Positions 1-64,000 of a stretch of DNA of 64,000 bases are shown piece by piece. How positions within the stretch are numbered: position 1 is the stretch's first letter; the number at the start of each line of letters is the position of its first letter. A model generated the notes under the pieces. That model had not been told where the DNA came from and ran no database searches. It was given only the letters and a program-made list of their open reading frames with translations. The stretch covers positions 1 through 64,000 of the IMG/VR virus record IMGVR_UViG_3300025015_000024. One strand, given 5' to 3'. Both the position numbers and the translations under genes were made by a program. Source of the stretch: an uncultured virus (IMG/VR IMGVR_UViG_3300025015_000024). Lineage: Duplodnaviria > Heunggongvirae > Uroviricota > Caudoviricetes.

Positions 1-212
1 CTATGGATTTTATTATATTCAGGGAATTCATCTTTAATGAGTGTCAGTTCATTTATCTGTTCATAACAAGAAACAGATTTTTGAGCAATACGATATGCTT
101 CTCTGCGATGCTCCAATGCTGTATTATAGAGTTTGAAGCAAGAAAACAAAGTATCTTGCAATACCTTTTCCTGTTCTTTTGTTGGATAAATTCTATACTT
201 ATATGCTCTCAT
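1..212 (-). mobile_element. tnpB: TnpB (IS200/IS605 OrfB) N-terminus, runs off the window edge
   Basis: Not in the ORF track. The minus strand from 212 reads MRAYKYRIYPTKEQEKVLQDTLFSCFKLYNTALEHRREAY..., the HTH_OrfB_IS605 start; it closely resembles the start of ORF 35293 (MLKAYKYRIYPTKEQ). Confidence 0.85.
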
Positions 213-390
213 TATTTTATAAATATGTTATCACTAAAAATTGTTTAGGAAAAAATTAATAATAATTGGAAAGAAAAATGAAGATTAGTAAATCGGGGTT
301 AGCGTTTGTAGCTCACATAACACAGGATGGAGATAGAGGAATAACGATTCATAAAACATTTAATCGCCCAGAGTGCGATGGAAAAAAATT

Positions 391-430
391 TAATTAACTA
401 AATTTATTAACTTAAAACTTAAATAAAATG
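391..430 (+). repeat. Intergenic leader repeat TAATTAACTAAATTTATTAACTTAAAACTTAAATAAAAT
   Basis: Identical copy at 911-949, variant at 1356-1400, and a reverse-strand variant near 47727-47763; each lies directly before an ATG. Confidence 0.85.
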
Positions 431-913
431 AGCAATTACACAGTTGAAAAAGAAATTGATGGAGAAACTTTTGATATTGACATAAACATTGAAGATGTTC
501 TTGGATTTATTGAAGATGGGGCAGATTATGCTGATAGGGAAGAAATAATGGAGCAATTTAAAGATGAAATGAGGGATGAGATAAGAGAAGAAATAAGAGA
601 AGAAATAAGAGAAGAAATTAAAAATGATTTAAGATGTGAAATTAAAGAAGAAATAAGAGAAGAAATTAAAAATGATTTAAGATGTGAAATTAAAGAAGAA
701 ATAAGAGAAGAAATTAAAAATGATTTAAGATGTGAAATTAAAGAAGAAAATATTACTGAATTAAAAAAACAATACAATATTGAAATTGAAACAGTAATTG
801 ATAAAATGAAAATGAAATTACTATCTCAAGCAATGAAAAACTATTCATTGGAAGAACTGGAAGAAAAGTTGGGAACAGAATTTGAACTTGGTACAGGAAT
901 AAAAAAGAAATAA
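428..913 (+). CDS. Hypothetical acidic coiled-coil protein with internal tandem repeats
   Basis: ORF with 12-bp (EEIR) and 48-bp (EEIKNDLRCEIKEEIR) tandem repeats at about 580-748. Confidence 0.75.
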   Translation: MSNYTVEKEIDGETFDIDINIEDVLGFIEDGADYADREEIMEQFKDEMRDEIREEIREEIREEIKNDLRCEIKEEIREEIKNDLRCEIKEEIREEIKNDLRCEIKEENITELKKQYNIEIETVIDKMKMKLLSQAMKNYSLEELEEKLGTEFELGTGIKKK

Positions 914-950
914 TTAACTAAATTTATTAACTTAAAACTTAAATAAAATA

Positions 951-1358
951 ATGAAAGAACAAATTAATATAAAAGATTTATCTCCAGAATTAAGAGAAAA
1001 AATTGAGGAGGAATTATTATCAAAAGATAATATAAAAAATGAAAAGACGGAATATCTAATGAATAAATATAATTTTGATGAAGATTATGCCGGTTCTTTT
1101 ATTAGTGAATTGGAGTTTCAAAATAATACAAATGAAGCCGATTTGAAATCAATTAAAAAAAATGTTATTTTTTATAAGACGGATGATTTTGAAACAAGTT
1201 TTAAAGAATTTAATTCTGTTGAGGAATTAAAAAACCATATGATAGGTGATTATGCAAATCCAAATAATAATAATTGGTATATTTATAAAGTTTTTATAGA
1301 TGATGAAGAAAAAAATTATAGTGTTATTGTGGATATAAAATTTTTTGATAGAAAATAA
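951..1358 (+). CDS. Hypothetical protein
   Basis: ORF preceded by the leader repeat. Confidence 0.7.
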   Translation: MKEQINIKDLSPELREKIEEELLSKDNIKNEKTEYLMNKYNFDEDYAGSFISELEFQNNTNEADLKSIKKNVIFYKTDDFETSFKEFNSVEELKNHMIGDYANPNNNNWYIYKVFIDDEEKNYSVIVDIKFFDRK

Positions 1359-1397
1359 TTAACTTAATTTATTAACCTCTATTAAAACTTAAATAAA

Positions 1398-1748
1398 ATG
1401 ACAACAACAGATTTATCAAAATTTGGTAACAGAGAATTAGAAATGTTAAGAGATATTCTTGATTCAATGATTAAAGATGGTCTACCAGAAGATTTTAATA
1501 ATGATGAAGTACAACCAATATTTAATCAAAATTCAGGATATGTGTTTTTAACTAATTCAGATAATCAAGTATCAATGATAAATAGTGATACTGGAAAATT
1601 GGAAAGTTGGTATTCTTCCCCTTATGAAGGAAAAGAAGGATTTTTTAATGAATTATTGGAACAATATGAAGGTATGTATTCAGATGACCAGGAATGGTTT
1701 AAAAATATTGCTGATAATTTAAAGATAGAATTGCCAGAACTTAAATAA
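1398..1748 (+). CDS. Hypothetical phage protein
   Basis: ORF preceded by the leader repeat; FNQNSGYVFLTN motif. Confidence 0.75.
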   Translation: MTTTDLSKFGNRELEMLRDILDSMIKDGLPEDFNNDEVQPIFNQNSGYVFLTNSDNQVSMINSDTGKLESWYSSPYEGKEGFFNELLEQYEGMYSDDQEWFKNIADNLKIELPELK

Positions 1749-1764
1749 TTAAAAATATTTCATA

Positions 1765-2145
1765 ATGCATGATTTTTATAATGTACCTAAAGAAAAAGAA
1801 TTGGAACTCTTATATGATTCAAAAGATAAATCATATAAAATTAATTTAGATGAACTTGGTTGTAATAAATCTTGGTCCAGAACAACAACTGAAAAAACAT
1901 TTGATGAAATAGTAGAAATATATAAAAATAGTAAATTTAAACATTTTGTTCTTATAAAAAGAAACATGAAAGAAATATTTCCAAATAGTAAAGAATTTGG
2001 TACTGATTACATTGAGGTTGGAATATGTTCTGGTGGTTCTGACGAGTGGTGTACTAATGGAAAAGATTATTTTATTTTTATTGATGTTGATTTAAAATAT
2101 TTGGATTATTTTATTAAAAAATATGATTTAACTAAATTAAAATAA
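1765..2145 (+). CDS. Hypothetical protein
   Basis: ORF in a tightly packed + strand array. Confidence 0.65.
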   Translation: MHDFYNVPKEKELELLYDSKDKSYKINLDELGCNKSWSRTTTEKTFDEIVEIYKNSKFKHFVLIKRNMKEIFPNSKEFGTDYIEVGICSGGSDEWCTNGKDYFIFIDVDLKYLDYFIKKYDLTKLK

Positions 2146-2249
2146 GTAATATGAAAAAAATATATGATAAAATAAAAAAAAGAGTTGTCTTACCATATTT
2201 ATTGATAATCTGGATTATTGGTATTATTTTTATTATATAGATTAACTAT

Positions 2250-3026
2250 ATGGATAAAAAAATAATCATAAAATCAAATGAAGAAATTGAATTATTAAGA
2301 CAGAGCAATATTCTTGTTGGAAAAACATTGGGTTTAATATCAAAAGAAATAAGACCAGGAATTAAAACAATTGAACTTGATAAAATAGCAGAAGAATTTA
2401 TAAGAGATAATAAGGCAATCCCAGGATTTAAGGGGTATAATAAATTCCCAAATACATTATGTATTTCAATAAATGATGAAATTGTACATGGAATACCAAG
2501 TAACAGAGAATTAAAAGAAGGAGATATTATTTCAATTGATTGTGGAGTTTTAATGAATGAATTTTATGGTGATTCCGCTTATACGTTTTATATTGAACCT
2601 GTTAAACCAGAAGTTAAACAATTATTAAAAATAACAAAGGAAGCATTATACAAAGGAATTGAACAGGCAAAAATAAATAAAAGAATTGGAGATATTTCAT
2701 GGACAATACAAAATTATGTTCAAGAGTATGGATATTCAGTTCCAAGAACAATTTGTGGTCATGGGGTTGGTAAGGATCTCCATGAAGAACCTAAAATAGA
2801 TAATTATGGGAAAAGAGGACAAGGAAAAAAATTAATGGAAGGAATGACAATTGCCATTGAACCAATGGTTATAATGGGTTTAAATTATAAAACAATTCAA
2901 GATGAAAATAAACATACAATAAAATCAAAAATGGGGTTTTTGTCTGTACATTATGAACATTCAATCGCTATAACTGATAAGGGTCCAGATATTTTATCAA
3001 CATTTGAATATATTGAAAATACTTGA
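2250..3026 (+). CDS. map: Methionine aminopeptidase type I
   Basis: CISINDEIVHGIP, SIDCG, GDSAYT, GHGVGKDLHEEP, AIEPM and HYEHS metal-binding motifs. Confidence 0.95.
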   Translation: MDKKIIIKSNEEIELLRQSNILVGKTLGLISKEIRPGIKTIELDKIAEEFIRDNKAIPGFKGYNKFPNTLCISINDEIVHGIPSNRELKEGDIISIDCGVLMNEFYGDSAYTFYIEPVKPEVKQLLKITKEALYKGIEQAKINKRIGDISWTIQNYVQEYGYSVPRTICGHGVGKDLHEEPKIDNYGKRGQGKKLMEGMTIAIEPMVIMGLNYKTIQDENKHTIKSKMGFLSVHYEHSIAITDKGPDILSTFEYIENT

Positions 3027-3030
3027 TTTA

Positions 3031-3062
3031 TTTGGAAATGTCAATTATTTTACTTATATTTG
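3031..3062 (+). promoter_or_regulatory. Bacteroidota-type housekeeping promoter (TTTG ... TTTTACTTAnnTTTG)
   Basis: TTTGGAAATGTCAATTATTTTACTTATATTTG; similar copies near 9371-9401, 13740-13770, 21252-21283, 23179-23209, 23477, 23935-23966, 24896, 55275 and 57926, with reverse copies near 33511, 35179, 47471 and 47769. The -7 TAnnTTTG consensus is established for Bacteroidota. Confidence 0.8.
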
Positions 3063-3123
3063 AAAGAATGGTTAAAATACTGGATATCATTTATATTTAA
3101 ACTCGTTTTTAAATTTATTTATA

Positions 3124-4230
3124 GTGACTGAATATACAATTGATTATATTAAAAAAAATAATCTTATATTACTTGAAGTAATATCTGGTTCTCATGCTTA
3201 TGGTTTAAATACTGAAGATAGTGATATTGATAAAAGAGGAATTTTTGTACAAAAACCAGATGATTATCTTGGTCTTAAAAATATTGAACAAATAAGTGAT
3301 GAAAAAAATGATATTGTTTATTATGAAATAAAAAGATTTTTACAATTAGCATTACAAGGAAATCCAAATATTTTAGAATTAATAGTACCAAGCGAAGAAC
3401 ATATTTTATATAAACATCCATTATTTGATTTATTAAAACCAGAATATTTTTTATCCAAACAATGTAGAAATACATTTGGTGGTTATGCAATTGCTCAAAT
3501 TAAAAAGGCAAGGGGATTAAATAAAAAAATTGTTAATCCTGTTGAAAAAGAAAGAAAAACTCCTTTGGATTTTTGTTATGCAATCGATAAGAGTGGTTAT
3601 AAAACAATACCATTAATAAAATATTTAAATATAAATAAATTAAAACAAGAATGTTGTGGTCTTGTTAATGTTCCTCATATGAAAGATGTTTATGCATTAT
3701 TTTATGATTATAAACAACATTATGTAGAAAGTGGAAGTCATAATGAAGAAGAAAAAGGATTTAAGGGTATTATTCAATCAGAAAAATCAAATGATATTAG
3801 TTTAAGTTCTGTTCCAGAGAATATAACTCCAGAATGTATTATATCTTATAATAAAGACGGATATTCATCTTATTGTAAGGACTATAAAGAATATTGGGAC
3901 TGGGTTGAAAAAAGAAATCCTCACAGATATAAACAAAATATTTCTCATAATCAAAATTGTGATTTTAAAAATTTAATGCACTGTTTTAGATTACTTCAAA
4001 TGGCAAAAGAAATTGCCAAAGGAGAAGGAATAATTGTTAAAAGACCAAACAGAGATTTCTTGCTTGAAATAAGAAATGGTGAATTAAAATATGATGATTT
4101 GGTTAATAATGCAGAAAAAAGAATTGAGGAATTGGATGAGTTATTTAAAAAATCTGATTTACCAAAAAAACCAAAAGTAAATAAAGTAAATGAATTATTA
4201 ATTAAAATTAGAAAAGAATTTAATAATTAA
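3124..4230 (+). CDS. Pol-beta superfamily nucleotidyltransferase (YcgL/RlaP-like)
   Basis: SGSHAYGLNTEDSDIDKRG, GNPNILE and KNLMHCFRLL motifs. Confidence 0.85.
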   Translation: MTEYTIDYIKKNNLILLEVISGSHAYGLNTEDSDIDKRGIFVQKPDDYLGLKNIEQISDEKNDIVYYEIKRFLQLALQGNPNILELIVPSEEHILYKHPLFDLLKPEYFLSKQCRNTFGGYAIAQIKKARGLNKKIVNPVEKERKTPLDFCYAIDKSGYKTIPLIKYLNINKLKQECCGLVNVPHMKDVYALFYDYKQHYVESGSHNEEEKGFKGIIQSEKSNDISLSSVPENITPECIISYNKDGYSSYCKDYKEYWDWVEKRNPHRYKQNISHNQNCDFKNLMHCFRLLQMAKEIAKGEGIIVKRPNRDFLLEIRNGELKYDDLVNNAEKRIEELDELFKKSDLPKKPKVNKVNELLIKIRKEFNN

Positions 4231-4698
4231 AATTTAAAAAATTATGAACTTAGAAGAGACAATAAAACAGCAAACTAAAATAGAAAACCAAAGCAAAAAA
4301 ATTATTGAAAGATTAAAAAAACTTTCTAATAGGATTGATAAATTAATAGATGAATGTAAAAACATAACAATTAAAAATAAATCAAAATAAAAACAGGAAC
4401 AATAGTTAAACTTAAACTTGAATGTCTGGGAAATAATATTGGAACAACGGGTGTTATTTTTGAAGAATATAACATGGGAGAACCTGGTGGTTCACAAGTT
4501 ATGTTTGAAAACGGTGATTATTGTGGTTTTTCACCAGATGAACAAAAAGATTTTTTTGAAATAGTTGGATTTGATGAAAATATATCAACTTATAAATTTA
4601 CAAATGTAATTCAGTTATCAAGAGATTTTGAAAGTGGAAGGTTTAATTTAGTTTTTAAATAATAATATTGTTTTAGTCAAAAACATATAATAAATTAT

Positions 4699-5538
4699 AT
4701 GATTCATATTATATATCCTATAGATTTAGATTGTGAATTAACAGATAAAGTTGAATTTAAAAAATTCACTATTCCAAATACTCCAAATAATTTACCTTGT
4801 AAATTAGATATAAAGGTATATAAATTTGGAATTGGTATTGTTGATTTTATATTTGATAAATTAGATATAAACGATCCATACACTGTTAAATTATCTAAAA
4901 GATTAACTCTTAGTAAATACAGTAAAACAATAGAAAAACATATTTTTAAAGATATTGAGCAATTCAAATTAAAAACATACGGACAAAGATATGAGGGTGA
5001 ATTTTTTTATCCCATAACAATAGATAGAGAAAAAATATCTGTTCTTAAAGACAAGGCACAAATTCCAGAAGAAAAACTTAATGTATTAAAATTATTGTTG
5101 GCACAATATTGGAATTTAATATCTTATGATGCTTTTTTAAATAAAGAAGTGGATTCCAGTATAAATATGTTATATAAAATTAAAATAAGTTTTAATTTTA
5201 TTAAACTTATTAAAAATTATTTTATGTTATTTAACGAAGGAAAGAAATTTCATAGGGATAGATTAAACATAGTAAATTCCTTATACAGAACAATGGAAAA
5301 CAGTTTTTATGATAATGACCCAGAATATATGGATTTTTATAAAAAATGTAAAGATGTCATGGTGTTGGGTGAGTTGGAAAAAAGTGTTATAAATAAAATT
5401 GATAAGATTTCAGAAACATATTCATTTTTAGGAAATAATATATCAACTTTGTTTTTTATATTTTTTAATATTGTATTTATGTTGTGGGCATTCTGGGGGA
5501 TAGTGGATACATTTCTTTTATGGAAATTGGGAAAATAA
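4699..5538 (+). CDS. Hypothetical protein with C-terminal transmembrane helix
   Basis: 279-aa ORF with a hydrophobic C-terminus. Confidence 0.65.
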   Translation: MIHIIYPIDLDCELTDKVEFKKFTIPNTPNNLPCKLDIKVYKFGIGIVDFIFDKLDINDPYTVKLSKRLTLSKYSKTIEKHIFKDIEQFKLKTYGQRYEGEFFYPITIDREKISVLKDKAQIPEEKLNVLKLLLAQYWNLISYDAFLNKEVDSSINMLYKIKISFNFIKLIKNYFMLFNEGKKFHRDRLNIVNSLYRTMENSFYDNDPEYMDFYKKCKDVMVLGELEKSVINKIDKISETYSFLGNNISTLFFIFFNIVFMLWAFWGIVDTFLLWKLGK

Positions 5539-5760
5539 CTAAAAATTAAAAATATACCGCCAATTATATTTAAACCAGTTGAACTTACTTATAAACAACT
5601 TATGGATAAATTTTCAAAAAGAGAAAATTGGGAAAAAGAACATAAGTATATTGCCATTACCAGATTAATTATTGGATTTATTCTGGGATTAATAGGTGGT
5701 GTTAGTATTTATTATTTAATTGATAAGTGGTTCATATAAAAATAATTAATAATAAAAATT

Positions 5761-6330
5761 ATGACAAATATTAAAAAAGATTTAAAATATTCATTAAGAA
5801 AAGAATTATTGGAAGTATATGAAAAATCACAACAGACAAAATATATACCCATTAAATCTTCTGGTGAATATGTTCCAGAAAAACAAGATACAAAATATAA
5901 ATTTACATCAAATTCTGGAAATAATTATGAAGTAGATTTTTTTGTATTAAAAGAACCAAAAACTATTTTAATTGATAATAAAAGTATTATTGATATAAGT
6001 TCTTCTATTTCTGATGATAAAAAATATGCATATTTAATAGGTATTAGTTTTACCATAGAAGGCAGAGATTATAGTACTTCTGATGATGTTACAAATAAAA
6101 ATGAACAATATGAAGTCATAAACAAAGTATCTTATCTATTTGAAGAATTTTTAAAGGATAGTCCAGAATACAATATATTTTTTATTGGTACAGAAACACA
6201 CAGGAAAAAACTGGATATATATAATTATATTTTTAATAAACAATTTAAAGATAAATTTTATTATATTAAAGGACAATCAAGATATTCCAAAGATAATAGT
6301 GGTTATGGTCATTATTTTATAAAAAAATGA
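5761..6330 (+). CDS. Hypothetical protein, possibly head-packaged
   Basis: N-terminal LRKELLEVYE helix resembles the LKKELxxxL motif of ORFs 61311 and 27137. Confidence 0.65.
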   Translation: MTNIKKDLKYSLRKELLEVYEKSQQTKYIPIKSSGEYVPEKQDTKYKFTSNSGNNYEVDFFVLKEPKTILIDNKSIIDISSSISDDKKYAYLIGISFTIEGRDYSTSDDVTNKNEQYEVINKVSYLFEEFLKDSPEYNIFFIGTETHRKKLDIYNYIFNKQFKDKFYYIKGQSRYSKDNSGYGHYFIKK

Positions 6331-6725
6331 ATAATATAATAGAAAATAACAAATTAATAGCAGAATTTATGGGATATAAATATTTCCCTTTTAATTCAAA
6401 ATTAAAGAAAAAAAGATTTAAATGGTTGGGGTGGAGAAAAGATAAATTATCTTTACCAAAAGGTTGCACAATAGGTAAAATAGGAGAAAGATATTATCTT
6501 GACCGGCGACATAAAGATTTAAAATTCCATGAAAATTGGGATTGGTTAATGCCAGTTGTTGAAAAAATAAATAAATTGGTGGATGATGTGGAGAAAATTA
6601 GTATTTCGCCTTATTGGGGTGGGACGGGGCTAGGAGATGAAAGTTTTGATAATAAAGATGATATAGCAATTATACAAACATATAAAGCAGTAATAAAATT
6701 TATAAAAAATTATAAAAATAAATAA
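6327..6725 (+). CDS. Hypothetical phage protein
   Basis: ENNKLIAEFMG ... FHENWDWLMPVVEKI ... YKAVIKFIK motif pattern. Confidence 0.75.
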   Translation: MNNIIENNKLIAEFMGYKYFPFNSKLKKKRFKWLGWRKDKLSLPKGCTIGKIGERYYLDRRHKDLKFHENWDWLMPVVEKINKLVDDVEKISISPYWGGTGLGDESFDNKDDIAIIQTYKAVIKFIKNYKNK

Positions 6726-6728
6726 GTC

Positions 6729-7409
6729 ATGGAAATTAAAAAAAATTTAAGTTCATTATTTACAGGATTAATGTTATCTCTCTCAAAAGGCGATAAGGAA
6801 ATATTAAAATCAATGTTGGAAAAAGATTCTGAAGCACCAACAGCAACACACCAAACGCAATATGCCCCAAGTAAATTTCTTCAAGGAATGTTAAAAGGTG
6901 AGATTAATGAGGAGTACAGAATCTGGTTCTATCGTGTTTTGGCCCGCGCAGATGAAATTACAATGGATACAATTGATGGGGCAACAGGGAAATCTCAAAA
7001 ACAATTACTACAAGAACAAATGGAAATTAGGGGTGGTAAAGGAATTGAAAATATTATTCCATGTAAACCAATAGTATGTGAAGATGGAAATTATTATCCT
7101 GTAAGAACCAATGGTGATATTGAAAATATCTCTGAACAATTATATGTTAAAACATCAAATAATAAACAAAAATCTTTTGAATTTCATATTAATATTTATA
7201 ATAATAAACATATTTATGAAAATCTTAAATCAAGAGGGCCATATTTAGGTAAATTACATGAAATAAATCAAATAGAATATGATATTGTAAAATTTGATGA
7301 GGAATTATCAACATATATTGATGTTCCTAATAATTATCTTGTAAAATATATAGATTTTTATAAATCAGAAAATCCTGGATTTTTTATAATAAAATTTATA
7401 TCAACTTAA
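6729..7409 (+). CDS. Hypothetical protein
   Basis: 226-aa ORF in the operon. Confidence 0.65.
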   Translation: MEIKKNLSSLFTGLMLSLSKGDKEILKSMLEKDSEAPTATHQTQYAPSKFLQGMLKGEINEEYRIWFYRVLARADEITMDTIDGATGKSQKQLLQEQMEIRGGKGIENIIPCKPIVCEDGNYYPVRTNGDIENISEQLYVKTSNNKQKSFEFHINIYNNKHIYENLKSRGPYLGKLHEINQIEYDIVKFDEELSTYIDVPNNYLVKYIDFYKSENPGFFIIKFIST

Positions 7410-7417
7410 AATAATAA

Positions 7418-9094
7418 ATGGTAATAGAACAATTTAAAACAGAATATGATGAGATGAATAGAATGAGGAAACTCTCTGGGTTATCTCTTATTATCGAAGA
7501 ATATTATTATAATAATGTTTTAACTGAAGATAAAAGATATGATTGGTTGTATGATAATTATAAAAATAAATTTTTTAACAAATATAAATCTAAATGGGAA
7601 GTTGAGAAAGATGACAATGAAATAATTAAAACGATTAAGCTAAATTTAAATGAATTAATTAAAAAAGACCCCACATCTAAAATTGAAAATAACCAAGTTA
7701 TAAAAACTGGTAAATATTCTCAATGGATTGTAAAACAATATCTTGAAGATAAAACAAACAGATTTTTTGAAGATTTATATAAAATAACAAACGATTTAAA
7801 AATATTTGATAAAATAAAACATAAACTTCCAGAAGATAAAAGAGATATTAATTTAATAAAAACTCCTTTTGAATTATATGAATTAATTAAACCATATAGA
7901 GAACTGGATATAAGAACAAAATCAGAAAAAAAAGGTGATATTGAAACATTATATAATGATAATAATTATCATATTTTAATTCCAAAAACAAAAGAAGCTG
8001 CTTGTACATATGGGGAAGGGACAAGATGGTGTACTGCAAGTCCTGGATTAACCTATTTTGAAAGTTATACTTCACGAGGTCCATTATATATTATAATTCA
8101 TAAAAAAGAAGAAAATGAAAAATATCAATTTCATTTTGAAGATAATCAATTTATGGATATTAATGATAGTTCTATAGATTTAAAAAAATATTTAGAAGAT
8201 AATCCAATAGTTAAAGAAGTTTTTAAAAATAAATTTATTAAAGAAAAAAATGTTAAGAATTTGATTGATATTGATGAGGTTAGATTGGCATTTAAAATAT
8301 CAAAAGGGGTTTTATCAAAATTTGATGCTACCGCAACCCTTAAATTATATAAAGAAAAATTAGTTAGCGATGAAAGTATGAATAAGAAATGGAAAAATAG
8401 TAAAACTGAAATATTTAAAAATGGAAATTTATATTATGTAACAGATGATTGGTGTGATGAAAGTTTGAGTGAATTGTTTCATAGTGATTATCAAGATTTT
8501 GCTAAAAAATTATTATGTGGAGATGCTTATGATACTTTTCAATATTATGATTACACTCCAGAATTAAATAATTATTGGAATGATATAAATAAAGAAAATT
8601 TAAAGGAAATACAAAAATTATCAATTGGATTAACAACCAATGGGGGAATTAAAATAACAAATAGGAATATTAAAAAATATTCTACCAACATAAAACAAGA
8701 TAATGGTCTTTATGAATTAGTAGATAATAATGAAGATTGGTCTGATATAAAACGAGAAATTGAAAATGCTATAACGCAAGAGCAGGGAAGTTTAGATGAG
8801 GGTGTCTATTGGAATGCATATACTAAATTAATAACAGATAAAATTGGTTCTTCTGTATATAATAAAAAAAATAATAAATTATATTTTAAAATCGATGGAT
8901 ATGAAGATTGGGCTAAATCATTTCAAGAAACACATCCCGATGAAGATATATATTCCTGGGGCATACTGAACATAATTAGAGAAGTATTAAATGATATGGG
9001 TGAGTTAATAAGACCAAGAAACGAGTATTATGGTAGTTGGGATGATAAATATTTTAATGAAATATTATCAGATAAATTATCTGAATTAAAATAA
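7418..9094 (+). CDS. Putative head-packaged protein; N-terminal domain paralogous to ORF 62418
   Basis: N-terminal EMNRMRKLSGL...LTE; shared DPT / EDLxKI / PKT-x-ASC-G-WCT blocks. Confidence 0.75.
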   Translation: MVIEQFKTEYDEMNRMRKLSGLSLIIEEYYYNNVLTEDKRYDWLYDNYKNKFFNKYKSKWEVEKDDNEIIKTIKLNLNELIKKDPTSKIENNQVIKTGKYSQWIVKQYLEDKTNRFFEDLYKITNDLKIFDKIKHKLPEDKRDINLIKTPFELYELIKPYRELDIRTKSEKKGDIETLYNDNNYHILIPKTKEAACTYGEGTRWCTASPGLTYFESYTSRGPLYIIIHKKEENEKYQFHFEDNQFMDINDSSIDLKKYLEDNPIVKEVFKNKFIKEKNVKNLIDIDEVRLAFKISKGVLSKFDATATLKLYKEKLVSDESMNKKWKNSKTEIFKNGNLYYVTDDWCDESLSELFHSDYQDFAKKLLCGDAYDTFQYYDYTPELNNYWNDINKENLKEIQKLSIGLTTNGGIKITNRNIKKYSTNIKQDNGLYELVDNNEDWSDIKREIENAITQEQGSLDEGVYWNAYTKLITDKIGSSVYNKKNNKLYFKIDGYEDWAKSFQETHPDEDIYSWGILNIIREVLNDMGELIRPRNEYYGSWDDKYFNEILSDKLSELK

Positions 9095-9116
9095 ATGTTT
9101 AGATATTTATAAAATT

Positions 9117-9347
9117 ATGAGTTTGAAAAAATTATTCAAAAGTAAAAGATTAAATTCTGTATCACTTGTATTAGTATGTAATTTTCTTATATTTTTATAT
9201 GGAGTATATAAAGGAATAGACCTACAATCATTAGGAAGTGGTCTGGCAATGTTAAATGCTCCTCTTTATGTTTATTTGGGTTCAGAGACGTATCGTCCTT
9301 CAGGAACACTAAAAAAAGAAGACGAAAAACAAATTTTAATAGATTAA
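9117..9347 (+). CDS. Small two-TM membrane protein (holin-like candidate)
   Basis: Two hydrophobic segments, charged C-terminal tail, preceded by TATTTATA (9104). Confidence 0.5.
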   Translation: MSLKKLFKSKRLNSVSLVLVCNFLIFLYGVYKGIDLQSLGSGLAMLNAPLYVYLGSETYRPSGTLKKEDEKQILID

Positions 9348-9493
9348 AATATAAAAAATAATTTTTGCTATTGATTTTTTGAAATAAAATACTTATCTTT
9401 GTTTTTAATTATAGTTTTTTAACTTTAATAATAAAAAAAATTAAAACATTAAAAATAATTCTGGCTTGGCCCGATATTAAAAAATAATAAAAA

Positions 9494-9706
9494 ATGTTAA
9501 TAATAAAACCACATAAACAAGATAGCCCAAAAGATACACATTATATTGATAGATTATTGAAAAAATTCAAGTATAAAATAAAACAGACCAAGGTAATTGA
9601 AAATCTTTGGGAGAATAAATACTATGTTAAACCATCAACAACTAAACGACATAAAAGAATTAAAGCAATAAAGACCAGAATATATAAAGATAACTTAGAA
9701 AATTAA
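9494..9706 (+). CDS. rpsU: Ribosomal protein bS21
   Basis: MLII...IDRLLKKFKYK...YYVKPSTTKR, the bS21 signature in a Bacteroidota-like form. Confidence 0.85.
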   Translation: MLIIKPHKQDSPKDTHYIDRLLKKFKYKIKQTKVIENLWENKYYVKPSTTKRHKRIKAIKTRIYKDNLEN

Positions 9707-9731
9707 TAATTAATTTTTTTACAAAAAATAA

Positions 9732-11105
9732 ATGATAATGAAAAAGATAAGGCAACAATATCCAGATTTACCACCACCAGAATACAGAAAACCGCATAGC
9801 AAACGGATGTTAAAGTTAGATATAGATGATGATAGTGAGGGTGAAATTGATAGATATTTAACTGAAAATCTTAATAATGGTTTATCTATGGAAGAAAATG
9901 TGAAAAAGGTAATAGACAAGGTTTTTAAAAATTCTGATTTATCAACAGATTTTGAAAGTTATGATATTTCCGTTATTGAGTTTGCAATATATAATTCATT
10001 TTTGGCAGATTGTATGACAAAAGAAATAGAGGGATTTAAAACAATAAATTATGGAGAATTAAAAGCATTAGATAAAATTAAATTTGGTGGAAATTTTAAA
10101 TCTAATTTTCCTTGGTTTTTTAATGTAAAATATAATCATCCAGATTATAAAAATAATACTATATTATTTCAAACAAGAATATATAGAGGTGATAATGGTG
10201 TTGTTAATTATGAATTAAATATATCATTTGAATCTGCAGTTCCATATAAAATTGGTTTTAACATATATAATACATTTCAAAAGGTAGCATTTAATCATTC
10301 AGAATATAAAGGAAAATGTCTGGAAGTTAAAATAGATGAAGGAAATTTTTCAGGTATAAAAATTATCCCAACAGATAATTTTAAAACAGATATTATTTTA
10401 ACTGATATGCAAAAAAAATTTTATGAGCATTTTGTTAAAAGAATTTTAAGGGGTAATCAGTCAAGATATTTATTAAATGGAATTCCTGGAACTGGCAAAA
10501 CAGAAATGATTAGAAAAATAATAAAAAATGTAGTTCCCAATGCAACATTTATTATACCAGATTTTACAAATATTAACGATTTAAAAACAATATTAGAATC
10601 CTGTGAAGTATTTGAGCCTGGTATAATTGTAATTGATGATATTGATATTTACCTTGGAGACCGTGATAGGGGTTCTCACTCTGGACTATTAGCAGATTTT
10701 TTAACTTATTTTGATGGAGTTAAAAAAAGAAATATCTCTATTCTTGCATCCACAAATAATAAAAATCTTCTTGATAAGGCAGCAGAAAGACCTGGTAGAT
10801 TTAATATTATTCTTGACTTCTCTTATTTGGAAGATGAGCAAATTAATGAGGTTGTGGATATGTATTTACCAAAAAAATGGAGAAAAAAAGAGATTTATGA
10901 AACATTAAAAGGAAATGATAATAAAGGTGTAAAAATTAAAATAAGTGGAGCATTTATTGCCAATCTTGCAGAAAATATAATTGAAATGTCCAAGGATAAT
11001 AAAGATTGGTCTTTAGATGACACCCTATTACTTATTAAAGAATCCTACGCTGGATTTTATAATTCTCAAATGAGCAAAGAAAAGAAACTTGGGTTCAATA
11101 TTTAA
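9732..11105 (+). CDS. AAA+ ATPase
   Basis: Walker A GIPGTGKT, Walker B VIDDID, sensor/arginine finger STNN...AAERPGRF, C-terminal LGF. Confidence 0.9.
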   Translation: MIMKKIRQQYPDLPPPEYRKPHSKRMLKLDIDDDSEGEIDRYLTENLNNGLSMEENVKKVIDKVFKNSDLSTDFESYDISVIEFAIYNSFLADCMTKEIEGFKTINYGELKALDKIKFGGNFKSNFPWFFNVKYNHPDYKNNTILFQTRIYRGDNGVVNYELNISFESAVPYKIGFNIYNTFQKVAFNHSEYKGKCLEVKIDEGNFSGIKIIPTDNFKTDIILTDMQKKFYEHFVKRILRGNQSRYLLNGIPGTGKTEMIRKIIKNVVPNATFIIPDFTNINDLKTILESCEVFEPGIIVIDDIDIYLGDRDRGSHSGLLADFLTYFDGVKKRNISILASTNNKNLLDKAAERPGRFNIILDFSYLEDEQINEVVDMYLPKKWRKKEIYETLKGNDNKGVKIKISGAFIANLAENIIEMSKDNKDWSLDDTLLLIKESYAGFYNSQMSKEKKLGFNI

Positions 11106-11298
11106 AATATTATTTACAAAAACCTATCAATTTGCATTAAATGGCCCCTGTTATCCATTTTGGGAATTTTGGTATAAATTATTAAAAAAAGGAATTAATC
11201 CATATAATTGGTCATCTGGATACACAAGTAACCCTATTAGATTAAAATGGATTTTATATAGTAGTAAAACAATGTTTAAAAAACATTATTAAAATGAA

Positions 11299-11784
11299 AT
11301 GAAAAAATATGCTGGAATAGGAAGTAGAAAAGTACCTGAAGAAATTGGGAATTTAATGACTAAAATATCTGAAAAATTATCAGAAAAAGGTTATTTACTT
11401 CGTAGTGGCCATGCAGCAGGAAGTGATACTTTTTTTGAAAATGGTGTTAAAGTATCAATTATTGATGGAAAACCAATATATAATAAAGAAATATTTACAG
11501 CTTGGGATTGTACAAAAGAAGCAATGATAGTGGCAAGTAATTATCATCCGGCATTTCATAATTGTAATAATTATGCAAAAAAATTACATGGAAGAAATGC
11601 AATGATAATACTGGGAAAAGATTTAAATGACCCTGTTGATTTTGTAATTTGTTATACAGATAATGGAAAAGATAAAGGTGGAACTGGATTGGGTATAAGA
11701 GTTGCAGAAGATAAAAAAATTAAAATTTATAATCTTTTTTTTCCAGAAATAAGAGAAAAATTTGAAAAATGGATATTAAAATAA
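11299..11784 (+). CDS. SLOG/DprA-like nucleotide-binding protein
   Basis: YAGIGSR, LRSGHAAGSD, RNAMIILG and GGTG motifs. Confidence 0.75.
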   Translation: MKKYAGIGSRKVPEEIGNLMTKISEKLSEKGYLLRSGHAAGSDTFFENGVKVSIIDGKPIYNKEIFTAWDCTKEAMIVASNYHPAFHNCNNYAKKLHGRNAMIILGKDLNDPVDFVICYTDNGKDKGGTGLGIRVAEDKKIKIYNLFFPEIREKFEKWILK

Positions 11785-12170
11785 AAATAGGTGACATAAT
11801 TGATATTATTGGCCCTGGGACTTTAAGAGTTGAAACTGATAAACATAAAAGAGTGTTTAAAGTTGAATTTTTAAATAATATAACAGAAAAAATAAATCAA
11901 ACTAAATTTAGTTGTAATATTATACCCCCTATATTATCGATAGAATATGTACCATTACAGATAAAAACAACAAAACAATTATATAATTTTATATCTGAAT
12001 ATTATTTTTTTTCTCAAAAATATGAAAAAAAAAATATTATCATAACCGATAAAAATAATATTAAATATAAATTAGTAAATTTTGTAGTAATCTCAGGTGA
12101 TATTAATATTAATAATAATGAATATTTATCTACTTGTAGTTTTGACCATGTTAAACAAAATATAATTTAA
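11769..12170 (+). CDS. Hypothetical protein
   Basis: ORF in the operon. Confidence 0.55.
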   Translation: MDIKIKIGDIIDIIGPGTLRVETDKHKRVFKVEFLNNITEKINQTKFSCNIIPPILSIEYVPLQIKTTKQLYNFISEYYFFSQKYEKKNIIITDKNNIKYKLVNFVVISGDININNNEYLSTCSFDHVKQNII

Positions 12171-12176
12171 AAGAAA

Positions 12177-12557
12177 ATGGATGAAAGATTATTGTATGAA
12201 GTAGAAAATCAGAAAGAAGAATTCTTTTTAACTGCAATTAAAAATTTAATAAAAAAAAATAATTATTTAAATCTTATTATCAAACAAAAAGAAGGGACTA
12301 TTACACAAAAAGAATTTGATAAAGAGATAAAAGATAATCCAAAAAAATATGTGATTGAACAATATAACTTAAAAGACCCGAATAACATTACCTTTGTTAT
12401 TGAAATATACAGAAAACTTGAAAAGTTTTTTAAAGAAACTAATAATGAAAATATTGGAATTGATGAAATTGCAGAATTATTTTCAATCAATATAAAACAA
12501 TTTATTGATACGGTTTATATGTTAAAATCAAATTTTTTAAAACAGTTTAAAATATAA
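12177..12557 (+). CDS. Hypothetical protein
   Basis: ORF in the operon. Confidence 0.6.
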   Translation: MDERLLYEVENQKEEFFLTAIKNLIKKNNYLNLIIKQKEGTITQKEFDKEIKDNPKKYVIEQYNLKDPNNITFVIEIYRKLEKFFKETNNENIGIDEIAELFSINIKQFIDTVYMLKSNFLKQFKI

Positions 12558-12581
12558 GATTTTTAGTTTAAAAAAATAATT

Positions 12582-12881
12582 ATGATTACTATAATTGATT
12601 TATATGATAAATTTAGTCAAGAAGAATGGGATTTAAAAATTAATTCTGATTCTTATAAATTAAAACATAATTATAGTAGTTTTCATCCAAGTACATATTT
12701 TAGAATACAAGTTATAATAAAAAATATTTTTAATATTTGTACAACAACAAATCAAGTTGAAGTATTATGGGAACGATGGTTTAAAAAGTGTTATGGTAAT
12801 TCTTGCGTTGGTGCTTCTGTTTATGATAGAGAAGATGAAAAATCAGTTATAAGTGCATTTATCTGGTATATGACTAAATAG
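12582..12881 (+). CDS. Hypothetical protein
   Basis: ORF with an A-rich start context. Confidence 0.55.
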   Translation: MITIIDLYDKFSQEEWDLKINSDSYKLKHNYSSFHPSTYFRIQVIIKNIFNICTTTNQVEVLWERWFKKCYGNSCVGASVYDREDEKSVISAFIWYMTK

Positions 12882-12950
12882 CTTGGTATAATAGTTGATA
12901 ATAGAAAAATTAAATAATTAAAATAATAACAATCTAAAATTTATAAAAAT

Positions 12951-13439
12951 ATGACAACAACAAAAAACAATTTGGTAAAAAGAATTTTTACTAAACAATT
13001 TCCATCTTTATTCAAAGAATTTGATAATGTATTTGATTTTGATGATATTTTCACATATCCAAGGTATCTGGATAGGTCAGGTGGTTCATTACTAACAAAA
13101 TGGACTAATAAAAAACCTCTAATGAATGTATCAGAAACAGAAAATGATTATACTGTTGAATTATCAGTTCCAGGATTAACAAAAGAAAATGTCAAGATTG
13201 AACTAAATGATGACATTTTGACAGTTAAAGGACAAAAAAATGAGAAGGAATCCGAACAACAAGATAACTATTCTTATTCAGAATTTTCTTATAGTGGATT
13301 TGAAAGAAGTTTTACGCTTCCTGAAAATGTTAATACTGAAGAAATTAGTGCTAAACATGAAAATGGTATTTTAAAATTAACCATTCCAAAATTGGAAATA
13401 AAAAAAGTTAGGTCATCAAAGGAAATTAAAGTTAGTTAA
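12951..13439 (+). CDS. Small heat-shock protein Hsp20
   Basis: ELSVPGLTKENVKIEL, FERSFTLPENV, AKHENGILKLTIPK and the C-terminal IxV motif. Confidence 0.95.
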   Translation: MTTTKNNLVKRIFTKQFPSLFKEFDNVFDFDDIFTYPRYLDRSGGSLLTKWTNKKPLMNVSETENDYTVELSVPGLTKENVKIELNDDILTVKGQKNEKESEQQDNYSYSEFSYSGFERSFTLPENVNTEEISAKHENGILKLTIPKLEIKKVRSSKEIKVS

Positions 13440-13482
13440 AAAAATTAATAGGAGTATGGTTGATAATTCCGCTACCTAAACT

Positions 13483-13731
13483 TTGAAATTAATTAATAAT
13501 GTTATTGGATTATTTGATGATTTAATTTGTTTATTTTATCCAAAATATTGTGAGGTCTGTAAAGAATTGTTATTTAAACATGAAGAGGGGGTTTGTTTAT
13601 ATTGTGGGTGGGGGTTTCCTTGGAATATTTCTGATAAAGAGTTAGAAAGATTGTTAGAGGGATCAGAAAAGTTAGAAGAAATAACAGATGAATCATATCT
13701 ATCAAAAATAGAAAAATTTAGTTTTTTATGA
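13483..13731 (+). CDS. ComF-like N-terminal zinc-ribbon fragment
   Basis: LFYPKYCEVC...VCLYC; the PRTase domain is absent. Confidence 0.5.
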   Translation: MKLINNVIGLFDDLICLFYPKYCEVCKELLFKHEEGVCLYCGWGFPWNISDKELERLLEGSEKLEEITDESYLSKIEKFSFL

Positions 13732-13937
13732 AAATAAATTTGGGTTTCTCAATTATTTTACTTATCTTTGTATTCTAATTAACTTAAATTATTAACTTTT
13801 AAAATAATTTTAGATGGGGACGAGTAAAATAAGATTGAAAAGAGTTGATGGGATGGGTTGGAATCATTTATAAAAATAAATGAGAGATTATCTAAATAAA
13901 TTAATGACTATTTATATTAAAAAAAATTAAAATAAGC

Positions 13938-14216
13938 ATGAAAACAAAGAAAACATTTTTTATGGTTTTTATGGAGAGAAATTCCGATAAAAAACCTCGT
14001 AGGATTGATGAGCCGATAGCAAAAGATGATGGGCAAAATATATTATCGTATGAACACGATAATATAGAAGATGCTATTGCCGAAGCAAGGGCAACACACA
14101 TGAGGTCTGGAGCAGATATTTTTGTTTTACAAGCAATAAAAATGTTTTCAGACCCTATTGACCATAAAGAATATTCATTATTAGATGGATGTTCCGCCAA
14201 AAATAATGGAGTATAA
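13938..14216 (+). CDS. Hypothetical protein
   Basis: ORF downstream of the host-type promoter near 13770. Confidence 0.55.
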   Translation: MKTKKTFFMVFMERNSDKKPRRIDEPIAKDDGQNILSYEHDNIEDAIAEARATHMRSGADIFVLQAIKMFSDPIDHKEYSLLDGCSAKNNGV

Positions 14217-14271
14217 CAAGAGGATTAACTCAACACTAATGATTTTTTAAATTATTATATTAAAATAAACA

Positions 14272-14535
14272 ATGGAAACAACAATTGAAACAACAATTAT
14301 AGTCAGAATTAAAAAATATAGTTATAAAAAATTACAAGAGATGGAAATAAAAACAAGTAATACTACTGATGATAAAATACATAAAAATGCAACATCTCAA
14401 CTATCTGGAAATTATTTAATTATATTGGAAGGAGATTTAACACAAGAAAATCCACTTATTAGAACAGTTTATAATTTAAGTGATGTTGTTTCATGGTCAT
14501 CAAGAAAAATAAAAAGAAATAGTTATGGACAATAA
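14272..14535 (+). CDS. Hypothetical protein
   Basis: Short ORF with an A-rich start. Confidence 0.55.
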   Translation: METTIETTIIVRIKKYSYKKLQEMEIKTSNTTDDKIHKNATSQLSGNYLIILEGDLTQENPLIRTVYNLSDVVSWSSRKIKRNSYGQ

Positions 14536-14633
14536 TACAGAATCAACACTTTCAAATTTATTAATTACTTTTTTAATAAGTAGATATTTTAAAACAAATA
14601 ATCATAACCGTAAAACAAAAACAGAGCAAACAA

Positions 14634-14888
14634 ATGGAACAGGAAATAATAAAGGTGTTGAAACAGTATTCAGTAAAATATAAACAACTACATGCAACCG
14701 AAGATGATTTGGTTGTTATTGGTGACCACTTTCAAGAAATATCAAAAGAAGTAGCAAAAATTATTTCTTCAAATAGTGGCGGATTATTGCCACTGGCAGT
14801 AAGGTTTGGGTATAAACAATATGAGCAAGGGAATAATCTTGAATATGCGTTGATTGAATTTAATAAACTAATCGGCAATGACCGCTAA
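14634..14888 (+). CDS. Hypothetical protein (cassette-like)
   Basis: ORF ending in GCTAAC and followed by the 40-bp repeat. Confidence 0.55.
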   Translation: MEQEIIKVLKQYSVKYKQLHATEDDLVVIGDHFQEISKEVAKIISSNSGGLLPLAVRFGYKQYEQGNNLEYALIEFNKLIGNDR

Positions 14889-14891
14889 CAT

Positions 14892-14931
14892 GGGGATTGC
14901 CGCAATACTAAATATTTTAAACCAAATAATT
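14892..14931 (+). repeat. Dispersed repeat GGGGATTGYCGCAATACTAAATATTTTAAAnCAAATAATT
   Basis: Copies at 14892-14931 and 15893-15932, core only at 24854-24869; each follows a YTAAC or TATAA(C/G) motif. Confidence 0.8.
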
Positions 14932-15230
14932 TATGAAAAGTAAATTTAAAAAAAGAACAAAATATAAATCTTTATGCGTGATAGATTCTCCTAATGGTCT
15001 TATTCGAGAAAGGACTATTTTAACTGGTAAAGAATGGATAGATATATTAGTATATGACGTTGGACAGAGTTTTAAACAAATATTTAAGATTGTTTCTATA
15101 AAATAAATTTTAAATATAAATAAAAATTACGACTATGGCAAACGAAATTATGACCGAAGAAACAAAGCAACAAACAAAGAAAATGGAAAACTTTTGATAT
15201 TTCAGAATGTCAAGATATTGATGGTTAAAA

Positions 15231-15362
15231 TTGATTCATTTGTACGATGGGGTAACGTGGAAAGAGGTAAATAATTGTGAATTGAAAACTGTTTTTAAAG
15301 ATGGTAAAATTGAGAACGAACAAACACTATCACAAATCAGAGAACCCTTAAAAACCTTTTAA
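15231..15362 (+). pseudogene. C-terminal remnant resembling nicotinamide phosphoribosyltransferase
   Basis: Reads HLYDGVTWKEVNNCELKTVFKDGKIENEQTLSQIREPL, like the NAMPT C-terminal VFxDGK...TLxxIR block; no intact upstream ORF. Confidence 0.5.
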
Positions 15363-15584
15363 TTTTTTAAAACAAATAATATGGATAGAAAACGTAAAAT
15401 TTTAGTAGAACGATTAGAAAGAATTTTTCCAAAAATGGATTTGTATTTTCCAACAACATTATTTAATGATGAAAAAGATTGCTCACCAGAACATACAATA
15501 AATTGGTATGAATTTTTGGGGAAATTGGAAAAGAATGGATTAAAAATAAAAAATTCAAAATAAAAACTTTTAAAATTTAATGAT

Positions 15585-15860
15585 ATGGAAAATGATGTAG
15601 AAATTGCAAAGAGGCAAATTGAAGCACTTGAAATGCTTAAAAAAGAATATGGCGAAGAAAAATTCAATGAAGTTTCTAATGAACTTAATACTAATATTCA
15701 ATTTGTTGATATGGGTTATGCTGTATTAATGATTGGAAATACGTTAGCAATAAGATATGGACAAGATAAAGAATATGCACCAAGACAAAAAATAGCTGAC
15801 AGATACAGTAGTAAAAAATGTATGATAGAAATTTTAAAAGTTTTTCTCACAGAACTATAA
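15585..15860 (+). CDS. Hypothetical protein
   Basis: ORF followed by a repeat copy. Confidence 0.55.
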   Translation: MENDVEIAKRQIEALEMLKKEYGEEKFNEVSNELNTNIQFVDMGYAVLMIGNTLAIRYGQDKEYAPRQKIADRYSSKKCMIEILKVFLTEL

Positions 15861-15937
15861 TCGAAGCACAAAAGTAGTATTGGTTATAACAGGGGGATTG
15901 TCGCAATACTAAATATTTTAAAACAAATAATTGTAAA

Positions 15938-16441
15938 ATGAAAAAAATATTTTATGGATATTTTTGGTCTGATTTATACCACAATATTAAAAGTGGTTTA
16001 AAATCTTTATTTATTTACTTGCCAATCATATGGAAAATGAGGGATTGGGATTATATGTTTATTCTTCAGATGCAAGAATTTCAAATAAAACGATTGCATG
16101 ATTATATTAAAAAACGTAAAATAGAAGTTGATGAAAATAGAATTCCAAAAGAAAAAGACATGGAAAGATGTCTTGAACTATTAAATAACATAATTGAGGA
16201 TAACTATATTGACAGATTGGGTGGGTTACATTCATTTAAATATTCTTTTGAATTTGAAAAAGTTAAGGATAAGGAAGATTTATATACAATAAAAGAATCC
16301 AGAACTGAAGAAGAAATAAAAGAAGACAGTGAGAAAATGATAAAATCACATGAAATGGAAAGAGAGGAATGGGATGAATTGTGGGATATAATTAAAAAAG
16401 GAAAAAATTATAATTGGGGATTGAATAGTTGGTGGAATTAA
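15938..16441 (+). CDS. Hypothetical phage protein
   Basis: PIIWKMRDWDY ... SWWN motif pattern. Confidence 0.75.
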   Translation: MKKIFYGYFWSDLYHNIKSGLKSLFIYLPIIWKMRDWDYMFILQMQEFQIKRLHDYIKKRKIEVDENRIPKEKDMERCLELLNNIIEDNYIDRLGGLHSFKYSFEFEKVKDKEDLYTIKESRTEEEIKEDSEKMIKSHEMEREEWDELWDIIKKGKNYNWGLNSWWN

Positions 16442-16546
16442 AAAAAGATGGAAATGATAGAACTACAACTTTGTGATATAGAATCATTTAAAACTTTTTA
16501 CAATCAAATGTTAGAACTTTAAAACAGTTTAAAATATAACGTTATG

Positions 16547-16660
16547 GGAAAATCAAAGAGATAACTGAGTATCTATTGGAAGAATATCTCAAATTGAAGG
16601 GAGTAGCAACTTGCAATAGTCACCACCAATTCGGGTTGGAAGAACATTTAAAATTGAATG
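16547..16660 (+). pseudogene. C-terminal fragment of the LEEHLKL paralog family
   Basis: KIKEITEYLLEEYLKLKGVAT-CNSHHQFG-LEEHLKL; homologous to 18820-19080 and 49615-49911. Confidence 0.7.
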
Positions 16661-16684
16661 GAATAATAATTAAAAAAATAAATT

Positions 16685-17854
16685 ATGAATAAATCAGTTC
16701 AATATATAACTCATTTAGGGGATTTACATTGTAGAAATTATTCTCGTAAAGAAGAATATTATGATTGTTTTAAAAGGTTTTTAAAAAAACAAAGAGAATT
16801 AAAACCAGATAGAATTATTATAACTGGCGATATAACACACCAAAAATCTTATATGTCTGGGGATTTAATTAAAATGATGTCATGGTTTTTTAAAGAATGT
16901 TTAGATATTTGTCCGTTAATTATTATTAATGGAAATCATGATAGTGTACTTTATGTAAAAGACAGGTTGGACAATGTATCTCCAATAGTTCAATCACTGG
17001 ATAAAAAAGATATCTGGCATTTTACAGAAAGTGGAAATTATGTTGATAATTATGATGAAAATATTGTTTATTGCGTGTGGAGTTGTTTGGATAATCAAAA
17101 AGACCCACAGTTAAATAAATACAAAGAAAAATATGACAAAGAAAATAAAAAAACATATATAACTTTATTTCACGGACAAGTGAAAGGATGTTTAACAGAT
17201 CAAAATTTTAAATTTTCTGAAGGGTTTGATATTAATAATTTTAAAAATTCTTCAATTTGTATGTTGGGAGATATTCACAAAAGACAATCATTTGAAATTA
17301 AAAATGATGATAATTCAATTTGTCCCATACTTTATTGTGGTTCATTAATATGTCAAAATTATTCTGAATCAAATAATAAAGGTTTTATATTTTGGGATGT
17401 TAAAAAAAGAACTTATCAGTTTCATTCTGTAGAAAATGATTATGGTTTTTATACAATAGAATTAAATGGTTTTGATAATCTGAATAATAATCCAAATGAA
17501 AAGAATTTAAAAATAAGTAAAAAACCAAATATTAGAGTTATTTGGAAAGATAATTCAAATAATTATAGTTCAATAAGGCAAAATGAGATAAAAGAATATT
17601 ATCAGAATAAATATAATCCAATTAGTTTAACAGTAAATTTTGATTCTGTTGATTCAAACGAATTAATGAATATTGATAAAGATAGTTCAGATAATATCAG
17701 TAATCCAGAAATTCAAAAGAAATTAATATTAGAGTTTTTGATAGAGAATAATCAAATAGATGATGAAGAATTGGAAATAGAGATTGATGGCGAGTTGTTA
17801 AAAGAAAAAGAACATGATGGGAAATTAAAACCAGTATGTTTTGATACATTATGA
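16685..17854 (+). CDS. Mre11/SbcD-like nuclease (T4 gp47-like)
   Basis: GDLH, TGD, GNHD, FHG, GDIHK and YCGS metallophosphoesterase motifs. Confidence 0.9.
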   Translation: MNKSVQYITHLGDLHCRNYSRKEEYYDCFKRFLKKQRELKPDRIIITGDITHQKSYMSGDLIKMMSWFFKECLDICPLIIINGNHDSVLYVKDRLDNVSPIVQSLDKKDIWHFTESGNYVDNYDENIVYCVWSCLDNQKDPQLNKYKEKYDKENKKTYITLFHGQVKGCLTDQNFKFSEGFDINNFKNSSICMLGDIHKRQSFEIKNDDNSICPILYCGSLICQNYSESNNKGFIFWDVKKRTYQFHSVENDYGFYTIELNGFDNLNNNPNEKNLKISKKPNIRVIWKDNSNNYSSIRQNEIKEYYQNKYNPISLTVNFDSVDSNELMNIDKDSSDNISNPEIQKKLILEFLIENNQIDDEELEIEIDGELLKEKEHDGKLKPVCFDTL

Positions 17855-17882
17855 AAATTGTAGTTTTAATATTTAAAAGAAA

Positions 17883-18737
17883 ATGATACATAATTTTAAA
17901 GAATCAATAGATTTTTATTATAACAGAAATAAAAATAATAAAAATAAATATGAATTATTACGTATGCATACTCTATATATTGAAGGGTTATGTAAAGAAT
18001 TTAAAAAATTTAATGACAAATTATCACAGGCAATAGTTAGTAAAGTTGCAATTAAAAGATTTCATCCCACCAATATTAACAATAAAGAATTCTGGAAATA
18101 TGCAAAGAAAAAATTTCCTATGTTTAGTGTCTGCGGAGCCTATTCTAAGAATATAGATAATTGTAATAAAAATACATTACTTATATCAGAATTGTTGGGG
18201 TTATATCCATTTATGATGGAAATAATAAATAAATCAAAGGAAATACTTAATATTTTTGAAATAGGATATGGTCATGGGAATGTGTTTGAAAAAATAAATA
18301 AAATATCAAATTATATAGGTATTGATTTTTATAAGATAAAAAAACTTAATAAACATTATAATCTTATTGTCATAAATAAATCAGGGATACCAAATAAACT
18401 GATAAAAGATAAAAGTCTAGATATAGTTTATTCCGTTAATGTTTTACAACATTGTTCACAAAAAGATAGGTTTGATTATATTACACAAGGATATAAAAAA
18501 TTAAAATCTGGTGGTTATTTTATTGGTTCTTGTTTTTTAGAAACAAAAGAAAATACTGATAGTAATATTTGGGGATTGGTAGATGAGAATGATAGAAAAT
18601 ACTGTCATTTTTTAAATCAATTAACAGAGGTAGATAAAGAAGAAGAGTTAAAAAATTTATTTAATAATTTAGGATTTAAAATTATTAAGTTTAAAATTGA
18701 TTATATTAATATTTTGGGCTTTATATTAAGAAAATAA
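17883..18737 (+). CDS. Class I SAM-dependent methyltransferase
   Basis: FEIGYGHG, YIGID, DIVYSVNVLQH and LKSGG motifs. Confidence 0.8.
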   Translation: MIHNFKESIDFYYNRNKNNKNKYELLRMHTLYIEGLCKEFKKFNDKLSQAIVSKVAIKRFHPTNINNKEFWKYAKKKFPMFSVCGAYSKNIDNCNKNTLLISELLGLYPFMMEIINKSKEILNIFEIGYGHGNVFEKINKISNYIGIDFYKIKKLNKHYNLIVINKSGIPNKLIKDKSLDIVYSVNVLQHCSQKDRFDYITQGYKKLKSGGYFIGSCFLETKENTDSNIWGLVDENDRKYCHFLNQLTEVDKEEELKNLFNNLGFKIIKFKIDYINILGFILRK

Positions 18738-18819
18738 AGTATGAAATCAAAAAGACAATCCACCCCTGGGGGTGGTTATGAAGAATTTATTGATATATTA
18801 AATCAGGAAAATATTTCTT

Positions 18820-19082
18820 AAAACTCTTAATGAATATCCAGATTCAATATTTTATGTTTATAAAGATAAATTTTATATTGAATATAATAAAAAAACTAAC
18901 CATGCCTGGGTAGATTATAATAGAATATGGAAAATTTTTTCATCCAAATATCATTGTAATTCTCAGGAAATCAAGAAGATAACAACTGACCTGTTGGAAG
19001 AACATTTAAAATTGAAGGGAGTAACAACTATGGGCTTTGTCCATATTTTCTGACTGCCGTTGGAAGAACATTTAAAATTGAT
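18820..19082 (+). pseudogene. 5'-truncated paralog of ORF 49615 (LEEHLKL family)
   Basis: KTLNEYPDSIFYVYKDKFYIEYNKK...TTDLLEEHLKLKGVTTMGFVHIF*LPLEEHLKL; no start codon. Confidence 0.75.
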
Positions 19083-19085
19083 AAG

Positions 19086-21242
19086 ATGATAAAAACAATA
19101 ACATATAAAAAATACAAAGATTTATTAAAACAGAATCTTAATGGGTCCCCAGTAAATATAATAGAACATAGCAATTTTGTAAAAAATTTATTTAAATTAG
19201 ACAAAAAAGTTAATGACCAATTACAAAATAAAAAATATTCAAATAGTTCATGGTCAATTAGAAAACTTGAAATTGATAATTTTTTAAGTTATGGAAAAAA
19301 TAATGTTATTGAGTTTGATAAATTAAATGGATTAGTAGGAATTTTTTCTAAAAATTTTATGGGGAAAACGGTGCTGTGTATCGATTCTTTATTGTTTTTA
19401 TTTTTCAATACAACAACCAGAACATCAAAAAGTGAAGAAATTTTTAATTTATATACAAAGGATGATATTGTAAAAGTAAAAGGTTATATAAAAATTGATA
19501 ATTCAAATTATATTATTGAAAGAGAAATAATAAGAAAATGGAAAAAAGATGGGACACCAAATTGTAGTACTGAATTAAATTTTTATAAGGAATTAGATAA
19601 TGATATAATAGAAAATTTGGAGGGGGAACAAAGACAAGAAACTGATAAAATAATCAAAAGTAAAATTGGAGATATGGAAGATTTTATTATGACTATTTTT
19701 ACCACTGGTGATAATCTTATGAATTTTATTGAAACAAAACCCACAGAAAGAGGATTATTGTTGTGTAAATTCCTTGGTTTAAATATATTCAAAGAGAAAG
19801 AAGAAATATGTAAAACAATATTTAATGATTGGAAAACAACATTAAAATCAAATTTATATAATATTCCGACTTTAAAAAGTGAAATAGAAGAATTACAATC
19901 AGAAATAAAACAAAAAGAAACTCAGTTAAAAGAAAATAAAGATAAGTTAGTTATTGTTGAAAAAAACATAAAAGATACAAAAGAAACAAAGGATTCTTTA
20001 TTATCTTCATTACATCAGGATATTGATGACAAATTATTAAAATCAGATCCTTTATTAATTGAAAATAAAATAAGTGCAATAGAAAAAGATGTAACTAATA
20101 AAAAAAATGAATTAAAAGAAATTAAATTTAAAATTGATAATATTAAAGTAACATATAGTAAAATAGAACATGAAAAATTAATACAAAAAGAAAGAGAACT
20201 ATCCTCAAACGTAACAATATTAAAAAATGATATTGAAAGATTAGAAAAAGATATAAAAGAATTAAAAGAAGGAGAAATTTGTTCCAAATGTGGTCAATCA
20301 TTAAAAGGTATTGATCATTCAAAAGAAATAAAAGAATTAAAAATTAAATTAGAATCAAATAATTTATCATATAAAAAATATAAAGAAGATTTGAATGGTA
20401 CAGGACAACAATTAAAAGAATATAATGAAAATAAAGATAAAATAGAACAAAGAGATAAACTCCAACTTAAATTTGATAGAACCGAAATTGAAATAGATTT
20501 ATCAAATATAAATTTACAAAAAGAAAATGATAATTTAAAAAACTATCATAAAAATATTGATAAAATTAATCAAAATAATAAAACAAATGAGAAGATAAGA
20601 GATATTAATTTTAAGGTTCATCAACAAGAAACAGATGAAAAAGAATTAATATCAATAATTAGAGAATTTGAAAATATTATTTTAAATAATAATAAGGATA
20701 TTGAAGATAAAATAAAAATAGGAAAAGAAATAAGAGAAGAAGAAAAAATTTATAAAGTTTTTACTATCTATTTAAGTTTGATGGGAAAAAATGGAATTTC
20801 CAAATCAATTTTACGTGATATGATTCCAAAATTAAATAATGAACTATCCAAATTATTGGAAGGAGTTGCAGAATTCACAGTTGAAGTATCAATCAATGAA
20901 AACAACCAGGAAATGGTATTGGATATGAAAGACAATAAAACTGGACTGATTAAATCATTAAAAACGGGTTCTGGATATGAAAGAACCATTGCCTCACTTG
21001 CATTAAGAGTAGTTTTAAATAAAATAAATTCTCTACCAAAACCAAATTTTATTATTTTTGATGAGCCGTTTGAAAAAGTATCAGAAGAGAATTTACAGGA
21101 GATGAGTTATTTTCTGGATAGAATAAAAAAGTATTATGATTTAATATTTTTGGTAACATTTAATTCTTTGGTAAAAGATTGGGTATCAAATGTTATAACA
21201 ATAGAAAAAATAAATAATATTTCTACAATTAATTTGAATTAA
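19086..21242 (+). CDS. Rad50/SbcC-like ATPase (T4 gp46-like)
   Basis: NFLSYG, Walker A NFMGKT, zinc hook CSKC, signature SGYER, Walker B IIFDE, long coiled coil. Confidence 0.92.
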   Translation: MIKTITYKKYKDLLKQNLNGSPVNIIEHSNFVKNLFKLDKKVNDQLQNKKYSNSSWSIRKLEIDNFLSYGKNNVIEFDKLNGLVGIFSKNFMGKTVLCIDSLLFLFFNTTTRTSKSEEIFNLYTKDDIVKVKGYIKIDNSNYIIEREIIRKWKKDGTPNCSTELNFYKELDNDIIENLEGEQRQETDKIIKSKIGDMEDFIMTIFTTGDNLMNFIETKPTERGLLLCKFLGLNIFKEKEEICKTIFNDWKTTLKSNLYNIPTLKSEIEELQSEIKQKETQLKENKDKLVIVEKNIKDTKETKDSLLSSLHQDIDDKLLKSDPLLIENKISAIEKDVTNKKNELKEIKFKIDNIKVTYSKIEHEKLIQKERELSSNVTILKNDIERLEKDIKELKEGEICSKCGQSLKGIDHSKEIKELKIKLESNNLSYKKYKEDLNGTGQQLKEYNENKDKIEQRDKLQLKFDRTEIEIDLSNINLQKENDNLKNYHKNIDKINQNNKTNEKIRDINFKVHQQETDEKELISIIREFENIILNNNKDIEDKIKIGKEIREEEKIYKVFTIYLSLMGKNGISKSILRDMIPKLNNELSKLLEGVAEFTVEVSINENNQEMVLDMKDNKTGLIKSLKTGSGYERTIASLALRVVLNKINSLPKPNFIIFDEPFEKVSEENLQEMSYFLDRIKKYYDLIFLVTFNSLVKDWVSNVITIEKINNISTINLN

Positions 21243-21308
21243 AAATAAACTATTGACTTTTTAATTTATTTTATTTATATTTGTAATTTAGATTATATTT
21301 ATAAACAA

Positions 21309-21320
21309 GTTCTTTGAAAT
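21309..21320 (+). promoter_or_regulatory. boxA-like antitermination element
   Basis: GTTCTTTGAAAT just downstream of the promoter and upstream of the structured RNA and tmRNA. Confidence 0.5.
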
Positions 21321-21328
21321 TAAAAGAT

Positions 21329-21463
21329 ATTATTTATTTAAGTGTTGGTCTTGGAATAATCCAGAAGTAATATAATAGGAGAAACTTAATTGTGTTATCC
21401 CTTCCCATCAACCGTAGTACGTAGTATTACAACGAAGGATAAAAACACAGCTAAAATAAATAA
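21329..21463 (+). ncRNA. Candidate structured ncRNA (6S RNA-like rod)
   Basis: Terminal stem ATTATTTATTT/AAATAAATAAT, inner pairs GTGTT/AACAC and GTAATA/TATTAC, GC-richer than the flanks, no ORF. Confidence 0.4.
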
Positions 21464-21474
21464 TTATATCATAT

Positions 21475-21885
21475 GGGGATGACAGGCATTGACGTGATCA
21501 AAGTAGTCATAAAATATGTGTTTGGCATTCTGGAAAAGACAGAAGAATCGCTTAAATGGCGAATCAAACAAAGGACTCTCAAATGAGATTGCAAGGTTCT
21601 TGGTGTCAGATGAAAATCTGATTTTCAAAAATCAAGAAATTGAATTTGAAATTGCTTAACAAGGTTAAGTCAATTATATTGGAAACAGGATAGAGTTAAA
21701 CTGAATAATCGGGAACAGATTTTAACTGAACATGTTTGTATAATCCAAACAATAAAATAAATCCTGATTAGTTTAGGGTAAAAGTTTGGGAACGATTCTT
21801 TAAAAATTGAACAAAAAATAACACTAAAAAAATATTTTATGTTGAAAGATTAACGGACCCGGTTTTCGAATTACCGGCATCTCCA
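21475..21885 (+). ncRNA. ssrA: tmRNA
   Basis: 5' GGGGATGACAGGCATTGAC and 3' GGACCCGG-TTTTCGAATTA-CCGG-CATCTCCA form a tRNA-Ala-like domain with G3.U70; internal tag frame 21558-21659 GESNKGLSNEIARFLVSDENLIFKNQEIEFEIA*. Confidence 0.9.
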
Positions 21886-21894
21886 CTTTTTAAT

Positions 21895-21929
21895 CCTTAA
21901 CGATTAGGCTTGTTAGAGGTTTTTATTTA
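21895..21929 (+). terminator. Intrinsic terminator after tmRNA
   Basis: CCTTAACGA...TTGTTAGAGG hairpin followed by a T-rich run. Confidence 0.55.
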
Positions 21930-21954
21930 AAATAATTCACTTTTTATTGATAAT

Positions 21955-22542
21955 ATGAAAGTAGAACCAATATTAAATCAAATACTTGCAGAATCATCAT
22001 TATCAAGAGTATGGAATCATACAAATAATGATGATACTTTTGGTATTATTTCTGCATTCAAATTAGATAATTATTGGGTTGAAAATATAATTTTACATAG
22101 TAATTTAAAAAAAGAAATTAAAAGTAAAGGATATGGTTTCATAGAGTTAGATAGTGGATATAGTTATCTTGATAATACTAATGAGGAAATATCGGTTAGA
22201 GAAAGATCATATTTTATTCCAAAAATTACATTTAAAGATATTACTGAATTAGGTAAAAAATATGAACAAGAAACTATTATATTTAAAGATAATGAATTTT
22301 TTATTTTAGTTAAACCAGATGGTACTATAGAAAAAACATTTTTAAAAGGAAACGGTTATAATTTTAAACCAGAGAATTTAAAAAACGCATGGAGTCAATT
22401 TATTAGAAGTAAAAACAAAAATGCAATTAAAAAATTTACTTTTAATGTCCAAGAAAGAATTATACCATCAAGAACCGATTCTTATAAAATGTTAGGAGAA
22501 AATAAAGGTTTAGCAAAAGTAAAATATATTAATTTATTTTAA
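21955..22542 (+). CDS. Hypothetical phage protein, possibly head-packaged
   Basis: ILAE|SSLSRVW..FGIISAF..LGKKYEQE motif pattern. Confidence 0.75.
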   Translation: MKVEPILNQILAESSLSRVWNHTNNDDTFGIISAFKLDNYWVENIILHSNLKKEIKSKGYGFIELDSGYSYLDNTNEEISVRERSYFIPKITFKDITELGKKYEQETIIFKDNEFFILVKPDGTIEKTFLKGNGYNFKPENLKNAWSQFIRSKNKNAIKKFTFNVQERIIPSRTDSYKMLGENKGLAKVKYINLF

Positions 22543-22548
22543 AATTTT

Positions 22549-23166
22549 ATGAATAATTTTTTAAAAAATTTTAGAAGATTATCTGGAATTAAAGAACTTT
22601 CATTAACTGAAGAATTTACTGGTTTCAAAAGAATTCATGTTTTAGAAACCGTTGGCAGAGGAATATCCTCTTTACAGCTTAACGGTATTTCTATTAACAG
22701 AGATAATTCAAAAGATAATGTAATAAATTATCAAATAAAAGAAGGAATATTAACAGAAGAAAAAGAATTTGTTTTCCCGGAAAATCAAAAAGGTGGAATT
22801 ATTGTTTTTTCTATTGATGTTAATAAAAAGTTTGAATATAAAAATTTAATTGATAAAATTAAAGAATGGTTTAAACAAAAATATCAATCATTATTAAACA
22901 GAATATTTAAAGATAAAAAATTATCAAAAATTATAAGTAAACATGAAGAAATAACTGGATTTAGCATCGGTAAATTTTTTAAAGGAAGATATAAATCTCC
23001 TAATGGAAAACATTATGATGAAACAAGTACATCAATTGAAATAATTGGTATTGGTTCTGAATTATTGGAAATTGTTGCATCAAAAATTGCTAGTGAATTT
23101 AATCAGGAAAGTGTATTAGTAAAAGATTATATAAAAAATGAAATATATTTAGCAAATAAAAAATAA
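22549..23166 (+). CDS. Hypothetical protein, possibly head-packaged
   Basis: N-terminal FRRLSGIKE..LTE; C-terminal FNQESVLVKD. Confidence 0.7.
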   Translation: MNNFLKNFRRLSGIKELSLTEEFTGFKRIHVLETVGRGISSLQLNGISINRDNSKDNVINYQIKEGILTEEKEFVFPENQKGGIIVFSIDVNKKFEYKNLIDKIKEWFKQKYQSLLNRIFKDKKLSKIISKHEEITGFSIGKFFKGRYKSPNGKHYDETSTSIEIIGIGSELLEIVASKIASEFNQESVLVKDYIKNEIYLANKK

Positions 23167-23240
23167 TTGATAAATAATTTGGATATGTCATTTATTTTAC
23201 TTACCTTTGTATTTTAAAATTAAAATTAACTATTATTTTT

Positions 23241-23441
23241 ATGGATACAAATATAAAAGAACAAATTGATAATATGGATTATGAATCAATGTTAAGATTA
23301 TGGAGATTTAGTCCTGCTGGCCATTCATTATTTCAAGGAGAATCTGGTGAATATTTCAGTAAAAATATGAAAGAAAAACGTGATAAATTACCAAATGAAG
23401 AACATCCAATCATATCAAAAAGAATAGGTTGGGAAAAATAA
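23241..23441 (+). CDS. Hypothetical phage protein
   Basis: YESMLRLWRF..G..FQG..G.YF..SKRIGW motif; own host-type promoter. Confidence 0.7.
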   Translation: MDTNIKEQIDNMDYESMLRLWRFSPAGHSLFQGESGEYFSKNMKEKRDKLPNEEHPIISKRIGWEK

Positions 23442-23508
23442 TTCATTTTATACTTGTTTATTTTAATTATTTTACTTACTTTTGTATCTTGAAAGTATTT
23501 ATAATAAA

Positions 23509-23580
23509 ATGAAAAACATAAATTTACATAATCTCCCACAGCTACCCAGTAATAAACATTGGGGTGGAAAACTTATGTAA
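23509..23580 (+). CDS. Leader peptide 1, MKNINLHNLPQLPSNKHWGGKLM (tRNA array 1 attenuator)
   Basis: Follows TACTTTTG (23477) and TATTTATA (23496); control codons CTC CCA CAG CTA CCC (L-P-Q-L-P). Confidence 0.8.
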   Translation: MKNINLHNLPQLPSNKHWGGKLM

Positions 23581-23607
23581 AAAAATTAAAAAAATACAAT
23601 AGATTAT

Positions 23608-23647
23608 AAACCCTGATGTTCAATAAAAAAGTCATCAGGGTTTTTTT
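23608..23647 (+). terminator. Attenuator terminator 1
   Basis: AAACCCTGATG/CATCAGGG-T7; its 5' arm can instead pair with leader segment AACATTGGGGT (23555-23565). Confidence 0.85.
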
Positions 23648-23666
23648 ATTGATAAAAAATTAAAAT

Positions 23667-23738
23667 ATGGTGTTAGTTCAGAGGCAGAACGCTACATTTG
23701 GGATGTAGAGGTCGAGATATCATAATTCTCACACCATA
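23667..23738 (+). tRNA. tRNA-Pro(UGG)
   Basis: Cloverleaf; anticodon arm CTACA-TTTGGGA-TGTAG. Confidence 0.85.
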
Positions 23739-23755
23739 CAAAAAAATTAAAAAAT

Positions 23756-23829
23756 ATTCCAGTATCCCAATTGGTAGAGGATATAGTATTAGAAACTATA
23801 AAGTGAGAGTTCGAATCTCTCCTGGAGTA
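23756..23829 (+). tRNA. tRNA-Leu(UAG), short variable loop
   Basis: ATAGT-ATTAGAA-ACTAT; T arm GAGAG-TTCGAAT-CTCTC. Confidence 0.8.
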
Positions 23830-23830
23830 C

Positions 23831-23904
23831 TACCGGATCTTCTAATTTTGGCAGGAAAGCACCCTTTGAAGGTGATAATATAGGTTAGATCCCTACTCTG
23901 GTAA
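23831..23904 (+). tRNA. tRNA-Gln(UUG)
   Basis: Acceptor TACCGGA/TCTGGTA; CACC-CTTTGAA-GGTG. Confidence 0.75.
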
Positions 23905-24008
23905 CTACAAAAATTAAAAAAATATTAGATAATACTTGTTTATTTCAATTATTTTACTTACCTTTGTATTCTAAATATCTGAATTAATAACTTAAAAACC
24001 TAAAAAAA

Positions 24009-24215
24009 ATGAAAGATAAACCACAAAAGCCGAAATTGAATACTACTGTTGTTGGCGGTAGTTTTTATTGGGTTAGACCATTTCAAGGAGATGAATTTGA
24101 ACCTGCAAAGGCTAGAGATAGATATGAGAATGGAGAGCTATATTTCTGCTTTACAAACGGTAGTGTGTTGGAAGTAGAGCGCGCTTGGGAGGTTGAGCCA
24201 TTAAATTTCAGCTAA
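24009..24215 (+). CDS. Hypothetical protein (cassette-like)
   Basis: Short, GC-richer ORF containing GTTGGC and ending in GCTAAC. Confidence 0.55.
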   Translation: MKDKPQKPKLNTTVVGGSFYWVRPFQGDEFEPAKARDRYENGELYFCFTNGSVLEVERAWEVEPLNFS

Positions 24216-24270
24216 CGGTTTTGGGATTGCTGTCAGGTTTCTTACGGATTAACAACTAAAATATAATTAT

Positions 24271-24510
24271 ATGAACGAAGAATTAAGAGTGATATCACAA
24301 AGCTATTGCGGAATGACACCGAAAGATAAAGGATGCAAAACTTGGGCTGAGATGCAACAGAAAATGGCAGATGAATTGGAATGTGTAGTAAAAAATTATA
24401 TTGTCCAAGCAAATGTTAGCGGACACTTGTGCCAATGTGGAAATCCGATTGCCAGAACGGAGTGCGATGATTGTTTAGACAATAGAATTAGATGCAAGTT
24501 AGAAAATTAG
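24271..24510 (+). CDS. Hypothetical protein with Cys-rich C-terminus (cassette-like)
   Basis: CQCG...CDDC; internal GTTAGC. Confidence 0.5.
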   Translation: MNEELRVISQSYCGMTPKDKGCKTWAEMQQKMADELECVVKNYIVQANVSGHLCQCGNPIARTECDDCLDNRIRCKLEN

Positions 24511-24592
24511 GTACAATTTCCGCTAACGCATCGGAGATTTATGAAGGATTTTTTACGACTTAAACTACAAATTTAAAAATATAAAAAACACA

Positions 24593-24835
24593 ATGACAAA
24601 AGAAGAATTGATTACAAAGCAACAACTGGAAATAGAGCAGTATCAAATTGCAATAGAAGAAAACAAAAAACTGCTGAAAAAGATAAAACTAAATTTCATT
24701 GCGATAGGGATGCCGTTAAATGATAACCTATTGCAATTTGATAAGAAGCAGATAAAATGGTGCTTGGAAACATTAGAAATGATTGAACAAATTAACTGTA
24801 CTGTGCTTGACTATGAGGGTGTGTGGGCGGGTTAA
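24593..24835 (+). CDS. Hypothetical protein
   Basis: IGMPLNDNLLQF motif; ORF in the array. Confidence 0.6.
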   Translation: MTKEELITKQQLEIEQYQIAIEENKKLLKKIKLNFIAIGMPLNDNLLQFDKKQIKWCLETLEMIEQINCTVLDYEGVWAG

Positions 24836-24928
24836 AAAGTTTGCGTATAAGTAGGGGATTGTCGCAATATTATTGATTTTTTAAAATATTTTACTTATAT
24901 TTGTACTTTGAAACTATTTATTAAGAAA

Positions 24929-25009
24929 ATGAAAAACTGGTTAAACATATCAATTCATAGTAATAGTCGTAATATTATACGACCTGGAAGGGGTATGTTT
25001 ATACAATAA
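24929..25009 (+). CDS. Leader peptide 2, MKNWLNISIHSNSRNIIRPGRGMFIQ (tRNA array 2 attenuator)
   Basis: Follows TATATTTG (24896) and TATTTAT; 12 of codons 3-16 are read by the downstream tRNAs. Confidence 0.85.
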   Translation: MKNWLNISIHSNSRNIIRPGRGMFIQ

Positions 25010-25030
25010 TCATTTTTAAAAGATATATAA

Positions 25031-25065
25031 AAAACCCCTTGGATTAAGTTTTTAAGGGGTTTTTT
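25031..25065 (+). terminator. Attenuator terminator 2
   Basis: AAAACCCCTT/AAGGGG-T6; leader segment AAGGGGT (24988-24994) competes for ACCCCTT. Confidence 0.85.
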
Positions 25066-25070
25066 AATTT

Positions 25071-25144
25071 TGGTCTGTAACTCAGAAGTTTAGAGTGCCA
25101 AGCCGTTAACTTGGAAGCCGGGATGGCAGAATTCCCCAGACCAG
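25071..25144 (+). tRNA. tRNA-Asn(GUU)
   Basis: CCAAG-CCGTTAA-CTTGG; acceptor TGGTCTG/CAGACCA. Confidence 0.8.
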
Positions 25145-25160
25145 CTGGAAATATAAAAAA

Positions 25161-25244
25161 GGAAAAGGACTGGCATGGACGAAGAGATAGTCTTGAAAAC
25201 TATTGTGTGTAAAAACATCGTGAGTTCGATTCTCACCTTTTCCG
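25161..25244 (+). tRNA. tRNA-Ser(UGA)
   Basis: ATAGT-CTTGAAA-ACTAT, long variable arm, G73. Confidence 0.8.
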
Positions 25245-25258
25245 CTTTTTTAAAAAAC

Positions 25259-25329
25259 AGGTTCTTGGTGTAATGGCAGCATCTGAAATTCCAAACTTCA
25301 GGGTATGGGTTCGAATCCTATAAAACTTG
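25259..25329 (+). tRNA. tRNA-Trp(CCA)
   Basis: TGAAA-TTCCAAA-CTTCA; GGTTCGAATCC T arm. Confidence 0.75.
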
Positions 25330-25330
25330 C

Positions 25331-25416
25331 GGAAAATAAACCAATCAGGGTATTGGGCCTATTTGCTAAATAGTGCGTTCTGTAAAAAGAATGTGTTTCA
25401 AATACTCTGTCCTCCG
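25331..25416 (+). tRNA. tRNA-Ser(GCU), divergent
   Basis: CTAT-TTGCTAA-ATAG with a long variable arm; several acceptor and T-stem mismatches. Confidence 0.6.
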
Positions 25417-25427
25417 CAAAATTATAT

Positions 25428-25500
25428 TGACCAGTAGCTCAATTGGTGGAGCAACATTCTGATGAAATGAAGGTCGAAGGTTCAAATCCTTCCTGGTCAA
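25428..25500 (+). tRNA. tRNA-Ile(GAU)
   Basis: CATT-CTGATGA-AATG; canonical D and T arms. Confidence 0.8.
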
Positions 25501-25509
25501 CAAAAAACT

Positions 25510-25582
25510 ATTTTCTTAGTTTAACTGGATAAAATATTTGGCTACGAACCAAAAGATGAGAGTTCGAATCTTTCAGAAAATA
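25510..25582 (+). tRNA. tRNA-Arg(ACG)
   Basis: TTTGG-CTACGAA-CCAAA. Confidence 0.85.
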
Positions 25583-25597
25583 CATTATAATTAATAT

Positions 25598-25672
25598 GGT
25601 GCTATTGTTGTAAATTGGTGAGCATAGAAAACTGTGAATTTTCAGGTAAAGGTTCAATTCCTTTATGGCACC
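25598..25672 (+). tRNA. tRNA-His(GUG)
   Basis: GAAAA-CTGTGAA-TTTTC; encoded G-1:C73. Confidence 0.85.
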
Positions 25673-25680
25673 CAATAATC

Positions 25681-26373
25681 TTAATTTAATAATTCAAAAA
25701 CTTCTTTTATTCCTTCACTAGCTTTTTTATTAATATAAGTAATTTCCATTCCAATTTTACTTAAACTTTTAACTGGGTTTGGATCAATAAAAAATACTTC
25801 ACAAGATAATTTTATATAAGTTAACATTTGAAAACAATAATGGATAAATAAAGAAGTTCCAATTATTATTAAATAATCACATTTTTCAATTGTTTTATAT
25901 GATTCTTCAATATTACAAGGATATTCCCCAAACCAAACAACATGAGGTCTTAATTGTGAGCCATTTTCACATTTATCACCCAACTTTATATCATTATAAC
26001 CACAATCATATATTAAATCTTCATCTGATGAGCTTTGAGATTTTGTAAGTTCCCCATGAATGTGAATAACATTTGAAGAGCCACCCCTTTCATGTAAATT
26101 ATCAACATTTTGAGTTATCACGGTAACATCAAAATTATTTTCAAGTTCTGCAATTAATTTATGCGCCAGATTTGGTTTTACATTTTCCAGTTGCCTTCTT
26201 CTTTCGTTATAAAAATCTAAAACTTTTTGTTTATCTTTGTGCCATGCACTTATTGTTGCAACATCATCTATTTTATGGTTTAACCATAAACCATTTTTTC
26301 CTGTCCTGAATGTTGGGATGCCAGATTCCTCACTTACGCCCGCACCAGTAAAAACAACTATTTTCTTTTTCAT
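25681..26373 (-). CDS. cobB: Sir2-family NAD-dependent deacylase (CobB-like)
   Basis: FTGAGVSEESGIPTFR, TQNVDNLHERGG, HIHG, RPHVVWFGE and IGTS motifs. Confidence 0.92.
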   Translation of the reverse strand: MKKKIVVFTGAGVSEESGIPTFRTGKNGLWLNHKIDDVATISAWHKDKQKVLDFYNERRRQLENVKPNLAHKLIAELENNFDVTVITQNVDNLHERGGSSNVIHIHGELTKSQSSSDEDLIYDCGYNDIKLGDKCENGSQLRPHVVWFGEYPCNIEESYKTIEKCDYLIIIGTSLFIHYCFQMLTYIKLSCEVFFIDPNPVKSLSKIGMEITYINKKASEGIKEVFELLN

Positions 26374-26434
26374 TTATTTGTTTTTTTAATAAATATTTAT
26401 AAATAAGAATATATTTATATAATGATATAATAAC

Positions 26435-27133
26435 ATGAAAGATCAAATATCCAGAATGAAAGAATTGATTAATTATAATATTAATTATGGTTATATTAAT
26501 GAAGAAATGGAAACTTCTGATAATTTTATAAATAATACATTTCAAGAATATAAAGAAAAAAATGCAATTGCAGTTGAGGTTAGCATTGATTCAGAAAATG
26601 ATGTTGATTACAGATTAGCACTTATATTAAGATTTACAAATGTTAGTGGATATGATGAATTAGTATTTTATTTTTCATTAATAGATAAAAATAATCAGTT
26701 TGTAAAAGGAAAAGAAAGTATTTATAATAGAGAAGAAGCAAATAAATATTTACCAAAAAAATTACAAGGTAGTATTTCTTTTTTTACTAAACTAAAAGAA
26801 ATGTTTAAAAAATTAATAAATATGGAAACACCAGATATATTTTTTATGGAAACATATGAAGATTTTATAAGTGAAAGATTATTAAATCCTTATAGAAATT
26901 TAATTCCATTAATATTGGAAAATGGATATCTTTTGGAAAAAGAAGGAATATCCCATGATAAAAAGAAATATTATTGGAAATTTGTAAAAAAAACAAATCA
27001 ACAAATAAAAGAAGATAAGGAATTTGAATATTTTATAAATAATTTTAAAAAAGATGATGAATATTGGGAAAAATTTAATAAAGAATCAAGAATAATTATT
27101 GAGAAAATGTATGGAAATAAAAAAATTATTTAA
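26435..27133 (+). CDS. Putative head-packaged protein
   Basis: N-terminal MKDQISRMKELINY...INE matches the scaffold C-terminus; preceded by TATTTATA. Confidence 0.7.
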   Translation: MKDQISRMKELINYNINYGYINEEMETSDNFINNTFQEYKEKNAIAVEVSIDSENDVDYRLALILRFTNVSGYDELVFYFSLIDKNNQFVKGKESIYNREEANKYLPKKLQGSISFFTKLKEMFKKLINMETPDIFFMETYEDFISERLLNPYRNLIPLILENGYLLEKEGISHDKKKYYWKFVKKTNQQIKEDKEFEYFINNFKKDDEYWEKFNKESRIIIEKMYGNKKII

Positions 27134-27136
27134 AAA

Positions 27137-28114
27137 ATGAAAACTTTAAAATCCGTTGGTGAGTTCCCAAATATAAGAAAAGGAGAAATCAAAAAAGGAA
27201 ATAATAATATCTTGTCTTCCCTCAAAATTAAAAATGATTTAAACAGAGATATTTGGGATGAAAATGATCAACTAAAAGAAAATATAAAAAAAAATCTTTT
27301 GGAAGTTGGAAAAGATTTCTTTGATTATCTTGAATTAACCACAGAAATTAAAGATATAATAATAACAGGTTCTCTTTCAAATTATAATTGGTCCAAATAT
27401 TCGGATATTGATTTACATGTTATTTTTGATTTTAATGATGTCAAAGAATCTGATGATATAGAATTTATAAAAGAATACAGCAATGCAAAAAAATCAATTT
27501 GGAATGATACCCACAATATAAAAATAAAAGGATTCGAGGTAGAAATATATGGGCAAGATAAAAATGAGGTTCATAAATCTAATGGTATTTATTCTGTTTT
27601 AAATAATAAATGGATAATAAAACCAATAAAAAAAGAATTTAAAGTTGACTATGAATTAATTAAAAATAAAGCAAATCAATTAATGAAAGAAATTGATAAT
27701 TTATCTTCTGATAATAATTTAATAAAAAAAATTGATAAGATTAAAGATAAAATAAAACGTATGAGAGAATGTGGTCTTGAACAGGGTGGGGAATATTCCA
27801 TTGAAAATTTAACTTTTAAAATGTTAAAAAGAAGTGGTTATTTAAAAAAACTAAATGATATTAAAAATAAATCTTATGATAATGAACTCTCAATTAAAGA
27901 AAAGTTAAATACAGAAGAATCTGATATGGGTCCAACTATTGGAGAACCAAAGGATAAACATGGATATGATGATTCTGGGAATGAAAATGCAATGGGTTGG
28001 TGGGGATTGGAAGGTGGTGGAAGTTCCGATTATTCCTCATCTTCCTTTGATTCAAGTTCCGATATTTTTGATTTAAAAGAATCATTAAAAAAAGAATTAA
28101 GAAAATATTTATAA
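27137..28114 (+). CDS. Pol-beta-like nucleotidyltransferase
   Basis: TGSLSNYNWSKYSDIDLH, VEIYGQD and GEYSIENLTFK motifs. Confidence 0.8.
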   Translation: MKTLKSVGEFPNIRKGEIKKGNNNILSSLKIKNDLNRDIWDENDQLKENIKKNLLEVGKDFFDYLELTTEIKDIIITGSLSNYNWSKYSDIDLHVIFDFNDVKESDDIEFIKEYSNAKKSIWNDTHNIKIKGFEVEIYGQDKNEVHKSNGIYSVLNNKWIIKPIKKEFKVDYELIKNKANQLMKEIDNLSSDNNLIKKIDKIKDKIKRMRECGLEQGGEYSIENLTFKMLKRSGYLKKLNDIKNKSYDNELSIKEKLNTEESDMGPTIGEPKDKHGYDDSGNENAMGWWGLEGGGSSDYSSSSFDSSSDIFDLKESLKKELRKYL

Positions 28115-28142
28115 CTTTTCTTTTTATGTAATATTTATATAA

Positions 28143-28265
28143 TGAAGTTTGTTTAAATTGGTTAATAAAATAATCAATAAAATATTAAAAACCCAATACC
28201 ATTCATTTTTTTCCAATATTAATCAATTGGCAAACTTCAAAATGGGTGTGAGGGTTTTATATTTT
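28143..28265 (+). promoter_or_regulatory. Structured leader upstream of the HNH endonuclease
   Basis: Interleaved inverted repeats 28143-28167/28217-28239 and 28180-28209/28239-28264. Confidence 0.6.
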
Positions 28266-28284
28266 TTTAAAAAAATAAACTTAT

Positions 28285-29298
28285 ATGATAATAACAAAAT
28301 TTATAAAAATAAAAATTGGGGGTGGAAATATAAAACATTTTAAAAATTTAGGATATAAAATAAAGCGATTGGATATTATTACAATACCTATTGAACACCT
28401 ACAAAAAGGAAGTCATCAAAAGATTAAAGTAAAATGTGATGTTTGTAATATAGAAAAAGAAATAGAACATAGATTATATTTAAAAAATACTAAAAATTAT
28501 ACTATTGAATATTCTTGTTCTCAAAAATGTGCTTATAATATAGGTAAAAATCAAAAAACTTGTTTAAAAAAATATGGAGTGGAATTTACATCTCAAATAA
28601 AAGAACATAAGGAATTAGTAATAGAAACATGGAATAACAAATCAGAAAAAGAGTTAGAAGAAATAAATAATAAACGTAATAATACTAAAAAAGAACTTTA
28701 TGGAGATAAGTATTATAATAATATGGATAAAAATAAACAAACAAAATTAAAAAACCATGGAGATGAAAATTATAATAACAGAAATAAATTTATAAAAACT
28801 TGTTTAAAAAAATATGGAGTAGAAAATGTTTTTCAAGTGGAAGAAATTAAAGAAATATCTAACCAAACTATATTAAACACTTATGGTGTTAAACATGTCA
28901 TGCATTCAGATAAAATTAAAAATAAAGCATTTGAAACTAGATATGGAATAACTCATGAAAAATTTATTGAAAGATTATCTGATTTCTTAAAATATAGAAA
29001 AAAAATTTTAAAAATAACAAATCAGCAATTATTATTTTTATTAAAAAATTATAATAAAAGAGGAAATACTAAAATAAAAGGATCTTATCATATTGATCAT
29101 AAATTTTCAATTTTTGAGGGGTTTGTACAAAACATATCTCCACACATTATCGGTAATATAGTTAATCTTGAAATGTTAACTTGGGAAGATAATTGTAGTA
29201 AACATACTAAGTGTTCATTAACAAAAAAAGAATTGTTTAATTTATATGACAATAAAAATAAAATATTGAAACAACTAGAAAAAGAATATAAAAAATAA
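28285..29298 (+). CDS. Free-standing HNH homing-endonuclease-like protein
   Basis: VKCDVC and CSQKC zinc motifs, KTCLKKYGV repeats, C-terminal YHIDHK...NLEML...N.SK. Confidence 0.75.
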   Translation: MIITKFIKIKIGGGNIKHFKNLGYKIKRLDIITIPIEHLQKGSHQKIKVKCDVCNIEKEIEHRLYLKNTKNYTIEYSCSQKCAYNIGKNQKTCLKKYGVEFTSQIKEHKELVIETWNNKSEKELEEINNKRNNTKKELYGDKYYNNMDKNKQTKLKNHGDENYNNRNKFIKTCLKKYGVENVFQVEEIKEISNQTILNTYGVKHVMHSDKIKNKAFETRYGITHEKFIERLSDFLKYRKKILKITNQQLLFLLKNYNKRGNTKIKGSYHIDHKFSIFEGFVQNISPHIIGNIVNLEMLTWEDNCSKHTKCSLTKKELFNLYDNKNKILKQLEKEYKK

Positions 29299-29354
29299 TA
29301 AAATATAAATTTTTTTCTATTTAACTAATATTTATAATAAAAATATAAAAAATT

Positions 29355-30248
29355 ATGCCAAATTATTCAGAACAATATTTTAATCAAGATGCAGGGCAAC
29401 CTGCAGGTTTTTCTGATCAGGACAGAACAATTATAAAAGAAATTGAAGTTAGTGGGGATTCCACCAATAAAAAGTACATGGCCCAGCTTGTTGTTGTAAG
29501 GGGTGCTGGGGTTTCTCTTTCTACAGGAGATATTAATGTGGAATTATCACATTCAACCGATAGTGTTAGATTGGGAGATGCAACCACATTAACAAAAGTT
29601 GCTACTGGTGGATTTCTACTTGTTTCTGGGCAAACGGAAATAAAAAATGTTTCAACTGCTGCTGGCGGATTTTTACTTGTTTCTGGGCAAACATCAATAA
29701 AAGATGTTGCAGTTTCTGGCAGTAGTTTACAGGTAATTTTGACTGATAATGAAGGTATGATCGGTTCTGTTGTGGGAAAATCTAAAAAACCACAAATTTC
29801 CATAACTCGCCCATCCAATACTACTACCTATTCGATTTTGGATACAATTAATTCTGGAACTACCGTTATGGAAAGATTTAATATTGCCAGATCAAATAAC
29901 AAACTAGTGTGGTGTTTGGGGGGACATATGTCAAGTTCCGTTTCCGCAGCAACTTCTTTAAATTGTGATCTTCATATATTTTCATCTGGATTAACCGTAA
30001 CATCAGATAATACTTTATGGCAACCAAATGTTAATGAATTAACACATCATTTAGGTGTTGTATCATTTTCAAGTTGGAAAGTTTTAGGAAATAGATCTGT
30101 TTCTGAAGGTAGTATTGAACAACCTTTTCTTTTAACTCCAGACCCAGATAATCCCTCTTCCGTTTGGAGTGAACTTATTGCCAGAAATGCTTATGTTCCT
30201 TCAAGTGCCGAAATATTAACTGCCAGTTTGGATATTTCACAAGATTAA
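29355..30248 (+). CDS. Putative virion structural protein
   Basis: Gly/Ser/Thr-rich, duplicated GGFLLVSGQT, preceded by the late motif. Confidence 0.6.
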   Translation: MPNYSEQYFNQDAGQPAGFSDQDRTIIKEIEVSGDSTNKKYMAQLVVVRGAGVSLSTGDINVELSHSTDSVRLGDATTLTKVATGGFLLVSGQTEIKNVSTAAGGFLLVSGQTSIKDVAVSGSSLQVILTDNEGMIGSVVGKSKKPQISITRPSNTTTYSILDTINSGTTVMERFNIARSNNKLVWCLGGHMSSSVSAATSLNCDLHIFSSGLTVTSDNTLWQPNVNELTHHLGVVSFSSWKVLGNRSVSEGSIEQPFLLTPDPDNPSSVWSELIARNAYVPSSAEILTASLDISQD

Positions 30249-30287
30249 TCGGAAAAATTATTTGAATTTAAATTAAATATTTAAAAT

Positions 30288-30542
30288 GTGAAAAATAAAA
30301 TAATTAGATTAACAGAATCAGAACTTAAACAAATTATTGAACACCAGGTTTATTCAAATGTTTGGAAAAAGGATTTTTATGGATATATTAAAAGATTGAA
30401 GGGTTTAATTGATGGAATTAATAAATCATTTGATTCAATGGATGATATTTCTTTTGATGATGAGATTAAGGAAAACTTTATTGAGGATTTAAAAAATGTT
30501 GGAAAAATGGTTAAGATTTCTGTGGATAAATTGGAAAAATAA
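30288..30542 (+). CDS. Putative head-packaged protein
   Basis: IRLTESELKQIIE N-terminal motif. Confidence 0.65.
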   Translation: MKNKIIRLTESELKQIIEHQVYSNVWKKDFYGYIKRLKGLIDGINKSFDSMDDISFDDEIKENFIEDLKNVGKMVKISVDKLEK

Positions 30543-30564
30543 TTTTTAAAAATATAATTAACTA

Positions 30565-31293
30565 ATGAACCCCAGACTAAGAAAAACTCTTTTATTCAAT
30601 ACTAAGAAATTTAAGAATCAATATAGCTTTCTCTTTGATGGAATTAATGAATATATTGAAAGAAATAATGCAATAATCAATGGAACTCCTGCAACTTTTA
30701 GTGCGTGGATAAAGTTAAGTAGTTTAAATTTAGTTCAAAGAATAACCACAATAAATCAAAAATCTACTACTACTAATGTATTATCAATCTTTATTGATGC
30801 AAATAATAAGGCCAATGCACAGCATTTTGATGTGGATGGTGTAGCGGCATTAAGTACAACTGTTTTGACAACCAATACTTGGTATCATATAGTCGGGGTT
30901 TTTACAAGTGATTCTTCAAGAACTATTTACGTAAATGGGGTTTCGGAAAATACAAATACAACAGTTCAATCCGCAATGACTGGATTAGATTACACATCTT
31001 TTGGTTATATTGCTTGGACCACTAATATTCAGTTTTTTAATGGAAATATTGATGAAGTAGGTTTTTTTAACACCAATTTAACCGCAGCACAAATAACTGA
31101 AATATATAATAATGGCAAGCCCAAAGACTTAAAAAAACATAGTATGGTAAATAATCTTGTTAGCTATTTTAGAATGGGAGATAAATCAACATGGGATGGA
31201 ACAAATTGGACATTAGTGGATCAAAAAGGAACTAATAATGGAACAAGTGTGAACATGGAATATAATGACAGGAGTCTTGATGTAAAATTATAA
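30565..31293 (+). CDS. LamG/concanavalin A-like domain virion protein
   Basis: FDGINEY, TFSAWIK, WYHIVGV, IYVNG and FNGNIDEV motifs. Confidence 0.85.
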   Translation: MNPRLRKTLLFNTKKFKNQYSFLFDGINEYIERNNAIINGTPATFSAWIKLSSLNLVQRITTINQKSTTTNVLSIFIDANNKANAQHFDVDGVAALSTTVLTTNTWYHIVGVFTSDSSRTIYVNGVSENTNTTVQSAMTGLDYTSFGYIAWTTNIQFFNGNIDEVGFFNTNLTAAQITEIYNNGKPKDLKKHSMVNNLVSYFRMGDKSTWDGTNWTLVDQKGTNNGTSVNMEYNDRSLDVKL

Positions 31294-31341
31294 TGATAAA
31301 AAATAAATTTTTAACTTAATATTTATAAATAAAATAATAAC

Positions 31342-31608
31342 ATGGTAGAAAATCTATATAAAATATTACCAATAACATCTGTTAGGCCAGAATGGTTTGG
31401 TGTTGCTACTGTTGAAAAATCATTAGAAAATTGTAGAAAAAATAATGATGGAACCAAGGTTATATTGAAAATCCCAGTTGGAGTCAAAGATATTAATGAT
31501 GTTCCTGACAAATGGAAACAAGATTTTATAAACAGTTCACCTTTTATGAATCATTCTCAAATTTTAATTGAAATGAGTAAACCTGAATGGGTCTCTAATA
31601 TGATTTAA
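31342..31608 (+). CDS. Hypothetical protein accompanying the LamG protein
   Basis: RKNNDGTKVILK ... EMSKPEW motif pattern. Confidence 0.65.
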   Translation: MVENLYKILPITSVRPEWFGVATVEKSLENCRKNNDGTKVILKIPVGVKDINDVPDKWKQDFINSSPFMNHSQILIEMSKPEWVSNMI

Positions 31609-31671
31609 TTAATTTTTAAAAAAAATAAACATATATTTATAATAAAATATAAACTTTTTTAAACTTACGTA

Positions 31672-31679
31672 TATTTATA
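31672..31679 (+). promoter_or_regulatory. Putative phage late promoter TATTTAT(A)
   Basis: Recurs just upstream of structural genes at 29329, 31672, 33574, 35242, 41312, 48241, 50755, 52123, 57441, 59823 and 61285. Confidence 0.65.
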
Positions 31680-31725
31680 ATAAAAAAATAAGAAATAAAA
31701 AATAATAATATTTAAATAAAAAATT

Positions 31726-32934
31726 ATGAACGACAAATCACAAAATTCAGAAAAAATAGTAGGAAAAGAATACTATGACAGATTAAGGGTTTTATCTGGA
31801 ATACCACTGAAAGAAGAAAAAGAAAATAAAGATAATACAAAAACTGTTATAAAAGAAGGTATTATTAGTTCTCCAGAACTTATAAAAGATTCTATTAAAA
31901 AAGCATGGGGTAAAAATTATTCAATACTTCGTGAGAATCATAAATATTTTATCAAGACAGCCACTGGAACTAAAAAACCTGAACAATTAGACGAATCAGA
32001 TTTTACATATATTGGTGGACTTGGAAATAAACTTAAATATAGATATGATTCATTGGCTGAGGCACAAAAACAACTTAACTTTATAATGAAATCTCTTAAT
32101 GAAGCATATAATTGGGTTAGCCCAGACACAATGGTAAAAGAACAAGTAATTGGTGGTGAAGAAGAAAAACCAGATGAAGAAGAACCTATTGCTGAACCAG
32201 AAACAGAAGTATCGCCAGAAGCATCTGCAGGGGTGGAAGAACCTGTTGGTGATAATATTCCATCAGCAGAACCAGAAGGTGGAGTTGCTCCAGATGCTGG
32301 TTTGGATGAACCATTAGCAGAACCAGAAGTGTCAGCAGAACCAGAAGTTTCTGATGATTTGGGTGATGATTTAGGTGATGATTTAGAAGATGATCCAGTT
32401 CAATTAATTCAATCATTAAAAGGAAAATTGGCACAAAAAATAAGGATGACCGAATTAACACCAGAAGCAACCAAGGACGTTTTAAATACTATTATATCCG
32501 CTCTTGATTTACAACAAGTGGATCCAGATGATAGATTATCAATAGCAAAAAAAGTTAGAAAGGGTGGTTCTGTAGAAAAAGAAGTAGAACTCCAAGAAGA
32601 TTTTGGTGATAAATCAAAAGGAACACAAACTGTTGGGAAAGGAAAAGTTACAAGTACGGCTGGTGGTGGAACTACAGAAAAGAAAAAAGGTGAATTTGGT
32701 AAATCTGCCAAAGGAACTCAGTCAATGGGTAAGGGTAGATTAAAAGCAGAAAGTGTTGAACTTATTGAAAAATTGGTAAAGGAATCATTGCTCAAATATA
32801 GAAAACCTGTTGTTAATCAACAACCTGTTAAAAAAGTAGTTTCTGAAAATAAAAATAGAACTTTTACTTCAGAAAGGTCAGATTTAAAAAGGATTGAAAA
32901 TCTTATTGAATCTGTTCTTAAAAAAAAAGCCTAG
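31726..32934 (+). CDS. Acidic prohead-core-like protein
   Basis: Many I/LxE sites, Pro/Glu-rich linker, IQSLKGKLAQKIR block, RLRVLSGI N-terminus. Confidence 0.7.
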   Translation: MNDKSQNSEKIVGKEYYDRLRVLSGIPLKEEKENKDNTKTVIKEGIISSPELIKDSIKKAWGKNYSILRENHKYFIKTATGTKKPEQLDESDFTYIGGLGNKLKYRYDSLAEAQKQLNFIMKSLNEAYNWVSPDTMVKEQVIGGEEEKPDEEEPIAEPETEVSPEASAGVEEPVGDNIPSAEPEGGVAPDAGLDEPLAEPEVSAEPEVSDDLGDDLGDDLEDDPVQLIQSLKGKLAQKIRMTELTPEATKDVLNTIISALDLQQVDPDDRLSIAKKVRKGGSVEKEVELQEDFGDKSKGTQTVGKGKVTSTAGGGTTEKKKGEFGKSAKGTQSMGKGRLKAESVELIEKLVKESLLKYRKPVVNQQPVKKVVSENKNRTFTSERSDLKRIENLIESVLKKKA

Positions 32935-33190
32935 CGCTAAGCAACAAATAAAGGAAAGTATTGCCCCAAACGAAATTCTTACAATGTTTGAATTTGCAAT
33001 GGCAATGCTTGGAGTTGGTGGGTTAGCATTTGCTGCATTTTTAACATCTGGAGGTTGGGGGGCCACAAAACGAATAGCTGTTAATTTATTTAAAAAATTA
33101 GGAAAAATAGATAGTGCTCGTAAACTAGAGACTGCTGATGATTCGGCTATACAACAAGCCATTACCCAAATAAAACAAAAAACAAAATAA
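32894..33190 (+). CDS. TM-containing ORF, possibly a +1 frameshift extension of 31726
   Basis: Overlaps the A9 run at 32920-32928; weak TTG start. Confidence 0.5.
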   Translation: MKILLNLFLKKKPSAKQQIKESIAPNEILTMFEFAMAMLGVGGLAFAAFLTSGGWGATKRIAVNLFKKLGKIDSARKLETADDSAIQQAITQIKQKTK

Positions 33191-33467
33191 CCCTAAATCC
33201 AATATAAGATATAAAACTGAAAAATATAAATTTTATTAAATTTATATTACCTTTCATCTTTATTTTTTTTGATGTTACCCACTCTTCATTTGGTGTTACC
33301 CACAATATTAAATTATACATTAAAAAAAACAATAAACAAAAAATTCCCAAATATATGTGATTTAAATAAAATGAAAGGAACATTAAAAAAAACATTATTA
33401 TTGCCATTCCCTGTACATTAGATTTTACTTTATTTAATGATACAAGAAATAAATGAATATTTTTCAT
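33162..33467 (-). CDS. Small multi-TM membrane protein
   Basis: Three hydrophobic segments; reverse host-type promoter near 33511. Confidence 0.65.
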   Translation of the reverse strand: MKNIHLFLVSLNKVKSNVQGMAIIMFFLMFLSFYLNHIYLGIFCLLFFLMYNLILWVTPNEEWVTSKKIKMKGNINLIKFIFFSFISYIGFRVILFFVLFG

Positions 33468-33503
33468 TGTCTTTAAGTTTTAATTATTAAATAAATACCA
33501 TTT

Positions 33504-33585
33504 CATAATACAAAGGTAAGTAAAATAAATGACATTTTCAAGTAAAAAATGAATTATTTTTAAAATAAATAGATATTTATAATAA
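33504..33585. repeat. Back-to-back early/late promoter cassette
   Basis: About 80-bp near-identical copy at 35172-35253; partial copies near 47469 and 47767. Confidence 0.8.
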
Positions 33586-34614
33586 ATGAGTGAAACATTA
33601 ACAAAAAATTATTTAAAGAAATTTTATAATTTATCAAATTATGACCTTTCAGGTGAAATTATAAAAGAAGAAAAAGAATTGCTTGAAGAGGGTTGGCTGG
33701 GAAGAATTGCTGGTCTTTTGGGTATTACCGTTGCCTCATTTAGTTCAGCACTTTCTCAAAAAGTGGATATACAACAATTATCAAATAAGGTTGATTATGA
33801 AACGTTAAATAAAATTGAAATGGCAATGAAAGATCCATCAGTTGAACAAAAACTCAATCAACTTGGAATTCCTGATAATAATATTCAAAGAACAATAAAT
33901 AGGTTGGAAAAAACAAAAAAAGTTAGTGGGATTAAGGAAAAACAAGTTTTAAACGATGAACAATTAGTAAATTTATTAAAACAAGGATGGAATTTAACAG
34001 GAGTACAAACTGACACAATAATTAATACCTTTCAAACAATTACTCCAGAAAGTGATATAATACAATACACACATACCTTAAGCGATAATGCATTTTTTGC
34101 TAGCGGGGGGCACGCATTAAATAATCAAGAAATTCAAAAATTAACAAATACCATAGATTCATTACAACAACAGGGAAATGTTTTATTAAATATTTCAATA
34201 GAATCCTCAACTGATAAACAAGGACTTTCAATTAATCTTCAGAATAAATTAGAAGATTTGAGATATTCAAAAGATAATAATGGGTTATCCAAAATAAGAA
34301 ATGATCAAATAAAACAAATATTAATTAGTAAAGGAATTGATGATAGTTTAATAGGTCAAGTAATATTATCAGAACAAGGAACACAAATAATTGATAAAAA
34401 TGCAAGGTATGTTAAAATTAGATTTAATATATCTTATCTTCCAGAAACCCCCCCACCAGGACCAAAAATAGATACTACATATAAACAAACATATAATTTA
34501 ATATATTTATATTCTAAACAAAAATCACCAAAATCACCAAAAATTAAAATACCTTCTTGTAAAATTAAAATAAAATTATTTAATAAAAAATCTATTTGTC
34601 CTGCTTACCAATAG
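33586..34614 (+). CDS. Putative head-packaged protein with cryptic signal peptide and OmpA-like domain
   Basis: LLEE|GWLGRIAGLLGITVASFSSALS|Q; FASGGHAL, ISIESSTD, LSKIR and RYVKIRF blocks. Confidence 0.6.
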   Translation: MSETLTKNYLKKFYNLSNYDLSGEIIKEEKELLEEGWLGRIAGLLGITVASFSSALSQKVDIQQLSNKVDYETLNKIEMAMKDPSVEQKLNQLGIPDNNIQRTINRLEKTKKVSGIKEKQVLNDEQLVNLLKQGWNLTGVQTDTIINTFQTITPESDIIQYTHTLSDNAFFASGGHALNNQEIQKLTNTIDSLQQQGNVLLNISIESSTDKQGLSINLQNKLEDLRYSKDNNGLSKIRNDQIKQILISKGIDDSLIGQVILSEQGTQIIDKNARYVKIRFNISYLPETPPPGPKIDTTYKQTYNLIYLYSKQKSPKSPKIKIPSCKIKIKLFNKKSICPAYQ

Positions 34615-35174
34615 CCATTGAAAGTAACGTATATATTTATATTATCTATATCTGTTACTAGAGTATTAAAACTATTAACATAATAATATTCATATTCAAT
34701 AATTGAATTTGAACCATATTTAATATTTTCATTCAATAAAAATTCATTGTGAAGTTTTGAACTAATCCAATTTTTCAATATTTGATCTACAATAAATTCA
34801 TTCATTTTTAAGATTGATGCAAAAAAAACATTTTCACCCACAAAAACATCCCCTTTTAAATAATATTTAGTTCTATCTGTGGGAGATTTTAATTTTTTAA
34901 TTCCCCTAACATTTTTATTTTCGGCATGACCCAATAGTATCCACATATCATTATTTTCATAAACCGTATCATTTGGAATTTTATTCAAATTAACTAAATA
35001 ATTTGAATGATGTTCAGATGCTTTAAATAAATCATTATCCCAAATAAGTTCATTTAATCCTTTTGATACTCTGTATTCATTAATTTTTTCAAATAATAAG
35101 GAATCATATTTGGTTTGTGAGAATAGATTAAACCAAATAAAAGTTAAAAATAATATCATTATAAGTTTTTTCAT
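34605..35174 (-). CDS. Secreted CAP-domain protein
   Basis: Signal peptide MKKLIMILFLTFIWFNLFS|Q; INEYR..GL, H, GEN and W.SS..H..LL CAP motifs. Confidence 0.8.
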   Translation of the reverse strand: MKKLIMILFLTFIWFNLFSQTKYDSLLFEKINEYRVSKGLNELIWDNDLFKASEHHSNYLVNLNKIPNDTVYENNDMWILLGHAENKNVRGIKKLKSPTDRTKYYLKGDVFVGENVFFASILKMNEFIVDQILKNWISSKLHNEFLLNENIKYGSNSIIEYEYYYVNSFNTLVTDIDNINIYVTFNGYW

Positions 35175-35292
35175 AATACAAAGATAAGTAAAATATTTGA
35201 CATTTCCAAGTAAAAAGTGAATTATTTTTAAAATAAATAGATATTTATAATAAAATAAATATTATATAACATGGAACTATTGGTTAATAAAA

Positions 35293-36408
35293 ATGTTAAA
35301 AGCATATAAATATAGAATTTATCCAACAAAAGAACAAAAAATTCTGATAGAAAAACATTTTGGATGCTGCCGGCTCGTTTTTAATCTTGCATTGGAAATA
35401 AAGCAATATGCTTATAAAACACAGCATAAATATTTATCTTCTTTTGATTTATGTTATCAACTTCCTGATTTGAAAAAAGAATTCACATGGATTAATGAAA
35501 TTGATAGTCAGGCATTACAGTCAAGCATTAAAAAACTTGATATCGCCTTTAAGAATTTTTTAAAACACGGAGCAGGCTTTCCAAAGTATAAATCAAAGGA
35601 CAATAAACAAAGTTTTCAATGCCCCAATAATACACGCAGGATAAACTGGAAGGAAAATACTTTGGATTTGCCTAAAATAAAAGGGATTCCTATTGTATTA
35701 TCAAGAACATTTAAGGGAAAAATAAAAACAATTACTATAAGCCGGACACCAACATATAAGTATTTTGCTTCCATTTTGGTAGATACAAATATTGTTATTC
35801 CAGAGAAACCACAAATAACAGAAAACAAAACATTAGGTATTGATTTAGGTTTGAAAGATTTTGCAATATTGAGCAATGGGGAGAAATTTGCTAACCCTAA
35901 ATTTTTGAAAAACAATATTGAACGATTAAAAGTTTTACAAAGAAGAGCAAGCAAGAAAATGAAGGGAAGTCAAAACAAGAAGAAAGCAAATTTAAGAGTT
36001 GCTATTAAACATGAAAATATAAAAAATAAACGGGATGACTTTCTGCACAAATTGTCTTCACGACTAATCTGCGAGAGCCAAGCAGATACATTTGTGTTTG
36101 AAAATTTGTCATCTCAAAATATGATGGCTAATCATAATCTGGCACAAGCAATCAGCGATGTGAGTTGGGCCAAACTCGTTGAGATGATGAAATATAAAGG
36201 GGAATGGTATGGAAAAAATATTTTATTCATTGACCGATTTGCGCCAAGCAGCAAGACTTGTTCTAATTGCAATTTTGTTAATGATAAATTAACATTATCA
36301 GATAGAGATTGGCAATGTATTGTATGTGGCGTAACCCATGACCGGGACATCAATGCAGCAAAAAATATAAAGTTCATGGGATTAAAGAAAGTAAAGATAT
36401 GGGATTAA
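35293..36408 (+). mobile_element. tnpB: TnpB (IS200/IS605 family), intact; omegaRNA/right end at about 36410-36510
   Basis: HTH start, GIDLG, FENL, SSKTCSNC, CIVC and DRDINAA RuvC motifs. Confidence 0.93.
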
Positions 36409-36467
36409 AAAAAGCAGGGATGCGGATGCCCGAAGTGCCTGTGGAGTTGCCAACATTGGCTGGAACT

Positions 36468-36926
36468 ATGAAGCAGGAAATTGGTTTTTCAATTAAACCA
36501 ATAATTTCGAAAGAACAATTACGTCTTGTTTTTGTAAATAAAATAGGATTGGATGTTTATGGTAAAACAATATATGAGTTTGTTTTTTCAAATAATGATA
36601 TAACTAAAGTAACGGGGGAAGATTGGAATAATTATCCTGCCAATGGAGAACCCCAACCGCCTAATAAAAAATATATTGAGGATGTTGGTTCAATTAAAAC
36701 AGACAAATTTGAATTGGATGTAATTCAAGATTCTGGGTTCTTTGGAATGTGTGATGCACAAGATGGAATAATTGCATTGGCATGGGAAATAAATAAAAGT
36801 GATAATGAAGATGATATCAATGAAACAGATAAAAGATTAATATTTCATTACGGAGAATTGGAATCATCAGTAAATGATAAATTATATTCAAAGGACATTC
36901 AATTGGAAAGTATTAATAACAAATAA
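36468..36926 (+). CDS. Conserved hypothetical phage protein upstream of TerL; start appears to be supplied by the IS right end
   Basis: LRLVFVNKIG..IYEFVFS..DAQDGIIALAWE..LIFHYGE..KLYSKD; in-frame ATG at 36468. Confidence 0.7.
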   Translation: MKQEIGFSIKPIISKEQLRLVFVNKIGLDVYGKTIYEFVFSNNDITKVTGEDWNNYPANGEPQPPNKKYIEDVGSIKTDKFELDVIQDSGFFGMCDAQDGIIALAWEINKSDNEDDINETDKRLIFHYGELESSVNDKLYSKDIQLESINNK

Positions 36927-36936
36927 AATTAAAAAT

Positions 36937-37209
36937 ATGGAAAAAACAATTAAATTAACAGAAAAAGAAGTAAAAAATATTCTTGAAAAAGAATTAAATA
37001 AAAATAATAATGAAAATATTGATGAGATTGTATCAATTGATTCAGAAACAGCAGAAAAAGACCCAGATTTAGTTAAAAAATTACAAGATAAAATAGGTAA
37101 TGAAGATATTATTCAAATAAAAGAAGAACAAATAATAAAATTAATTAAAAATCATCAAAATCCAAAAATATCAAAAAATAAATTATTGGAAACTTTAAAT
37201 TTAAAATAA
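36937..37209 (+). CDS. Putative head-packaged protein
   Basis: MEKTIKLTEKEVKNILEKE; ATG 36937 preferred over 36874. Confidence 0.65.
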   Translation: MEKTIKLTEKEVKNILEKELNKNNNENIDEIVSIDSETAEKDPDLVKKLQDKIGNEDIIQIKEEQIIKLIKNHQNPKISKNKLLETLNLK

Positions 37210-37791
37210 ATGAATAATAATAATAATAATAATAATAGTAAGATACAATTGGAGGTGTTGGGACTATCATATAATCAAAACATGGGAAATAGTTACACAT
37301 TAATATTACAAGAATCAAAAGGTAATAGAAAAATACCAATTGTTATAGGAGAATCAGAGACACAATCAATTATAATGGTTCTTGAGGGTGTTATGACTCA
37401 AAGACCGATGACTCATGATTTATTTGTTAAATTATGTTTGGAACATAATATTGAAATGGATGAGATTCTAATTTATAAATTAGAGGAAGGTGTATTTTAT
37501 TCCAAATTAATATGTAAAGATATTATGAACAATGTTAAAGAAATTGATTCAAGAACATCTGATGCTATTGCATTAGCACTACGATTTGAATGTCCAATAT
37601 ATATAAATGAAGATATTATGGATATTTCAAGTATTGATATTGGTGATGATAATAAAAAAATTGAGATATCTGATTTACCAGAATATAATAAAAAAGAATT
37701 AGAAAAAAAATTAGAGGAGGCAATTAGAATAGAGGACTATGAAAGTGCCAGCACTATAAGAGATATTATAAATAAAAAAAGAAAAAATTAA
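37210..37791 (+). CDS. Bifunctional nuclease (DUF151) with C-terminal UVR motif
   Basis: IPIVIG, RPMTHDL, EIDSRTSDAIALALR and EDYESASTIRD motifs. Confidence 0.9.
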   Translation: MNNNNNNNNSKIQLEVLGLSYNQNMGNSYTLILQESKGNRKIPIVIGESETQSIIMVLEGVMTQRPMTHDLFVKLCLEHNIEMDEILIYKLEEGVFYSKLICKDIMNNVKEIDSRTSDAIALALRFECPIYINEDIMDISSIDIGDDNKKIEISDLPEYNKKELEKKLEEAIRIEDYESASTIRDIINKKRKN

Positions 37792-40740
37792 GTGGGTAGG
37801 ACATCAAAAGAAAATAGAATTGTTGAATTTGCAAAATGTATAAAAGACCCATCATATTATGCTGAAACTTTTTGTCAGACATTTGATATGACAAAAGATA
37901 AAAATGTCCCATTTAAAATGTTTAGAAGACAAAGGGAATTAGTACAAAATTGTATTAATAATAGATATAATATTATTAAAAAACCAAGGCAAGCTGGGGT
38001 TACAACATCCATTTCTTTATTTGCTGCATGTTATATGATGTTTCAAGAGAAAAGAAAAGTTATGATTGTTGCCAACAAACAGGACATGGCATTTGAAATG
38101 TTAAAAAAAATAAAAGAATTCATACATTTTGCTCCTAGTTGGATGGGAATTAATTTAACAAGAATTGCTCAGGGTATATTAGAATTAAATAATGGTAGTC
38201 TTGTTAAGGCATTTGCAACTTCAGAAGATGCTTTGAGGGGATTTACTCCAACTTTACTAATTATTGATGAGGCAAGTAATATTAGAGATGGTGCTGAATT
38301 TTGGGGTGCTGCACACCCTTCACTTGCAAGCGGGGGGAAATGTATTATATGCAGTACTCCAAGGGGAATGGACGAATTTTATTGGGCAATATATGATGCA
38401 GCTTTAAATAATAAAAGTAATTTTTATATAAATGAATTTAAGTGGTATGAAGATCCAAGATATAATGATAAATTAAAATGGACAAAGGGTGATTTAATTA
38501 TTGATACGTGGTTAAAAACAAAAGTAAAAGATGAAGATTACGAAGTATTTGAAAGATTAGAAGAAAAAGGATTTGAGCCAACTTCTCCCTGGTTTGAAGA
38601 TCAATGCAGGGAATTAAATTATGATAAAAGACGAATTTCACAAGAATTGTTGGGAAAATTTATTGGTTCTGGCGATAATGTTATTGATGAAAAAGATATT
38701 AATTTTCAAGAAAAAGAAAATGTAATGCCACCGATAAGAAGTGAGGGATTTGATGGAAATGTATGGATTTGGAAAGATCCAATTCCAGATCATCAGTATA
38801 TTTTGGGATGCTTACCACCTGGAGAAAAAGTATTGACAAACGAAGGATTAAAAAATATAGAGGATATAAAAATTGATAATTTACTTATAGATGAAAATGG
38901 AAATTTTACTAAAATAAAAAATATTCAAACAACAAAAAATATAAATGATGAATTATATGAATTTAAATTAAGTAATGTTTGTAGAAAAACAATTTTTACT
39001 AGAAATCATCCAATATTATCAAGTATAAATACCGAACTAAAAAGAAATTGGAAAAGGAAGCATCCAGAACATAAATTTGGAAAACGATATTGGGATTTTA
39101 ATTTCAATTTTATTAATTCAGAAAATTTAAAAATTAATGATTGGATCAAATATCCTAATTTATATTATAATAAGGATTTAACTGATAATGAAATATTATC
39201 AAAATGGGATAAATATAAAAATATTGGTAGAACTGATTTTAAAATTAAAAACCCATTATTAGAAAAAGACTTTTGGTGGTATGTTGGGATATGGTTGGCC
39301 GAGGGGTGGTATTTAAAATCTAAAGCAGTTGAAAAAAGTAAAGGTTTATCAACTTGTCATAATATAAATGAAAAAATATTTGCATATAAAATAAAATTTT
39401 TGTGTGAAAAAATATTTAATAGAAAAGTAAATATAAGAGATAGAGAATCTGTAGTATATACACAATTTAACTCATTACAATTATATAGTTTTTTTCTTGA
39501 TAATTTTAGTGAATACGCCCATAATAAAAAATTACCTGAATGGGTAAAATATTTACCTAAAAAATATAAAATAGAAATTTTAAAAGGATATTTTGATGGT
39601 GATGGGTGTTGGTCAAAAACATATAAAAACAATAAAGGTTTTTCTTTTATAGCATTTGTCAGTGTTTCTTTAGAATTATTAGAGGGAATTCAAGATCTAT
39701 TATTTTCATTAGGAATTATTTCCGCATTAAAAATATTGAGAAAGGGGGGGTTTTGTATTATTGAAAATAGAAAATTTAAAACTAAAATAACATACGACTT
39801 AACTTTAGCACATTATGATAGTTTACAATTAGTTAATATGTTTAATATTAAAAAATATAATCATGTAAATATTAATGATTTTGAAATTAGAAATGAAAGA
39901 ATTATTTCTGGTACTTTAATCAGTAAAGATAATAAATGGATTTATCACAAAATAAAAGAAATAAATAAAATACCTTATAATGGAGATGTTTATAATTTTG
40001 AAACAGAATCTCACACTTTTTTATGTAAAAATATAACAACACATAATTGTGATGTATCAAGGGGTGATAGTAGTGATTTTAGTACAATTTGTATAATAGA
40101 TTTACATGCTGGAGAACAGGTAGTGGAATATCAGGGAAAAATAACACCTGATTTTTTTGGGGAACTTATATATGATTATGCAAATAAGTATCAAGCATAT
40201 ACAATAATTGATGTAACTGGTGGAATGGGGGTTGCCCCAATTCTAAAATTAATAGATATGGGATTTGATAAAAAATTACTTCATTATGATAATCCCAAAT
40301 CCAGATTAATACAAGAAAAGTTGGGCAGATTTAAAAAAGGAGATAAATTACCAGGATTTAATATAGGAGCAAATAGAAATATGACCATAATGGAATTTGA
40401 AAGACAAGTTAGAATGGGTGAGATAAAAATTAGATCAAAAAGATTAATAAATGAAATGAAAACTTTTATTTGGAAAAATGTTGGACCAAATGTCAGCAGA
40501 CCAGATCATATTTCTGGAAAAAATGATGACCTTATTTGGAGTATATCAATGCCACTTTTTATTTCTCAAACAACATTTAAAAATCTTAAAAGATATAATG
40601 AACAAACAAAAGCAATGTTGAGTAGCATGACATCTGATTCAAATCAATATAAGGATACAATAACACCACAAACAGGATATATGGGGAGAAATGATACAAA
40701 ATGGGCATATCAAGAATATGGGTGGTTATTTAAAAAATAA
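37792..40740 (+). CDS. terL: Terminase large subunit (T4 gp17-like) with intein
   Basis: KPRQAGVTT, LIIDEA, STPRG, DVSRG..D and DDL motifs. Confidence 0.93.
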   Translation: MGRTSKENRIVEFAKCIKDPSYYAETFCQTFDMTKDKNVPFKMFRRQRELVQNCINNRYNIIKKPRQAGVTTSISLFAACYMMFQEKRKVMIVANKQDMAFEMLKKIKEFIHFAPSWMGINLTRIAQGILELNNGSLVKAFATSEDALRGFTPTLLIIDEASNIRDGAEFWGAAHPSLASGGKCIICSTPRGMDEFYWAIYDAALNNKSNFYINEFKWYEDPRYNDKLKWTKGDLIIDTWLKTKVKDEDYEVFERLEEKGFEPTSPWFEDQCRELNYDKRRISQELLGKFIGSGDNVIDEKDINFQEKENVMPPIRSEGFDGNVWIWKDPIPDHQYILGCLPPGEKVLTNEGLKNIEDIKIDNLLIDENGNFTKIKNIQTTKNINDELYEFKLSNVCRKTIFTRNHPILSSINTELKRNWKRKHPEHKFGKRYWDFNFNFINSENLKINDWIKYPNLYYNKDLTDNEILSKWDKYKNIGRTDFKIKNPLLEKDFWWYVGIWLAEGWYLKSKAVEKSKGLSTCHNINEKIFAYKIKFLCEKIFNRKVNIRDRESVVYTQFNSLQLYSFFLDNFSEYAHNKKLPEWVKYLPKKYKIEILKGYFDGDGCWSKTYKNNKGFSFIAFVSVSLELLEGIQDLLFSLGIISALKILRKGGFCIIENRKFKTKITYDLTLAHYDSLQLVNMFNIKKYNHVNINDFEIRNERIISGTLISKDNKWIYHKIKEINKIPYNGDVYNFETESHTFLCKNITTHNCDVSRGDSSDFSTICIIDLHAGEQVVEYQGKITPDFFGELIYDYANKYQAYTIIDVTGGMGVAPILKLIDMGFDKKLLHYDNPKSRLIQEKLGRFKKGDKLPGFNIGANRNMTIMEFERQVRMGEIKIRSKRLINEMKTFIWKNVGPNVSRPDHISGKNDDLIWSISMPLFISQTTFKNLKRYNEQTKAMLSSMTSDSNQYKDTITPQTGYMGRNDTKWAYQEYGWLFKK
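38809..40047 (+). mobile_element. LAGLIDADG intein in TerL (413 aa)
   Basis: G|CLPPG...THN|C; VGIWLAEG and LKGYFDGDG; inserted next to the nuclease Asp. Confidence 0.92.
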
Positions 40741-40748
40741 AATAATTT

Positions 40749-41276
40749 ATGAATATATTAATAACAGAAAGTCAATTTAAAAGATTAATTGAAAACATTA
40801 TTGATGAAAGTAATAATGATATTAAAACACAAGAATTCATTGATATATTAAATCAGGAAAATATTCCTTATGAAATAAAAAATAATAAAATTATTATTGG
40901 TGGTGATAATAATATAAATTCTGAATTAATAACATATATTCCAGATAATGTTGAATTTAATAATGGTGATGATGTAGATTTAGATTATCTTAAAGAGATG
41001 GGAAATAATATTAAATTTAATAATAAAGGTTATGTAAATATAGATTCCCTTGATAGGGTAGGAAATAATATTCTATTTAATAATAAAGGTTATGTGGCTT
41101 TAGATTCAATTATATGGTTTAGCATTAATTCCGTTAATTTTACAAATAATGTTAAAGATGTATATTTTGGAAAAGAATTATTCTGGGGAAATGAATTCCC
41201 TTATCAGATATATAATATTAAAGGAAATTTTAAAATGTGGGATGATAAAAAAGGTGATTATAAAATAATAAAATAA
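40749..41276 (+). CDS. Putative head-packaged protein with Leu/Asn repeats
   Basis: MNILITESQFKRLIE..IDE; about 22-aa repeats ending FNNKGYV. Confidence 0.7.
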   Translation: MNILITESQFKRLIENIIDESNNDIKTQEFIDILNQENIPYEIKNNKIIIGGDNNINSELITYIPDNVEFNNGDDVDLDYLKEMGNNIKFNNKGYVNIDSLDRVGNNILFNNKGYVALDSIIWFSINSVNFTNNVKDVYFGKELFWGNEFPYQIYNIKGNFKMWDDKKGDYKIIK

Positions 41277-41357
41277 TTTATGAAAAATTGGGCTTTTCTC
41301 AAACTAACATATATTTATAATACATAACATATATATAAAAACATAAAATAAATAACC

Positions 41358-41558
41358 ATGGGACAAACAATCTTTAATGAAATTAATAATATAGATTTTG
41401 ATTTAAAAAAAATCAAATTACAAGTTCTTATTACGGATAATCTTGAAAAAAAAATGAATAAAAGAATATCTGAATTGTCATTGGAAAAGGGAACAAAACC
41501 TAAACCAGTATCTACCTATGTGAGAGAATTAATTGAAAATGATTGTGAAAATAAATAA
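41358..41558 (+). CDS. Small ribbon-helix-helix-like protein
   Basis: KLQVLIT...VSTYVRELIE. Confidence 0.55.
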   Translation: MGQTIFNEINNIDFDLKKIKLQVLITDNLEKKMNKRISELSLEKGTKPKPVSTYVRELIENDCENK

Positions 41559-41591
41559 GTTTTTTAAATAATATAAATATTTATATAAAAT

Positions 41592-44500
41592 ATGGCAGAA
41601 CAACAAAAAACTACTTTATATCAACGACTTACAAAACTCTTTGGAACAGGTGGCCAACCTGTAATTGATAAAAAACCTTCAATATCAGCAAAAGAATTAT
41701 TGACAGCGACTTCTGCCGAAGAACTGATGTTAAAAAAATTAGCAGCCCAGCAATCACAATATTTGGGAAATCAATTTGAGAAAATAACATCCAATTTATA
41801 TCAACAATCAGTTTATTATGAAACAACAAGACTTGCAAGTTATGCGGATTTTACGGCCATGGAACATACCCCAGAAATTGCGGCCACTTTAGATCTTGTA
41901 TCTGAAGAAAGCTGTCTAGCTGGGAATAGTACTATAAGATTATTAGATGGAACTAACCCAACAATAAAAAAATTATATAAAGAAAATAAAAAAAATTTTT
42001 GGATATATTCTTATGATACTAATAATAATAAATTTATTCCATCTAAAGCAGAGAAAGTAATTTATAAAGGCATTCAAGATATATATTTGATTAAATTAGA
42101 CGATGATACAAAAATAAAATGTACTGGTAATCATAAATGGTTAGGGAAAGATAATAAGTGGATAGAAACACATGATTTATATAAAGGATATTTTTTCATT
42201 AATCATAAGGTTATTTCTATAAAATATATGGGAAAAGAGAAAGTATATGATGTTGTTAATTCTGGTAAATTTAATAATTTTGGGGTTAAGTGTAATAGTG
42301 GGATGATTATAAGTCATAATTGTACGCTCTCAGAATTTGGTAAAATGTTACAAGTATTCTCTGATAGTAAAAGAGTTAAAACAATTCTTGAAAATTTATT
42401 TTATAAAACTTTAGATATTAACATTAATTTACCAGCATGGACAAGAAATACATGTTTATATGGCGATAATTTTATTTATCTTAAATCAGAAATTGGAAAG
42501 GGAATTGTTGGGGTTAAACAACTTCCAAATATTGAAATAAGAAGAGAAGAGAGTTCGATTACTGATCAGAAAAATATGATTAGATTTATTTGGCAAGGAA
42601 AAAGTATGGAATTCACGGCCTGGCAAATTGCTCATTTTAGATTATTGGGGGACGATAGAAAATTACCTTACGGAAATTCTTTTTTAGAAAAAGTAAGGAA
42701 GATATGGAAAATGTTGATATTAGCAGAAGATGCAATGCTTGTCTATAGAATAACAAGAGCACCTGAAAGGCGTGTATTTAAAATTGATGTTGGAAACTTA
42801 GATGATAAAGATGTTGAGCCGTATATTCAAAGAGTTGCTCAAAAATTTAAAAGACAGCCGCAAGCTGAAAATACTGGTAATTTTACAGGACAAGTAGATA
42901 TGAGATATCGAACACTTCCAGTATGGAAAAATACTCCAATCCCATTATTGGATGGTAGAACAATAACAATAGAAGAATTATCAAAGGAATATGAAGAAGG
43001 AAAATATAATGAGGTCTATTCTATAAAAGATAATACACATGAAATTGTTCCTGGAAAAGTTATTTGGTGTGGTAGGAATTATAAAGCAAATAAATTAATT
43101 AAAATTTGGTTGGATAACAAAACATGGATAATGTCTGCACCAGAACATCCATTTATTTTAAGAGATGGTTCACATAGTAGAGCAGATAAATTATGTTCTG
43201 GTGATAAATTAATGCCATTTAGACATGTTAAAATTAAAATAAAATATACAGAAGAAATTTATGAACCAGATGATGTATATTGTATGACTGTTGTTGGACC
43301 AAATGGAGAAAATAATAGACATAATTTTGCTGTTTGCTCTCTTAATAAAGATGAAAACTATACGAGAAAGGGTGTATTTGTTAAGAATAGCACGGATGAA
43401 GATTTTTTCTTACCAACAAGACAAGGTGGAGGAGATACAGAAATTGATACATTACCTGGTGCAAGCAATTTATGTCTTTCATTAGATACAAAAATTCCTC
43501 TATTAGATGGTAGAACATTAAAATTAAAAGAAATTATCGAAGAGTATAAAAATAATAAAGATTTATGGGTTTATAGTTGTAATCCAAATACTGGTGAAAT
43601 TATTCCAGGGATCATTTCATGGGCGGGAATTACAAGAAAAAATGCTCATGTTTTAAAAATTACGTTAGACAACGGAAAAGAGATTATATCAACACCGGAT
43701 CATAAATTTTTAACAAGGGATGGACTAAAAAAAGAAGCAAAAGATTTAGAAATAAATGAATCTTTGATGCCGTTTCATAGAAAAAAAGAAAAAATAAGTA
43801 AAAATTCTAGTGACTATGAAATGATTTGGGATAATTCAAAACAAAAATGGATTTTTATTCATAGAATGGTTGGTAGTTATATGAAAGATAAAAATTTACA
43901 TAATGAATTAATACATAATAATAAATTTATAAATGAAAATAAAAATATTATTCATCATAACAATATGAACCGATTTTGCAATAATCCTAGCAATTTATAT
44001 TTTATGAGTAGAAATGATCATATAGATCTTCACTGTGATTTTAATAATAATTTATTAGAGTGGAATAAAAATCCAATTAATTTAAAACAAAAAGGAAAAT
44101 TAATAAGTAAAACAAAATCAGATCCAGAACGTAAAAAAATATATTCAAAAAACGCTAAAAAATTATGGGAAAATAAAGAATATAAAAATAAAGTATTTAG
44201 CAAACCACAAAAAATTATATTTACTGATAAGTTATATTCAATATTTTTTGATACTTTTAAATTATATGGCAGAAGTGATTTAACTCTTGAAAAATTAAAT
44301 TCTAATAAAATCTTTATGCATGAATTTATATTGTCAAATTCAAATATTCGTAGCTCGATGACCAATTTATCAGAATTTACTCATAATCATGTAGATAAAA
44401 TGGTTAAAGAAAAAGGATATAAAAATTATCGAGAATGGGTTAAAAAAACTTCTGATAATTTGGGATATAAAAATGTTAATTCTTGGAGATATTATATTGC

Positions 44501-45539
44501 TAAAGAAAATAAAACAGGAAAATATACTACTCATAGATTTTTAGAACAAGATTACTATAATCATAAAATTACTAAAATTGAATGGTTGGAAGAAAAAATT
44601 GATACTGGAACAATTACCGTAGATGGAGAACATAAATATCATAATTTTCATACTTTTGCAGTAGAATCTGGGGTGTTTATATATAATTCTGAAATTGCAG
44701 ATATAGAATATATCCAGCGTAAATTATTCACAGCAATGAGAGTTCCAAAGGCATTTCTTGGTTTTGAGGAAGCAATTGGTGAAGGAAAAAACTTGGCACT
44801 TCAAGATATAAGATTTGCTCGTACAATTAATCGTATTCAACAATCAATGATTCAGGAATTAAATAAAATCGCCATTATCCATTTATATATGTTAGGATTT
44901 GAAGAGGAACTTGACAATTTTACTTTAACACTAAATTCCCCATCAACACAGGCAGAGATGTTAAAGATTGAACAGTGGAAAGAAAAAGTATTATTATATA
45001 AGGATTTGGTATCATTAAATGATACAGGATTTGCTGCAACGTCAATGACATGGGCCAAAAAGAATATTCTTGGTTTCTCTGATGATGAAATTATATTGGA
45101 TCTTAAACAACAAAGAGTGGAAAAGGCTGCAGGAAAAGAAAATGAAGCGCCAGAACAAATTATTCATACAGGATTATTTGATGCTTTGGATAAACGTTAT
45201 CAACAAAAACCAGGGGAAGAAGCACCAGAAGGTGGTGAAGGTGGCGCACCTGGCGAATTACCAGGTGTTGGTGGAATGGGTGGGGGTGAAGAATTACAAC
45301 CACCAGGTGGAGGGCCAGGAGGTGGTGGAATGCCAGAACTTCCTGAATTAACTGAAGAAAATAAAATTAATATATTGGAAAGTGAAGATAAGGAACAAGA
45401 TTCAAAATATAAAATATTGAATGATGATTCTAAAGTATTAAATGAAGATTTAAAAACAATGTTTGAATCTTTGGATGAAACGTTAAGTGAAAATAAAGAG
45501 ATTATTATAAAAAAAATTGAAGATGATGAAAAAGAGTAA
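41592..45539 (+). CDS. Portal protein (T4 gp20-like) with three inteins
   Basis: EDAMLVYRITRAPERRVFKIDVGNL, EDFFLP and TEIDTLPG motifs; about 617 aa after splicing. Confidence 0.93.
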   Translation: MAEQQKTTLYQRLTKLFGTGGQPVIDKKPSISAKELLTATSAEELMLKKLAAQQSQYLGNQFEKITSNLYQQSVYYETTRLASYADFTAMEHTPEIAATLDLVSEESCLAGNSTIRLLDGTNPTIKKLYKENKKNFWIYSYDTNNNKFIPSKAEKVIYKGIQDIYLIKLDDDTKIKCTGNHKWLGKDNKWIETHDLYKGYFFINHKVISIKYMGKEKVYDVVNSGKFNNFGVKCNSGMIISHNCTLSEFGKMLQVFSDSKRVKTILENLFYKTLDININLPAWTRNTCLYGDNFIYLKSEIGKGIVGVKQLPNIEIRREESSITDQKNMIRFIWQGKSMEFTAWQIAHFRLLGDDRKLPYGNSFLEKVRKIWKMLILAEDAMLVYRITRAPERRVFKIDVGNLDDKDVEPYIQRVAQKFKRQPQAENTGNFTGQVDMRYRTLPVWKNTPIPLLDGRTITIEELSKEYEEGKYNEVYSIKDNTHEIVPGKVIWCGRNYKANKLIKIWLDNKTWIMSAPEHPFILRDGSHSRADKLCSGDKLMPFRHVKIKIKYTEEIYEPDDVYCMTVVGPNGENNRHNFAVCSLNKDENYTRKGVFVKNSTDEDFFLPTRQGGGDTEIDTLPGASNLCLSLDTKIPLLDGRTLKLKEIIEEYKNNKDLWVYSCNPNTGEIIPGIISWAGITRKNAHVLKITLDNGKEIISTPDHKFLTRDGLKKEAKDLEINESLMPFHRKKEKISKNSSDYEMIWDNSKQKWIFIHRMVGSYMKDKNLHNELIHNNKFINENKNIIHHNNMNRFCNNPSNLYFMSRNDHIDLHCDFNNNLLEWNKNPINLKQKGKLISKTKSDPERKKIYSKNAKKLWENKEYKNKVFSKPQKIIFTDKLYSIFFDTFKLYGRSDLTLEKLNSNKIFMHEFILSNSNIRSSMTNLSEFTHNHVDKMVKEKGYKNYREWVKKTSDNLGYKNVNSWRYYIAKENKTGKYTTHRFLEQDYYNHKITKIEWLEEKIDTGTITVDGEHKYHNFHTFAVESGVFIYNSEIADIEYIQRKLFTAMRVPKAFLGFEEAIGEGKNLALQDIRFARTINRIQQSMIQELNKIAIIHLYMLGFEEELDNFTLTLNSPSTQAEMLKIEQWKEKVLLYKDLVSLNDTGFAATSMTWAKKNILGFSDDEIILDLKQQRVEKAAGKENEAPEQIIHTGLFDALDKRYQQKPGEEAPEGGEGGAPGELPGVGGMGGGEELQPPGGGPGGGGMPELPELTEENKINILESEDKEQDSKYKILNDDSKVLNEDLKTMFESLDETLSENKEIIIKKIEDDEKE
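41913..42320 (+). mobile_element. Portal mini-intein 1 (136 aa)
   Basis: S|CLAG...TGNH...SHN|C. Confidence 0.9.
42918..43388 (+). mobile_element. Portal mini-intein 2 (157 aa), Pro1 class-3-like
   Basis: L|PVWKNTPIPLLDG...PEHPF...VYCMTV...FVKN|S. Confidence 0.8.
43473..44687 (+). mobile_element. Portal intein 3 (405 aa) with HNH endonuclease
   Basis: L|CLSLDT...TPDH...IHH..N..NN...NL...H...IYN|S. Confidence 0.88.
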
Positions 45540-45544
45540 ATAAT

Positions 45545-47213
45545 TTAAGGTAATTTAGATTTAAGTTTTTCAGCAAGTTCATAATCTTCATTTTCAACTG
45601 CTTTTCTAATTTGCTCTTCAATGGTTGATTTATCAATAATTATTTCACTACCATTAAATAAAGTGCTGGGTTCAATATAATGTTCCCATCCCTCATCCCA
45701 CAAATCAACTGGTAATTTAATTAAGTAATTTTCACCAAATATTTTTAACTTTTATTTATAAATATATAATTTATTTTCCATAAAGTCAAACTTTTCAATG
45801 TATCAGCATATTTATATATGTCTATGAGACAAAAATATTATGCAACTTGTTGAACAACATTTAATCAAAAATACATCAGAATCATTTAAGGAATGTGAAG
45901 ATGTTTGTTTTAAAACAAAAAACTTATACAATTATTCTTTATATCTAATCAGATAAGCATATATTAAAGAAAATAAAAATATTATTTTTGATTTATATCA
46001 TCATATAAAGAAACATGAATCTTATAGCGCCTTACCAAGGAAAGTTTCATCCAATGTTTTGTTAATGGTACAGAAGAATTTTAAATCATTTTTCAAAGCA
46101 TTAACATTATATCAAAAAAACCCAAATAAATTTAAAGGAAGACCTGGTTTACCAAAATATTTGGATAAACAAAAGGGAAGATACATTGCTTGGTTTACAA
46201 ATCAAGCCGTATCAAAAAAAGTATTTAAAAAAACAGGAAAAATTAAACTTTCACAATGTAATATAGAATTTAAAACAAAATTAAAATCTTTTGAGGAAAT
46301 TGATTGTGTCAGAATTGTCCCAAAAAATAATCACCATGTAATTGAGGTGGTTTATACAATAGTAACACCAGAAAAATTAACGGATAATAACAAATATGCA
46401 GCAATTGATTTGGGTGTGAATAATTTAGCAACGATTGTATCAAATGTTAAAAAATTTAAACCATTAATTATAAATGGAAAACCATTAAAATCCATTAATC
46501 AGTTTTACAATAAAAAGAAAGCACATTTGCAATCTGTTAATGAAATAAGACATAAAATAAAAACAAGCAGACAAGTACAGAAACTTGATTTAAAAAGACA
46601 AAATAAAATCAATCATTATCTTCATGTTTCCAGCAAATTAATTGTTAACATTCTCAAAGAAAATAATATTAATACTTTGATTATAGGGAAAAATGATAAT
46701 TGGAAACAAGAGGTGAATATTGGAACAAAAAATAATCAGAATTTTGTCAGCATACCACACAGTAGATTTATAAATTTTATCAATTATAAATGCGAAAAAG
46801 AAGGTATAAATGTTATAACTAAAAATGAAAATTATACATCTAAATGTTCCTTTTTGGATTTGGAAACGATCCGAAAGCATAAAATGTATAAAGGAAAAAG
46901 AATCAAAAGGGGTTTATTTATTTCTTCAGAAGGAAGAAAAATAAATGCTGATGTGAATGGTAGTTATAATATGTTAATAAAAGTAATTCCAAACGTCTTT
47001 GACAATGGAATAGAGGGTGTCGGAATTCATCCAAGGGTCATAAAAATCCTGAAGTGAAAAATATTTATATATTTTCACCTATTCTTTCAATATTCTTCCA
47101 ATGCAACTTGTTGTGGATATATTGTTATCAATTTTTCTTGCCAGTTCATTTCTTAAATTTTGAAGGGATTTCTGTGTGTATCCCATCGAATCATAATAAA
47201 TTTTTGTTTTCAT
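45545..47213 (-). pseudogene. UVR-motif protein gene split by the TnpB element
   Basis: 47213-47091 (MKTKIYY...CIGRI) joins in frame with 45748-45545 (LKIFGENY...AVENEDYELAEKLK) to give 108 aa. Confidence 0.7.
45749..47090 (+). mobile_element. tnpB: IS605-like TnpB-only element; tnpB 45840-47057 carries a nonsense codon
   Basis: Inserted after TTTAA and ends in TTCAA; MQLVEQH start, in-frame TAA at 45954, IDLG, YTSKCS and NADVNG motifs. Confidence 0.85.
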
Positions 47214-47249
47214 TGTTTTTAAGTTTTGAATATTAATTAATAAATTTTA

Positions 47250-47450
47250 TTATTCTATCGTAATAAATTCAGGACTTTGAAATTTAGACCATTGGCACAC
47301 ATCTTTGTAAAATTCAAAATAGTTATCTTCAATAAACCATTTTGCCTGTTGTAAAGTCCTGAATTGACCAAGCACTTTCAATATAACGTTTCCGCTTCTT
47401 AATAAGATTATTTTGTTTTTCATAACATTTTTATTGAAGTTTAATTTCAT
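47250..47450 (-). CDS. Hypothetical protein
   Basis: Short ORF under the reverse host-type promoter near 47471. Confidence 0.5.
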   Translation of the reverse strand: MKLNFNKNVMKNKIILLRSGNVILKVLGQFRTLQQAKWFIEDNYFEFYKDVCQWSKFQSPEFITIE

Positions 47451-47519
47451 GGTATTTTAATTTCACAGTACAAAAATAAGTAAAATAAATGACATTTCCA
47501 AATAAAAAATTAATTATTT

Positions 47520-47726
47520 TTAATCTACTGGTGAGAAAAAATCTGCATTATCAGATGCTTCACTTCTTAATAGATCAACATATTTTCTATCTTCATCAGA
47601 TAAATTGTTATACCATTTTACTATTTTTAATTGGGTTAGTTCATCTAATTTTGATTTAAAGAAAAATAGACCACTACCATTTATTAAAAATTTATCTTTT
47701 TTTGTTACTTCCATTTTTGTTTTCAT
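47520..47726 (-). CDS. Hypothetical protein
   Basis: Preceded by the reverse leader repeat and a promoter. Confidence 0.6.
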   Translation of the reverse strand: MKTKMEVTKKDKFLINGSGLFFFKSKLDELTQLKIVKWYNNLSDEDRKYVDLLRSEASDNADFFSPVD

Positions 47727-47843
47727 TGTTTTTAAGTTTTAAGTTAATAAATTAAGTTAATTAGAACACAAAGGTAAGTAAAATAATTGACATATCCAAA
47801 TAAAAAGTGAATTATTTTTAATTATAAATATTTATATAAGAAT

Positions 47844-48218
47844 ATGAAAATAATAATAACATAAAGTCAATTTAAGAGATTAATAGAGAATATAATTAAA
47901 GAACGAGGGATAGATATTATTGATTCTGATAATTATGATGTTTTCAATGATGAGAAAGCAATAGCATTAATTATGTTTTTAAATAAAAATATGGAGGGGG
48001 ATTATGGTTTGTGGGAGTTAAAACCCATTAAAACTTATTGGTCTGGCACAAATGTATATACACTTAATAATGATAGATATTATGTTGGAACTAAAGAAGA
48101 AATGATAAAATATGATGATTGGTACAGAAGAAGAGATGCAGGCAATATACCAGACCCATTAAATCAATTTTATCTTGGGAGTGAGAATCAATATGATATT
48201 TGTAAACCTTTTAATTAA
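47844..48218 (+). pseudogene. Head-packaged-type gene with a nonsense change in the ITESQ motif
   Basis: MKIIIT*SQFKRLIENIIKE (TAA at 47862 where ORF 40749 has GAA), in frame with ORF 47973. Confidence 0.7.
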
Positions 48219-48264
48219 TAATTTTTTTCCTTTTAACTGATATTTATTAATAAATAAAATTATT

Positions 48265-49359
48265 ATGGAAAATTTTGGTATAATTAAAGAATATGTAACT
48301 AAACAATTAACACAGTCATTATTAAATGAAAATGTGGAAAGTAATATTTTTAACAATTTTATAAAAGAAATTAAAAAGTCAGATATTTTAAAAACTCAAT
48401 ATGTGGTATATAGTAATCTTGAGAATAAATATATAAAAGATGAAAATAAAGCAACCAGATATATTAATGAAAATATAAATTTATTTAAAAAATTTAATTA
48501 TAAAGATTTATTAAATGAAAATAAAAAATTATCTGATAAGTTTAGTAAATTATTAAAAGAAGCATATATTGATTCATCTGGTAAACTAAAGGATTTTGAA
48601 TTTGATGGGTCTGATGACTCATCAAAATATTTTAAAAATCCAAATCCAGATATAATTAAAAAAGCAGAATATTATGGTTTAGTGGATATTGAAAATGAGA
48701 ATTTAACACCTGAAGGTTTAATACAAAAAATGATTGAATGGGATGAGGGGGAACATGGCGTTGAAGAATATATTTATGATATGACAAAAAAAGATTTGGA
48801 AAGACAGGGATATAAAATGCCAGATTATATAAGAAGAGGAAACGTATTGGATGAAAATAAAAATAATAATCAATGTCCTTGTACTAAAAAATTATATGAA
48901 AATCTTGATATTCTAATTAAAGAATCATTAAAAGATGTTCCAGATCCAGAAAAAAAATATAATAGTTATAACAACGTTTTAGAATACGTTATGACAGAGG
49001 ATACTTCAAAACAAGAAGAAGATAAATATAAACTTAAAAATGAAACTTATTTTCCTGATAAAAAAATAATTGAAATGGCAATAAATAAATTTAATGATAA
49101 ATATTCATTTTTAAATGAAAATGAAAGGGAAATTTTTACTGTATTATTTAATAACGATAATAACGGAAAACAAAAGGTTTTTGAAAAAATAAAAAAGAAT
49201 AATATCAATCAGATAAAAAGAAAACTAATTGAATCTTCTGATGAAAAATTATCTGATAAACTTAAACTTGTGGAAGAAAAATTATCTTCAATGGCTTATA
49301 ATAAAGATAATTATATTGATGATATGGTCAAACTTAATAAACTGAGTTTGGGGTTTTAA
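48265..49359 (+). CDS. Hypothetical head-module protein
   Basis: MENFGIIK..., FNDKYSFLNENE; lies between portal and protease; many LxE sites. Confidence 0.75.
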   Translation: MENFGIIKEYVTKQLTQSLLNENVESNIFNNFIKEIKKSDILKTQYVVYSNLENKYIKDENKATRYINENINLFKKFNYKDLLNENKKLSDKFSKLLKEAYIDSSGKLKDFEFDGSDDSSKYFKNPNPDIIKKAEYYGLVDIENENLTPEGLIQKMIEWDEGEHGVEEYIYDMTKKDLERQGYKMPDYIRRGNVLDENKNNNQCPCTKKLYENLDILIKESLKDVPDPEKKYNSYNNVLEYVMTEDTSKQEEDKYKLKNETYFPDKKIIEMAINKFNDKYSFLNENEREIFTVLFNNDNNGKQKVFEKIKKNNINQIKRKLIESSDEKLSDKLKLVEEKLSSMAYNKDNYIDDMVKLNKLSLGF

Positions 49360-49583
49360 TATTTTTTAATATTAAATTTAATAAATTTTAATTTTTCATC
49401 AACACATTTTTCGCATATATGTGCTGTCCATTCTTCTAAATCTTTATTTGAACCAAACCCCCAATTTGCATGCAATTCCATACATTCAAAACCATAACCA
49501 GCTTCGCATGATTTTCCACATAAATCACATTCAATATCTTTAATTTCTTCAATTTCCTTTTTAATTTTTTTATTTATAATCAT
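49356..49583 (-). CDS. Small zinc-finger protein
   Basis: CDLCG...WGFGS..D...ICEKC. Confidence 0.7.
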   Translation of the reverse strand: MIINKKIKKEIEEIKDIECDLCGKSCEAGYGFECMELHANWGFGSNKDLEEWTAHICEKCVDEKLKFIKFNIKKY

Positions 49584-49614
49584 TTTTTTTAATTTTAAAA
49601 TTTCTTTTAATAAT

Positions 49615-49911
49615 TCAATTAAAATACTCTATATCTAATAAGAATGCGGTTGTTACCCCCATTAATTTTAAATGTTCTTCTACCAGATCAGTTGTTATCT
49701 TTTTGATTTCCATATAATCACACTTATATTTGGATAAAAAAATTGACCATATTCTATTATAATCTAACGCTGCATAGTTATTTTTTTTATTATATTTAAT
49801 ATAAAATTTATCTTTATAAATATAAAATATATAATCTGGATAGTTATTAATAGTTTCTGGTTTTAAAACTTTTAACAGTTCAACAAAATATTCTTCTTTC
49901 GACTTTTCCAT
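49615..49911 (-). CDS. LEEHLKL-family protein (intact paralog)
   Basis: Homologous to the fragments at 16547 and 18820. Confidence 0.75.
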   Translation of the reverse strand: MEKSKEEYFVELLKVLKPETINNYPDYIFYIYKDKFYIKYNKKNNYAALDYNRIWSIFLSKYKCDYMEIKKITTDLVEEHLKLMGVTTAFLLDIEYFN

Positions 49912-49914
49912 AAA

Positions 49915-50397
49915 TTATTTTAAATCCTTTTTTGTTAAACAAAACTCAAACCATTCATTATTTATAAACAAATCAGATATTGTTAAATCATTTACAAACT
50001 TATCAATAAAAAATGACAAATCTTTTTTATTATCTTTTGATACCAGTGGTAAATAATTATTTTCTGAACCTCTTTGATATAAGTTAAACTCCAGAGACAT
50101 AAAACTTTTTTTATCTAATTTTATTCCAGAAGACCTTATATCAAGATCCAAAATATAAAAATCATTCCATATTTCTTTGTTAATAAGATTATTCTCTCTT
50201 ATTATTTTTCTTATGTTTCTTTTAAAAGAAAAAATAACTTTATTATAATCATTATTTATTTTCTTTGGTTTAACCCATGTTGAAATAATGATATAAACAC
50301 TATCTGGTGATTTATTATTTTTTACTGTCCCACTTAAACATTTTAAGTTTTCATTTAAGCATGAGATTTCTATCTCTTTTCCAGTTTTTTGGCCCAT
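49915..50397 (-). CDS. Hypothetical phage protein
   Basis: ILDLDIRSSGIK..KKSFMSLE motif; reverse-strand gene within the head module. Confidence 0.75.
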   Translation of the reverse strand: MGQKTGKEIEISCLNENLKCLSGTVKNNKSPDSVYIIISTWVKPKKINNDYNKVIFSFKRNIRKIIRENNLINKEIWNDFYILDLDIRSSGIKLDKKSFMSLEFNLYQRGSENNYLPLVSKDNKKDLSFFIDKFVNDLTISDLFINNEWFEFCLTKKDLK

Positions 50398-50403
50398 TTA
50401 TCA

Positions 50404-50658
50404 TTATTCCTTAGCTTCTTTCTTTTCTTCTTCTTCTTTTTTGATGGCCAATTTCCCAATAACTGCCTCAATTTTACTTTCTGAAACGCTTGATACTTCA
50501 AAATTGTGAGCACCCTTCAAATGTTCATGAATTTTTAATTCTGCATCAGAAACAGATTCAGCAGCAACCAAAAATTGAGATGTTGTTATTTTTTCCGTAA
50601 CTCCTTTTGATTTTGAAAAAACGTCTTCTGTGAATTTAACTTTTACAAGATAATACAT
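50404..50658 (-). CDS. DUF4494-like protein (Bacteroidota family)
   Basis: YYLVKVKF...FLVAAESVSDAE...FEVSSVSESKI. Confidence 0.7.
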   Translation of the reverse strand: MYYLVKVKFTEDVFSKSKGVTEKITTSQFLVAAESVSDAELKIHEHLKGAHNFEVSSVSESKIEAVIGKLAIKKEEEEKKEAKE

Positions 50659-50797
50659 AATTTTTTAATTTTAATTGTTTTTTAATAATACAAAAATAGA
50701 TATAATAATTTTAAAAGTCAATAGCCATCAAATGATTTTTTTTAATTTAACATATATTTATAATAAAATATAATATAAAAATAAAAAATTTTTCATT

Positions 50798-51010
50798 ATG
50801 CCAACACTAACCAAACAAAAATCCAAAGTAGTTATTTTAAATAACAGTAATGGTACAACTAATATTTATCATAAACTGTCAAAAACAGAATTAATAAAAG
50901 AAATAATTAGTCTTAAAACAAAAATTACTTATTATGAGAGTACGGAAAAAGAAAGAAAATTAAAACAAAATAATTGTTTAAGTGAGTTGGAAAATATTTT
51001 AAAAAAATAA
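50798..51010 (+). CDS. Hypothetical protein
   Basis: Short ORF after the late motif at 50755. Confidence 0.55.
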   Translation: MPTLTKQKSKVVILNNSNGTTNIYHKLSKTELIKEIISLKTKITYYESTEKERKLKQNNCLSELENILKK

Positions 51011-51328
51011 TTGAGTATGAATTTGGATTGGCAATCGGTTTCACTTATTTTGGGAATTTTAGTAATAATTACTGGAGCATTAATAAAAATATTTAAAAAA
51101 AATGGTAAAAATATTACACCAGAATTAAAATTACCAAAAGAATTTTATGATGTTAAAACACAGGTTGGAGAACAACAAATAAGATTTGAAGAGTATGAAA
51201 AATTAATAAATGAAAAATTATCTGGATTATCAGATGATATTAAAGAATTAAAAGAAAATATTAAAGAAAGAAATGAAAAAATAGATAAATTAACTGAGAC
51301 TATAATCAAATACATTTCAAAAAATTAA
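51011..51328 (+). CDS. N-terminal TM plus coiled-coil protein
   Basis: Single TM helix followed by heptad repeats. Confidence 0.6.
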   Translation: MSMNLDWQSVSLILGILVIITGALIKIFKKNGKNITPELKLPKEFYDVKTQVGEQQIRFEEYEKLINEKLSGLSDDIKELKENIKERNEKIDKLTETIIKYISKN

Positions 51329-51335
51329 AAATTAA

Positions 51336-52082
51336 ATGATTAACCCCTTTCCAAAATATATTAATGGACAACTTCAATTTGATGATGGTAGATTTTTATT
51401 AAGAGAATTTTACTCCATCCCCACAAAAGATATTGATAAAATAAAAGAACAATCCAAAATAATAACAGAATCATTTGATAAAAATAAATTATCAACTGAT
51501 AGTTCCATATTTATGAATTGTATTTTACAAAAATGTGAAACAGAAAATAGAAATGGAAGATATTATCCTCGTCATATATTAGAAAGAGAAAATAATAATT
51601 ATCAGGAATTAATTAAAGAAAAAAGAGCTCTTTCGCATAGTTCACATCCAGATCATAGTCTAGTTGAATTTAAAGATTCTTCTCATAGAGTGATTAAAAC
51701 TTGGTGGGATGATAATACATTAATGGGCACTATTGAAATTCTTGGTTCTCCTGGATATTTTAAATTTGGAATAATAAGTTGTCCTGGAGATACAATTATT
51801 AATCTTCTTAATAAAGAAGTTAAAATGGGAATATCTTCAAGAGGTGTTGGTTCATTAGAACAACAAAATGGTAAAAATGTGGTACAAGATGATTTTGAAC
51901 TTATTGCATTTGATTTGGTTAGTTCTCCTTCAACTCCAGGTGCATTCTTATATGCTGAAAATAGTGAAATGCAAGAAAATATTACAGAAGATATAAAATA
52001 TAAGCCATCATTTTTAAGAATAAATAAAAAAATTAATGTTGATCCATTTTTAGAAAATTTAAATAATTTTTTAGAAAAATAA
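51336..52082 (+). CDS. Prohead protease (T4 gp21-like)
   Basis: NRNGRYYP, HPD, SH, GISSRGVGS and FDLVSSPSTPGA motifs. Confidence 0.93.
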   Translation: MINPFPKYINGQLQFDDGRFLLREFYSIPTKDIDKIKEQSKIITESFDKNKLSTDSSIFMNCILQKCETENRNGRYYPRHILERENNNYQELIKEKRALSHSSHPDHSLVEFKDSSHRVIKTWWDDNTLMGTIEILGSPGYFKFGIISCPGDTIINLLNKEVKMGISSRGVGSLEQQNGKNVVQDDFELIAFDLVSSPSTPGAFLYAENSEMQENITEDIKYKPSFLRINKKINVDPFLENLNNFLEK

Positions 52083-52171
52083 AAAAAATATACAAAAAAC
52101 TGAACTTTTTTAAACTAACGTATATTTATTAAAAAATAAAGATAATATTTTACATACAATATTTATAATTT

Positions 52172-53440
52172 ATGGCAGAAAATAAAGAAAAAAAACAGTC
52201 CATTCTTGAACAAGCCTTGTTAGAAGCAAGCGAGATTCAAAAAACGGCTGAAAGCAATGCAAAAGAAATACTGGCAAAACAAATGAGACCAGAAATTGAA
52301 CGCATAGTTAAAGAATCAATAGAAAAAGAAGATTCTGTTGATGAAACAAAAATGGAAGAAAGTCATGATCAACAACCAGTTGATGAAGAAAAAAATAAAG
52401 TCAAGGAAAATGAGGACGAAGACAATGATTTAGAAGATATTGATTCTGAAAAGGTGGAAACCGATTTAGAAGATGATATTGATTCTGAAAAAATAGAGGA
52501 TAAAGAACCTGAAGAAATTTCTGATGATGAAGAAGGTATAGAACAAGTTGATCTTACCAGTACTCCTGATGAAGATGTTGTCAAAGTTTTCAAAAAAATG
52601 ACAAAAGATGATCAAATTGAAATTGAAAAAGATGGAGATTCGATCAAAATAAAAGATGAGGACAAAGAATATCGTATTGAATTAAGTGAATCTAAAAATA
52701 AAGGAAAACTTAATGAAGATGGTGTTTGTGAAGAATGTCCTGATAACGATTTGACAGATGATGATAGTGAAATGATTTATGAAATTGAAATAGAAGGAAA
52801 AGATAATGTTTCTGAAACTGATGGGGTATCAGAAAAAGTGACTAAAGATGAAGAATTGGAAGAAACTTTTAATGTTACTCATGCAGAAGGAAGAAATGTA
52901 ACATCAAAACCCCAAAATTTCAATGTTAGAAGTAGACCAGGAGATACCAGATATAAAAAACTTTATCAGGAAGCTGCTGGAAAAAATAAGCAACTTGTTG
53001 AGAAATTTAATTCTCTAAGAGGCAAAGCAGTAAAAATTCTTAATGAAAATAAAGAATTAAAAGAGTTTCAGACAAAACTCAAAAATGCTGTTGTTGATAT
53101 GAGAGGAAAACTTAATGAGGTTGCATTATTCAATTCTAATTTGGCTTATGCCAATAGAATAATGGCAGAAGAAACAACCACTAGGAAAGAAAAAATTGAT
53201 ATGATTCAAAGATTTGATAAAGTCAAATCTATTAAAGAATCAAAACAACTTTATAAAACACTTCTTAGTGAATTGAAAAAAGAGCCAATTAAAGAATCTG
53301 TTGAAAAGAAAATAACAAAAACTTCAGAGTCAAGCTCATCCAAACAAATAAATGAATCAAAAGTTTATTCTGATCCTCAATTAGAGAATCAAATAAAAAG
53401 GATGAAAGACTTAATGAACTATTCCACGAATGGAAAATAA
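52172..53440 (+). CDS. Prohead scaffold/core protein
   Basis: Acidic and coiled-coil, between protease and MCP; LNEVALFNSNLAY; C-terminal QIKRMKDLMNY. Confidence 0.85.
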   Translation: MAENKEKKQSILEQALLEASEIQKTAESNAKEILAKQMRPEIERIVKESIEKEDSVDETKMEESHDQQPVDEEKNKVKENEDEDNDLEDIDSEKVETDLEDDIDSEKIEDKEPEEISDDEEGIEQVDLTSTPDEDVVKVFKKMTKDDQIEIEKDGDSIKIKDEDKEYRIELSESKNKGKLNEDGVCEECPDNDLTDDDSEMIYEIEIEGKDNVSETDGVSEKVTKDEELEETFNVTHAEGRNVTSKPQNFNVRSRPGDTRYKKLYQEAAGKNKQLVEKFNSLRGKAVKILNENKELKEFQTKLKNAVVDMRGKLNEVALFNSNLAYANRIMAEETTTRKEKIDMIQRFDKVKSIKESKQLYKTLLSELKKEPIKESVEKKITKTSESSSSKQINESKVYSDPQLENQIKRMKDLMNYSTNGK

Positions 53441-53469
53441 TTAATAATAAAACTTAAAAAATAATAACT

Positions 53470-55164
53470 ATGGGACAAATTTTAAATTCAGGAGAAGTTG
53501 GAAATATTGGGTTGAGGCAACTCAAAGAACAACGAGAACTGATAACACAAAAATGGACTAAATTAGGTCTTTTAGAAGATCTAAAAGGTCATATAAAAGA
53601 TAATATTGCTCAGTTGTTTGAAAATCAAGCATCTTACATGTTGAATGAATCAACAACCGCATCTAATTCAGGTGCGTTTGAAACTGTTGCGTTTCCTATT
53701 ATACGTAGGGTCTTTTCAAAATTGCTTGCTAATGAGATTGTATCAGTACAAGCTCTTAATTTACCAATTGGTAAACTGTTCTATTTGAATCCAAAAGTAT
53801 CAACGAGAGTAGATACTGGTTCAACAGGACACACATCACCGGATGGTGCTTATTCTAATGCAGCCGATTTAACAGCTGGTTCAGGAACTCAATTTGAAAC
53901 TAAATCATTGTACGATAGTTTCTATGCAACCGCAAATAATGATGAGGGTACTTCTTTATTTGATAGAAGTAAAGGGGCATTCACATCAACAAATGCAGTT
54001 CTTACTGGTTCTACACCGCAATCTGGGGTAACTAAATTCAAAACATTTCAATTAACAGGATTTACAACTACAAGTGATGGTAAGTTGATTGGTCCTGCTG
54101 GTGTTCCTATGGACACTGAAGAATTTTTAGCTAGTCTAAAAGTTACGGCAGACCAAAATTTATCAGGCGGATCTGGTTTCCAAGGTTCAAGTATTACCGC
54201 AGGAGACCCAATTCCTTTCAGAGTTAAAACTCAACAATACGGAAGAGAAATTGTAAGTTCTAATGGTGTAATTGATGTTGAGATTGATTTAACATATCCA
54301 GCAGCTAATGGTTATTCGGCATTTACATCATATGTTGATCAGGCTGGTACACCTTCAGCAACTAATAAAATTTTATTTACAGCTAACTACAGAACTTATT
54401 CTGATTTAGAACAAGATTCTGAAATGGCCGAAGTAACATTTAGTCTTGATGAAGTTACGGTATCTGTAACAACTCGTAAAATGAGAGCACAATGGACACC
54501 TGAACTTGCACAAGACGTATCAGCATTCCATAATATAGATGCAGAGGCTGAACTTACTGCATTGTTGTCAGAACAAATGGCAGCTGAAATTGACAGGGAA
54601 ATCCTTAGAGATCTTAGAAGAGGTGCAGCTTGGACATTACGTTGGGATTATAATGGTTTGAGAAACCAAACTACTCAGTATCACGGTACTCAGAAAGATT
54701 GGAATCAAACATTGTTAACCAAAATAAATCAAATTTCAGCTCAAATTCATAAAGCAACACTGAGAGGTGGAGCTTCTTGGATAGTTATATCACCTGAAAT
54801 TTCAGCAGTATTAGATGATTTGGAATATTTCCACGTATCAAATGCTGATCCTGAACAGGACAAATATAACATGGGTATTGAAAGAGTTGGATCTCTTGGT
54901 GGAAGATATCAAGTATATCGTGATCCTTACGCTCCAGCTAACACAATGTTAATTGGACATAAAGGAAATTCGATATTGGAAGCTGGATATATATATGCTC
55001 CATATGTTCCAATGCAATTGACACCTACAATGTATAATCCATTTGACTTTAAACCAATTAAGGGGGTAATGACAAGATATGCCAAGAAAATGATAAATAA
55101 CAGGTTCTATGGCAAGGTCTTCTGTGATGGATTAACAACTTTTGACCCAACTGAACTTAGATAA
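53470..55164 (+). CDS. Major capsid protein (T4 gp23-like)
   Basis: FPIIRRV, RKMRAQWTPELAQD, EIDREI, YAPYVP and GVMTRYA motifs; propeptide ending LNE. Confidence 0.96.
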   Translation: MGQILNSGEVGNIGLRQLKEQRELITQKWTKLGLLEDLKGHIKDNIAQLFENQASYMLNESTTASNSGAFETVAFPIIRRVFSKLLANEIVSVQALNLPIGKLFYLNPKVSTRVDTGSTGHTSPDGAYSNAADLTAGSGTQFETKSLYDSFYATANNDEGTSLFDRSKGAFTSTNAVLTGSTPQSGVTKFKTFQLTGFTTTSDGKLIGPAGVPMDTEEFLASLKVTADQNLSGGSGFQGSSITAGDPIPFRVKTQQYGREIVSSNGVIDVEIDLTYPAANGYSAFTSYVDQAGTPSATNKILFTANYRTYSDLEQDSEMAEVTFSLDEVTVSVTTRKMRAQWTPELAQDVSAFHNIDAEAELTALLSEQMAAEIDREILRDLRRGAAWTLRWDYNGLRNQTTQYHGTQKDWNQTLLTKINQISAQIHKATLRGGASWIVISPEISAVLDDLEYFHVSNADPEQDKYNMGIERVGSLGGRYQVYRDPYAPANTMLIGHKGNSILEAGYIYAPYVPMQLTPTMYNPFDFKPIKGVMTRYAKKMINNRFYGKVFCDGLTTFDPTELR

Positions 55165-55192
55165 TAAGTAAAGTAGTTCAAATTTAAACCAT

Positions 55193-55231
55193 AAAGGGGG
55201 GTCTGGATAATAAAAATTCAGATCCTTTTTT
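55193..55231 (+). terminator. Intrinsic terminator after MCP
   Basis: AAAGGGGGGTCTGGA/TTCAGATCCTTTTT hairpin with T-run. Confidence 0.75.
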
Positions 55232-55308
55232 ATGTTTATTCTAATTTAAGATTGACTTTAAACGGATTATATATTATATTTGTAATATAATTTAAAAATA
55301 TTATAAAA

Positions 55309-57432
55309 ATGAAAAAAACAACAATAACGAAAGAACAGGAAAAAGAAATTGTTGCCATTTATTCTTTAACAAATATTGGAACAGAACCATTATCATTAAG
55401 GTTTAGAATTAGTAAAAAAAGAATTAATCAAATATTTAAAAACTATAATATATCAAAAAAGAAAAAAGGTAATCAAATAACAAATAATATTATAGAAATA
55501 AAAGAAAATTATAAAAAAATAAGAAGTATTTCAAGTAATAATTTTATAGTTAAGTGTAAAAAAACAAACAAAGAATTTAATGATTATAATAATAAGTCGG
55601 GAATATTAACAATTCATTTAAAAAAAATATTTCCAAACATAAAAATACCTTCAAATTATAATAAAAAATTATTTTTAAAAGAAAATGGATTTCAATGGCA
55701 TGAACAATATTTTAACATTTTATTAAAAAAAGAAAAACAAACAAGAAAATGTAAATATTGTGATTGGGAGACAACAGATATCAAAAATAAAACTGGGTGT
55801 TATGAAATTCATTTAAAAAATACTCATAATAAAACCATAAATGAATTTATAAAACAATTTCCAGAAGAAATAAAATATCACCCCAACTTCAAAAAAATTA
55901 AGAAAAGAAATGAATCATTCAAAGATACAGATAGTTATATTATTTGTAAAATATGTAACAAAAAACTTAAAAAATTAACAAATACTCATTTTATTCAACA
56001 TGGAGTAACTGTAAAAGAATATAAAGAAAAATATTCTATATTATCAACAAATTCTTTAAATAGTACAAAAAATCAATCAAAAATAACAACAGAATATAAT
56101 TTAAAACATGGGACGACATTTCCCAATAAAAAATCTTCATATGAAATTGATTTTGAAACAAAATTAAAAAAAATAAATATTAAATATATAACACCATTTA
56201 TATATAAAGGAAAGAAATTTGATTTTTATTTGCCAAAAATAGATACGGTTATTGAGATTGATGGGGAAGTATTTCATAAAAATTATTTAGAGAACTTAAC
56301 AATAAAAACAATTCAAAACTCAATAAATGACTATAAAAAATCTAATTTAATCGGATATGATTTTAAATTTTATAGGATAAGATATAATAAAAATGAAATT
56401 TTTAATTCAGAAAATGAATTAATCAATTTAATTATAAATAATTCTTATACTCCAAATTATTCAATTTCCTATAACCAAAAAATAATATTAAAAGAATATT
56501 TCAAAAATTATATTGAAACAAAGGGAAAATCAAAATTGGAAAAATATATTCCTCTTTTATTGAAATTTATAAGAACATTTCATTCAGAGTTTCCATATCC
56601 AGAAAATAATGATAATTTAAATGATATTATTAACACTATTAAGAATTATGATTTGTCCAGGGTATATGATGAAAACACCAACACTTTTAGTAATATTTGT
56701 TATTCAATAGGAAATACATACTTAAAATCATTATTTAAATCATACTGGGATTGTAACTATAAAGGAAATGAATCACCAATTCATGCATGGAACAACGATA
56801 CCACAATGAAAAGAATTATAAAATATAGAATTGGATGTAATGATTCTAATGAAATATTTGATTTTTCACTAAAAAACCTAATAAAGGGTTTATCTGCCAA
56901 CAGAAATACAATATCATTTTTTAAACCTATATTAGCAGCTTCAATATATAATCATTATTTGCCAAAAAACATTGAAAACCCTATAGTTTTTGATCCTTGT
57001 TGTGGATTTGGTGGAAGAATATTGGGGTTTAAATCTTTGTTCCCACATGGAAAATATATTGGATTAGAACCAAATAAAAAGATATATGGCGAATTATCAA
57101 TACTATCTTCAAAATTTGAAGATAATAATGAGTTATATAATTGTAAATTAGAAGATTTTAATAAAAATATAAAATATGATATTTGTTTTACAAGCATTCC
57201 TTATTTTGATTTAGAGAATTATAATAATTATTTTGATTATAATTCATATAGTCAATGGAAAAAAGAATTTATTGATAAGTTACTAACCTATAATAAGTTA
57301 ATTATTAATATGTCAGAAGAATTATGTAATAAATTGAATTTAAATAAATATATTGATTCTTATATAATAAAATCTCAATCTCATTTTGGAAATAAGGAAA
57401 AAGAAGTTATGATAAAATTAAACTTTTCATAA
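55309..57432 (+). CDS. Zinc-finger / PD-(D/E)xK endonuclease / DNA methyltransferase-like fusion
   Basis: CKYC..H..H and CKIC..H..H; FDFYLP..VIEIDGEVFH; FDPCCGFGGR; FTSIPYF. Confidence 0.75.
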   Translation: MKKTTITKEQEKEIVAIYSLTNIGTEPLSLRFRISKKRINQIFKNYNISKKKKGNQITNNIIEIKENYKKIRSISSNNFIVKCKKTNKEFNDYNNKSGILTIHLKKIFPNIKIPSNYNKKLFLKENGFQWHEQYFNILLKKEKQTRKCKYCDWETTDIKNKTGCYEIHLKNTHNKTINEFIKQFPEEIKYHPNFKKIKKRNESFKDTDSYIICKICNKKLKKLTNTHFIQHGVTVKEYKEKYSILSTNSLNSTKNQSKITTEYNLKHGTTFPNKKSSYEIDFETKLKKINIKYITPFIYKGKKFDFYLPKIDTVIEIDGEVFHKNYLENLTIKTIQNSINDYKKSNLIGYDFKFYRIRYNKNEIFNSENELINLIINNSYTPNYSISYNQKIILKEYFKNYIETKGKSKLEKYIPLLLKFIRTFHSEFPYPENNDNLNDIINTIKNYDLSRVYDENTNTFSNICYSIGNTYLKSLFKSYWDCNYKGNESPIHAWNNDTTMKRIIKYRIGCNDSNEIFDFSLKNLIKGLSANRNTISFFKPILAASIYNHYLPKNIENPIVFDPCCGFGGRILGFKSLFPHGKYIGLEPNKKIYGELSILSSKFEDNNELYNCKLEDFNKNIKYDICFTSIPYFDLENYNNYFDYNSYSQWKKEFIDKLLTYNKLIINMSEELCNKLNLNKYIDSYIIKSQSHFGNKEKEVMIKLNFS

Positions 57433-57475
57433 CTAACAACTATTTATATAAAAAAATAATTAAACTTAATAAATT

Positions 57476-57877
57476 ATGCCACTATTTACAGATATTTGTG
57501 GGGCGGTAGATCAATTTGAAAGTACGATTGCTAATGAAATTGCCACAATGACTACTCATGCCCAATTTTTAACAGCTGCTGACAATATGTCAAGTGGGAA
57601 AACTGATATGAATCTTCAATTATCAGGTACACTTGGTACTCATGTGACTAGATTATTAATTGACAGACTAACACTGGTTGAAGCAGATATGAGAAGGTTT
57701 TCTACAATGAAGGGTCTTGCTCAAAATATTAATCAAGTTCATGAAGTTTTAAGAGAGCATGCCAAAATTACGGCAGCAATTATCAGGGGTGGAACAAGAT
57801 GTGCAAATGGAAGTGGGACTTCTGCTGCTGATCAAAGATTTTATAAAGATACCATATTTAAAGAATTTGGCAGGTAA
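57476..57877 (+). CDS. Hypothetical late protein
   Basis: ORF preceded by TATTTATA (57441). Confidence 0.7.
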   Translation: MPLFTDICGAVDQFESTIANEIATMTTHAQFLTAADNMSSGKTDMNLQLSGTLGTHVTRLLIDRLTLVEADMRRFSTMKGLAQNINQVHEVLREHAKITAAIIRGGTRCANGSGTSAADQRFYKDTIFKEFGR

Positions 57878-57949
57878 TTAAATAATTTTTTTAATTAATC
57901 TATTGACTTTTTAGAATATTTTATTTATCTTTGTATTTATAATAATATA

Positions 57950-58030
57950 ATGAAACAGATAACGACATATTTTGGTGGAAATGGTGATGGCACAACTGAT
58001 GCGATAACCATAATGGCCAGATTATGTTAA
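57950..58030 (+). CDS. Leader peptide 3, MKQITTYFGGNGDGTTDAITIMARLC (tRNA array 3 attenuator)
   Basis: Follows TATCTTTG (57926) and TATTTATA (57934); F-G-G-N-G-D-G-T-T-D-A control region. Confidence 0.8.
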   Translation: MKQITTYFGGNGDGTTDAITIMARLC

Positions 58031-58051
58031 AAATATAAATAACAACTATAT

Positions 58052-58086
58052 AAAAACCCTGGCTAATAAAAAGTCAGGGTTTTTTT
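58052..58086 (+). terminator. Attenuator terminator 3
   Basis: AAAAACCCTGGCT/AGTCAGGG-T7; leader segment TGGCCAG (58014-58020) can pair with CTGGCTA (58059-58065). Confidence 0.85.
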
Positions 58087-58101
58087 GTTTATATGATAAA
58101 T

Positions 58102-58178
58102 GGTGATACAGCATATTGGTGCATGTTGCTTCCCTGTCACGGAAGAGATTGTCGGTTCAAATCCGTCTATCACCGCCA
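58102..58178 (+). tRNA. tRNA-Asp(GUC)
   Basis: CTTCC-CTGTCAC-GGAAG; G73 and encoded CCA. Confidence 0.85.
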
Positions 58179-58179
58179 A

Positions 58180-58252
58180 GGAACTTTGGTGTAGGTGGTC
58201 TGCACAACTGTTTGAAGCACAGTGGGTCTTTGTTCGATTCAAAGAGGTTCCA
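58180..58252 (+). tRNA. tRNA-Phe(GAA)
   Basis: ACTGT-TTGAAGC-ACAGT. Confidence 0.8.
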
Positions 58253-58272
58253 CAAGGTTATTCATTTTTACA

Positions 58273-59502
58273 TCAAACATTACATTTGAGTTCAAATGAT
58301 TTTACAAATTCAACTTTGTATGGGTTAAACCCTAACCCTATATTCCTTATGTTACTTATGAATTTTTCACATTCAGGAATTACTTTTGATTTTAACATTA
58401 TTCCAATTGCACCATTAACATCAGCATTTATTGTTTTGCCAATACTACTTAAAAATAAACCACGCTTTATTCTTTTGCCAAGATAAATTGCTTGTTTTTG
58501 TATCGGTTCAAATGCCAAATGGTCGCATTTACTGGTATAACTTTCTTCCTGCTCAACAAGTTTTATGCTGTTGAGTTCTAACTTATATTTTATTTTATCT
58601 ATAAGTTTGGCATGAGGGATAGAAACAAAATTCTGGTTATTACGGCTACCAATATTTATTTTCTTCTTCCAATGTTCATTTTTACCGATAACAACTGTCC
58701 CAATATTATACTTTAAACAGTATTTAAGAATGAAATCGCCTACCTGGTGCATTGCATTTTCTATCTTGTTATTCCTGTCAAAAGTTAATTTATTTATTCT
58801 GTTTGACGTCCCTTTATTACCAACATAACTCATTAACTTGGCTCGCTTTTTATTAAAATACGCATTGATGGATTTTAATCCTCTACCGTTGATAATGAAA
58901 GGATTATTACCGACATTATCTATTGCTGTGATAAGATTGTTTAATCCCAAATCAATGCTTAATACATTTTCTTCTTTTATTTTTTCATGTTTTACCTCCT
59001 TTTTTTCATAGACAACTTCTATTACAAAACAAGTTGCTTGTGGAATTATTCTCACTTGTGATATATTATCTACTTTTGTTTTTAATGGTTGAATATTTGC
59101 TTGTTTTGGAAAATGTATAAGTCCCCCTTTTAAATTAACTTGCTGATTAGTGAAAATGCAAATAGAATATCCAGCCTTATCTTTGTATTTTGGTTGCTTA
59201 GGGTTTCCTTTAAATTTGCTTGGGCATTTTTTATATTCTTTTAATGCTTTGAAATATGACTTCCAGTTCTTAAAAAGTAATTTTATTATTTGCTGCGATG
59301 TTTGTGCCGGCAATGCCCTATAATCTTCCTGGTTAAATTCAGCAAGCAATTTAGATAATTCATATTCCTCAAATTTCTGTATATTACCAAAAAATGCTTG
59401 CCGTTTGTGATAATTACAAAAATTATACAATCTGGCTGATTTAAAACAAATATCCTCTATTGCTTTATCGTTTATCCTAATATGTCGCTCTACGAGTTGC
59501 AT
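58273..59502 (-). mobile_element. tnpB: TnpB, intact, inserted inside tRNA array 3
   Basis: MQLVERH start; SIDLGLNN, EESYTSKC and NADVNGA motifs. Confidence 0.92.
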
Positions 59503-59621
59503 TATTTATATAAAACTTAAAGTTTTACACTTATAAATATCTTTCTAAAATAAAAAACTCAATAAAATGAATACATAAGAAATAAATAATATCAAAAATT
59601 ACTATTTATATAAGATAATGT

Positions 59622-59697
59622 GCATCAGTAGCTCAATTGGTAGAGCGCCGGTCTTCCAAATCGGAGGTTGTGGGATCATAGCCCATCTGATGCTCCA
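59622..59697 (+). tRNA. tRNA-Gly(UCC)
   Basis: CCGGT-CTTCCAA-ATCGG; U73 and encoded CCA. Confidence 0.88.
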
Positions 59698-59712
59698 GAT
59701 TAAATAAAATAT

Positions 59713-59785
59713 GGGGGTACATGTACCAAGGCTGGCGAAGAGCATTTGCAATGCTTTTGGGTGGATTGGATTTCCACTATCTCCA
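59713..59785 (+). tRNA. tRNA-Ala(UGC)
   Basis: GAGCA-TTTGCAA-TGCTT; G3.U70, A73. Confidence 0.8.
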
Positions 59786-59845
59786 CTAAATATATAAATG
59801 ATTTCTTTTTCAATCATCAAACTATTTATATAAAAATATATTCTT

Positions 59846-60961
59846 ATGGCAGATATCACAACAAGTGAAAAAGACAAATTATTTACAAGAATAAAACATC
59901 AACTTGGTGCCCCATTAAGACAAATTGAAATTGATAATTCTCAACTGGAAACATTTCTTGAAATATCAATTGAAGATTATTCATCTTATGTTAATAATTG
60001 GCTAATTGATCAGCAGTGGGATAGTTTAATAGGTTTAGATACAAATTCAACAGATTTATCCTTTGCATTTACTACACGTTCTTTAGATTTCACAAGGTCA
60101 TTTAGTTTTGCATATTCAAAACAAGTTGGCCTTGGAACAAATAGTCCCTGGGAACTTAAAAAAGATTTTGTTGTTATTACTGCCGGAACACAAGTTTATA
60201 CAATACCAAAAAACAGGGAAGTTAATGAAGTTTTATGGGTAACTCCCCCATTAATAGATAGAGGTTTAATAGATCCATTTTCAAGGTCTAATTGGTCAGC
60301 AGAACAATTTGGATGGAGTTATATTGGTCGTGCTGCGGAATATGTTCAACCTGTGTTTAATATTTTATTATCCGCTCAGGATAGAGGTCTTAAAGATAGA
60401 ATAAGAAGAAGTGAGTTAACTTATAGAATTGTTGGTGGACCAAATGGAACAAAATTATTATATTTATATCCTGTTCCAGGTGGAAAATATCAACCTGGAG
60501 GAGGAATGGGTGGAGGATTAGCTAATCCAGCATGGAATGGTGCAAAAATTTGGTATTGGTATTATGATACTAATTCAACCAGTATAGATCAATGTAAAAA
60601 TGAAAATAAAGATATTGTAAGATTACCAAGTGATGTTGATATTGATAATATTCAGTGGTCAGAATTAAATAAACCAGCCCAAACATGGGTTAGAAGATAT
60701 TTATTGGCAACAACTAAACAAACTCTTGGAAAAGTGAGGGGTAAATTTGGTGGTGTTGTTGGTGTTGGTGAAGCAGAGAGAATAATGGATTATGCTGATT
60801 TATTATCTGAAGGTATTGCAGAACAAGAAAAACTTATTGAAGAATTAAAAGAAAGATTAGAAGAATTAACTTATGTAAACATTTTAGAAAAGAAAGCAAG
60901 AGAATCAAAAGCATTAAATGATACAATGTCCAATATTCCTTTAGGGATATACGTAATATAA
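59846..60961 (+). CDS. Neck/head-completion protein (T4 gp13-like)
   Basis: LGAPLRQIEI..Q; WVRRY....KQTLGKVRGKF; located after MCP. Confidence 0.8.
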   Translation: MADITTSEKDKLFTRIKHQLGAPLRQIEIDNSQLETFLEISIEDYSSYVNNWLIDQQWDSLIGLDTNSTDLSFAFTTRSLDFTRSFSFAYSKQVGLGTNSPWELKKDFVVITAGTQVYTIPKNREVNEVLWVTPPLIDRGLIDPFSRSNWSAEQFGWSYIGRAAEYVQPVFNILLSAQDRGLKDRIRRSELTYRIVGGPNGTKLLYLYPVPGGKYQPGGGMGGGLANPAWNGAKIWYWYYDTNSTSIDQCKNENKDIVRLPSDVDIDNIQWSELNKPAQTWVRRYLLATTKQTLGKVRGKFGGVVGVGEAERIMDYADLLSEGIAEQEKLIEELKERLEELTYVNILEKKARESKALNDTMSNIPLGIYVI

Positions 60962-60987
60962 TACTTAAAATTAAAAATATAAAACTT

Positions 60988-61245
60988 ATGAAAAAAATAA
61001 TAAAAATAAAAGAATCAGAATTAATAAAATTAATTGAGTTATCAATTTTAAAAGAACAATTACAACCAAAACCAGAACATAATGAACCAGATATTGAAAC
61101 TATTGATCCTGAAGTAGAACCTGACATTGAAATCGATAGGCCAATAACACCAGAAAAAGAGCCTTGGGAAGATCCATTTACTCCAAGAAGAATTCAACCA
61201 GGAAGTGAACCTCAACCACGAGCAAGATTCAGAGAAAAAAGATAA
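60988..61245 (+). CDS. Putative head-packaged Pro/Glu-rich protein
   Basis: IKIKESELIKLIE..LKE N-terminus. Confidence 0.65.
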   Translation: MKKIIKIKESELIKLIELSILKEQLQPKPEHNEPDIETIDPEVEPDIEIDRPITPEKEPWEDPFTPRRIQPGSEPQPRARFREKR

Positions 61246-61310
61246 AAATTGTATATAACTTGTTGTTATTTTAGTTTTTCAAACTATTTATATAAAAATA
61301 TTTACTTTAT

Positions 61311-62408
61311 ATGAATTTAAAAAAAGAATTGCATAAATTATTATTAAAAGAAGAGGATTTTGGTGATTATGGTCATTGGATACCATCTGAAAACAAAACC
61401 CCAGATGAAACATATTCTGACAAGTTTATTCAACAACTTGGTTCTGAGCGATTTAAAGATGTTGTTGAAAAAGTAAAAAAATATACACAAAGGGAAGATG
61501 TCGATGAAAGACAACTCATATCATTAGCAATTAGTGCTTTTAATAAAATAAAAGATATTGAGGAAGAACACATATCTCAACTGGAACAACTTGCGATTGA
61601 TATTGTTAAATATGATTTCAATATTCCAGAAGGAAAAATTGAATTTGATGCAAAAATTAGTGATAATCTTGATGTTGGTCGTAAAATTAAATATTTTGAA
61701 AAACCAGAAGAAATAAGTCCAGAAATACTATCAACTTTTAAAAATAAAGAATCTTTTGATTCAAGAGTTAATAAAAGAAGATTGGTTAATGCATTAACTG
61801 TTGGTATGTCTACAAAAGGACATTATATGTTTCATTTAGCAGATAAACAATTAAAAAAAATTCATCCAGATTTAATTAATTTATATGGAACAACTATGTC
61901 ATTGGGTGAATTAGGATATTGGATAGTACCTGATGAACTTCACATTAAGGTTGGAAAAGGAGAAATTGGTGGTGGTCAACAAGAAGGTGGGAAAATGAGA
62001 GTGGATTTATCTGGTGAAAAACCAAAAATAATTGCCCGCGCTAAACTATTTCCTGCTTTAGTTCACGAATTAATTAAGGGTGTTATGGAAATTATGTCAA
62101 TAAACTCTCTTCCGAAGGATGATCAAAAATCAGAAATAGTAAAAAGACATGCCGATTATATGAGCACAGAATCAAGAGATATAAGGTTTGGTCCAAAAAT
62201 ATGGGAAAAATTCATTGAATCAATACCAGATGATGATTTGAATATAAAATCATATATTTATAGCTATATTATTAATTTACCTCATAAGGAATTTAATTCT
62301 TTAATGAAAGAAGTAATAGATGGAACAGATTTTTCAAAAAAAAGAATGAAAGAAATATCTGATATAATAAAAAGGAAATTAAACATCAGAGAACAAAAAA
62401 ATATTTAA
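61311..62408 (+). CDS. Hypothetical phage protein
   Basis: KRRLVNAL..G...KGHYMFH and FPALVHELIKGVME motifs. Confidence 0.75.
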   Translation: MNLKKELHKLLLKEEDFGDYGHWIPSENKTPDETYSDKFIQQLGSERFKDVVEKVKKYTQREDVDERQLISLAISAFNKIKDIEEEHISQLEQLAIDIVKYDFNIPEGKIEFDAKISDNLDVGRKIKYFEKPEEISPEILSTFKNKESFDSRVNKRRLVNALTVGMSTKGHYMFHLADKQLKKIHPDLINLYGTTMSLGELGYWIVPDELHIKVGKGEIGGGQQEGGKMRVDLSGEKPKIIARAKLFPALVHELIKGVMEIMSINSLPKDDQKSEIVKRHADYMSTESRDIRFGPKIWEKFIESIPDDDLNIKSYIYSYIINLPHKEFNSLMKEVIDGTDFSKKRMKEISDIIKRKLNIREQKNI

Positions 62409-62417
62409 AGTAAATAA

Positions 62418-63731
62418 ATGAAAAAAACAATTTTAATAACAGAATCTCAATTTGAAAATCTTGTTAATACATTATTAAATGAAGATGACAGAGATAACAG
62501 GATTAATAAATTAAAAAAAATATTCCCCAAAATAAAGGACAAAGAATTTAATAAAATTATTGAGGCTGACCCAACTAAAATATTGGAGTTTCTTCCATGG
62601 CTATTAAGACAATATAATAATATATTAAAACATGAAATAAAAAATATTAAGCCAGATGTATTTTTAGAAGATTTACCAAAGATAAAAGATTATCTTACAA
62701 TTTATAAAAAAATAAGGTTTAATATTGAAATTGATCCATTATATAGAAATATAAATTATTTGAAAACATACAATGAATTATATGACCTTATTAAACCCCA
62801 TAAAGAAAGTAAACTTATGGGAATTGAACAACGAGAATTGGATGAATTATTAAAAACAAATGCTGCAAAAAAAATATTTGAAAGTAATAAATGGATAATA
62901 TTGTGGCCAAAAACTGAACTAGCATCTTGTATTATTGGGAGAAATTCAGAATGGTGCACAACATATGGACCTGGGGGCACACATCCAGAAAAAAGTGAAA
63001 ATGCGTTTAAAAGTCATATTATCCATGGAAATTTTAACTATATTTTAAATAAAAGTAATCCAAAAGAAAAATATGCTTTTTATTTTAATAATGAGCCAAT
63101 GGATATTGAGGTATATGATATAGATGATAAAAAAGTATATACTTTAGAAACCATTGATAGTTTTTTCAAAAATAAAAAGGAATTATTAAAACCATTAATT
63201 GAATCTGGAAAATTATTTCATCATTGGAAATTTTTATTAAAAACTGGAGTTATAAGTTGGGTTAGTTTTGTTGATCCAAATATCTTAAATTTAAATTTGC
63301 ATGGCCTAGGATTAACACGATTACCTGATGATATTGGACGATTAACCAATATGACTATTTTTAGTGTTGGTAATAACAACTTAACATCTTTACCAGAATC
63401 AGTTGGAAATTTAAAAAATTTAACTGCTATTTCCGCCCCATATAATAATCTAAGAGCATTACCTGAAAGTATAGGTAATTTAAAAAAATTAACTGACGTT
63501 ATGATAAATCATAATGAATTTACTGAAATTCCTCCGGTACTAAGTAAAGTAACAAAATTGCGAAGTTTGTATTTGTCTGAAAATAAAAACATAAAAAAAA
63601 TATCAGAACAAATAAAAAGGTTTCCTAATTTTAAAAATTTAAGATTTTTAACTTTAAAACAAATGAATGTATCTGATATTGAATTAAAAAAGATAAGGGA
63701 ATTATTACCAAATACATCAGTAATTAATTAA
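62418..63731 (+). CDS. Putative head-packaged protein with C-terminal leucine-rich repeats
   Basis: ITESQ N-terminus; domain shared with 7418; 23-aa LRRs (NNLTSLPESVGNLKNL). Confidence 0.85.
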   Translation: MKKTILITESQFENLVNTLLNEDDRDNRINKLKKIFPKIKDKEFNKIIEADPTKILEFLPWLLRQYNNILKHEIKNIKPDVFLEDLPKIKDYLTIYKKIRFNIEIDPLYRNINYLKTYNELYDLIKPHKESKLMGIEQRELDELLKTNAAKKIFESNKWIILWPKTELASCIIGRNSEWCTTYGPGGTHPEKSENAFKSHIIHGNFNYILNKSNPKEKYAFYFNNEPMDIEVYDIDDKKVYTLETIDSFFKNKKELLKPLIESGKLFHHWKFLLKTGVISWVSFVDPNILNLNLHGLGLTRLPDDIGRLTNMTIFSVGNNNLTSLPESVGNLKNLTAISAPYNNLRALPESIGNLKKLTDVMINHNEFTEIPPVLSKVTKLRSLYLSENKNIKKISEQIKRFPNFKNLRFLTLKQMNVSDIELKKIRELLPNTSVIN

Positions 63732-64000
63732 AACAATGAAAATAAGATTAACAGAAAATCAATTAAAACAAATAATGGAAAAAGTTATTGTTTTTTAAAT
63801 ATTTTTTATATATATTTCTATTATTTAATGAATATGTTAATAACACTTACTTTTTTTAATTCAATGATATATTTATGTAACATAAGAAGAAATATTAATA
63901 GGAGACAAAAAACAGCTAAGGGATATAAATGGGAATATAAAAATAAATAATTATGGCTGGCAAAAAAAGTAATAAAATCAAACAACACCTTCCTCTTCGC

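Follow-up and report, generated by a model that had tools for sequence, protein, structure and literature searches.

Putative codon-matched leader-peptide attenuators precede the three tRNA arrays of an uncultured Caudoviricetes phage

Introduction

Leader-peptide attenuators of amino-acid operons are represented by trpL, hisL, leuL and pheL and by the multivalent leaders thrL and ilvGMEDA. The units described here lie ahead of tRNA arrays in a 64,000-nucleotide stretch of phage DNA (the window), and share several features with these attenuators: a short leader, presumably translated in the phage, that contains a series of control codons; 1:2, 2:3 and 3:4 helices that exclude one another; an intrinsic terminator immediately before the regulated genes; and a stop codon sited so that a finishing ribosome would block region 2. 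In contrast to the amino-acid operon attenuators, the phage units would regulate tRNAs instead of enzymes, with an output that feeds back directly on the signal; their control runs span from three to about ten amino-acid species at once, and they are phage-encoded, with a Bacteroidota-type promoter and without a Shine-Dalgarno sequence. The Rfam leader families (His, Trp, Thr, Leu and Phe leaders) gave no match in the window, where only tRNAs reached the gathering score; the predicted mechanism resembles that of the known leader families, to which the units do not belong by sequence.

The attenuator of pheST, with its Phe-rich pheM leader, likewise places a component of the translation apparatus under leader-peptide attenuation by codons for the amino acid that this component serves; unlike the phage units, it concerns a synthetase protein gene, a single amino acid and a bacterial chromosome. 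T-box riboswitches also sense the state of tRNAs with a codon-like specifier and switch between a terminator and an antiterminator; however, they bind uncharged tRNA directly, without translation, and need a Stem I, a specifier loop and a T-box bulge. The T-box family RF00230 had no match at the gathering score in the window, nor at E-values up to 1 between positions 21200 and 25700, and the frame-specific codon match described below further opposes a T-box identity.

In the Salmonella his leader, an attenuator whose His codons are replaced by Ser or rare codons responds instead to the speed at which these are decoded (PMC4046918). Experiments with the engineered reporter described there show that it reports the decoding speed of any inserted codon: with Ser codons it answers to serine starvation, and both rare Arg codons and Pro-Pro pairs relieve attenuation (PMC4046918). 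This is a laboratory construct driving his-lac, unlike the natural units before tRNA genes (PMC4046918).

Results

Layout of the three units

Only three tRNA arrays, with 14 tRNAs in total, were found in the contig, and each is preceded by a promoter, an ORF of 23–26 codons and a strong intrinsic terminator (Table 1). This three-locus layout had been proposed in the initial annotation, and every part of it could be confirmed. A promoter followed by an ORF of at least 20 codons and a terminator occurs three times in the whole 76.8 kb contig, each time before a tRNA array, and no such unit was found away from the arrays. The ATG ORFs of 23, 26 and 26 codons start 24–26 nt past the −7 motif. Across the three units, 0–16 nt separate the end of the T-run from the first tRNA (16 nt in unit 1; in unit 2 tRNA-Asn starts where the terminator tail ends). 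No usable promoter was found between the T-runs and the tRNAs of these units, and the stretch between leader 1 and the first tRNA of array 1 holds no TAnnTTTG motif. The Gly and Ala tRNAs of unit 3 are situated 1.4 kb downstream, beyond an antisense TnpB-like gene (PHROG transposase, 1.4e-37; Pfam OrfB_IS605, 8.6e-16; Cas12f1-like TNB, 2.5e-8).

All 14 tRNAs listed previously were recovered by ARAGORN and Rfam runs. Default ARAGORN found 8 of them, the Rfam search added tRNA-Pro and tRNA-Gln, relaxed ARAGORN added Ser(TGA), Ser(GCT) and Ala, and Rfam in E-value mode gave tRNA-Asn at 39.1 bits; the anticodons Pro UGG and Asn GUU were taken from alignments. The anticodon loop of the array 2 tRNA-Asn carries an unusual C33.

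Table 1. Positions of the predicted elements of the three units in the window
Feature	Position	Strand	Details
Unit 1 promoter	23455..23484	+	−33 TTG 23455–23457; −7 TACTTTTG 23477–23484
Leader ORF 1	23509..23580	+	23 codons plus stop, MKNINLHNLPQLPSNKHWGGKLM
Leader 1 hairpin (regions 1:2)	23523–23581	+	−15.9 kcal/mol, z −3.1
Leader 1 control run	23533–23547	+	CTC CCA CAG CTA CCC
Region 2, unit 1	23557..23565	+	CATTGGGGT; alternative partners: region 1 or terminator 5′ arm (antiterminator)
Unit 1 intrinsic terminator	23608..23650	+	Stem 23608–23643, T-run after
Array 1	23667..23905	+	Pro(UGG) 23667–23738, Leu(UAG) 23756–23830, Gln(UUG) 23831–23905
Unit 2 promoter	24873..24903	+	−33 TTG 24873–24875; −7 TATATTTG 24896–24903
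Leader ORF 2	24929..25009	+	26 codons plus stop, MKNWLNISIHSNSRNIIRPGRGMFIQ
Leader 2 control run	24935–24982	+	Codons 3–18
Leader 2 hairpin	24942–25001	+	−22.9, z −4.5
Region 2, unit 2	24983–24994	+	2:3 duplex −12.2, rank 1 of 14
Unit 2 intrinsic terminator	25031..25071	+	Stem 25031–25063, T-rich tail reaching 25071
Array 2	25071..25673	+	Asn(GUU) 25071–25144, Ser(UGA) 25161–25245, Trp 25259–25330, Ser(GCU) 25331–25417, Ile(GAU) 25428–25501, Arg(ACG) 25510–25583, His(GUG) 25599–25673
Unit 3 promoter	57903..57933	+	−33 TTG 57903–57905; −7 TATCTTTG 57926–57933
Leader ORF 3	57950..58030	+	26 codons plus stop, MKQITTYFGGNGDGTTDAITIMARLC
Leader 3 hairpin	57964–58028	+	−23.3, z −4.6
Leader 3 control run	57971–58003	+	Codons 8–18
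Region 2, unit 3	58015–58020	+	2:3 duplex only 6 bp, −10.1, rank 1 of 14
Unit 3 intrinsic terminator	58052..58091	+	Stem 58052–58084, T-run after
Array 3, first half	58102..58253	+	Asp(GUC) 58102–58178, Phe(GAA) 58180–58253
TnpB-like gene (IS605 OrfB / Cas12f-like) inside array 3	58273..59502	−	1.2 kb
Array 3, second half	59622..59786	+	Gly(UCC) 59622–59697, Ala(UGC) 59715–59786

The −7 motif TAnnTTTG was located at all three units, as previously annotated, with a TTG about 20 nt upstream, a −33/−7 combination which we take to be a promoter of the Bacteroidota type. The window contains the extended promoter word TTTTAYTTAYNTTTGTA 10 times without mismatch, and 27 copies are counted when up to two mismatches are allowed, against 6.7 expected; since it also precedes ordinary genes, it is not specific for tRNAs. 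The motif TATTTAT, which had been regarded as a shared promoter-linked element, proved uninformative, occurring 129 times in the window where 103 copies are expected.

Correspondence between leader codons and tRNAs in the window

Each of the 14 tRNAs finds at least one decodable codon in the leader of its own array, the simulated chance of such full representation being 0.077, 0.00091 and 0.19 for the three units (product 1.3e-5). In leader 2, 17 of 25 residues belong to the array 2 set (7.7 expected, P 1.6e-4) and all seven tRNA species of the array are represented (simulated P 0.0009). Leader 1 has 6 of 22 codons readable by the Pro, Leu and Gln tRNAs (1.7 expected, P 0.006), and leader 3 has 9 of 25 residues within the array 3 set (4.7 expected, P 0.033), yet it also contains five Thr codons, array 3 being without a Thr tRNA. 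Taken singly and from the window only, leaders 1 and 3 reach modest P values of about 0.03. Among the six possible leader-array pairings the true one is the best: it matches 33 residues and the runner-up 21, and at the codon level the counts are 28 and 19. The match of leaders to their own arrays claimed earlier is thus borne out, and the accompanying claim of poor cross-matching only in part: as an amino-acid set, leader 1 fits array 2 (9/22) no worse than its own array (7/22), and it is specific for its own array at the codon level only.

Alternative RNA structures

In all three leaders the self-fold with the shared ACAUA/UAUGU closing stem is the minimum-energy fold, and in all three units the 3′ part of the leader can pair alternatively with the 5′ arm of the terminator, although in leader 3 over 6 bp only; both structures had been predicted in the initial annotation. 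The truncated fold of unit 1 has a value of −13.9, and the duplex of its region 2 with its own terminator arm (−12.1 kcal/mol) ranks first among 14 terminators. The window terminators consist of 11–13 bp stems plus T-runs (−14.6 to −16.7 kcal/mol). With their A- and T-tracts they look bidirectional, that of unit 3 scoring as a minus-strand terminator also, and they may act on antisense transcripts too.

The covariation check suggested for the helices showed that the 2:3 segments co-vary with their own terminators. Duplexes between the 3′ half of a leader and the 5′ arm of its own terminator average −11.06 kcal/mol, those with the arms of other terminators −6.1; none of 20,000 shuffles equalled the former value, and the own terminator ranks first in 9 of 14 units and third or better in all 14. 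The control pairing, between the 5′ half of the leader and the 5′ arm of the terminator, reached −3.84 kcal/mol. For the 1:2 pairing the difference is smaller (−10.46 own, −8.75 with others; 57 of 20,000 shuffles), and the sequence of the ACATA/TATG stem is conserved across leader families. In the window as well as in the relatives, the control codons form a contiguous run that ends directly 5′ of region 2. The stop codon follows the end of region 2 by 7–12 nt in the window and 11–35 nt in relatives, and the terminator stem begins 21–34 nt after the stop codon (21–27 nt in the window).

Homologous units in related phages

The same succession of promoter, ORF, terminator and array recurs in related phage records, four of 340–360 kb and three shorter ones; the related 340–360 kb records with terminal repeats carry 15–65 tRNAs each. 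The comparison of leader codons with array anticodons in these phages, proposed with the initial annotation, favoured the true pairings, with the restriction that homologous units from different phages are not independent samples in the following unit counts and permutations. Taken over 16 units in 8 genomes, the leaders have 459 residues, of which 245 fall in the set of their own array. Shuffling of the arrays among 16 non-redundant units gave a mean of 111 matches against 200 for the true pairing, and among all 23 automated units 128 against 212; neither true value was reached in 20,000 shuffles. Within genomes, the true pairing came first in all four that have at least two units (1/6, 1/24, 1/2 and 1/6; jointly 1 of 1728).

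All of the 19 amino acids compared are more frequent in the leader when the array contains the cognate tRNA. The match is confined to the reading frame, with 196 of 403 positions matching in frame (48.6%) against 67 of 389 and 85 of 389 out of frame (17–22%), and 173 of the 196 in-frame matches are also decodable at the codon level. Composition follows the array even between homologues: array 3 of the window has a Gly tRNA and no Glu tRNA, and its leader has four Gly and no Glu residues, whereas the leaders of four homologous arrays with Glu tRNA and without Gly tRNA contain three to four Glu.

An ATG ORF whose in-frame stop keeps a constant spacing to the terminator is present in 16 of 18 leader-type units of the relatives. 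Two of the four units of relative G010 retain region 2 and the terminator without an ATG-initiated leader, and unit L148 has a promoter and hairpin ahead of Phe-Phe tRNAs and no ORF. Homologous leaders differ by 43 synonymous and 169 nonsynonymous codon changes, about the neutral ratio, and the peptide sequence is therefore not conserved. Such a non-conserved peptide would fit a sensor of codon content, the ratio itself being no independent proof of leader translation. Of 61 replacements at control positions, 39 again yield control residues; elsewhere the proportion is 42 of 108.

Discussion

The three units are best read as ribosome-mediated transcription attenuators of the trp/his type that gate the phage tRNA arrays, to which we assign a probability of about 0.8. 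This reading is supported by the enrichment in the window, the conserved layout, the composition that tracks the array, the frame-specific match and the covariation of antiterminator and terminator. The codon-matched attenuators with 1:2 / 2:3 / 3:4 logic postulated originally thus have strong in-silico support at all three arrays; leader translation, its coupling to transcription in a Bacteroidota-like host, and how strongly and in which direction the units respond are what we infer beyond it.

Hosts deploy anticodon nucleases against phages, and phage tRNAs can substitute for cleaved ones. It is conceivable, and we regard it as a tentative extension, that the attenuators, as the initial annotation proposed, are tuned to detect loss of host tRNAs, through such nucleases or also phage-induced decay, and induce replacements only in that case. 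Their architecture would be identical to that of the attenuators as read above, and the control runs hold codons that are rare in the phage (CTC 1.4, CCC 1.8, CGA 1.6 and GCG 1.0 per 1000), which would make a sensitive stall site; the C33 of tRNA-Asn also points in this direction. However, the units have no linked defence or anti-defence gene, a simpler feedback on the supply for decoding accounts for these data too, and sequence cannot distinguish a defence trigger from such a loop or from an amino-acid starvation response.

Improbable, by contrast, is direct sensing of a tRNA or another factor by a T-box- or riboswitch-like leader RNA, with the ORF incidental. The G010 units that keep the region 2/terminator pairing without an ATG, the conserved sequence of the ACATA/TATG stem and the near-neutral codon changes at the peptide level would agree with it, but the codon match is specific to the frame, the ATG ORF and its stop are retained at a fixed terminator distance in nearly all leader-type units, Rfam gave no T-box or other riboswitch match in the window, and the leaders are too short for a T-box Stem I plus antiterminator bulge. 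Already disfavoured, and very improbable, is that the leaders are unrelated small genes with their own terminators, and that the tRNAs arise from leaky read-through and the codon match from chance or composition bias. The promoter is indeed the phage's general one, leaders 1 and 3 alone give only P of about 0.03, and the terminators look bidirectional; against this stand the permutations within genomes and between units, the predicted direction in all 19 amino acids, the covariation of each antiterminator with its own terminator, and a peptide conserved in composition, down to its control replacements, and not in sequence.

For attenuation gating the arrays, the following sequence of events is proposed. 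The host-type promoter would fire and the short leader ORF would be translated during transcription. Upon fast decoding, the ribosome would reach the stop codon just past region 2, which would be covered or re-paired with region 1, so that the terminator (3:4) could form beyond the stop and transcription would end just ahead of the first tRNA. Upon slow decoding, the ribosome would stall at the central codons read by the tRNAs of its own array and mask region 1, region 2 would pair with the 5′ arm of the terminator (2:3), and RNA polymerase would continue into the array. Control of this kind is known for amino-acid genes and is not known for tRNA genes, for which none was found in the literature searched for it. 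The phage probably transcribes a given tRNA set only while its codons are being translated slowly. Since each array encodes the tRNAs that read the control codons of its own leader, each unit would act as a negative-feedback loop that matches the supply of its tRNA set to the demand of decoding.

Results

Leader-terminator units of the window

The initial annotation had described a common layout of promoter, short leader ORF, intrinsic terminator and tRNA array at three loci, and all of these parts were found in place (see the table). The promoters, which we take to be of the Bacteroidota kind, consist of TTG, a spacer of about 20 nt and TAnnTTTG. The extended promoter word, TTTTAYTTAYNTTTGTA, occurs 10 times without mismatch in the window; with at most two mismatches it occurs 27 times, compared with 6.7 expected, and it is also found upstream of ordinary genes. 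TATTTAT, proposed as a further shared motif, occurs in the window at chance frequency, which ruled it out as a signal. Between the terminator T-run and the start of the array there are 16 nt in unit 1, 0 nt in unit 2 and about 10 nt in unit 3, and no TAnnTTTG motif able to serve the arrays was found in the leader-to-first-tRNA intervals of the three units, so the tRNAs would be made only by read-through of the terminator. Scanning the whole contig revealed 25 terminator-like hairpins. A terminator preceded by a promoter motif and an ORF of at least 20 codons occurs three times, in each case ahead of a tRNA array. No variants inside leaders or terminators were found in contigs from four DNA runs; the only differences between these contigs are listed in the table.

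Coordinates of the three units and of associated features (in the window, unless a locus of a relative is named)
Feature	Position	Strand	Remarks
Unit 1, -7 motif	23477-23484		array Pro/Leu/Gln
Unit 1, leader ORF	23509-23580		ATG, 23 codons
Unit 1, terminator	23608-23643		
Unit 2, -7 motif	24896-24903		array Asn/Ser/Trp/Ser/Ile/Arg/His
Unit 2, leader ORF	24929-25009		ATG, 26 codons
Unit 2, terminator	25031-25063		
Unit 3, -7 motif	57926-57933		array Asp/Phe/Gly/Ala
Unit 3, leader ORF	57950-58030		ATG, 26 codons
Unit 3, terminator	58052-58084		
tRNA-Asn(GUU)	25071-25144		array 2
TnpB-like gene	58273-59502	-	between tRNA-Phe and tRNA-Gly
Sir2-family protein gene	25681-26373	-	convergent with array 2
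ORF-free stretch, possibly tmRNA-like	21475-21888	+	
Promoter of the ORF-free stretch	21269-21285		
Contig differences, four DNA runs	23973-23994, 24237-24241, 25042-25051, 25206-25208		each from a single low-depth contig
57-62 aa ORF of a relative	L147, 12394-12567	-	same place in L141 and L149
'Bacteroidales small SRP' match	L143 (genome G010), 14514-14620		58.7 bits, gathering score 55.2

The 14 tRNAs of the initial annotation proved to be real by ARAGORN and Rfam, and many of them are atypical. ARAGORN at default settings detects eight and six escape it: the Pro and Gln tRNAs were added by Rfam, those for Ser(UGA), Ser(GCU) and Ala by relaxed ARAGORN, and tRNA-Asn(GUU) by Rfam in E-value mode only (39.1 bits). 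The Pro and Asn tRNAs were called by ARAGORN at none of the thresholds tried and their calls rest on Rfam, the Pro(UGG) anticodon being taken from the Rfam alignment. In the tRNA-Asn, anticodon-loop position 33 is C and the T-arm is irregular. Array 3 is split by the inserted TnpB-like gene (OrfB_IS605 and Cas12f1-like TNB domains), despite which leader 3 retains Gly and Ala codons; the four tRNAs of this array have the same spacing in contigs with 100%-identical flanking proteins. The Sir2-family gene beside array 2 (Pfam 5e-41) has relatives of 40-58% identity in many large viral contigs. The ORF-free stretch upstream of unit 1 starts like the 5' end of a tmRNA and finishes with a tRNA-like T-arm and acceptor; it scores 17.7 bits against the Rfam tmRNA model (E 3e-4, under the gathering score of 47), was not called by ARAGORN, and is possibly a phage-encoded tmRNA-like RNA. 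The upstream part of its promoter resembles that of leader 3.

Codon match within the window

Against a background of codon frequencies from 68 phage ORFs, residues of the own array set make up 7/22 of leader 1 (3.1 expected, P 0.029), 17/25 of leader 2 (7.7 expected, P 1.6e-4) and 9/25 of leader 3 (4.7 expected, P 0.033). Codons decodable by the own array number 6/22 (1.7 expected, P 0.006), 13/25 (P 0.002) and 9/25 (P 0.033), respectively. The proposed match of leader codons to the array downstream holds in that, for all 14 tRNAs, the leader of the own array contains one or more codons that the tRNA can decode, and the true leader-array pairing is the best of six, with 33 matched residues compared with 21 in the next-best, and 28 codons compared with 19. 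Random ORFs of the same length and of phage codon usage cover the whole array with P 0.077, 0.00091 and 0.19 for leaders 1-3 (product 1.3e-5). The claim that cross-matching is poor fails for leader 1, which matches the array 2 set at 9/22 positions. In this leader, codons of the array 2 set (Asn, Ile, His, Ser and Trp) flank the Leu-Pro-Gln-Leu-Pro core; leader 1 may have descended from an array 2-type leader or may respond to both sets. Leader 3 contains five Thr codons, but its array lacks a Thr tRNA; a homologous array of the related phage genome G014 has a Thr tRNA at its end, and such a gene may have been lost from array 3, perhaps along with the TnpB insertion. The control-run codons CTC, CCC, CGT, CGA, GCG and GGC are very rare in the phage (1-3 per 1000).

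Codon match in relatives

Of 110 loci adjoining the same flanking genes, only four copies whose flanking proteins are 100% identical to those of the window carry tRNA arrays. Since synteny thus gave no comparison, whole records of relatives were used instead: tRNAs were listed across each record, the tRNA regions were retrieved, and a further 20 loci were obtained through the promoter word common to their arrays. The layout recurs in these relatives, and the leader content mirrors the array inventory. The run TTYTKQYQPKGGKPQGQ precedes Pro, Tyr, Gln, Lys, Thr and Gly tRNAs, FEFSFEAAEDD precedes Phe, Glu, Asp and Ala tRNAs, LTLNLVLCLVVL precedes Cys, Val, Leu and Met tRNAs, and ISIHINSIMNWRRNSS precedes His, Trp, Ser, Asn, Arg and Ile tRNAs. 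A genome whose only array is mixed in content has a likewise mixed leader, with W, R, A, V, G, T, E, D and Q.

Automated selection (terminator at most 600 nt upstream of a tRNA, and the longest ATG ORF ending at most 75 nt before the stem) yielded 28 units in eight genomes, 16 of which have the promoter motif and an ORF of at least 20 codons. The 12 units left out are mostly ends of ordinary genes, together with a Cys/Leu leader that looks genuine although it lacks the exact motif, and two units of G010, a 353 kb relative, which lack an ATG yet retain the putative switch. One tRNA pair of a relative has promoter and hairpin only. Own-array matches in the 16 units amount to 245 of 459 residues (233 matches if window arrays are restricted to ARAGORN calls). 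On permutation within genomes, the true pairing came first in all four genomes with at least two units (1/6, 1/24, 1/2 and 1/6; joint 1/1728). In an earlier set, 212/623 residues matched in 23 non-redundant automated units (shuffled mean 128) and 200/422 in 16 promoter-filtered units (shuffled mean 111), neither value being reached in 20000 shuffles, although homologous units share ancestry and between-unit shuffles overstate their independence. Neither the within-genome test nor the frame control is affected by this ancestry. For the latter and for the per-amino-acid test, 14 units were used, two short spurious ORFs being left out: matches number 196/403 in frame (173 of them decodable at the codon level) compared with 67/389 and 85/389 out of frame, and each of the 19 amino acids occurs more often in the leaders of arrays that contain the cognate tRNA. 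The predicted enrichment over shuffled pairings is borne out in these related phages.

Leader content also co-varies with array content within a family. Array 3 of the window contains a Gly tRNA but lacks one for Glu, and in its leader there are four Gly codons and none for Glu; in the leaders of the four homologous arrays with a Glu tRNA, three to four Glu codons are present. Homologous leaders differ by 43 synonymous and 169 nonsynonymous codon changes, and a replaced control residue gives way to another control residue in 39/61 cases compared with 42/108 elsewhere. The peptide sequence is not conserved and its composition is, which fits a sensor of codon content better than a functional peptide.

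Other elements accompany some of these units. A small conserved hairpin lies between promoter and leader ATG in L145-L147 and L157-L165, and is missing from the short 5' UTRs of the window. In three relatives (L147, L141 and L149), a conserved ORF of 57-62 aa, starting with ME and including RKLGSEK, follows the terminator of the putative attenuator and precedes the first tRNA in the His/Trp/Ser/Asn array; no Pfam match was found for it, and the putative switch would gate this small protein too. L146 has two ORFs in a similar position.

Alternative pairings and geometry

Leader hairpins closed by ACAUA/UAUGU (pairing 1:2) are the minimum-energy folds in all three units, at -15.9, -22.9 and -23.3 kcal/mol (z -3.1, -4.5 and -4.6), in agreement with the self-folding first proposed. 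The alternative pairing of the leader 3' part with the terminator 5' arm (2:3) is equally confirmed. The mean duplex energy with the own terminator is -11.06 kcal/mol, compared with -6.1 kcal/mol with the other 13 terminators, a mean reached by none of 20000 shuffles; the own terminator ranks first in nine of 14 units and third or better in all 14, and the leader 5' half, taken as control, gave -3.84 kcal/mol. The paired words vary among homologues with complementarity kept, GGATGAGA/TCTCATCC in one genome and AAGTTGAGT/ACTCAACTT in another, which is covariation, gauged here by own-versus-other duplex energies. Region 1 pairs with its own region 2 at -10.46 kcal/mol compared with -8.75 kcal/mol with others (57/20000 shuffles), a weaker specificity because the ACATA/TATG stem is common to nearly all leaders.

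The control codons form a contiguous run ending immediately 5' of region 2. In the window, region 2 ends 7-12 nt from the stop codon, and the stop codon is 21-34 nt from the terminator stem in all 14 units. The trp and his attenuators share this geometry. For the his attenuator, the mechanism is described in a published account (PMC4046918).

Discussion

From the codon match and the alternative pairings, the units are probably ribosome-mediated attenuators (probability about 0.8). Fast decoding of the control run would allow the terminator to form, while a stall on the run would release region 2 for the antiterminator and let transcription continue into the array. Since the tRNAs reading the control run are themselves products of the array, each unit would act by negative feedback on its own tRNA supply. 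According to the same account, the Salmonella his leader was found experimentally to report the decoding speed of whatever codons are placed in it: with Ser codons it responded to starvation for serine, and de-attenuation was caused by rare Arg codons and by Pro-Pro pairs (PMC4046918).

What would slow decoding during infection can be read in more than one way. The units may be candidate defence sensors that respond to anticodon nucleases, a possible though less likely reading. A wider and similarly tentative one is that Bacteroidota jumbo phages keep a modular, codon-resolved watch on the tRNA pool. A near-complete set would be divided into approximately four arrays (His/Trp/Ser/Asn/Ile/Arg, Phe/Glu/Asp/Ala, Cys/Leu/Val/Met and Pro/Tyr/Gln/Lys/Thr/Gly), each gated by its own multivalent leader, so that the phage would replace exactly the species removed by host defence nucleases or by the phage's own host shut-off, with rare, poorly read leader codons setting the trip point.

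Genes for a terminase, a portal protein and a T4-type major head protein lie in the window, which makes up the first 64 kb of a viral contig of 76,837 bases (25.3% G+C). The contig is probably a piece of a jumbo phage, since among its protein relatives (about 45% identity) there are terminally repeated records of 340-360 kb that carry 15-65 tRNAs, and relatives' fragments of window size are rated about 20% complete. No tRNA was found in five relative fragments of 60-80 kb. A close DNA relative is absent from the 'phages' collection, where matches are to single tRNA genes only and the leader 3 region has none. The SRP-type RNA of G010 is consistent with a Bacteroidota host. No cultured member of this clade was found. 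The nearest cultured relative by capsid, Flavobacterium phage immuto (41% identity), has four annotated tRNAs, three of them matching Rfam, and lacks the leader-terminator-array layout, and is therefore unsuitable as a model system.

No description of leader-peptide, attenuator or antiterminator control of tRNA genes, tRNA arrays or phage and viral tRNAs was found in the full-text literature searched, which leaves subscription journals mostly outside. What would be new here is classical attenuator logic on tRNA genes, multivalent and self-correcting. Within that literature, this would be the first case in which leader-peptide attenuation governs tRNA genes, and the first in which the output of an attenuator directly relieves its own signal. 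The units yield a rule predicting which tRNAs are co-regulated, and may be usable in engineering as compact codon-specific sensors. The units bear on why phages carry tRNAs and on how these are controlled. Here the putative control element is legible from the sequence and names the quantity that the phage would measure, the decoding speed of the codons its tRNAs serve, so that the supply and counter-defence hypotheses for phage tRNAs become testable by simple reporters.

Follow-up and report, generated by a model that had tools for sequence, protein, structure and literature searches.

A 64,000-nucleotide stretch of DNA from an uncultured virus of the Caudoviricetes (hereafter the window; positions 1 to 64,000 of IMG/VR record IMGVR_UViG_3300025015_000024) carries a small tRNA array that is preceded by a promoter, a short open reading frame and a predicted intrinsic terminator, together referred to here as unit 1. 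Judging from its sequence, unit 1 is probably a ribosome-mediated transcription attenuator that senses the supply of the same tRNAs whose genes lie under its control. The original prediction of a leader-peptide attenuator at this site was borne out in that all elements are there in the correct order and the folds switch as expected, and two sister units in the window as well as units of related phages agree with it. The novel point would be that the genes behind the attenuator are tRNA genes, since such control is known for amino-acid genes. The usual view of tRNA genes is that their control takes place at the promoter, via growth rate and the stringent response. Among the titles and abstract openings of the papers retrieved by a full-text literature search we found no leader peptides or attenuators described before tRNA genes.

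Architecture of unit 1 and its sister units

The features of the three units are compiled in Table 1. We classified the unit 1 promoter as Bacteroidetes-type based on TAnnTTTG, which we take to be the -7 consensus of Bacteroidetes. Its -7 box belongs to a phage-wide motif, TTTTACTTAYNTTTGTA (23470-86), of which the window holds 14 copies at two mismatches or fewer (1.6 expected) and the whole 76,837-bp record, with a G+C content of 25%, holds 12 copies as matched by a regular expression. The leader ORF starts 25 nt past the -7 box, and its ATG is the first one 3' of the predicted transcript start. An alternative TTG start at 23482 falls within the -7 box. The control codons had been pointed out as a GC-rich stretch ahead of tRNA-Pro(UGG), tRNA-Leu(UAG) and tRNA-Gln(UUG); coordinates and frame proved exact, and the 15-nt stretch 23533-47 has 67% G+C compared to 25% for the genome.

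Table 1. Features of unit 1 and of the sister units 2 and 3 in the window.
Feature	Position	Strand	Details
Unit 1, Bacteroidetes-type promoter	23454..23484	+	TTG 23454-56; -7 box TACTTTTG 23477-84
Unit 1, leader ORF 1	23509..23580	+	MKNINLHNLPQLPSNKHWGGKLM; 23 codons + TAA; ATG 23509-11, TAA 23578-80
Unit 1, control codons	23533..23547	+	CTC CCA CAG CTA CCC (Leu Pro Gln Leu Pro); in frame, codons 9-13
Unit 1, antiterminator 5' strand (region 2)	23555..23565	+	AACATTGGGGT; within ORF, ends 13 nt before stop codon
Unit 1, predicted intrinsic terminator	23608..23647	+	stem 23608-18:23633-43, T-run 23641-47
tRNA-Pro(UGG), aberrant T arm	23667..23738	+	Rfam RF00005 49.1 bits; anticodon read from alignment
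tRNA-Leu(UAG)	23756..23829	+	aragorn default; Rfam 51.2 bits
tRNA-Gln(UUG)	23831..23904	+	Rfam 37.5 bits; aragorn solely at 90% threshold
Sister unit 2	24889..25673	+	promoter 24889-905; leader 24929-25009 MKNWLNISIHSNSRNIIRPGRGMFIQ; terminator 25028-66
Unit 2, tRNA-Asn(GUU)	25071-144	+	our reading of an Rfam hit
Unit 2, tRNA-Ser(UGA)	25161-243	+	
Unit 2, tRNA-Trp	25259-330	+	
Unit 2, tRNA-Ser(GCU)-like	25331-417	+	
Unit 2, tRNA-Ile(GAU)	25428-501	+	
Unit 2, tRNA-Arg(ACG)	25510-83	+	
Unit 2, tRNA-His(GUG)	25599-673	+	
Sister unit 3	57919..59786	+	promoter 57919-35; leader 57950-58030 MKQITTYFGGNGDGTTDAITIMARLC; terminator 58053-64:58072-83
Unit 3, tRNA-Asp	58102-78	+	
Unit 3, tRNA-Phe	58180-253	+	
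TnpB gene within unit 3 array	58273-59502	opposite	between Phe and Gly(UCC)
Unit 3, tRNA-Gly(UCC)	59622-97	+	
Unit 3, tRNA-Ala(UGC)-like	59715-86	+	

The first tRNA gene, tRNA-Pro, starts 19 nt past the T-run of the unit 1 terminator, and no TAnnTTTG was read from the sequence of this 19-nt gap. This gene was not detected by aragorn, also not with a relaxed threshold. Scores are low for both tRNA-Pro and tRNA-Gln, which may function poorly or not at all. With default settings aragorn missed at least four tRNA genes of this record that score above the Rfam gathering threshold, and the array contents listed below for related phages are therefore incomplete.

As background for the leader codon statistics we took codon frequencies from 52 ORFs of this genome with a length of 150 aa or more, in which the CTN, CCN and CAR boxes together make up 7.9% of codons. 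In leader 1 six out of 22 codons fall into these boxes (binomial P=0.006), and its run of five matched codons has a P of 7.5e-5 in 200,000 simulations with the phage's own codon usage. Under strict wobble three out of 22 codons match, namely CCA, CAG and CTA (P=0.12), with a run of three at P=0.0034. Standard wobble does not allow UAG and UGG anticodons to read CTC and CCC, two of the five control codons, and the encoded U34 tRNAs would need four-way wobble for them.

All 12 tRNAs counted in the record (eight by default aragorn and four by Rfam) are located behind three promoter-leader-terminator units. In leader 2, 13 of 25 codons are readable by tRNAs of its array (P=8.5e-4, with AGT counted via the low-scoring tRNA-Ser(GCU)), including a run of nine matched codons (P=5e-6). 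The codon match of leader 3 is weak when taken alone (9/25, P=0.03 with loose wobble), and unit 3 by itself is not significant. Predicted antiterminators were found in both sister units, with -12.2 kcal/mol in unit 2 (GAAGGGGTA; equalled by 7 of 200 shuffles) and -10.1 kcal/mol in unit 3 (equalled by 12 of 200). The AGT codons of leader 2 and the GCN codons of leader 3 prompted a search for corresponding tRNAs, and relaxed aragorn thresholds, the only ones at which these two genes show up, yielded the Ser(GCU)-like and Ala(UGC)-like genes. Leader 3 also holds five Thr codons, and there is no Thr tRNA in the partial record.

Ribosome position and the predicted RNA switch of unit 1

The terminator stem of unit 1 comprises 11 bp with five G-C pairs, closes a 14-nt loop (-15.1 kcal/mol) and is followed by seven T. 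A consensus terminator scan that covered loops of 3-8 nt missed it due to the 14-nt loop. Part of the 5' arm of this hairpin is ACCCTGATG. The predicted competing helix, 11 bp with two G.U between region 2 and the terminator 5' arm, is present as described: AACATTGGGGT (23555-65) pairs antiparallel with ACCCTGATGTT (23610-20) at -11.8 kcal/mol. The best duplex between leader 1 and the terminator 5' arm amounts to -12.1 kcal/mol (z=-2.7), a value matched by one of 200 dinucleotide shuffles.

Constrained folds with a ribosome footprint of 30 nt reproduced the anticipated release of the antiterminator segment by a ribosome stalled at the control codons. Whichever of the five control codons occupied the A-site, the antiterminator was the minimum-energy fold provided that the polymerase had not yet cleared the 3' arm; it had 11 bp in all placements except that on CCC, where it had 9 bp. 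With the footprint at the leader 1 stop codon the antiterminator was blocked and the terminator formed. When the full transcript was folded with a stalled ribosome, the terminator was still the minimum-energy fold in four out of five placements. Since the terminator wins these full-length static folds, the switch requires a kinetic order of folding.

The free fold of unit 1 contained the terminator together with a region 1:2 hairpin (23536-50 with 23558-67). This hairpin was no better than in codon-shuffled leaders (z=+0.5), and across the 53 leaders of the survey described below it reached z < -1.64 in just 12, mostly of the Asp/Glu class.

Leader composition and predicted antiterminators in related phages

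A search with the major capsid protein (T4 gp23 type) yielded 80 related viral loci, mostly with 67-71% identity, many of which come from records of 320-365 kb carrying up to 65 tRNA genes. Our survey covered tRNA regions retrieved from 17 related jumbo-phage records, together with the record studied here. Terminators were defined by a stem of at least 8 bp with at least three G-C pairs, a loop of 3-16 nt and a T-run, and had to be followed by an aragorn tRNA within 150 nt; of the ATG ORFs of 10-90 codons that end at most 80 nt 5' of the stem, the longest was taken as the leader; and the operon comprised same-strand tRNAs within 8 kb until the next qualifying terminator. This resulted in 61 terminators, 57 of them with a leader ORF, and in 53 distinct leaders, 50 of them from the relatives, after removal of four identical peptides. 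TAnnTTTG was found within 75 nt upstream of 48 of the 57 leaders, compared to 5% of random windows, and the spacing between stop codon and stem was narrow (median 25 nt, interquartile range 22-29). Altogether 535 of 603 aragorn tRNAs were located behind units of this promoter-leader-terminator type.

Leader codons followed array content. Codons for amino acids of the own operon made up 947 of 1718 codons (55%) in the 53 leaders, compared to 25.4% (sd 2.7) when leaders and arrays were re-paired, and none of 20,000 permutations reached 55%, in a test that counts related leaders as independent where there are really about four conserved leader classes plus variants (in the relatives G010, G016 and G009). 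With strict wobble 47% of codons were matched, compared to 21.5% after re-pairing. Together with the codon statistics of units 1 and 2, the permutation of leaders and arrays led us to reject chance as the source of the codon match. We also curated an earlier list of 38 units, which was reduced to 31 by dropping stems shorter than 8 bp, one duplicate and two ORFs judged unrelated. In these 31 units matched codons were more frequent in the part of the leader preceding the antiterminator (495/795 codons, 62%, vs 61/240, 25%, between antiterminator and stop codon).

Four leader types recurred. The type QPQPQHQPQ precedes Pro/His/Gln arrays, VAVLLWDDAEE precedes Asp/Glu/Val/Leu/Ala/Trp arrays, GTYYYGKKSYKK precedes Tyr/Lys arrays and STSSRNGNGIFCS precedes Thr/Cys/Asn/Ile/Ser/Phe/Gly/Arg arrays. 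Where arrays were composed differently, the leaders were as well. G010 has one array with the Thr/Arg/Ile tRNAs and another with the Phe/Ile/Ser/Gly/Asn/Leu/Cys tRNAs, preceded by the leaders IITITQITRIRGT and LNLNNNPSNLNSNFISGNIFLGTC, respectively. In G016 an array with Pro and Gln tRNAs and without His has the leader core QPQPKQQPQ, also without His, and in G009 tRNA-Trp heads a different array and W is present in the leader of that array. The three arrays of the record studied here split their tRNAs unlike any relative, and their leaders differ to match.

These rearrangements bear on an alternative in which the same attenuator hardware senses amino-acid supply or general translation speed and the codon match reflects limiting charged tRNAs. 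A ribosome cannot distinguish a missing tRNA from an uncharged one, and classical attenuators read charging. Leader 1 also contains codons for amino acids of array 2 (Asn, Ile, His, Ser, Trp), which account for 0.41 of its residues vs 0.32 for those of its own array; Asn and Ile are both common genome-wide (8.8% and 9.9%). On the other hand, extra tRNA would be of no help if the amino acid were missing, and every array is headed by a leader of its own with a composition that tracks content even when tRNAs have moved, as expected if the product is sensed. We consider this alternative unlikely.

Even less likely in our view is that the hairpin is a fixed leaky terminator, serving a low tRNA level or the end of a small gene, and that the ORF encodes a peptide with its own function or is untranslated. 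Peptides can be aligned within classes, with motifs such as SRNGNGIFCS and LLWADAED being kept, which would suit a functional peptide, and the outcome of the full-length static folds would suit a fixed terminator. Such a reading is opposed by the tracking of array content by leader composition. It is also opposed by the short distance between terminator and first tRNA (5-145 nt, median 28), in which the promoter motif is absent, and by the location of matched codons 5' of the segment showing covariation with the terminator arm. Moreover, Pro, Gln and His codons come in varying order within a leader class while their composition is kept.

The pairing on which an attenuator would depend was conserved among the relatives. 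In all 31 curated units the segment that pairs best with the terminator 5' arm was located between -41 and +12 nt from the stop codon, and the antiterminator duplex was more stable than in shuffles (mean z -2.8; z < -2 in 20/31). In an alignment of ten Pro/His/Gln leaders and unit 1, the latter being three columns out of register, 80% of cells in the antiterminator helix were paired vs 68.9% in shuffles (none of 500 reached this value), and slid registers of the helix were 21-55% paired. Six of the ten pairs of this helix change on both sides, for example GAAT:ATTC vs GCTT:AAGC, a number reached by 3 of 500 shuffles. When the ribosome footprint was placed on the matched codons of the 53 leaders, 788 of 947 placements, in 50 leaders, permitted an antiterminator of at least 6 bp. 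A ribosome at the stop codon left the antiterminator unmasked in 28 of the 53 leaders according to this static model.

A switch made of RNA alone, with direct binding of uncharged tRNA to the leader in a T-box-like manner and without a ribosome, would likewise tie tRNA status to the choice between terminator and antiterminator. This seems very improbable, as neither T-box nor other riboswitch families had a match in 23100-26200 at E values up to 1, the codons are within an ORF having an ATG and a stop, gaps between class-I leaders in the coding part are multiples of three, and there is a variety of codons in place of a single specifier.

Several further searches were negative. There were no tRNAs beside the capsid gene in 78 non-identical relative loci, and a blastn search of 23100-26000 against phage records returned tRNA-sized matches only. 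The 718-aa SbcC-like protein and its 205-aa neighbour, used as queries, each retrieved just two identical IMG/VR contigs, and of 80 loci with the Sir2 neighbour in metagenome contigs (45-60% identity) none had an orthologous tRNA array. A promoter-motif scan of viral contigs gave at least 119 stretches, of which two had a tRNA within 560 nt, neither of them convincing. With no orthologous array among the loci searched, the covariation evidence stems from the relatives and is indirect for unit 1 itself. Flavobacterium phage immuto, with 41% identity in the capsid, carries a 51-codon CDS ahead of its tRNA-Ser, and was rejected as a case of the same layout for want of a T-run terminator.

Proposed circuit and comparison with known systems

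Based on these data we propose that unit 1 would operate as follows. Host RNA polymerase would start at the phage promoter at approximately 23490, and a ribosome would translate the 23-codon leader close behind it. Slow decoding of Leu(CUN), Pro(CCN) or Gln(CAR) codons would make the ribosome wait at 23533-47 and leave region 2 free to pair with 23610-20 once the terminator arm emerges. The antiterminator thus formed would exclude the terminator hairpin and the polymerase would enter tRNA-Pro, tRNA-Leu and tRNA-Gln, which would then be cut from the transcript by a processing step that we assume. If decoding were fast, the ribosome would cover region 2 and reach the stop codon at 23578, the terminator would form and the transcript would end at the T-run. 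Since the products are the decoders, the tRNA block would hold down its own synthesis by negative feedback or, in an equivalent view, be induced when the host pool for those codons is short or damaged. The sequences show the parts with their order and spacing, the alternative pairings and the codon-to-tRNA match, along with conservation and covariation of these among relatives; from them we infer translation of the leader, its coupling to transcription, termination, read-through and the factor that limits decoding, i.e. the amount of tRNA or its charging.

With somewhat less than even confidence we suggest that this can be generalized, and that in Bacteroidota phages the tRNA genes are organized into demand-controlled blocks, each with a leader that serves as a "table of contents" and tests decoding codon by codon. 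A phage might in this way sense shortage or destruction of host tRNAs, for example by anticodon-nuclease defences, replace exactly the missing set and shut off as its own tRNAs accumulate. Leader composition might further predict the identity of aberrant tRNAs, as for Ser(GCU) and Ala(UGC).

If true, unit 1 would represent a direct homeostat of the tRNA pool that measures the decoding of specific codons and answers with the matching tRNAs, and the first leader-peptide attenuator known to sense its own product. The dosing of 30-65 tRNA genes in jumbo phages would thereby be explained, and phage tRNAs would be tied to host tRNA depletion. Practical consequences would be a sequence rule for annotating odd tRNAs that standard finders miss, and compact, programmable codon sensors.

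Leader attenuators that respond to several amino acids are known from enterobacteria, such as those of ilvGMEDA with Ile, Leu and Val codons and of thr with Thr and Ile codons, besides trpL, hisL, leuL and pheL. Like the ilv and thr leaders, unit 1 has a promoter, a short ORF with clustered test codons, an antiterminator competing with an intrinsic terminator and a switch by ribosome position, here predicted, and one leader would sense several amino acids. Unlike in those leaders, the controlled genes are tRNA genes instead of genes for biosynthetic enzymes, so that the sensed molecule would be the product itself. Region 2 of unit 1 is furthermore located inside the ORF and not after it, the leaders of relatives cover up to about eight amino acids each, and the system is encoded by phages. 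Among the Rfam leader families there was no hit at unit 1, and in unit 3 Thr_leader matched 58017-88 with 21.9 bits vs a gathering score of 55.

To our knowledge, all described leader-peptide attenuators control genes for amino-acid biosynthesis, transport or synthetases. The pheST operon of E. coli, encoding phenylalanyl-tRNA synthetase, has a leader attenuator and is comparable in that leader-peptide attenuation acts on a component of translation, read via the decoding of its own codons. There, however, a synthetase protein and a single amino acid are concerned, whereas the transcript beyond the unit 1 terminator is the tRNAs themselves. With T-box riboswitches unit 1 would share that tRNA status chooses between terminator and antiterminator. 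Unlike unit 1, T-boxes bind uncharged tRNA directly and without a ribosome, use one specifier codon and precede synthetase or amino-acid genes.

Among cultured phages, the same layout was found in Cellulophaga phage phi19:1 (KC821607.1), which belongs to a different phage family and has a 57-kb genome. It carries a TAATTTTG box, a 30-codon ORF MNNNTIHIQRLPQPKRF, a hairpin with a T-run and an array of tRNAs for Pro (UGG, unannotated), Gln, His, Leu (UAG) and Arg (ACG). The record KC821607.1 annotates neither the ORF, the terminator nor the tRNA-Pro. The leader codons His-Ile-Gln-Arg-Leu-Pro-Gln-Pro match this array. As a cultured, harmless marine phage-host pair with this layout, it makes the idea testable.

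tRNA-like genes predicted from leader codons

Both a Ser(GCU) and an Ala(UGC) tRNA-like gene had been predicted from the codons of the leaders, the short ORFs preceding the tRNA arrays. Each has aberrant arms and was recovered by aragorn with relaxed thresholds only, and neither gave an Rfam match at E up to 1. The leader of array 3 (the Asp/Phe/Gly block) still contains four Gly codons despite the TnpB-type gene that splits this array. That gene lies on the opposite strand, with tRNA-Phe and tRNA-Gly on either side of it.

Features of the window and of the phi19:1 locus
Feature	Position	Strand	Remarks
RlaP (RNA-repair-pathway polymerase-beta-family) gene	3124-4230	+	
Promoter copy	21269-85		Goes with tmRNA-like stretch
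tmRNA-like match	21475-21888	+	RF00023, 17.7 bits, E=5e-5; gathering score of 47 not reached
Ser(GCU) tRNA-like gene	25331-25417	+	
Sir2-family gene	25681-26373	-	Adjoins array 2
Nucleotidyltransferase-domain gene	27137-28114	+	
Large terminase gene	37792-40740	+	Intein and LAGLIDADG domains
T4-type portal gene	41592-45539	+	Intein domain
TnpB-type gene	58273-59502	-	Pfam OrfB_IS605 and Cas12f1-like TNB domains
Ala(UGC) tRNA-like gene	59715-59786	+	
tRNA-Pro(UGG), Cellulophaga phage phi19:1	L240 1558-1632 (KC821607.1, about 31057-31131)		aragorn at 90% threshold

A candidate tmRNA and other genes of the window

The tmRNA-like match sits within 700 nt without a long ORF, and an acceptor stem with G3:U70 is possible between its ends, GGGGATG.. 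and ..CATCTCCAC. No tmRNA was predicted by aragorn. The match is a candidate divergent phage tmRNA. The tRNA genes of the window do not encode CCA; the same window carries the nucleotidyltransferase-domain gene together with the Sir2 and RlaP genes.

Related and known phages

Among related jumbo phages, the arrays of G002, G003, G010, G014 and G020 (loci L202-L227) include a tRNA with anticodon CUA, labelled 'Pyl' by aragorn. This tRNA is possibly an amber suppressor, and its presence hints at stop-codon recoding in these phages.

The annotation of the Cellulophaga phage phi19:1 genome (KC821607.1) includes none of three elements, a 30-codon leader ORF, a terminator and tRNA-Pro(UGG), all of which we found 5' of its annotated Gln/His/Leu/Arg tRNAs.

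Follow-up and report, generated by a model that had tools for sequence, protein, structure and literature searches.

A putative leader-peptide attenuator whose codons list the isoacceptors of the downstream tRNA array in an uncultured phage

A small open reading frame (ORF) lies before tRNA array 2 of an uncultured Caudoviricetes virus, and most of the codons in its regulatory block are read by the tRNAs of that array. Judging from the sequence, we consider it likely that this leader is a ribosome-mediated (leader-peptide) transcription attenuator controlling the phage tRNA array, and it would probably provide multi-input (OR) control of tRNA transcription, so that the tRNAs are made only on slow decoding of the listed codons. 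The parts of such an attenuator are all present and mutually fitting, and the interpretation put forward in the original prediction is supported. The DNA analysed (the window) was the whole stretch of 64,000 nucleotides at positions 1 to 64,000 of the IMG/VR record IMGVR_UViG_3300025015_000024, and the features of the three units described below are collected in Table 1.

The promoter block of array 2, which we take to be a -33/-7 promoter on the basis of Bacteroidota promoter features, occurs in eight copies within the record, and the TTG and TTTGT columns were invariant in the alignment of these copies. The leader ORF starts 26 nt downstream of the -7 box (the transcription start being a presumed one) and is the sole ATG ORF between the promoter and the terminator with a stop codon 20-45 nt before the terminator stem. 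An intrinsic terminator is present between the leader ORF and array 2, with a gap of 4 nt between its T-run and the first tRNA (Asn), and no promoter motif was found within array 2 by the motif scan. The sole non-tRNA Rfam match on the leader, rli40 (28.6 vs 100 bits), was discarded as being simply the terminator hairpin. With default settings, ARAGORN detected four of the seven array 2 tRNAs (Trp, Ile, Arg, and His). The tRNA-Ser (UGA) gave an Rfam tRNA-Sec match below the threshold (37.2 vs a cut-off of 47 bits). The tRNA-Ser (GCU) candidate was seen by relaxed ARAGORN only, with an acceptor stem containing two A-C mismatches, and had no Rfam tRNA match even at E ≤ 10; support thus extends to six tRNAs and is doubtful for the seventh.

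Table 1 Features of the proposed array 2 attenuator unit and of its two sister units in the window.
Feature	Position	Strand	Description	Basis
Proposed attenuator unit of array 2	24873-25673	+	Order: promoter, 26-codon ORF, terminator, tRNA array	
Promoter, Bacteroidota type	24873-24903	+	TTG 24873-24875 and TATATTTG 24896-24903	Sequence, motif scan
Leader ORF	24929-25009	+	26 codons and stop, MKNWLNISIHSNSRNIIRPGRGMFIQ; ATG 24929, TAA 25009	Sequence
Regulatory codons 3-16	24935-24976	+	12/14 read by downstream tRNAs; TTA and ATA unread	
Region 1	24942-24951	+	TAAACATATC; pairs with region 2 in the absence of a ribosome	Minimum-energy fold
Inner hairpin	24966-24983	+	GTCGTA (24966-24971)/TACGAC (24978-24983), inside the 1:2 structure	Minimum-energy fold
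Region 2	24987-25003	+	AAGGGGT (24988-24994) and UUUAUA (24998-25003), antiterminator strand; alternative partner region 1	Folding
Intrinsic terminator	25028-25066	+	16-bp stem, 7-nt loop, T-run 25060-25066	Folding
Region 3	25028-25043	+	Terminator 5' arm	
Region 4	25051-25066	+	Terminator 3' arm	
tRNA-Asn (GUU)	25071-25144	+	Unusual T loop	Rfam tRNA 39.1 bits, cut-off 29; missed by ARAGORN
tRNA-Ser (UGA)	25161-25245	+	Long variable arm; good cloverleaf	Relaxed ARAGORN only
tRNA-Trp (CCA)	25259-25330	+		ARAGORN default, Rfam search
Candidate tRNA-Ser (GCU)	25331-25417	+	Weak, possibly degenerate	Relaxed ARAGORN only
tRNA-Ile (GAU)	25428-25501	+		ARAGORN default, Rfam search
tRNA-Arg (ACG)	25510-25583	+		ARAGORN default, Rfam search
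tRNA-His (GUG)	25599-25673	+		ARAGORN default, Rfam search
Sister unit 1	23454-23905	+	Promoter 23454-23484; leader ORF 23509-23580, MKNINLHNLPQLPSNKHWGGKLM and stop; terminator 23597-23651	
Sister unit 1 tRNA-Pro (UGG)	23667-23738	+		
Sister unit 1 tRNA-Leu (UAG)	23756-23830	+		
Sister unit 1 tRNA-Gln (UUG)	23831-23905	+		
Sister unit 3	57903-59786	+	Promoter 57903-57933; leader ORF 57950-58030, MKQITTYFGGNGDGTTDAITIMARLC and stop; terminator 58053-58083	
Sister unit 3 tRNA-Asp (GUC)	58102-58178	+		
Sister unit 3 tRNA-Phe (GAA)	58180-58253	+		
TnpB-like gene	58273-59502	-	Inserted in sister unit 3	
Sister unit 3 tRNA-Gly (UCC)	59622-59697	+		
Sister unit 3 candidate tRNA-Ala (UGC)	59715-59786	+	Weak candidate	

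The sequence of codons 3-16 was found exactly as it had been quoted in the original prediction. The accompanying claim that 12 of these 14 codons are read by seven downstream tRNAs stood as a count; however, with the doubtful tRNA-Ser (GCU) set aside, the cognate codons number 10 of 14. The seven codon sets make up 23.9% of the codons in the long ORFs of the phage. When 1,000,000 random 25-codon ORFs were drawn from the codon usage of the long ORFs, 14 of them contained 12 or more matches within a stretch of 14 codons, all seven codon sets were represented in 940, and both features were combined in 1. Among the real 14-codon windows of the long ORFs, 12 matches were reached in 4 of 17,632. Taken alone, the whole-ORF binomial P for leader 2 was only 2e-3. 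It was also confirmed that CGT is used in leader 2 although AGA is the commoner codon (419 AGA vs 38 CGT in the long ORFs); CGN codons account for 87 of the 594 Arg codons there, and CGT, CGC, and CGA, which are read by the ACG tRNA, together account for 78. Two features of the codon composition weigh against the attenuator reading: TTA and ATA in the leader 2 block have no cognate tRNA in array 2, and the phage genome (25% G+C) is rich in codons for Asn, Ile, and Ser, with a background match rate of 0.24.

The pairings that had been proposed for the leader RNA were recovered by folding. The AAGGGGT of region 2 duplicates part of the terminator 3' arm (25054-25060), and the minimum-energy fold contained both the leader hairpin, in which region 1 pairs with GGTATGTTTA (24992-25001), and the inner GTCGTA/TACGAC hairpin, which is possibly an RNA polymerase pause hairpin. 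The fold had an energy of -47 kcal/mol (z = -6.37), and none of 200 shuffled sequences was as stable. An anti-antiterminator of this kind (1:2 pairing) occurred in each of the three window leaders. The predicted antiterminator consisted of 24988-24994 paired with 25034-25040 and 24998-25003 paired with 25026-25031 (-10.1 kcal/mol).

When the full transcripts were folded at equilibrium, the terminator of leader 2 (probability 0.98) and that of leader 3 (0.84-0.90) stayed formed wherever the ribosome was placed, whereas the terminator probability of leader 1 dropped from about 0.9 to 0.14 with the A-site at codons 9-11 and to 0.23 at codon 12. The antiterminator fold is weaker than the terminator (about -10 vs about -19 kcal/mol), and hence, given that both of these terminators stay formed at equilibrium, the switch would have to be kinetic, as in classical attenuators. 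Since the equilibrium fold flipped in leader 1 only, nascent-transcript folds, which comprise only the RNA downstream of the stalled ribosome and end at the terminator loop, were used for leaders 2 and 3. In these folds, the antiterminator probability of leader 2 was 0.5-0.9 with the A-site at codons 1-16 and at most 0.1 from codon 17 onward. Without a ribosome it was 0.00-0.01, with the hairpin holding region 2 and the terminator 5' arm left free. The OR logic that had been claimed for the codons was thus reproduced in silico, in that a stall at any of codons 1-16 led to a predicted antiterminator and the sensing window ended where the matched codons end. Array 2 would presumably fire when any one tRNA is lost.

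Based on this arrangement, the following mechanism is proposed. Transcription would start from the Bacteroidota-type promoter, and a ribosome would translate the leader. When codons 3-16 are decoded fast, the ribosome would arrive at codon 17 or later, or at the stop codon, and cover region 2; the terminator would then form and RNA polymerase would halt just before tRNA-Asn. When a charged tRNA is scarce, slow decoding of any listed codon would stall the ribosome over region 1 and leave region 2 free, and the free AAGGGGU could pair with ACCCCUU of the terminator 5' arm ahead of synthesis of the 3' arm, allowing the polymerase to enter the seven-tRNA array. In an untranslated leader, regions 1 and 2 would pair and the terminator would form. 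Because the products would be the very tRNAs that relieve the stall, the circuit would form a negative-feedback loop in which the listed isoacceptors act as OR inputs. Translation of the leader and the kinetic win of the antiterminator are what we infer from these features, and the physiological trigger is likewise presumed.

The two sister units of the same genome were consistent with this proposal. In leader 1, the codons CTC CCA CAG CTA CCC precede Pro-UGG, Leu-UAG, and Gln-UUG, and CTC and CTA are used before Leu-UAG in a phage whose long ORFs have TTA for 942 of 1,531 Leu codons. Leader 3 carries one Phe, four Gly, two Asp, and two Ala codons, and its array consists of Asp, Phe, Gly, and the weak Ala candidate. 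The 3 x 3 matrix of leader/array scores was diagonal-dominant (3.4, 3.3, and 2.2 vs off-diagonal values from -2.3 to 1.4). Leader 1 also has codons suited to array 2 (four Asn, two His, and Trp, Ser, and Ile), and the 76.8-kb fragment (28% complete by CheckV) yielded no tRNA-Thr to match the five Thr codons of leader 3.

These data bear on the idea that a genuine attenuator responds to overall translational capacity or to amino-acid starvation instead of to the loss of particular tRNAs, the codon list reflecting phage demand and any slowdown inducing the array. The antiterminator is predicted from a stall anywhere in codons 1-16, whatever the codon, and the unmatched codons (TTA and ATA in leader 2; the five Thr codons in leader 3) are what a general sensor would allow. 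Against it, leaders of one genome carry differing lists that match their own arrays, and rare codons fit the isoacceptor that is present, namely CGT in leader 2, CTC and CTA before Leu-UAG, and AGG before Arg-CCU in the leader at IMG/VR locus L020, the one array with Arg-CCU only. We therefore regard general sensing as unlikely, and isoacceptor-specific attenuation remains the preferred reading.

Leaders of the same design were found in other phages. The leader of Cellulophaga phage phi19:1 reads H I Q R L P Q P ahead of an array of Pro, Gln, His, Leu-UAG, and Arg-ACG. Tenacibaculum phage Gundel_1 has one leader reading Y S Y S C F S S W F with an array of Phe, Ser-UGA, Cys, Ser-GCU, and questionable Tyr and Trp, and a second reading Q Q N N L P with an array of Pro, Gln, CAU, Asn, and Leu-UAG. 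Read one base out of frame, the two Gundel_1 leaders gave 1 and 6 codon matches (wider decoding rule) vs 10 and 12 in the correct frame, the out-of-frame values serving as a control. Further leaders were located at IMG/VR loci L017, L020 (two), and L029, and array-matching leaders occurred in four of the five T4-like jumbo relatives examined (G001, G002, G003, and G005). By hand count, ACG is the only Arg tRNA for leader 2 of the window (W-L2), phi19:1, and L156, whose Arg codons are CGN in four of six cases; the fit is looser for L157, whose array also has a TCT tRNA. The expectation that homologous leaders track array content thus held for the sister units, phi19:1, Gundel_1, and the T4-like relatives, but exceptions were also observed. 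Besides the extra codons of leaders 1 and 3, the Pro/Gln/His leader of G002 contains Leu codons yet has no Leu tRNA in its own array, the Leu/Asp/Glu leader of G001 retains Ala and Trp codons, and the ORF selected by rule at L040 showed no match (2/43 codons).

For pooled statistics, 23 leaders were picked by a structural rule only, from loci obtained with a tRNA-Leu pattern and from capsid relatives. The codon match to the own array was 0.45 in frame vs 0.18 in the +1 frame and 0.21 in the +2 frame (Wilcoxon, 2e-7 and 2e-5, respectively). When leaders and arrays were re-paired, none of 200,000 permutations reached the observed score, and the own array was the best among all 23 for 17 leaders. 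In ten curated leaders, an antiterminator was found in all ten, 89 of 143 codons inside the structural sensing window matched vs 25 of 97 outside (Fisher, 1.9e-8), and the end of the sensing window coincided with the end of the matches in every case. The spacing from stop codon to terminator was constant across leaders at 23-41 nt. The 1:2 hairpin was absent in five of the ten curated leaders, which came from all the phages, and in those five the antiterminator probability without a ribosome was 0.72-0.98; the design is therefore not uniform.

Could the ORF be incidental, the hairpin and T-run being an ordinary, partly leaky terminator or insulator that ends a short transcript, with the tRNAs expressed by constitutive read-through? 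AT-rich DNA often contains small ORFs (88 with at least 20 aa in the 8 kb listed), and the codons for Asn, Ile, and Ser are common ones. The frame-specific match of the 23 leaders, the outcome of the re-pairing, the rarity of 12 matches among random ORFs, the coincidence of sensing-window and match ends in the curated leaders, and the constant spacing all argue against this reading, which we consider very unlikely. We also consider it very unlikely that the product of the small ORF is a functional peptide for which composition, rather than decoding, matters, with the position of the ORF before the tRNAs reflecting coincidence or co-expression. All leaders start with M-K/R/N and many are partly hydrophobic, as such a peptide might be, but the peptide sequences differ between phages, the match to the own array alone is conserved, and the 3' halves of the ORFs are occupied by the antiterminator strand. 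Attenuation by a translating ribosome is thus retained as the probable explanation.

The distribution of the design was also surveyed. At most loci fetched by the tRNA-Leu pattern, a leader conforming to the strict rule was absent, and most internal sub-blocks of large arrays had no leader. An IMG/VR search with two flanking proteins returned only contigs 100% identical to the window, and consequently nothing was learned from it on the variation of the window leaders. In a synteny comparison around the major capsid protein (Gp23 family), 80 relatives' loci carried no tRNA in the flanking 8 kb on either side; array 3 does not keep its position. Among 80 metagenome contig loci of the Sir2 gene that adjoins array 2, five had any tRNA, none had a rule-conforming leader, and no close homologue of leader 2 was present.

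Attenuation is established for several bacterial operons, and the enterobacterial ilvGMEDA leader (Ile, Leu, and Val codons) and thr leader (Thr and Ile codons) are multivalent. The phage leader resembles these in having a short ORF with codons for more than one amino acid, and in the predicted alternation of terminator and antiterminator with an anti-antiterminator hairpin, where the ribosome position would decide. It differs from them in that tRNAs rather than biosynthetic enzymes would be regulated, in that up to seven isoacceptors are listed, mostly by single codons instead of runs, in that codon choice follows the isoacceptor (CGT and not AGA; both Ser boxes), and in its setting in a phage genome with a Bacteroidota-type promoter and no match to an Rfam leader family. 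The trp, his, leu, pheA, and pheST leaders sense the supply of charged tRNA through ribosome stalling, as is proposed for the phage leader, but they have a single amino-acid input and tandem codons, and the proteins under their control either synthesise the amino acid or charge the tRNA; the phage product is the tRNA itself. The pheST leader controls a tRNA synthetase operon, and attenuation can thus govern a component of the translation apparatus. Leader-peptide attenuation has been reported for amino-acid operons of Flavobacterium psychrophilum (PMC9723704), which makes such a mechanism plausible for the host. In the literature covered, to which subscription journals contributed little, no description of leader-peptide control of tRNA genes was found.

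T-box riboswitches are similar in that the state of a specific tRNA drives the decision between terminator and antiterminator, but they bind the uncharged tRNA directly without a ribosome, take one tRNA per element, and have a conserved T-box sequence and specifier loop. A ribosome-independent switch of this manner, in which the leader RNA binds tRNAs by codon-anticodon pairing to control the terminator, would suit a terminator/antiterminator element located upstream of translation-related genes, with tRNAs as the relevant ligands. However, covariance-model searches of 23000-27000 with Rfam gave no match at E ≤ 1 for the T-box or for known leader families (His_leader, Trp_leader, Thr_leader, Leu_leader, and similar), a specifier loop and a T-box sequence were not evident, and the matched triplets lie in frame with an ORF running from ATG to stop, the match being lost in other frames. 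Such a switch seems extremely improbable, and the leader is better read as a ribosome-mediated attenuator.

Phage tRNA genes are usually discussed in one of two roles, either a constitutive one in support of codon usage or the replacement of tRNAs that host defences destroy. If the proposal is true, the phage would gauge decoding speed isoacceptor by isoacceptor and make tRNAs on demand only. A textbook mechanism would gain a new regulated class in the form of a simple multi-input feedback circuit, and the tRNAs sharing one transcription unit could be predicted from readable sequence. The leaders would also guide the search for phage tRNAs that are degenerate or lack annotation, an example of the latter being the tRNA-Pro of phi19:1. 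The idea is directly testable, since the design is present in two cultured phage-host pairs (phi19:1 on Cellulophaga baltica #19 and Gundel_1 on Tenacibaculum sp. AHE14PA). More speculatively, such tRNA arrays may carry a built-in sensor of host decoding damage and be silenced by their codon-matched leader attenuators until any listed isoacceptor becomes limiting, for instance through cleavage by a host anticodon nuclease. In that case the arrays might serve for inducible counter-defence or repair instead of constitutive adaptation to codon usage, and the design could be widespread in Bacteroidota phages, including T4-like jumbo phages.

Leader 2 and array 2, the main unit, comprise a promoter copy, a small open reading frame (ORF), a terminator and the tRNA genes (Table), which begin 4 nt past the terminator T-run; a motif scan found no promoter motif from the terminator to the last tRNA of array 2. 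The original prediction held that leader 2 lists all seven downstream tRNAs and acts as an OR-gate attenuator. Codons 3-16 indeed read as had been quoted, AAGGGGT at 24988-24994 is a copy of the terminator 3' arm (25054-25060), and both proposed leader hairpins are present in the minimum-energy fold (-47 kcal/mol, z = -6.37; 0 of 200 shuffles folded equally well). Six of the seven tRNAs were supported, whereas Ser-GCU is doubtful, since it was called only by a relaxed ARAGORN setting that adds 41 extra calls over the whole record, and no Rfam tRNA match was found at its site at E <= 10. Because of this uneven support, the codon match in the block is 12 of 14 counting Ser-GCU as genuine and 10 of 14 without it. 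A Sir2-family gene on the minus strand (25681-26373; Pfam 5e-41) faces the end of array 2 in convergent orientation, and its metagenome relatives do not lie beside tRNA arrays.

Table. Coordinates and supporting evidence of the leader units and associated genes
Feature	Position	Strand	Evidence or remark
Promoter copy, unit 2	24873-24903	+	Repeat block
Leader 2 ORF, ATG start, MKNWLNISIHSNSRNIIRPGRGMFIQ and stop	24929-25009	+	Sequence
Terminator, 16-bp hairpin and T-run	25028-25066	+	Sequence, folding
tRNA Trp, Ile, Arg, His	Array 2	+	Default ARAGORN and Rfam
tRNA Asn-GUU	Array 2	+	Rfam only, 39.1 bits
tRNA Ser-UGA	Array 2	+	Relaxed ARAGORN, good cloverleaf; sub-threshold Rfam tRNA-Sec match
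Candidate tRNA Ser-GCU	Array 2	+	Relaxed ARAGORN only
Leader 1, 23-codon ORF	23509-23580	+	Sequence
Array 1: Pro-UGG, Leu-UAG, Gln-UUG	Behind same promoter type, leader ORF and terminator	+	Rfam
Leader 3 ORF	57950-58030	+	Codons 8-23 include F, G x4, D x2, A x2
Array 3: Asp-GUC, Phe-GAA, TnpB-like gene (opposite strand), Gly-UCC, weak Ala-UGC candidate	Behind leader 3	+	
TnpB-like gene, 409 aa	58273-59502	-	Pfam OrfB_IS605 8.5e-16; Cas12f1-like TNB 2.5e-8
Promoter-like block copies	3032, 9371, 13740, 21253, 23179, 23454, 23936, 24873, 57903, among others	+	Repeats, alignment, motif scan
Promoter-like block copies	33511, 35179, 47471, 47769, among others	-	Repeats, alignment, motif scan
phi19:1 tRNA-Pro (UGG)	L013:2633-2706 (record ~31057-31130)		ARAGORN and Rfam, 43.5 bits; absent from GenBank annotation
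Gundel_1 unannotated tRNA-like genes, GUA and CCA	L014:1155-1223, 1231-1298		Rfam 27.8 and 25.7 bits (cut-off 29)
Gundel_1 HNH endonuclease gene	L014:1886-2392		Between second leader's terminator and array; overlaps tRNA-Pro start

The codon sets of the seven tRNAs account for 23.9% of the codons in the long ORFs of the phage. Among 1,000,000 random 25-codon ORFs, 12 or more matches within a stretch of 14 codons occurred in 14, and only one also had all seven sets represented; 4 of 17,632 real coding windows reached 12 matches. With the six sets excluding Ser-GCU, at least 10 of 14 was reached in 660 of 1,000,000 random ORFs. Over the whole ORF, the binomial probability for leader 2 alone was modest (P = 2e-3). 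The Arg codon of the block is CGT, as first noted, and the long ORFs use AGA 419 times versus 38 for CGT.

Folding of the leader without a ribosome paired region 1 (24942-24951) to region 2 and left the terminator 5' arm unpaired. Stalled ribosomes were represented by folding the RNA 3' of the ribosome up to the terminator loop, with the ribosome edge set 12 or 15 nt beyond the A-site codon. In these folds, region 2 paired with the terminator 5' arm to form the antiterminator (24988-24994 with 25034-25040, and 24998-25003 with 25026-25031). This pairing had a probability of 0.5-0.9 for A-site codons 1-16 and at most 0.1 from codon 17; thus, the predicted sensing window ends exactly at the end of the matched codons. 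The OR logic was borne out in the predicted folds, where a stall at whichever matched codon had an identical effect. For the full transcript of leader 2 at equilibrium, the terminator always wins (probability 0.98); in this model the switch therefore has to be kinetic, like classical attenuators.

Two sister units occur in the same genome. Codons 9-13 of leader 1 are CTC CCA CAG CTA CCC, and its equilibrium fold flips, the terminator probability falling from about 0.9 to 0.14 with A-site codons 9-11 and to 0.23 at codon 12. A 3x3 score matrix of leaders against arrays was diagonal-dominant. The expectation that leaders track their own arrays was upheld, with exceptions: leaders 1 and 3 match theirs, but each also carries codons that count against the idea. 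Leader 1 holds codons for Asn (four), His (two), Trp, Ser and Ile that suit array 2, which lies 1.5 kb downstream; these may be left over from a former array composition, because relatives have a Pro/His/Gln leader family. Leader 3 holds five Thr codons (ACG ACA ACA ACT ACC), and the 76.8-kb fragment yielded no tRNA-Thr, whose gene could sit in the part of the genome that is missing or could have disappeared with the TnpB insertion. The TnpB-like gene splits array 3 between tRNA-Phe and tRNA-Gly and resembles a mobile element inserted into the array.

The 76.8-kb record, whose first 64 kb make up the window, has a completeness of 28% (CheckV); the G+C content of the window is 25.3%, and its major capsid protein (53470-55164) is a T4 Gp23 family member (PF07068). 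The block TTG, about 18 nt, TAnnTTTGTA was found at eight repeat places, with those letters invariant in the eight-copy alignment and a concordant motif scan. The strongly conserved form of this promoter-like block is TTG, about 18 nt, TATTTTACTTAnnTTTGTA. Only three copies precede tRNA leaders, the remaining ones being upstream of protein genes. We take the block to be a Bacteroidota-type -33/-7 promoter; therefore, the host probably belongs to Bacteroidota.

Cellulophaga phage phi19:1 was reached through a weak DNA match of the tRNA-Arg; in this phage, a promoter-like box, the ORF MNNNTIHIQRLPQPKRFGEFAVYGSDGLIG and a terminator precede an array of Pro (unannotated), Gln, His, Leu-UAG and Arg-ACG. 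Seven of the eight codons in its leader block (CAT ATT CAA CGA CTT CCG CAA CCG) match its own array. The two CCG codons point to the unannotated tRNA-Pro. Tenacibaculum phage Gundel_1 has two leader units: MKTKLYSYSCFSSWFKNRAG, followed by Tyr-GUA and Trp-CCA candidates, Phe, Ser-UGA, Cys-GCA and Ser-GCU; and MKTNNLHIQQNNLPVFLEGFLYM, followed by an inserted HNH gene and then Pro, Gln, CAU, Asn and Leu-UAG. The GUA and CCA candidates fill the space that follows the terminator of the first leader. A structure-only script was applied to 26 IMG/VR loci retrieved by a tRNA-Leu pattern, yielding additional leaders in L017, L020 (two) and L029 and, in L040, one ORF without codon match; most of the remaining loci had no leader under the structural rule. 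Applied to five T4-like relatives picked by capsid similarity, this script gave another twelve leaders, spread over four of the five, for example HIQPQHQPPQ before Pro/His/Gln, LDILVVLSVAVLLWDDAAEE before Asp/Glu/Val/Leu/Ala/Trp, and YYYTKKSYKK before Lys/Tyr. One 357-kb relative (G003; L151-L152) has 65 Rfam tRNA matches in amino-acid-themed blocks (Pro/His/Gln; Asp/Glu/Val/Leu/Ala/Trp; Lys/Tyr; Thr/Cys/Asn/Ile/Ser/Phe/Gly/Arg), every one headed by a leader listing the same theme. CUA-anticodon tRNAs (amber suppressors, labelled 'Pyl' by ARAGORN) were seen in several related or co-retrieved phage contigs (L016:2524-2599, L152:11408, L155:16001), a hint that TAG is reassigned or suppressed in these phages.

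For pooled statistics, a leader was defined as an ATG ORF, 10-50 codons in length, with its stop 20-45 nt ahead of a hairpin and T-run just 5' of a tRNA. The set of 23 included three window and two Gundel_1 leaders added by eye, all fitting this rule; seven other-frame ORFs by the same terminators, which failed the spacing rule, and the duplicates L027, L034 and L035 were left out. Over whole ORFs, the fraction of own-array codons was 0.45 in frame versus 0.18 (+1) and 0.21 (+2) with wider decoding, and 0.39 versus 0.14 and 0.18 under strict wobble. None of 200,000 random leader/array re-pairings reached the observed score, and the own array ranked best of 23 for 17 leaders (15 under strict wobble). 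In predicted folds, all ten curated leaders had an antiterminator, with 89 of 143 codons matching inside the structural sensing window versus 25 of 97 outside. Five of the ten lacked the 1:2 leader hairpin; the default state in the absence of translation would thus differ between phages. The distance from leader stop to first terminator stem base was 23-41 nt, mostly 26-31 nt, in 23 of 23 leaders (window, L013, L014, L017, L020, L029, L040 and L151-L159), and this constant spacing could act as a search rule.

Amino-acid operons have multivalent leader-peptide attenuators, and the structural features of that class were found here in silico. The present leaders differ in that the tRNA array is itself the regulated product, in listing as many as seven isoacceptors, mostly by single codons, and in their phage setting. 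No Rfam leader or T-box family matched in 23000-27000 at E <= 1, and full-text literature searches listed no paper on tRNA genes controlled by a leader peptide. Published work reports leader-peptide attenuation of amino-acid operons in flavobacterial hosts (PMC9723704) and notes short leader ORFs in Bacteroides (PMC7366714). Taken together, the anatomy, the modelled folding, two internal replicates and the cross-phage statistics support the attenuation reading, and array 2 is probably under ribosome-mediated attenuation. The natural trigger could be low supply, a shortage of amino acids or damage to tRNAs.
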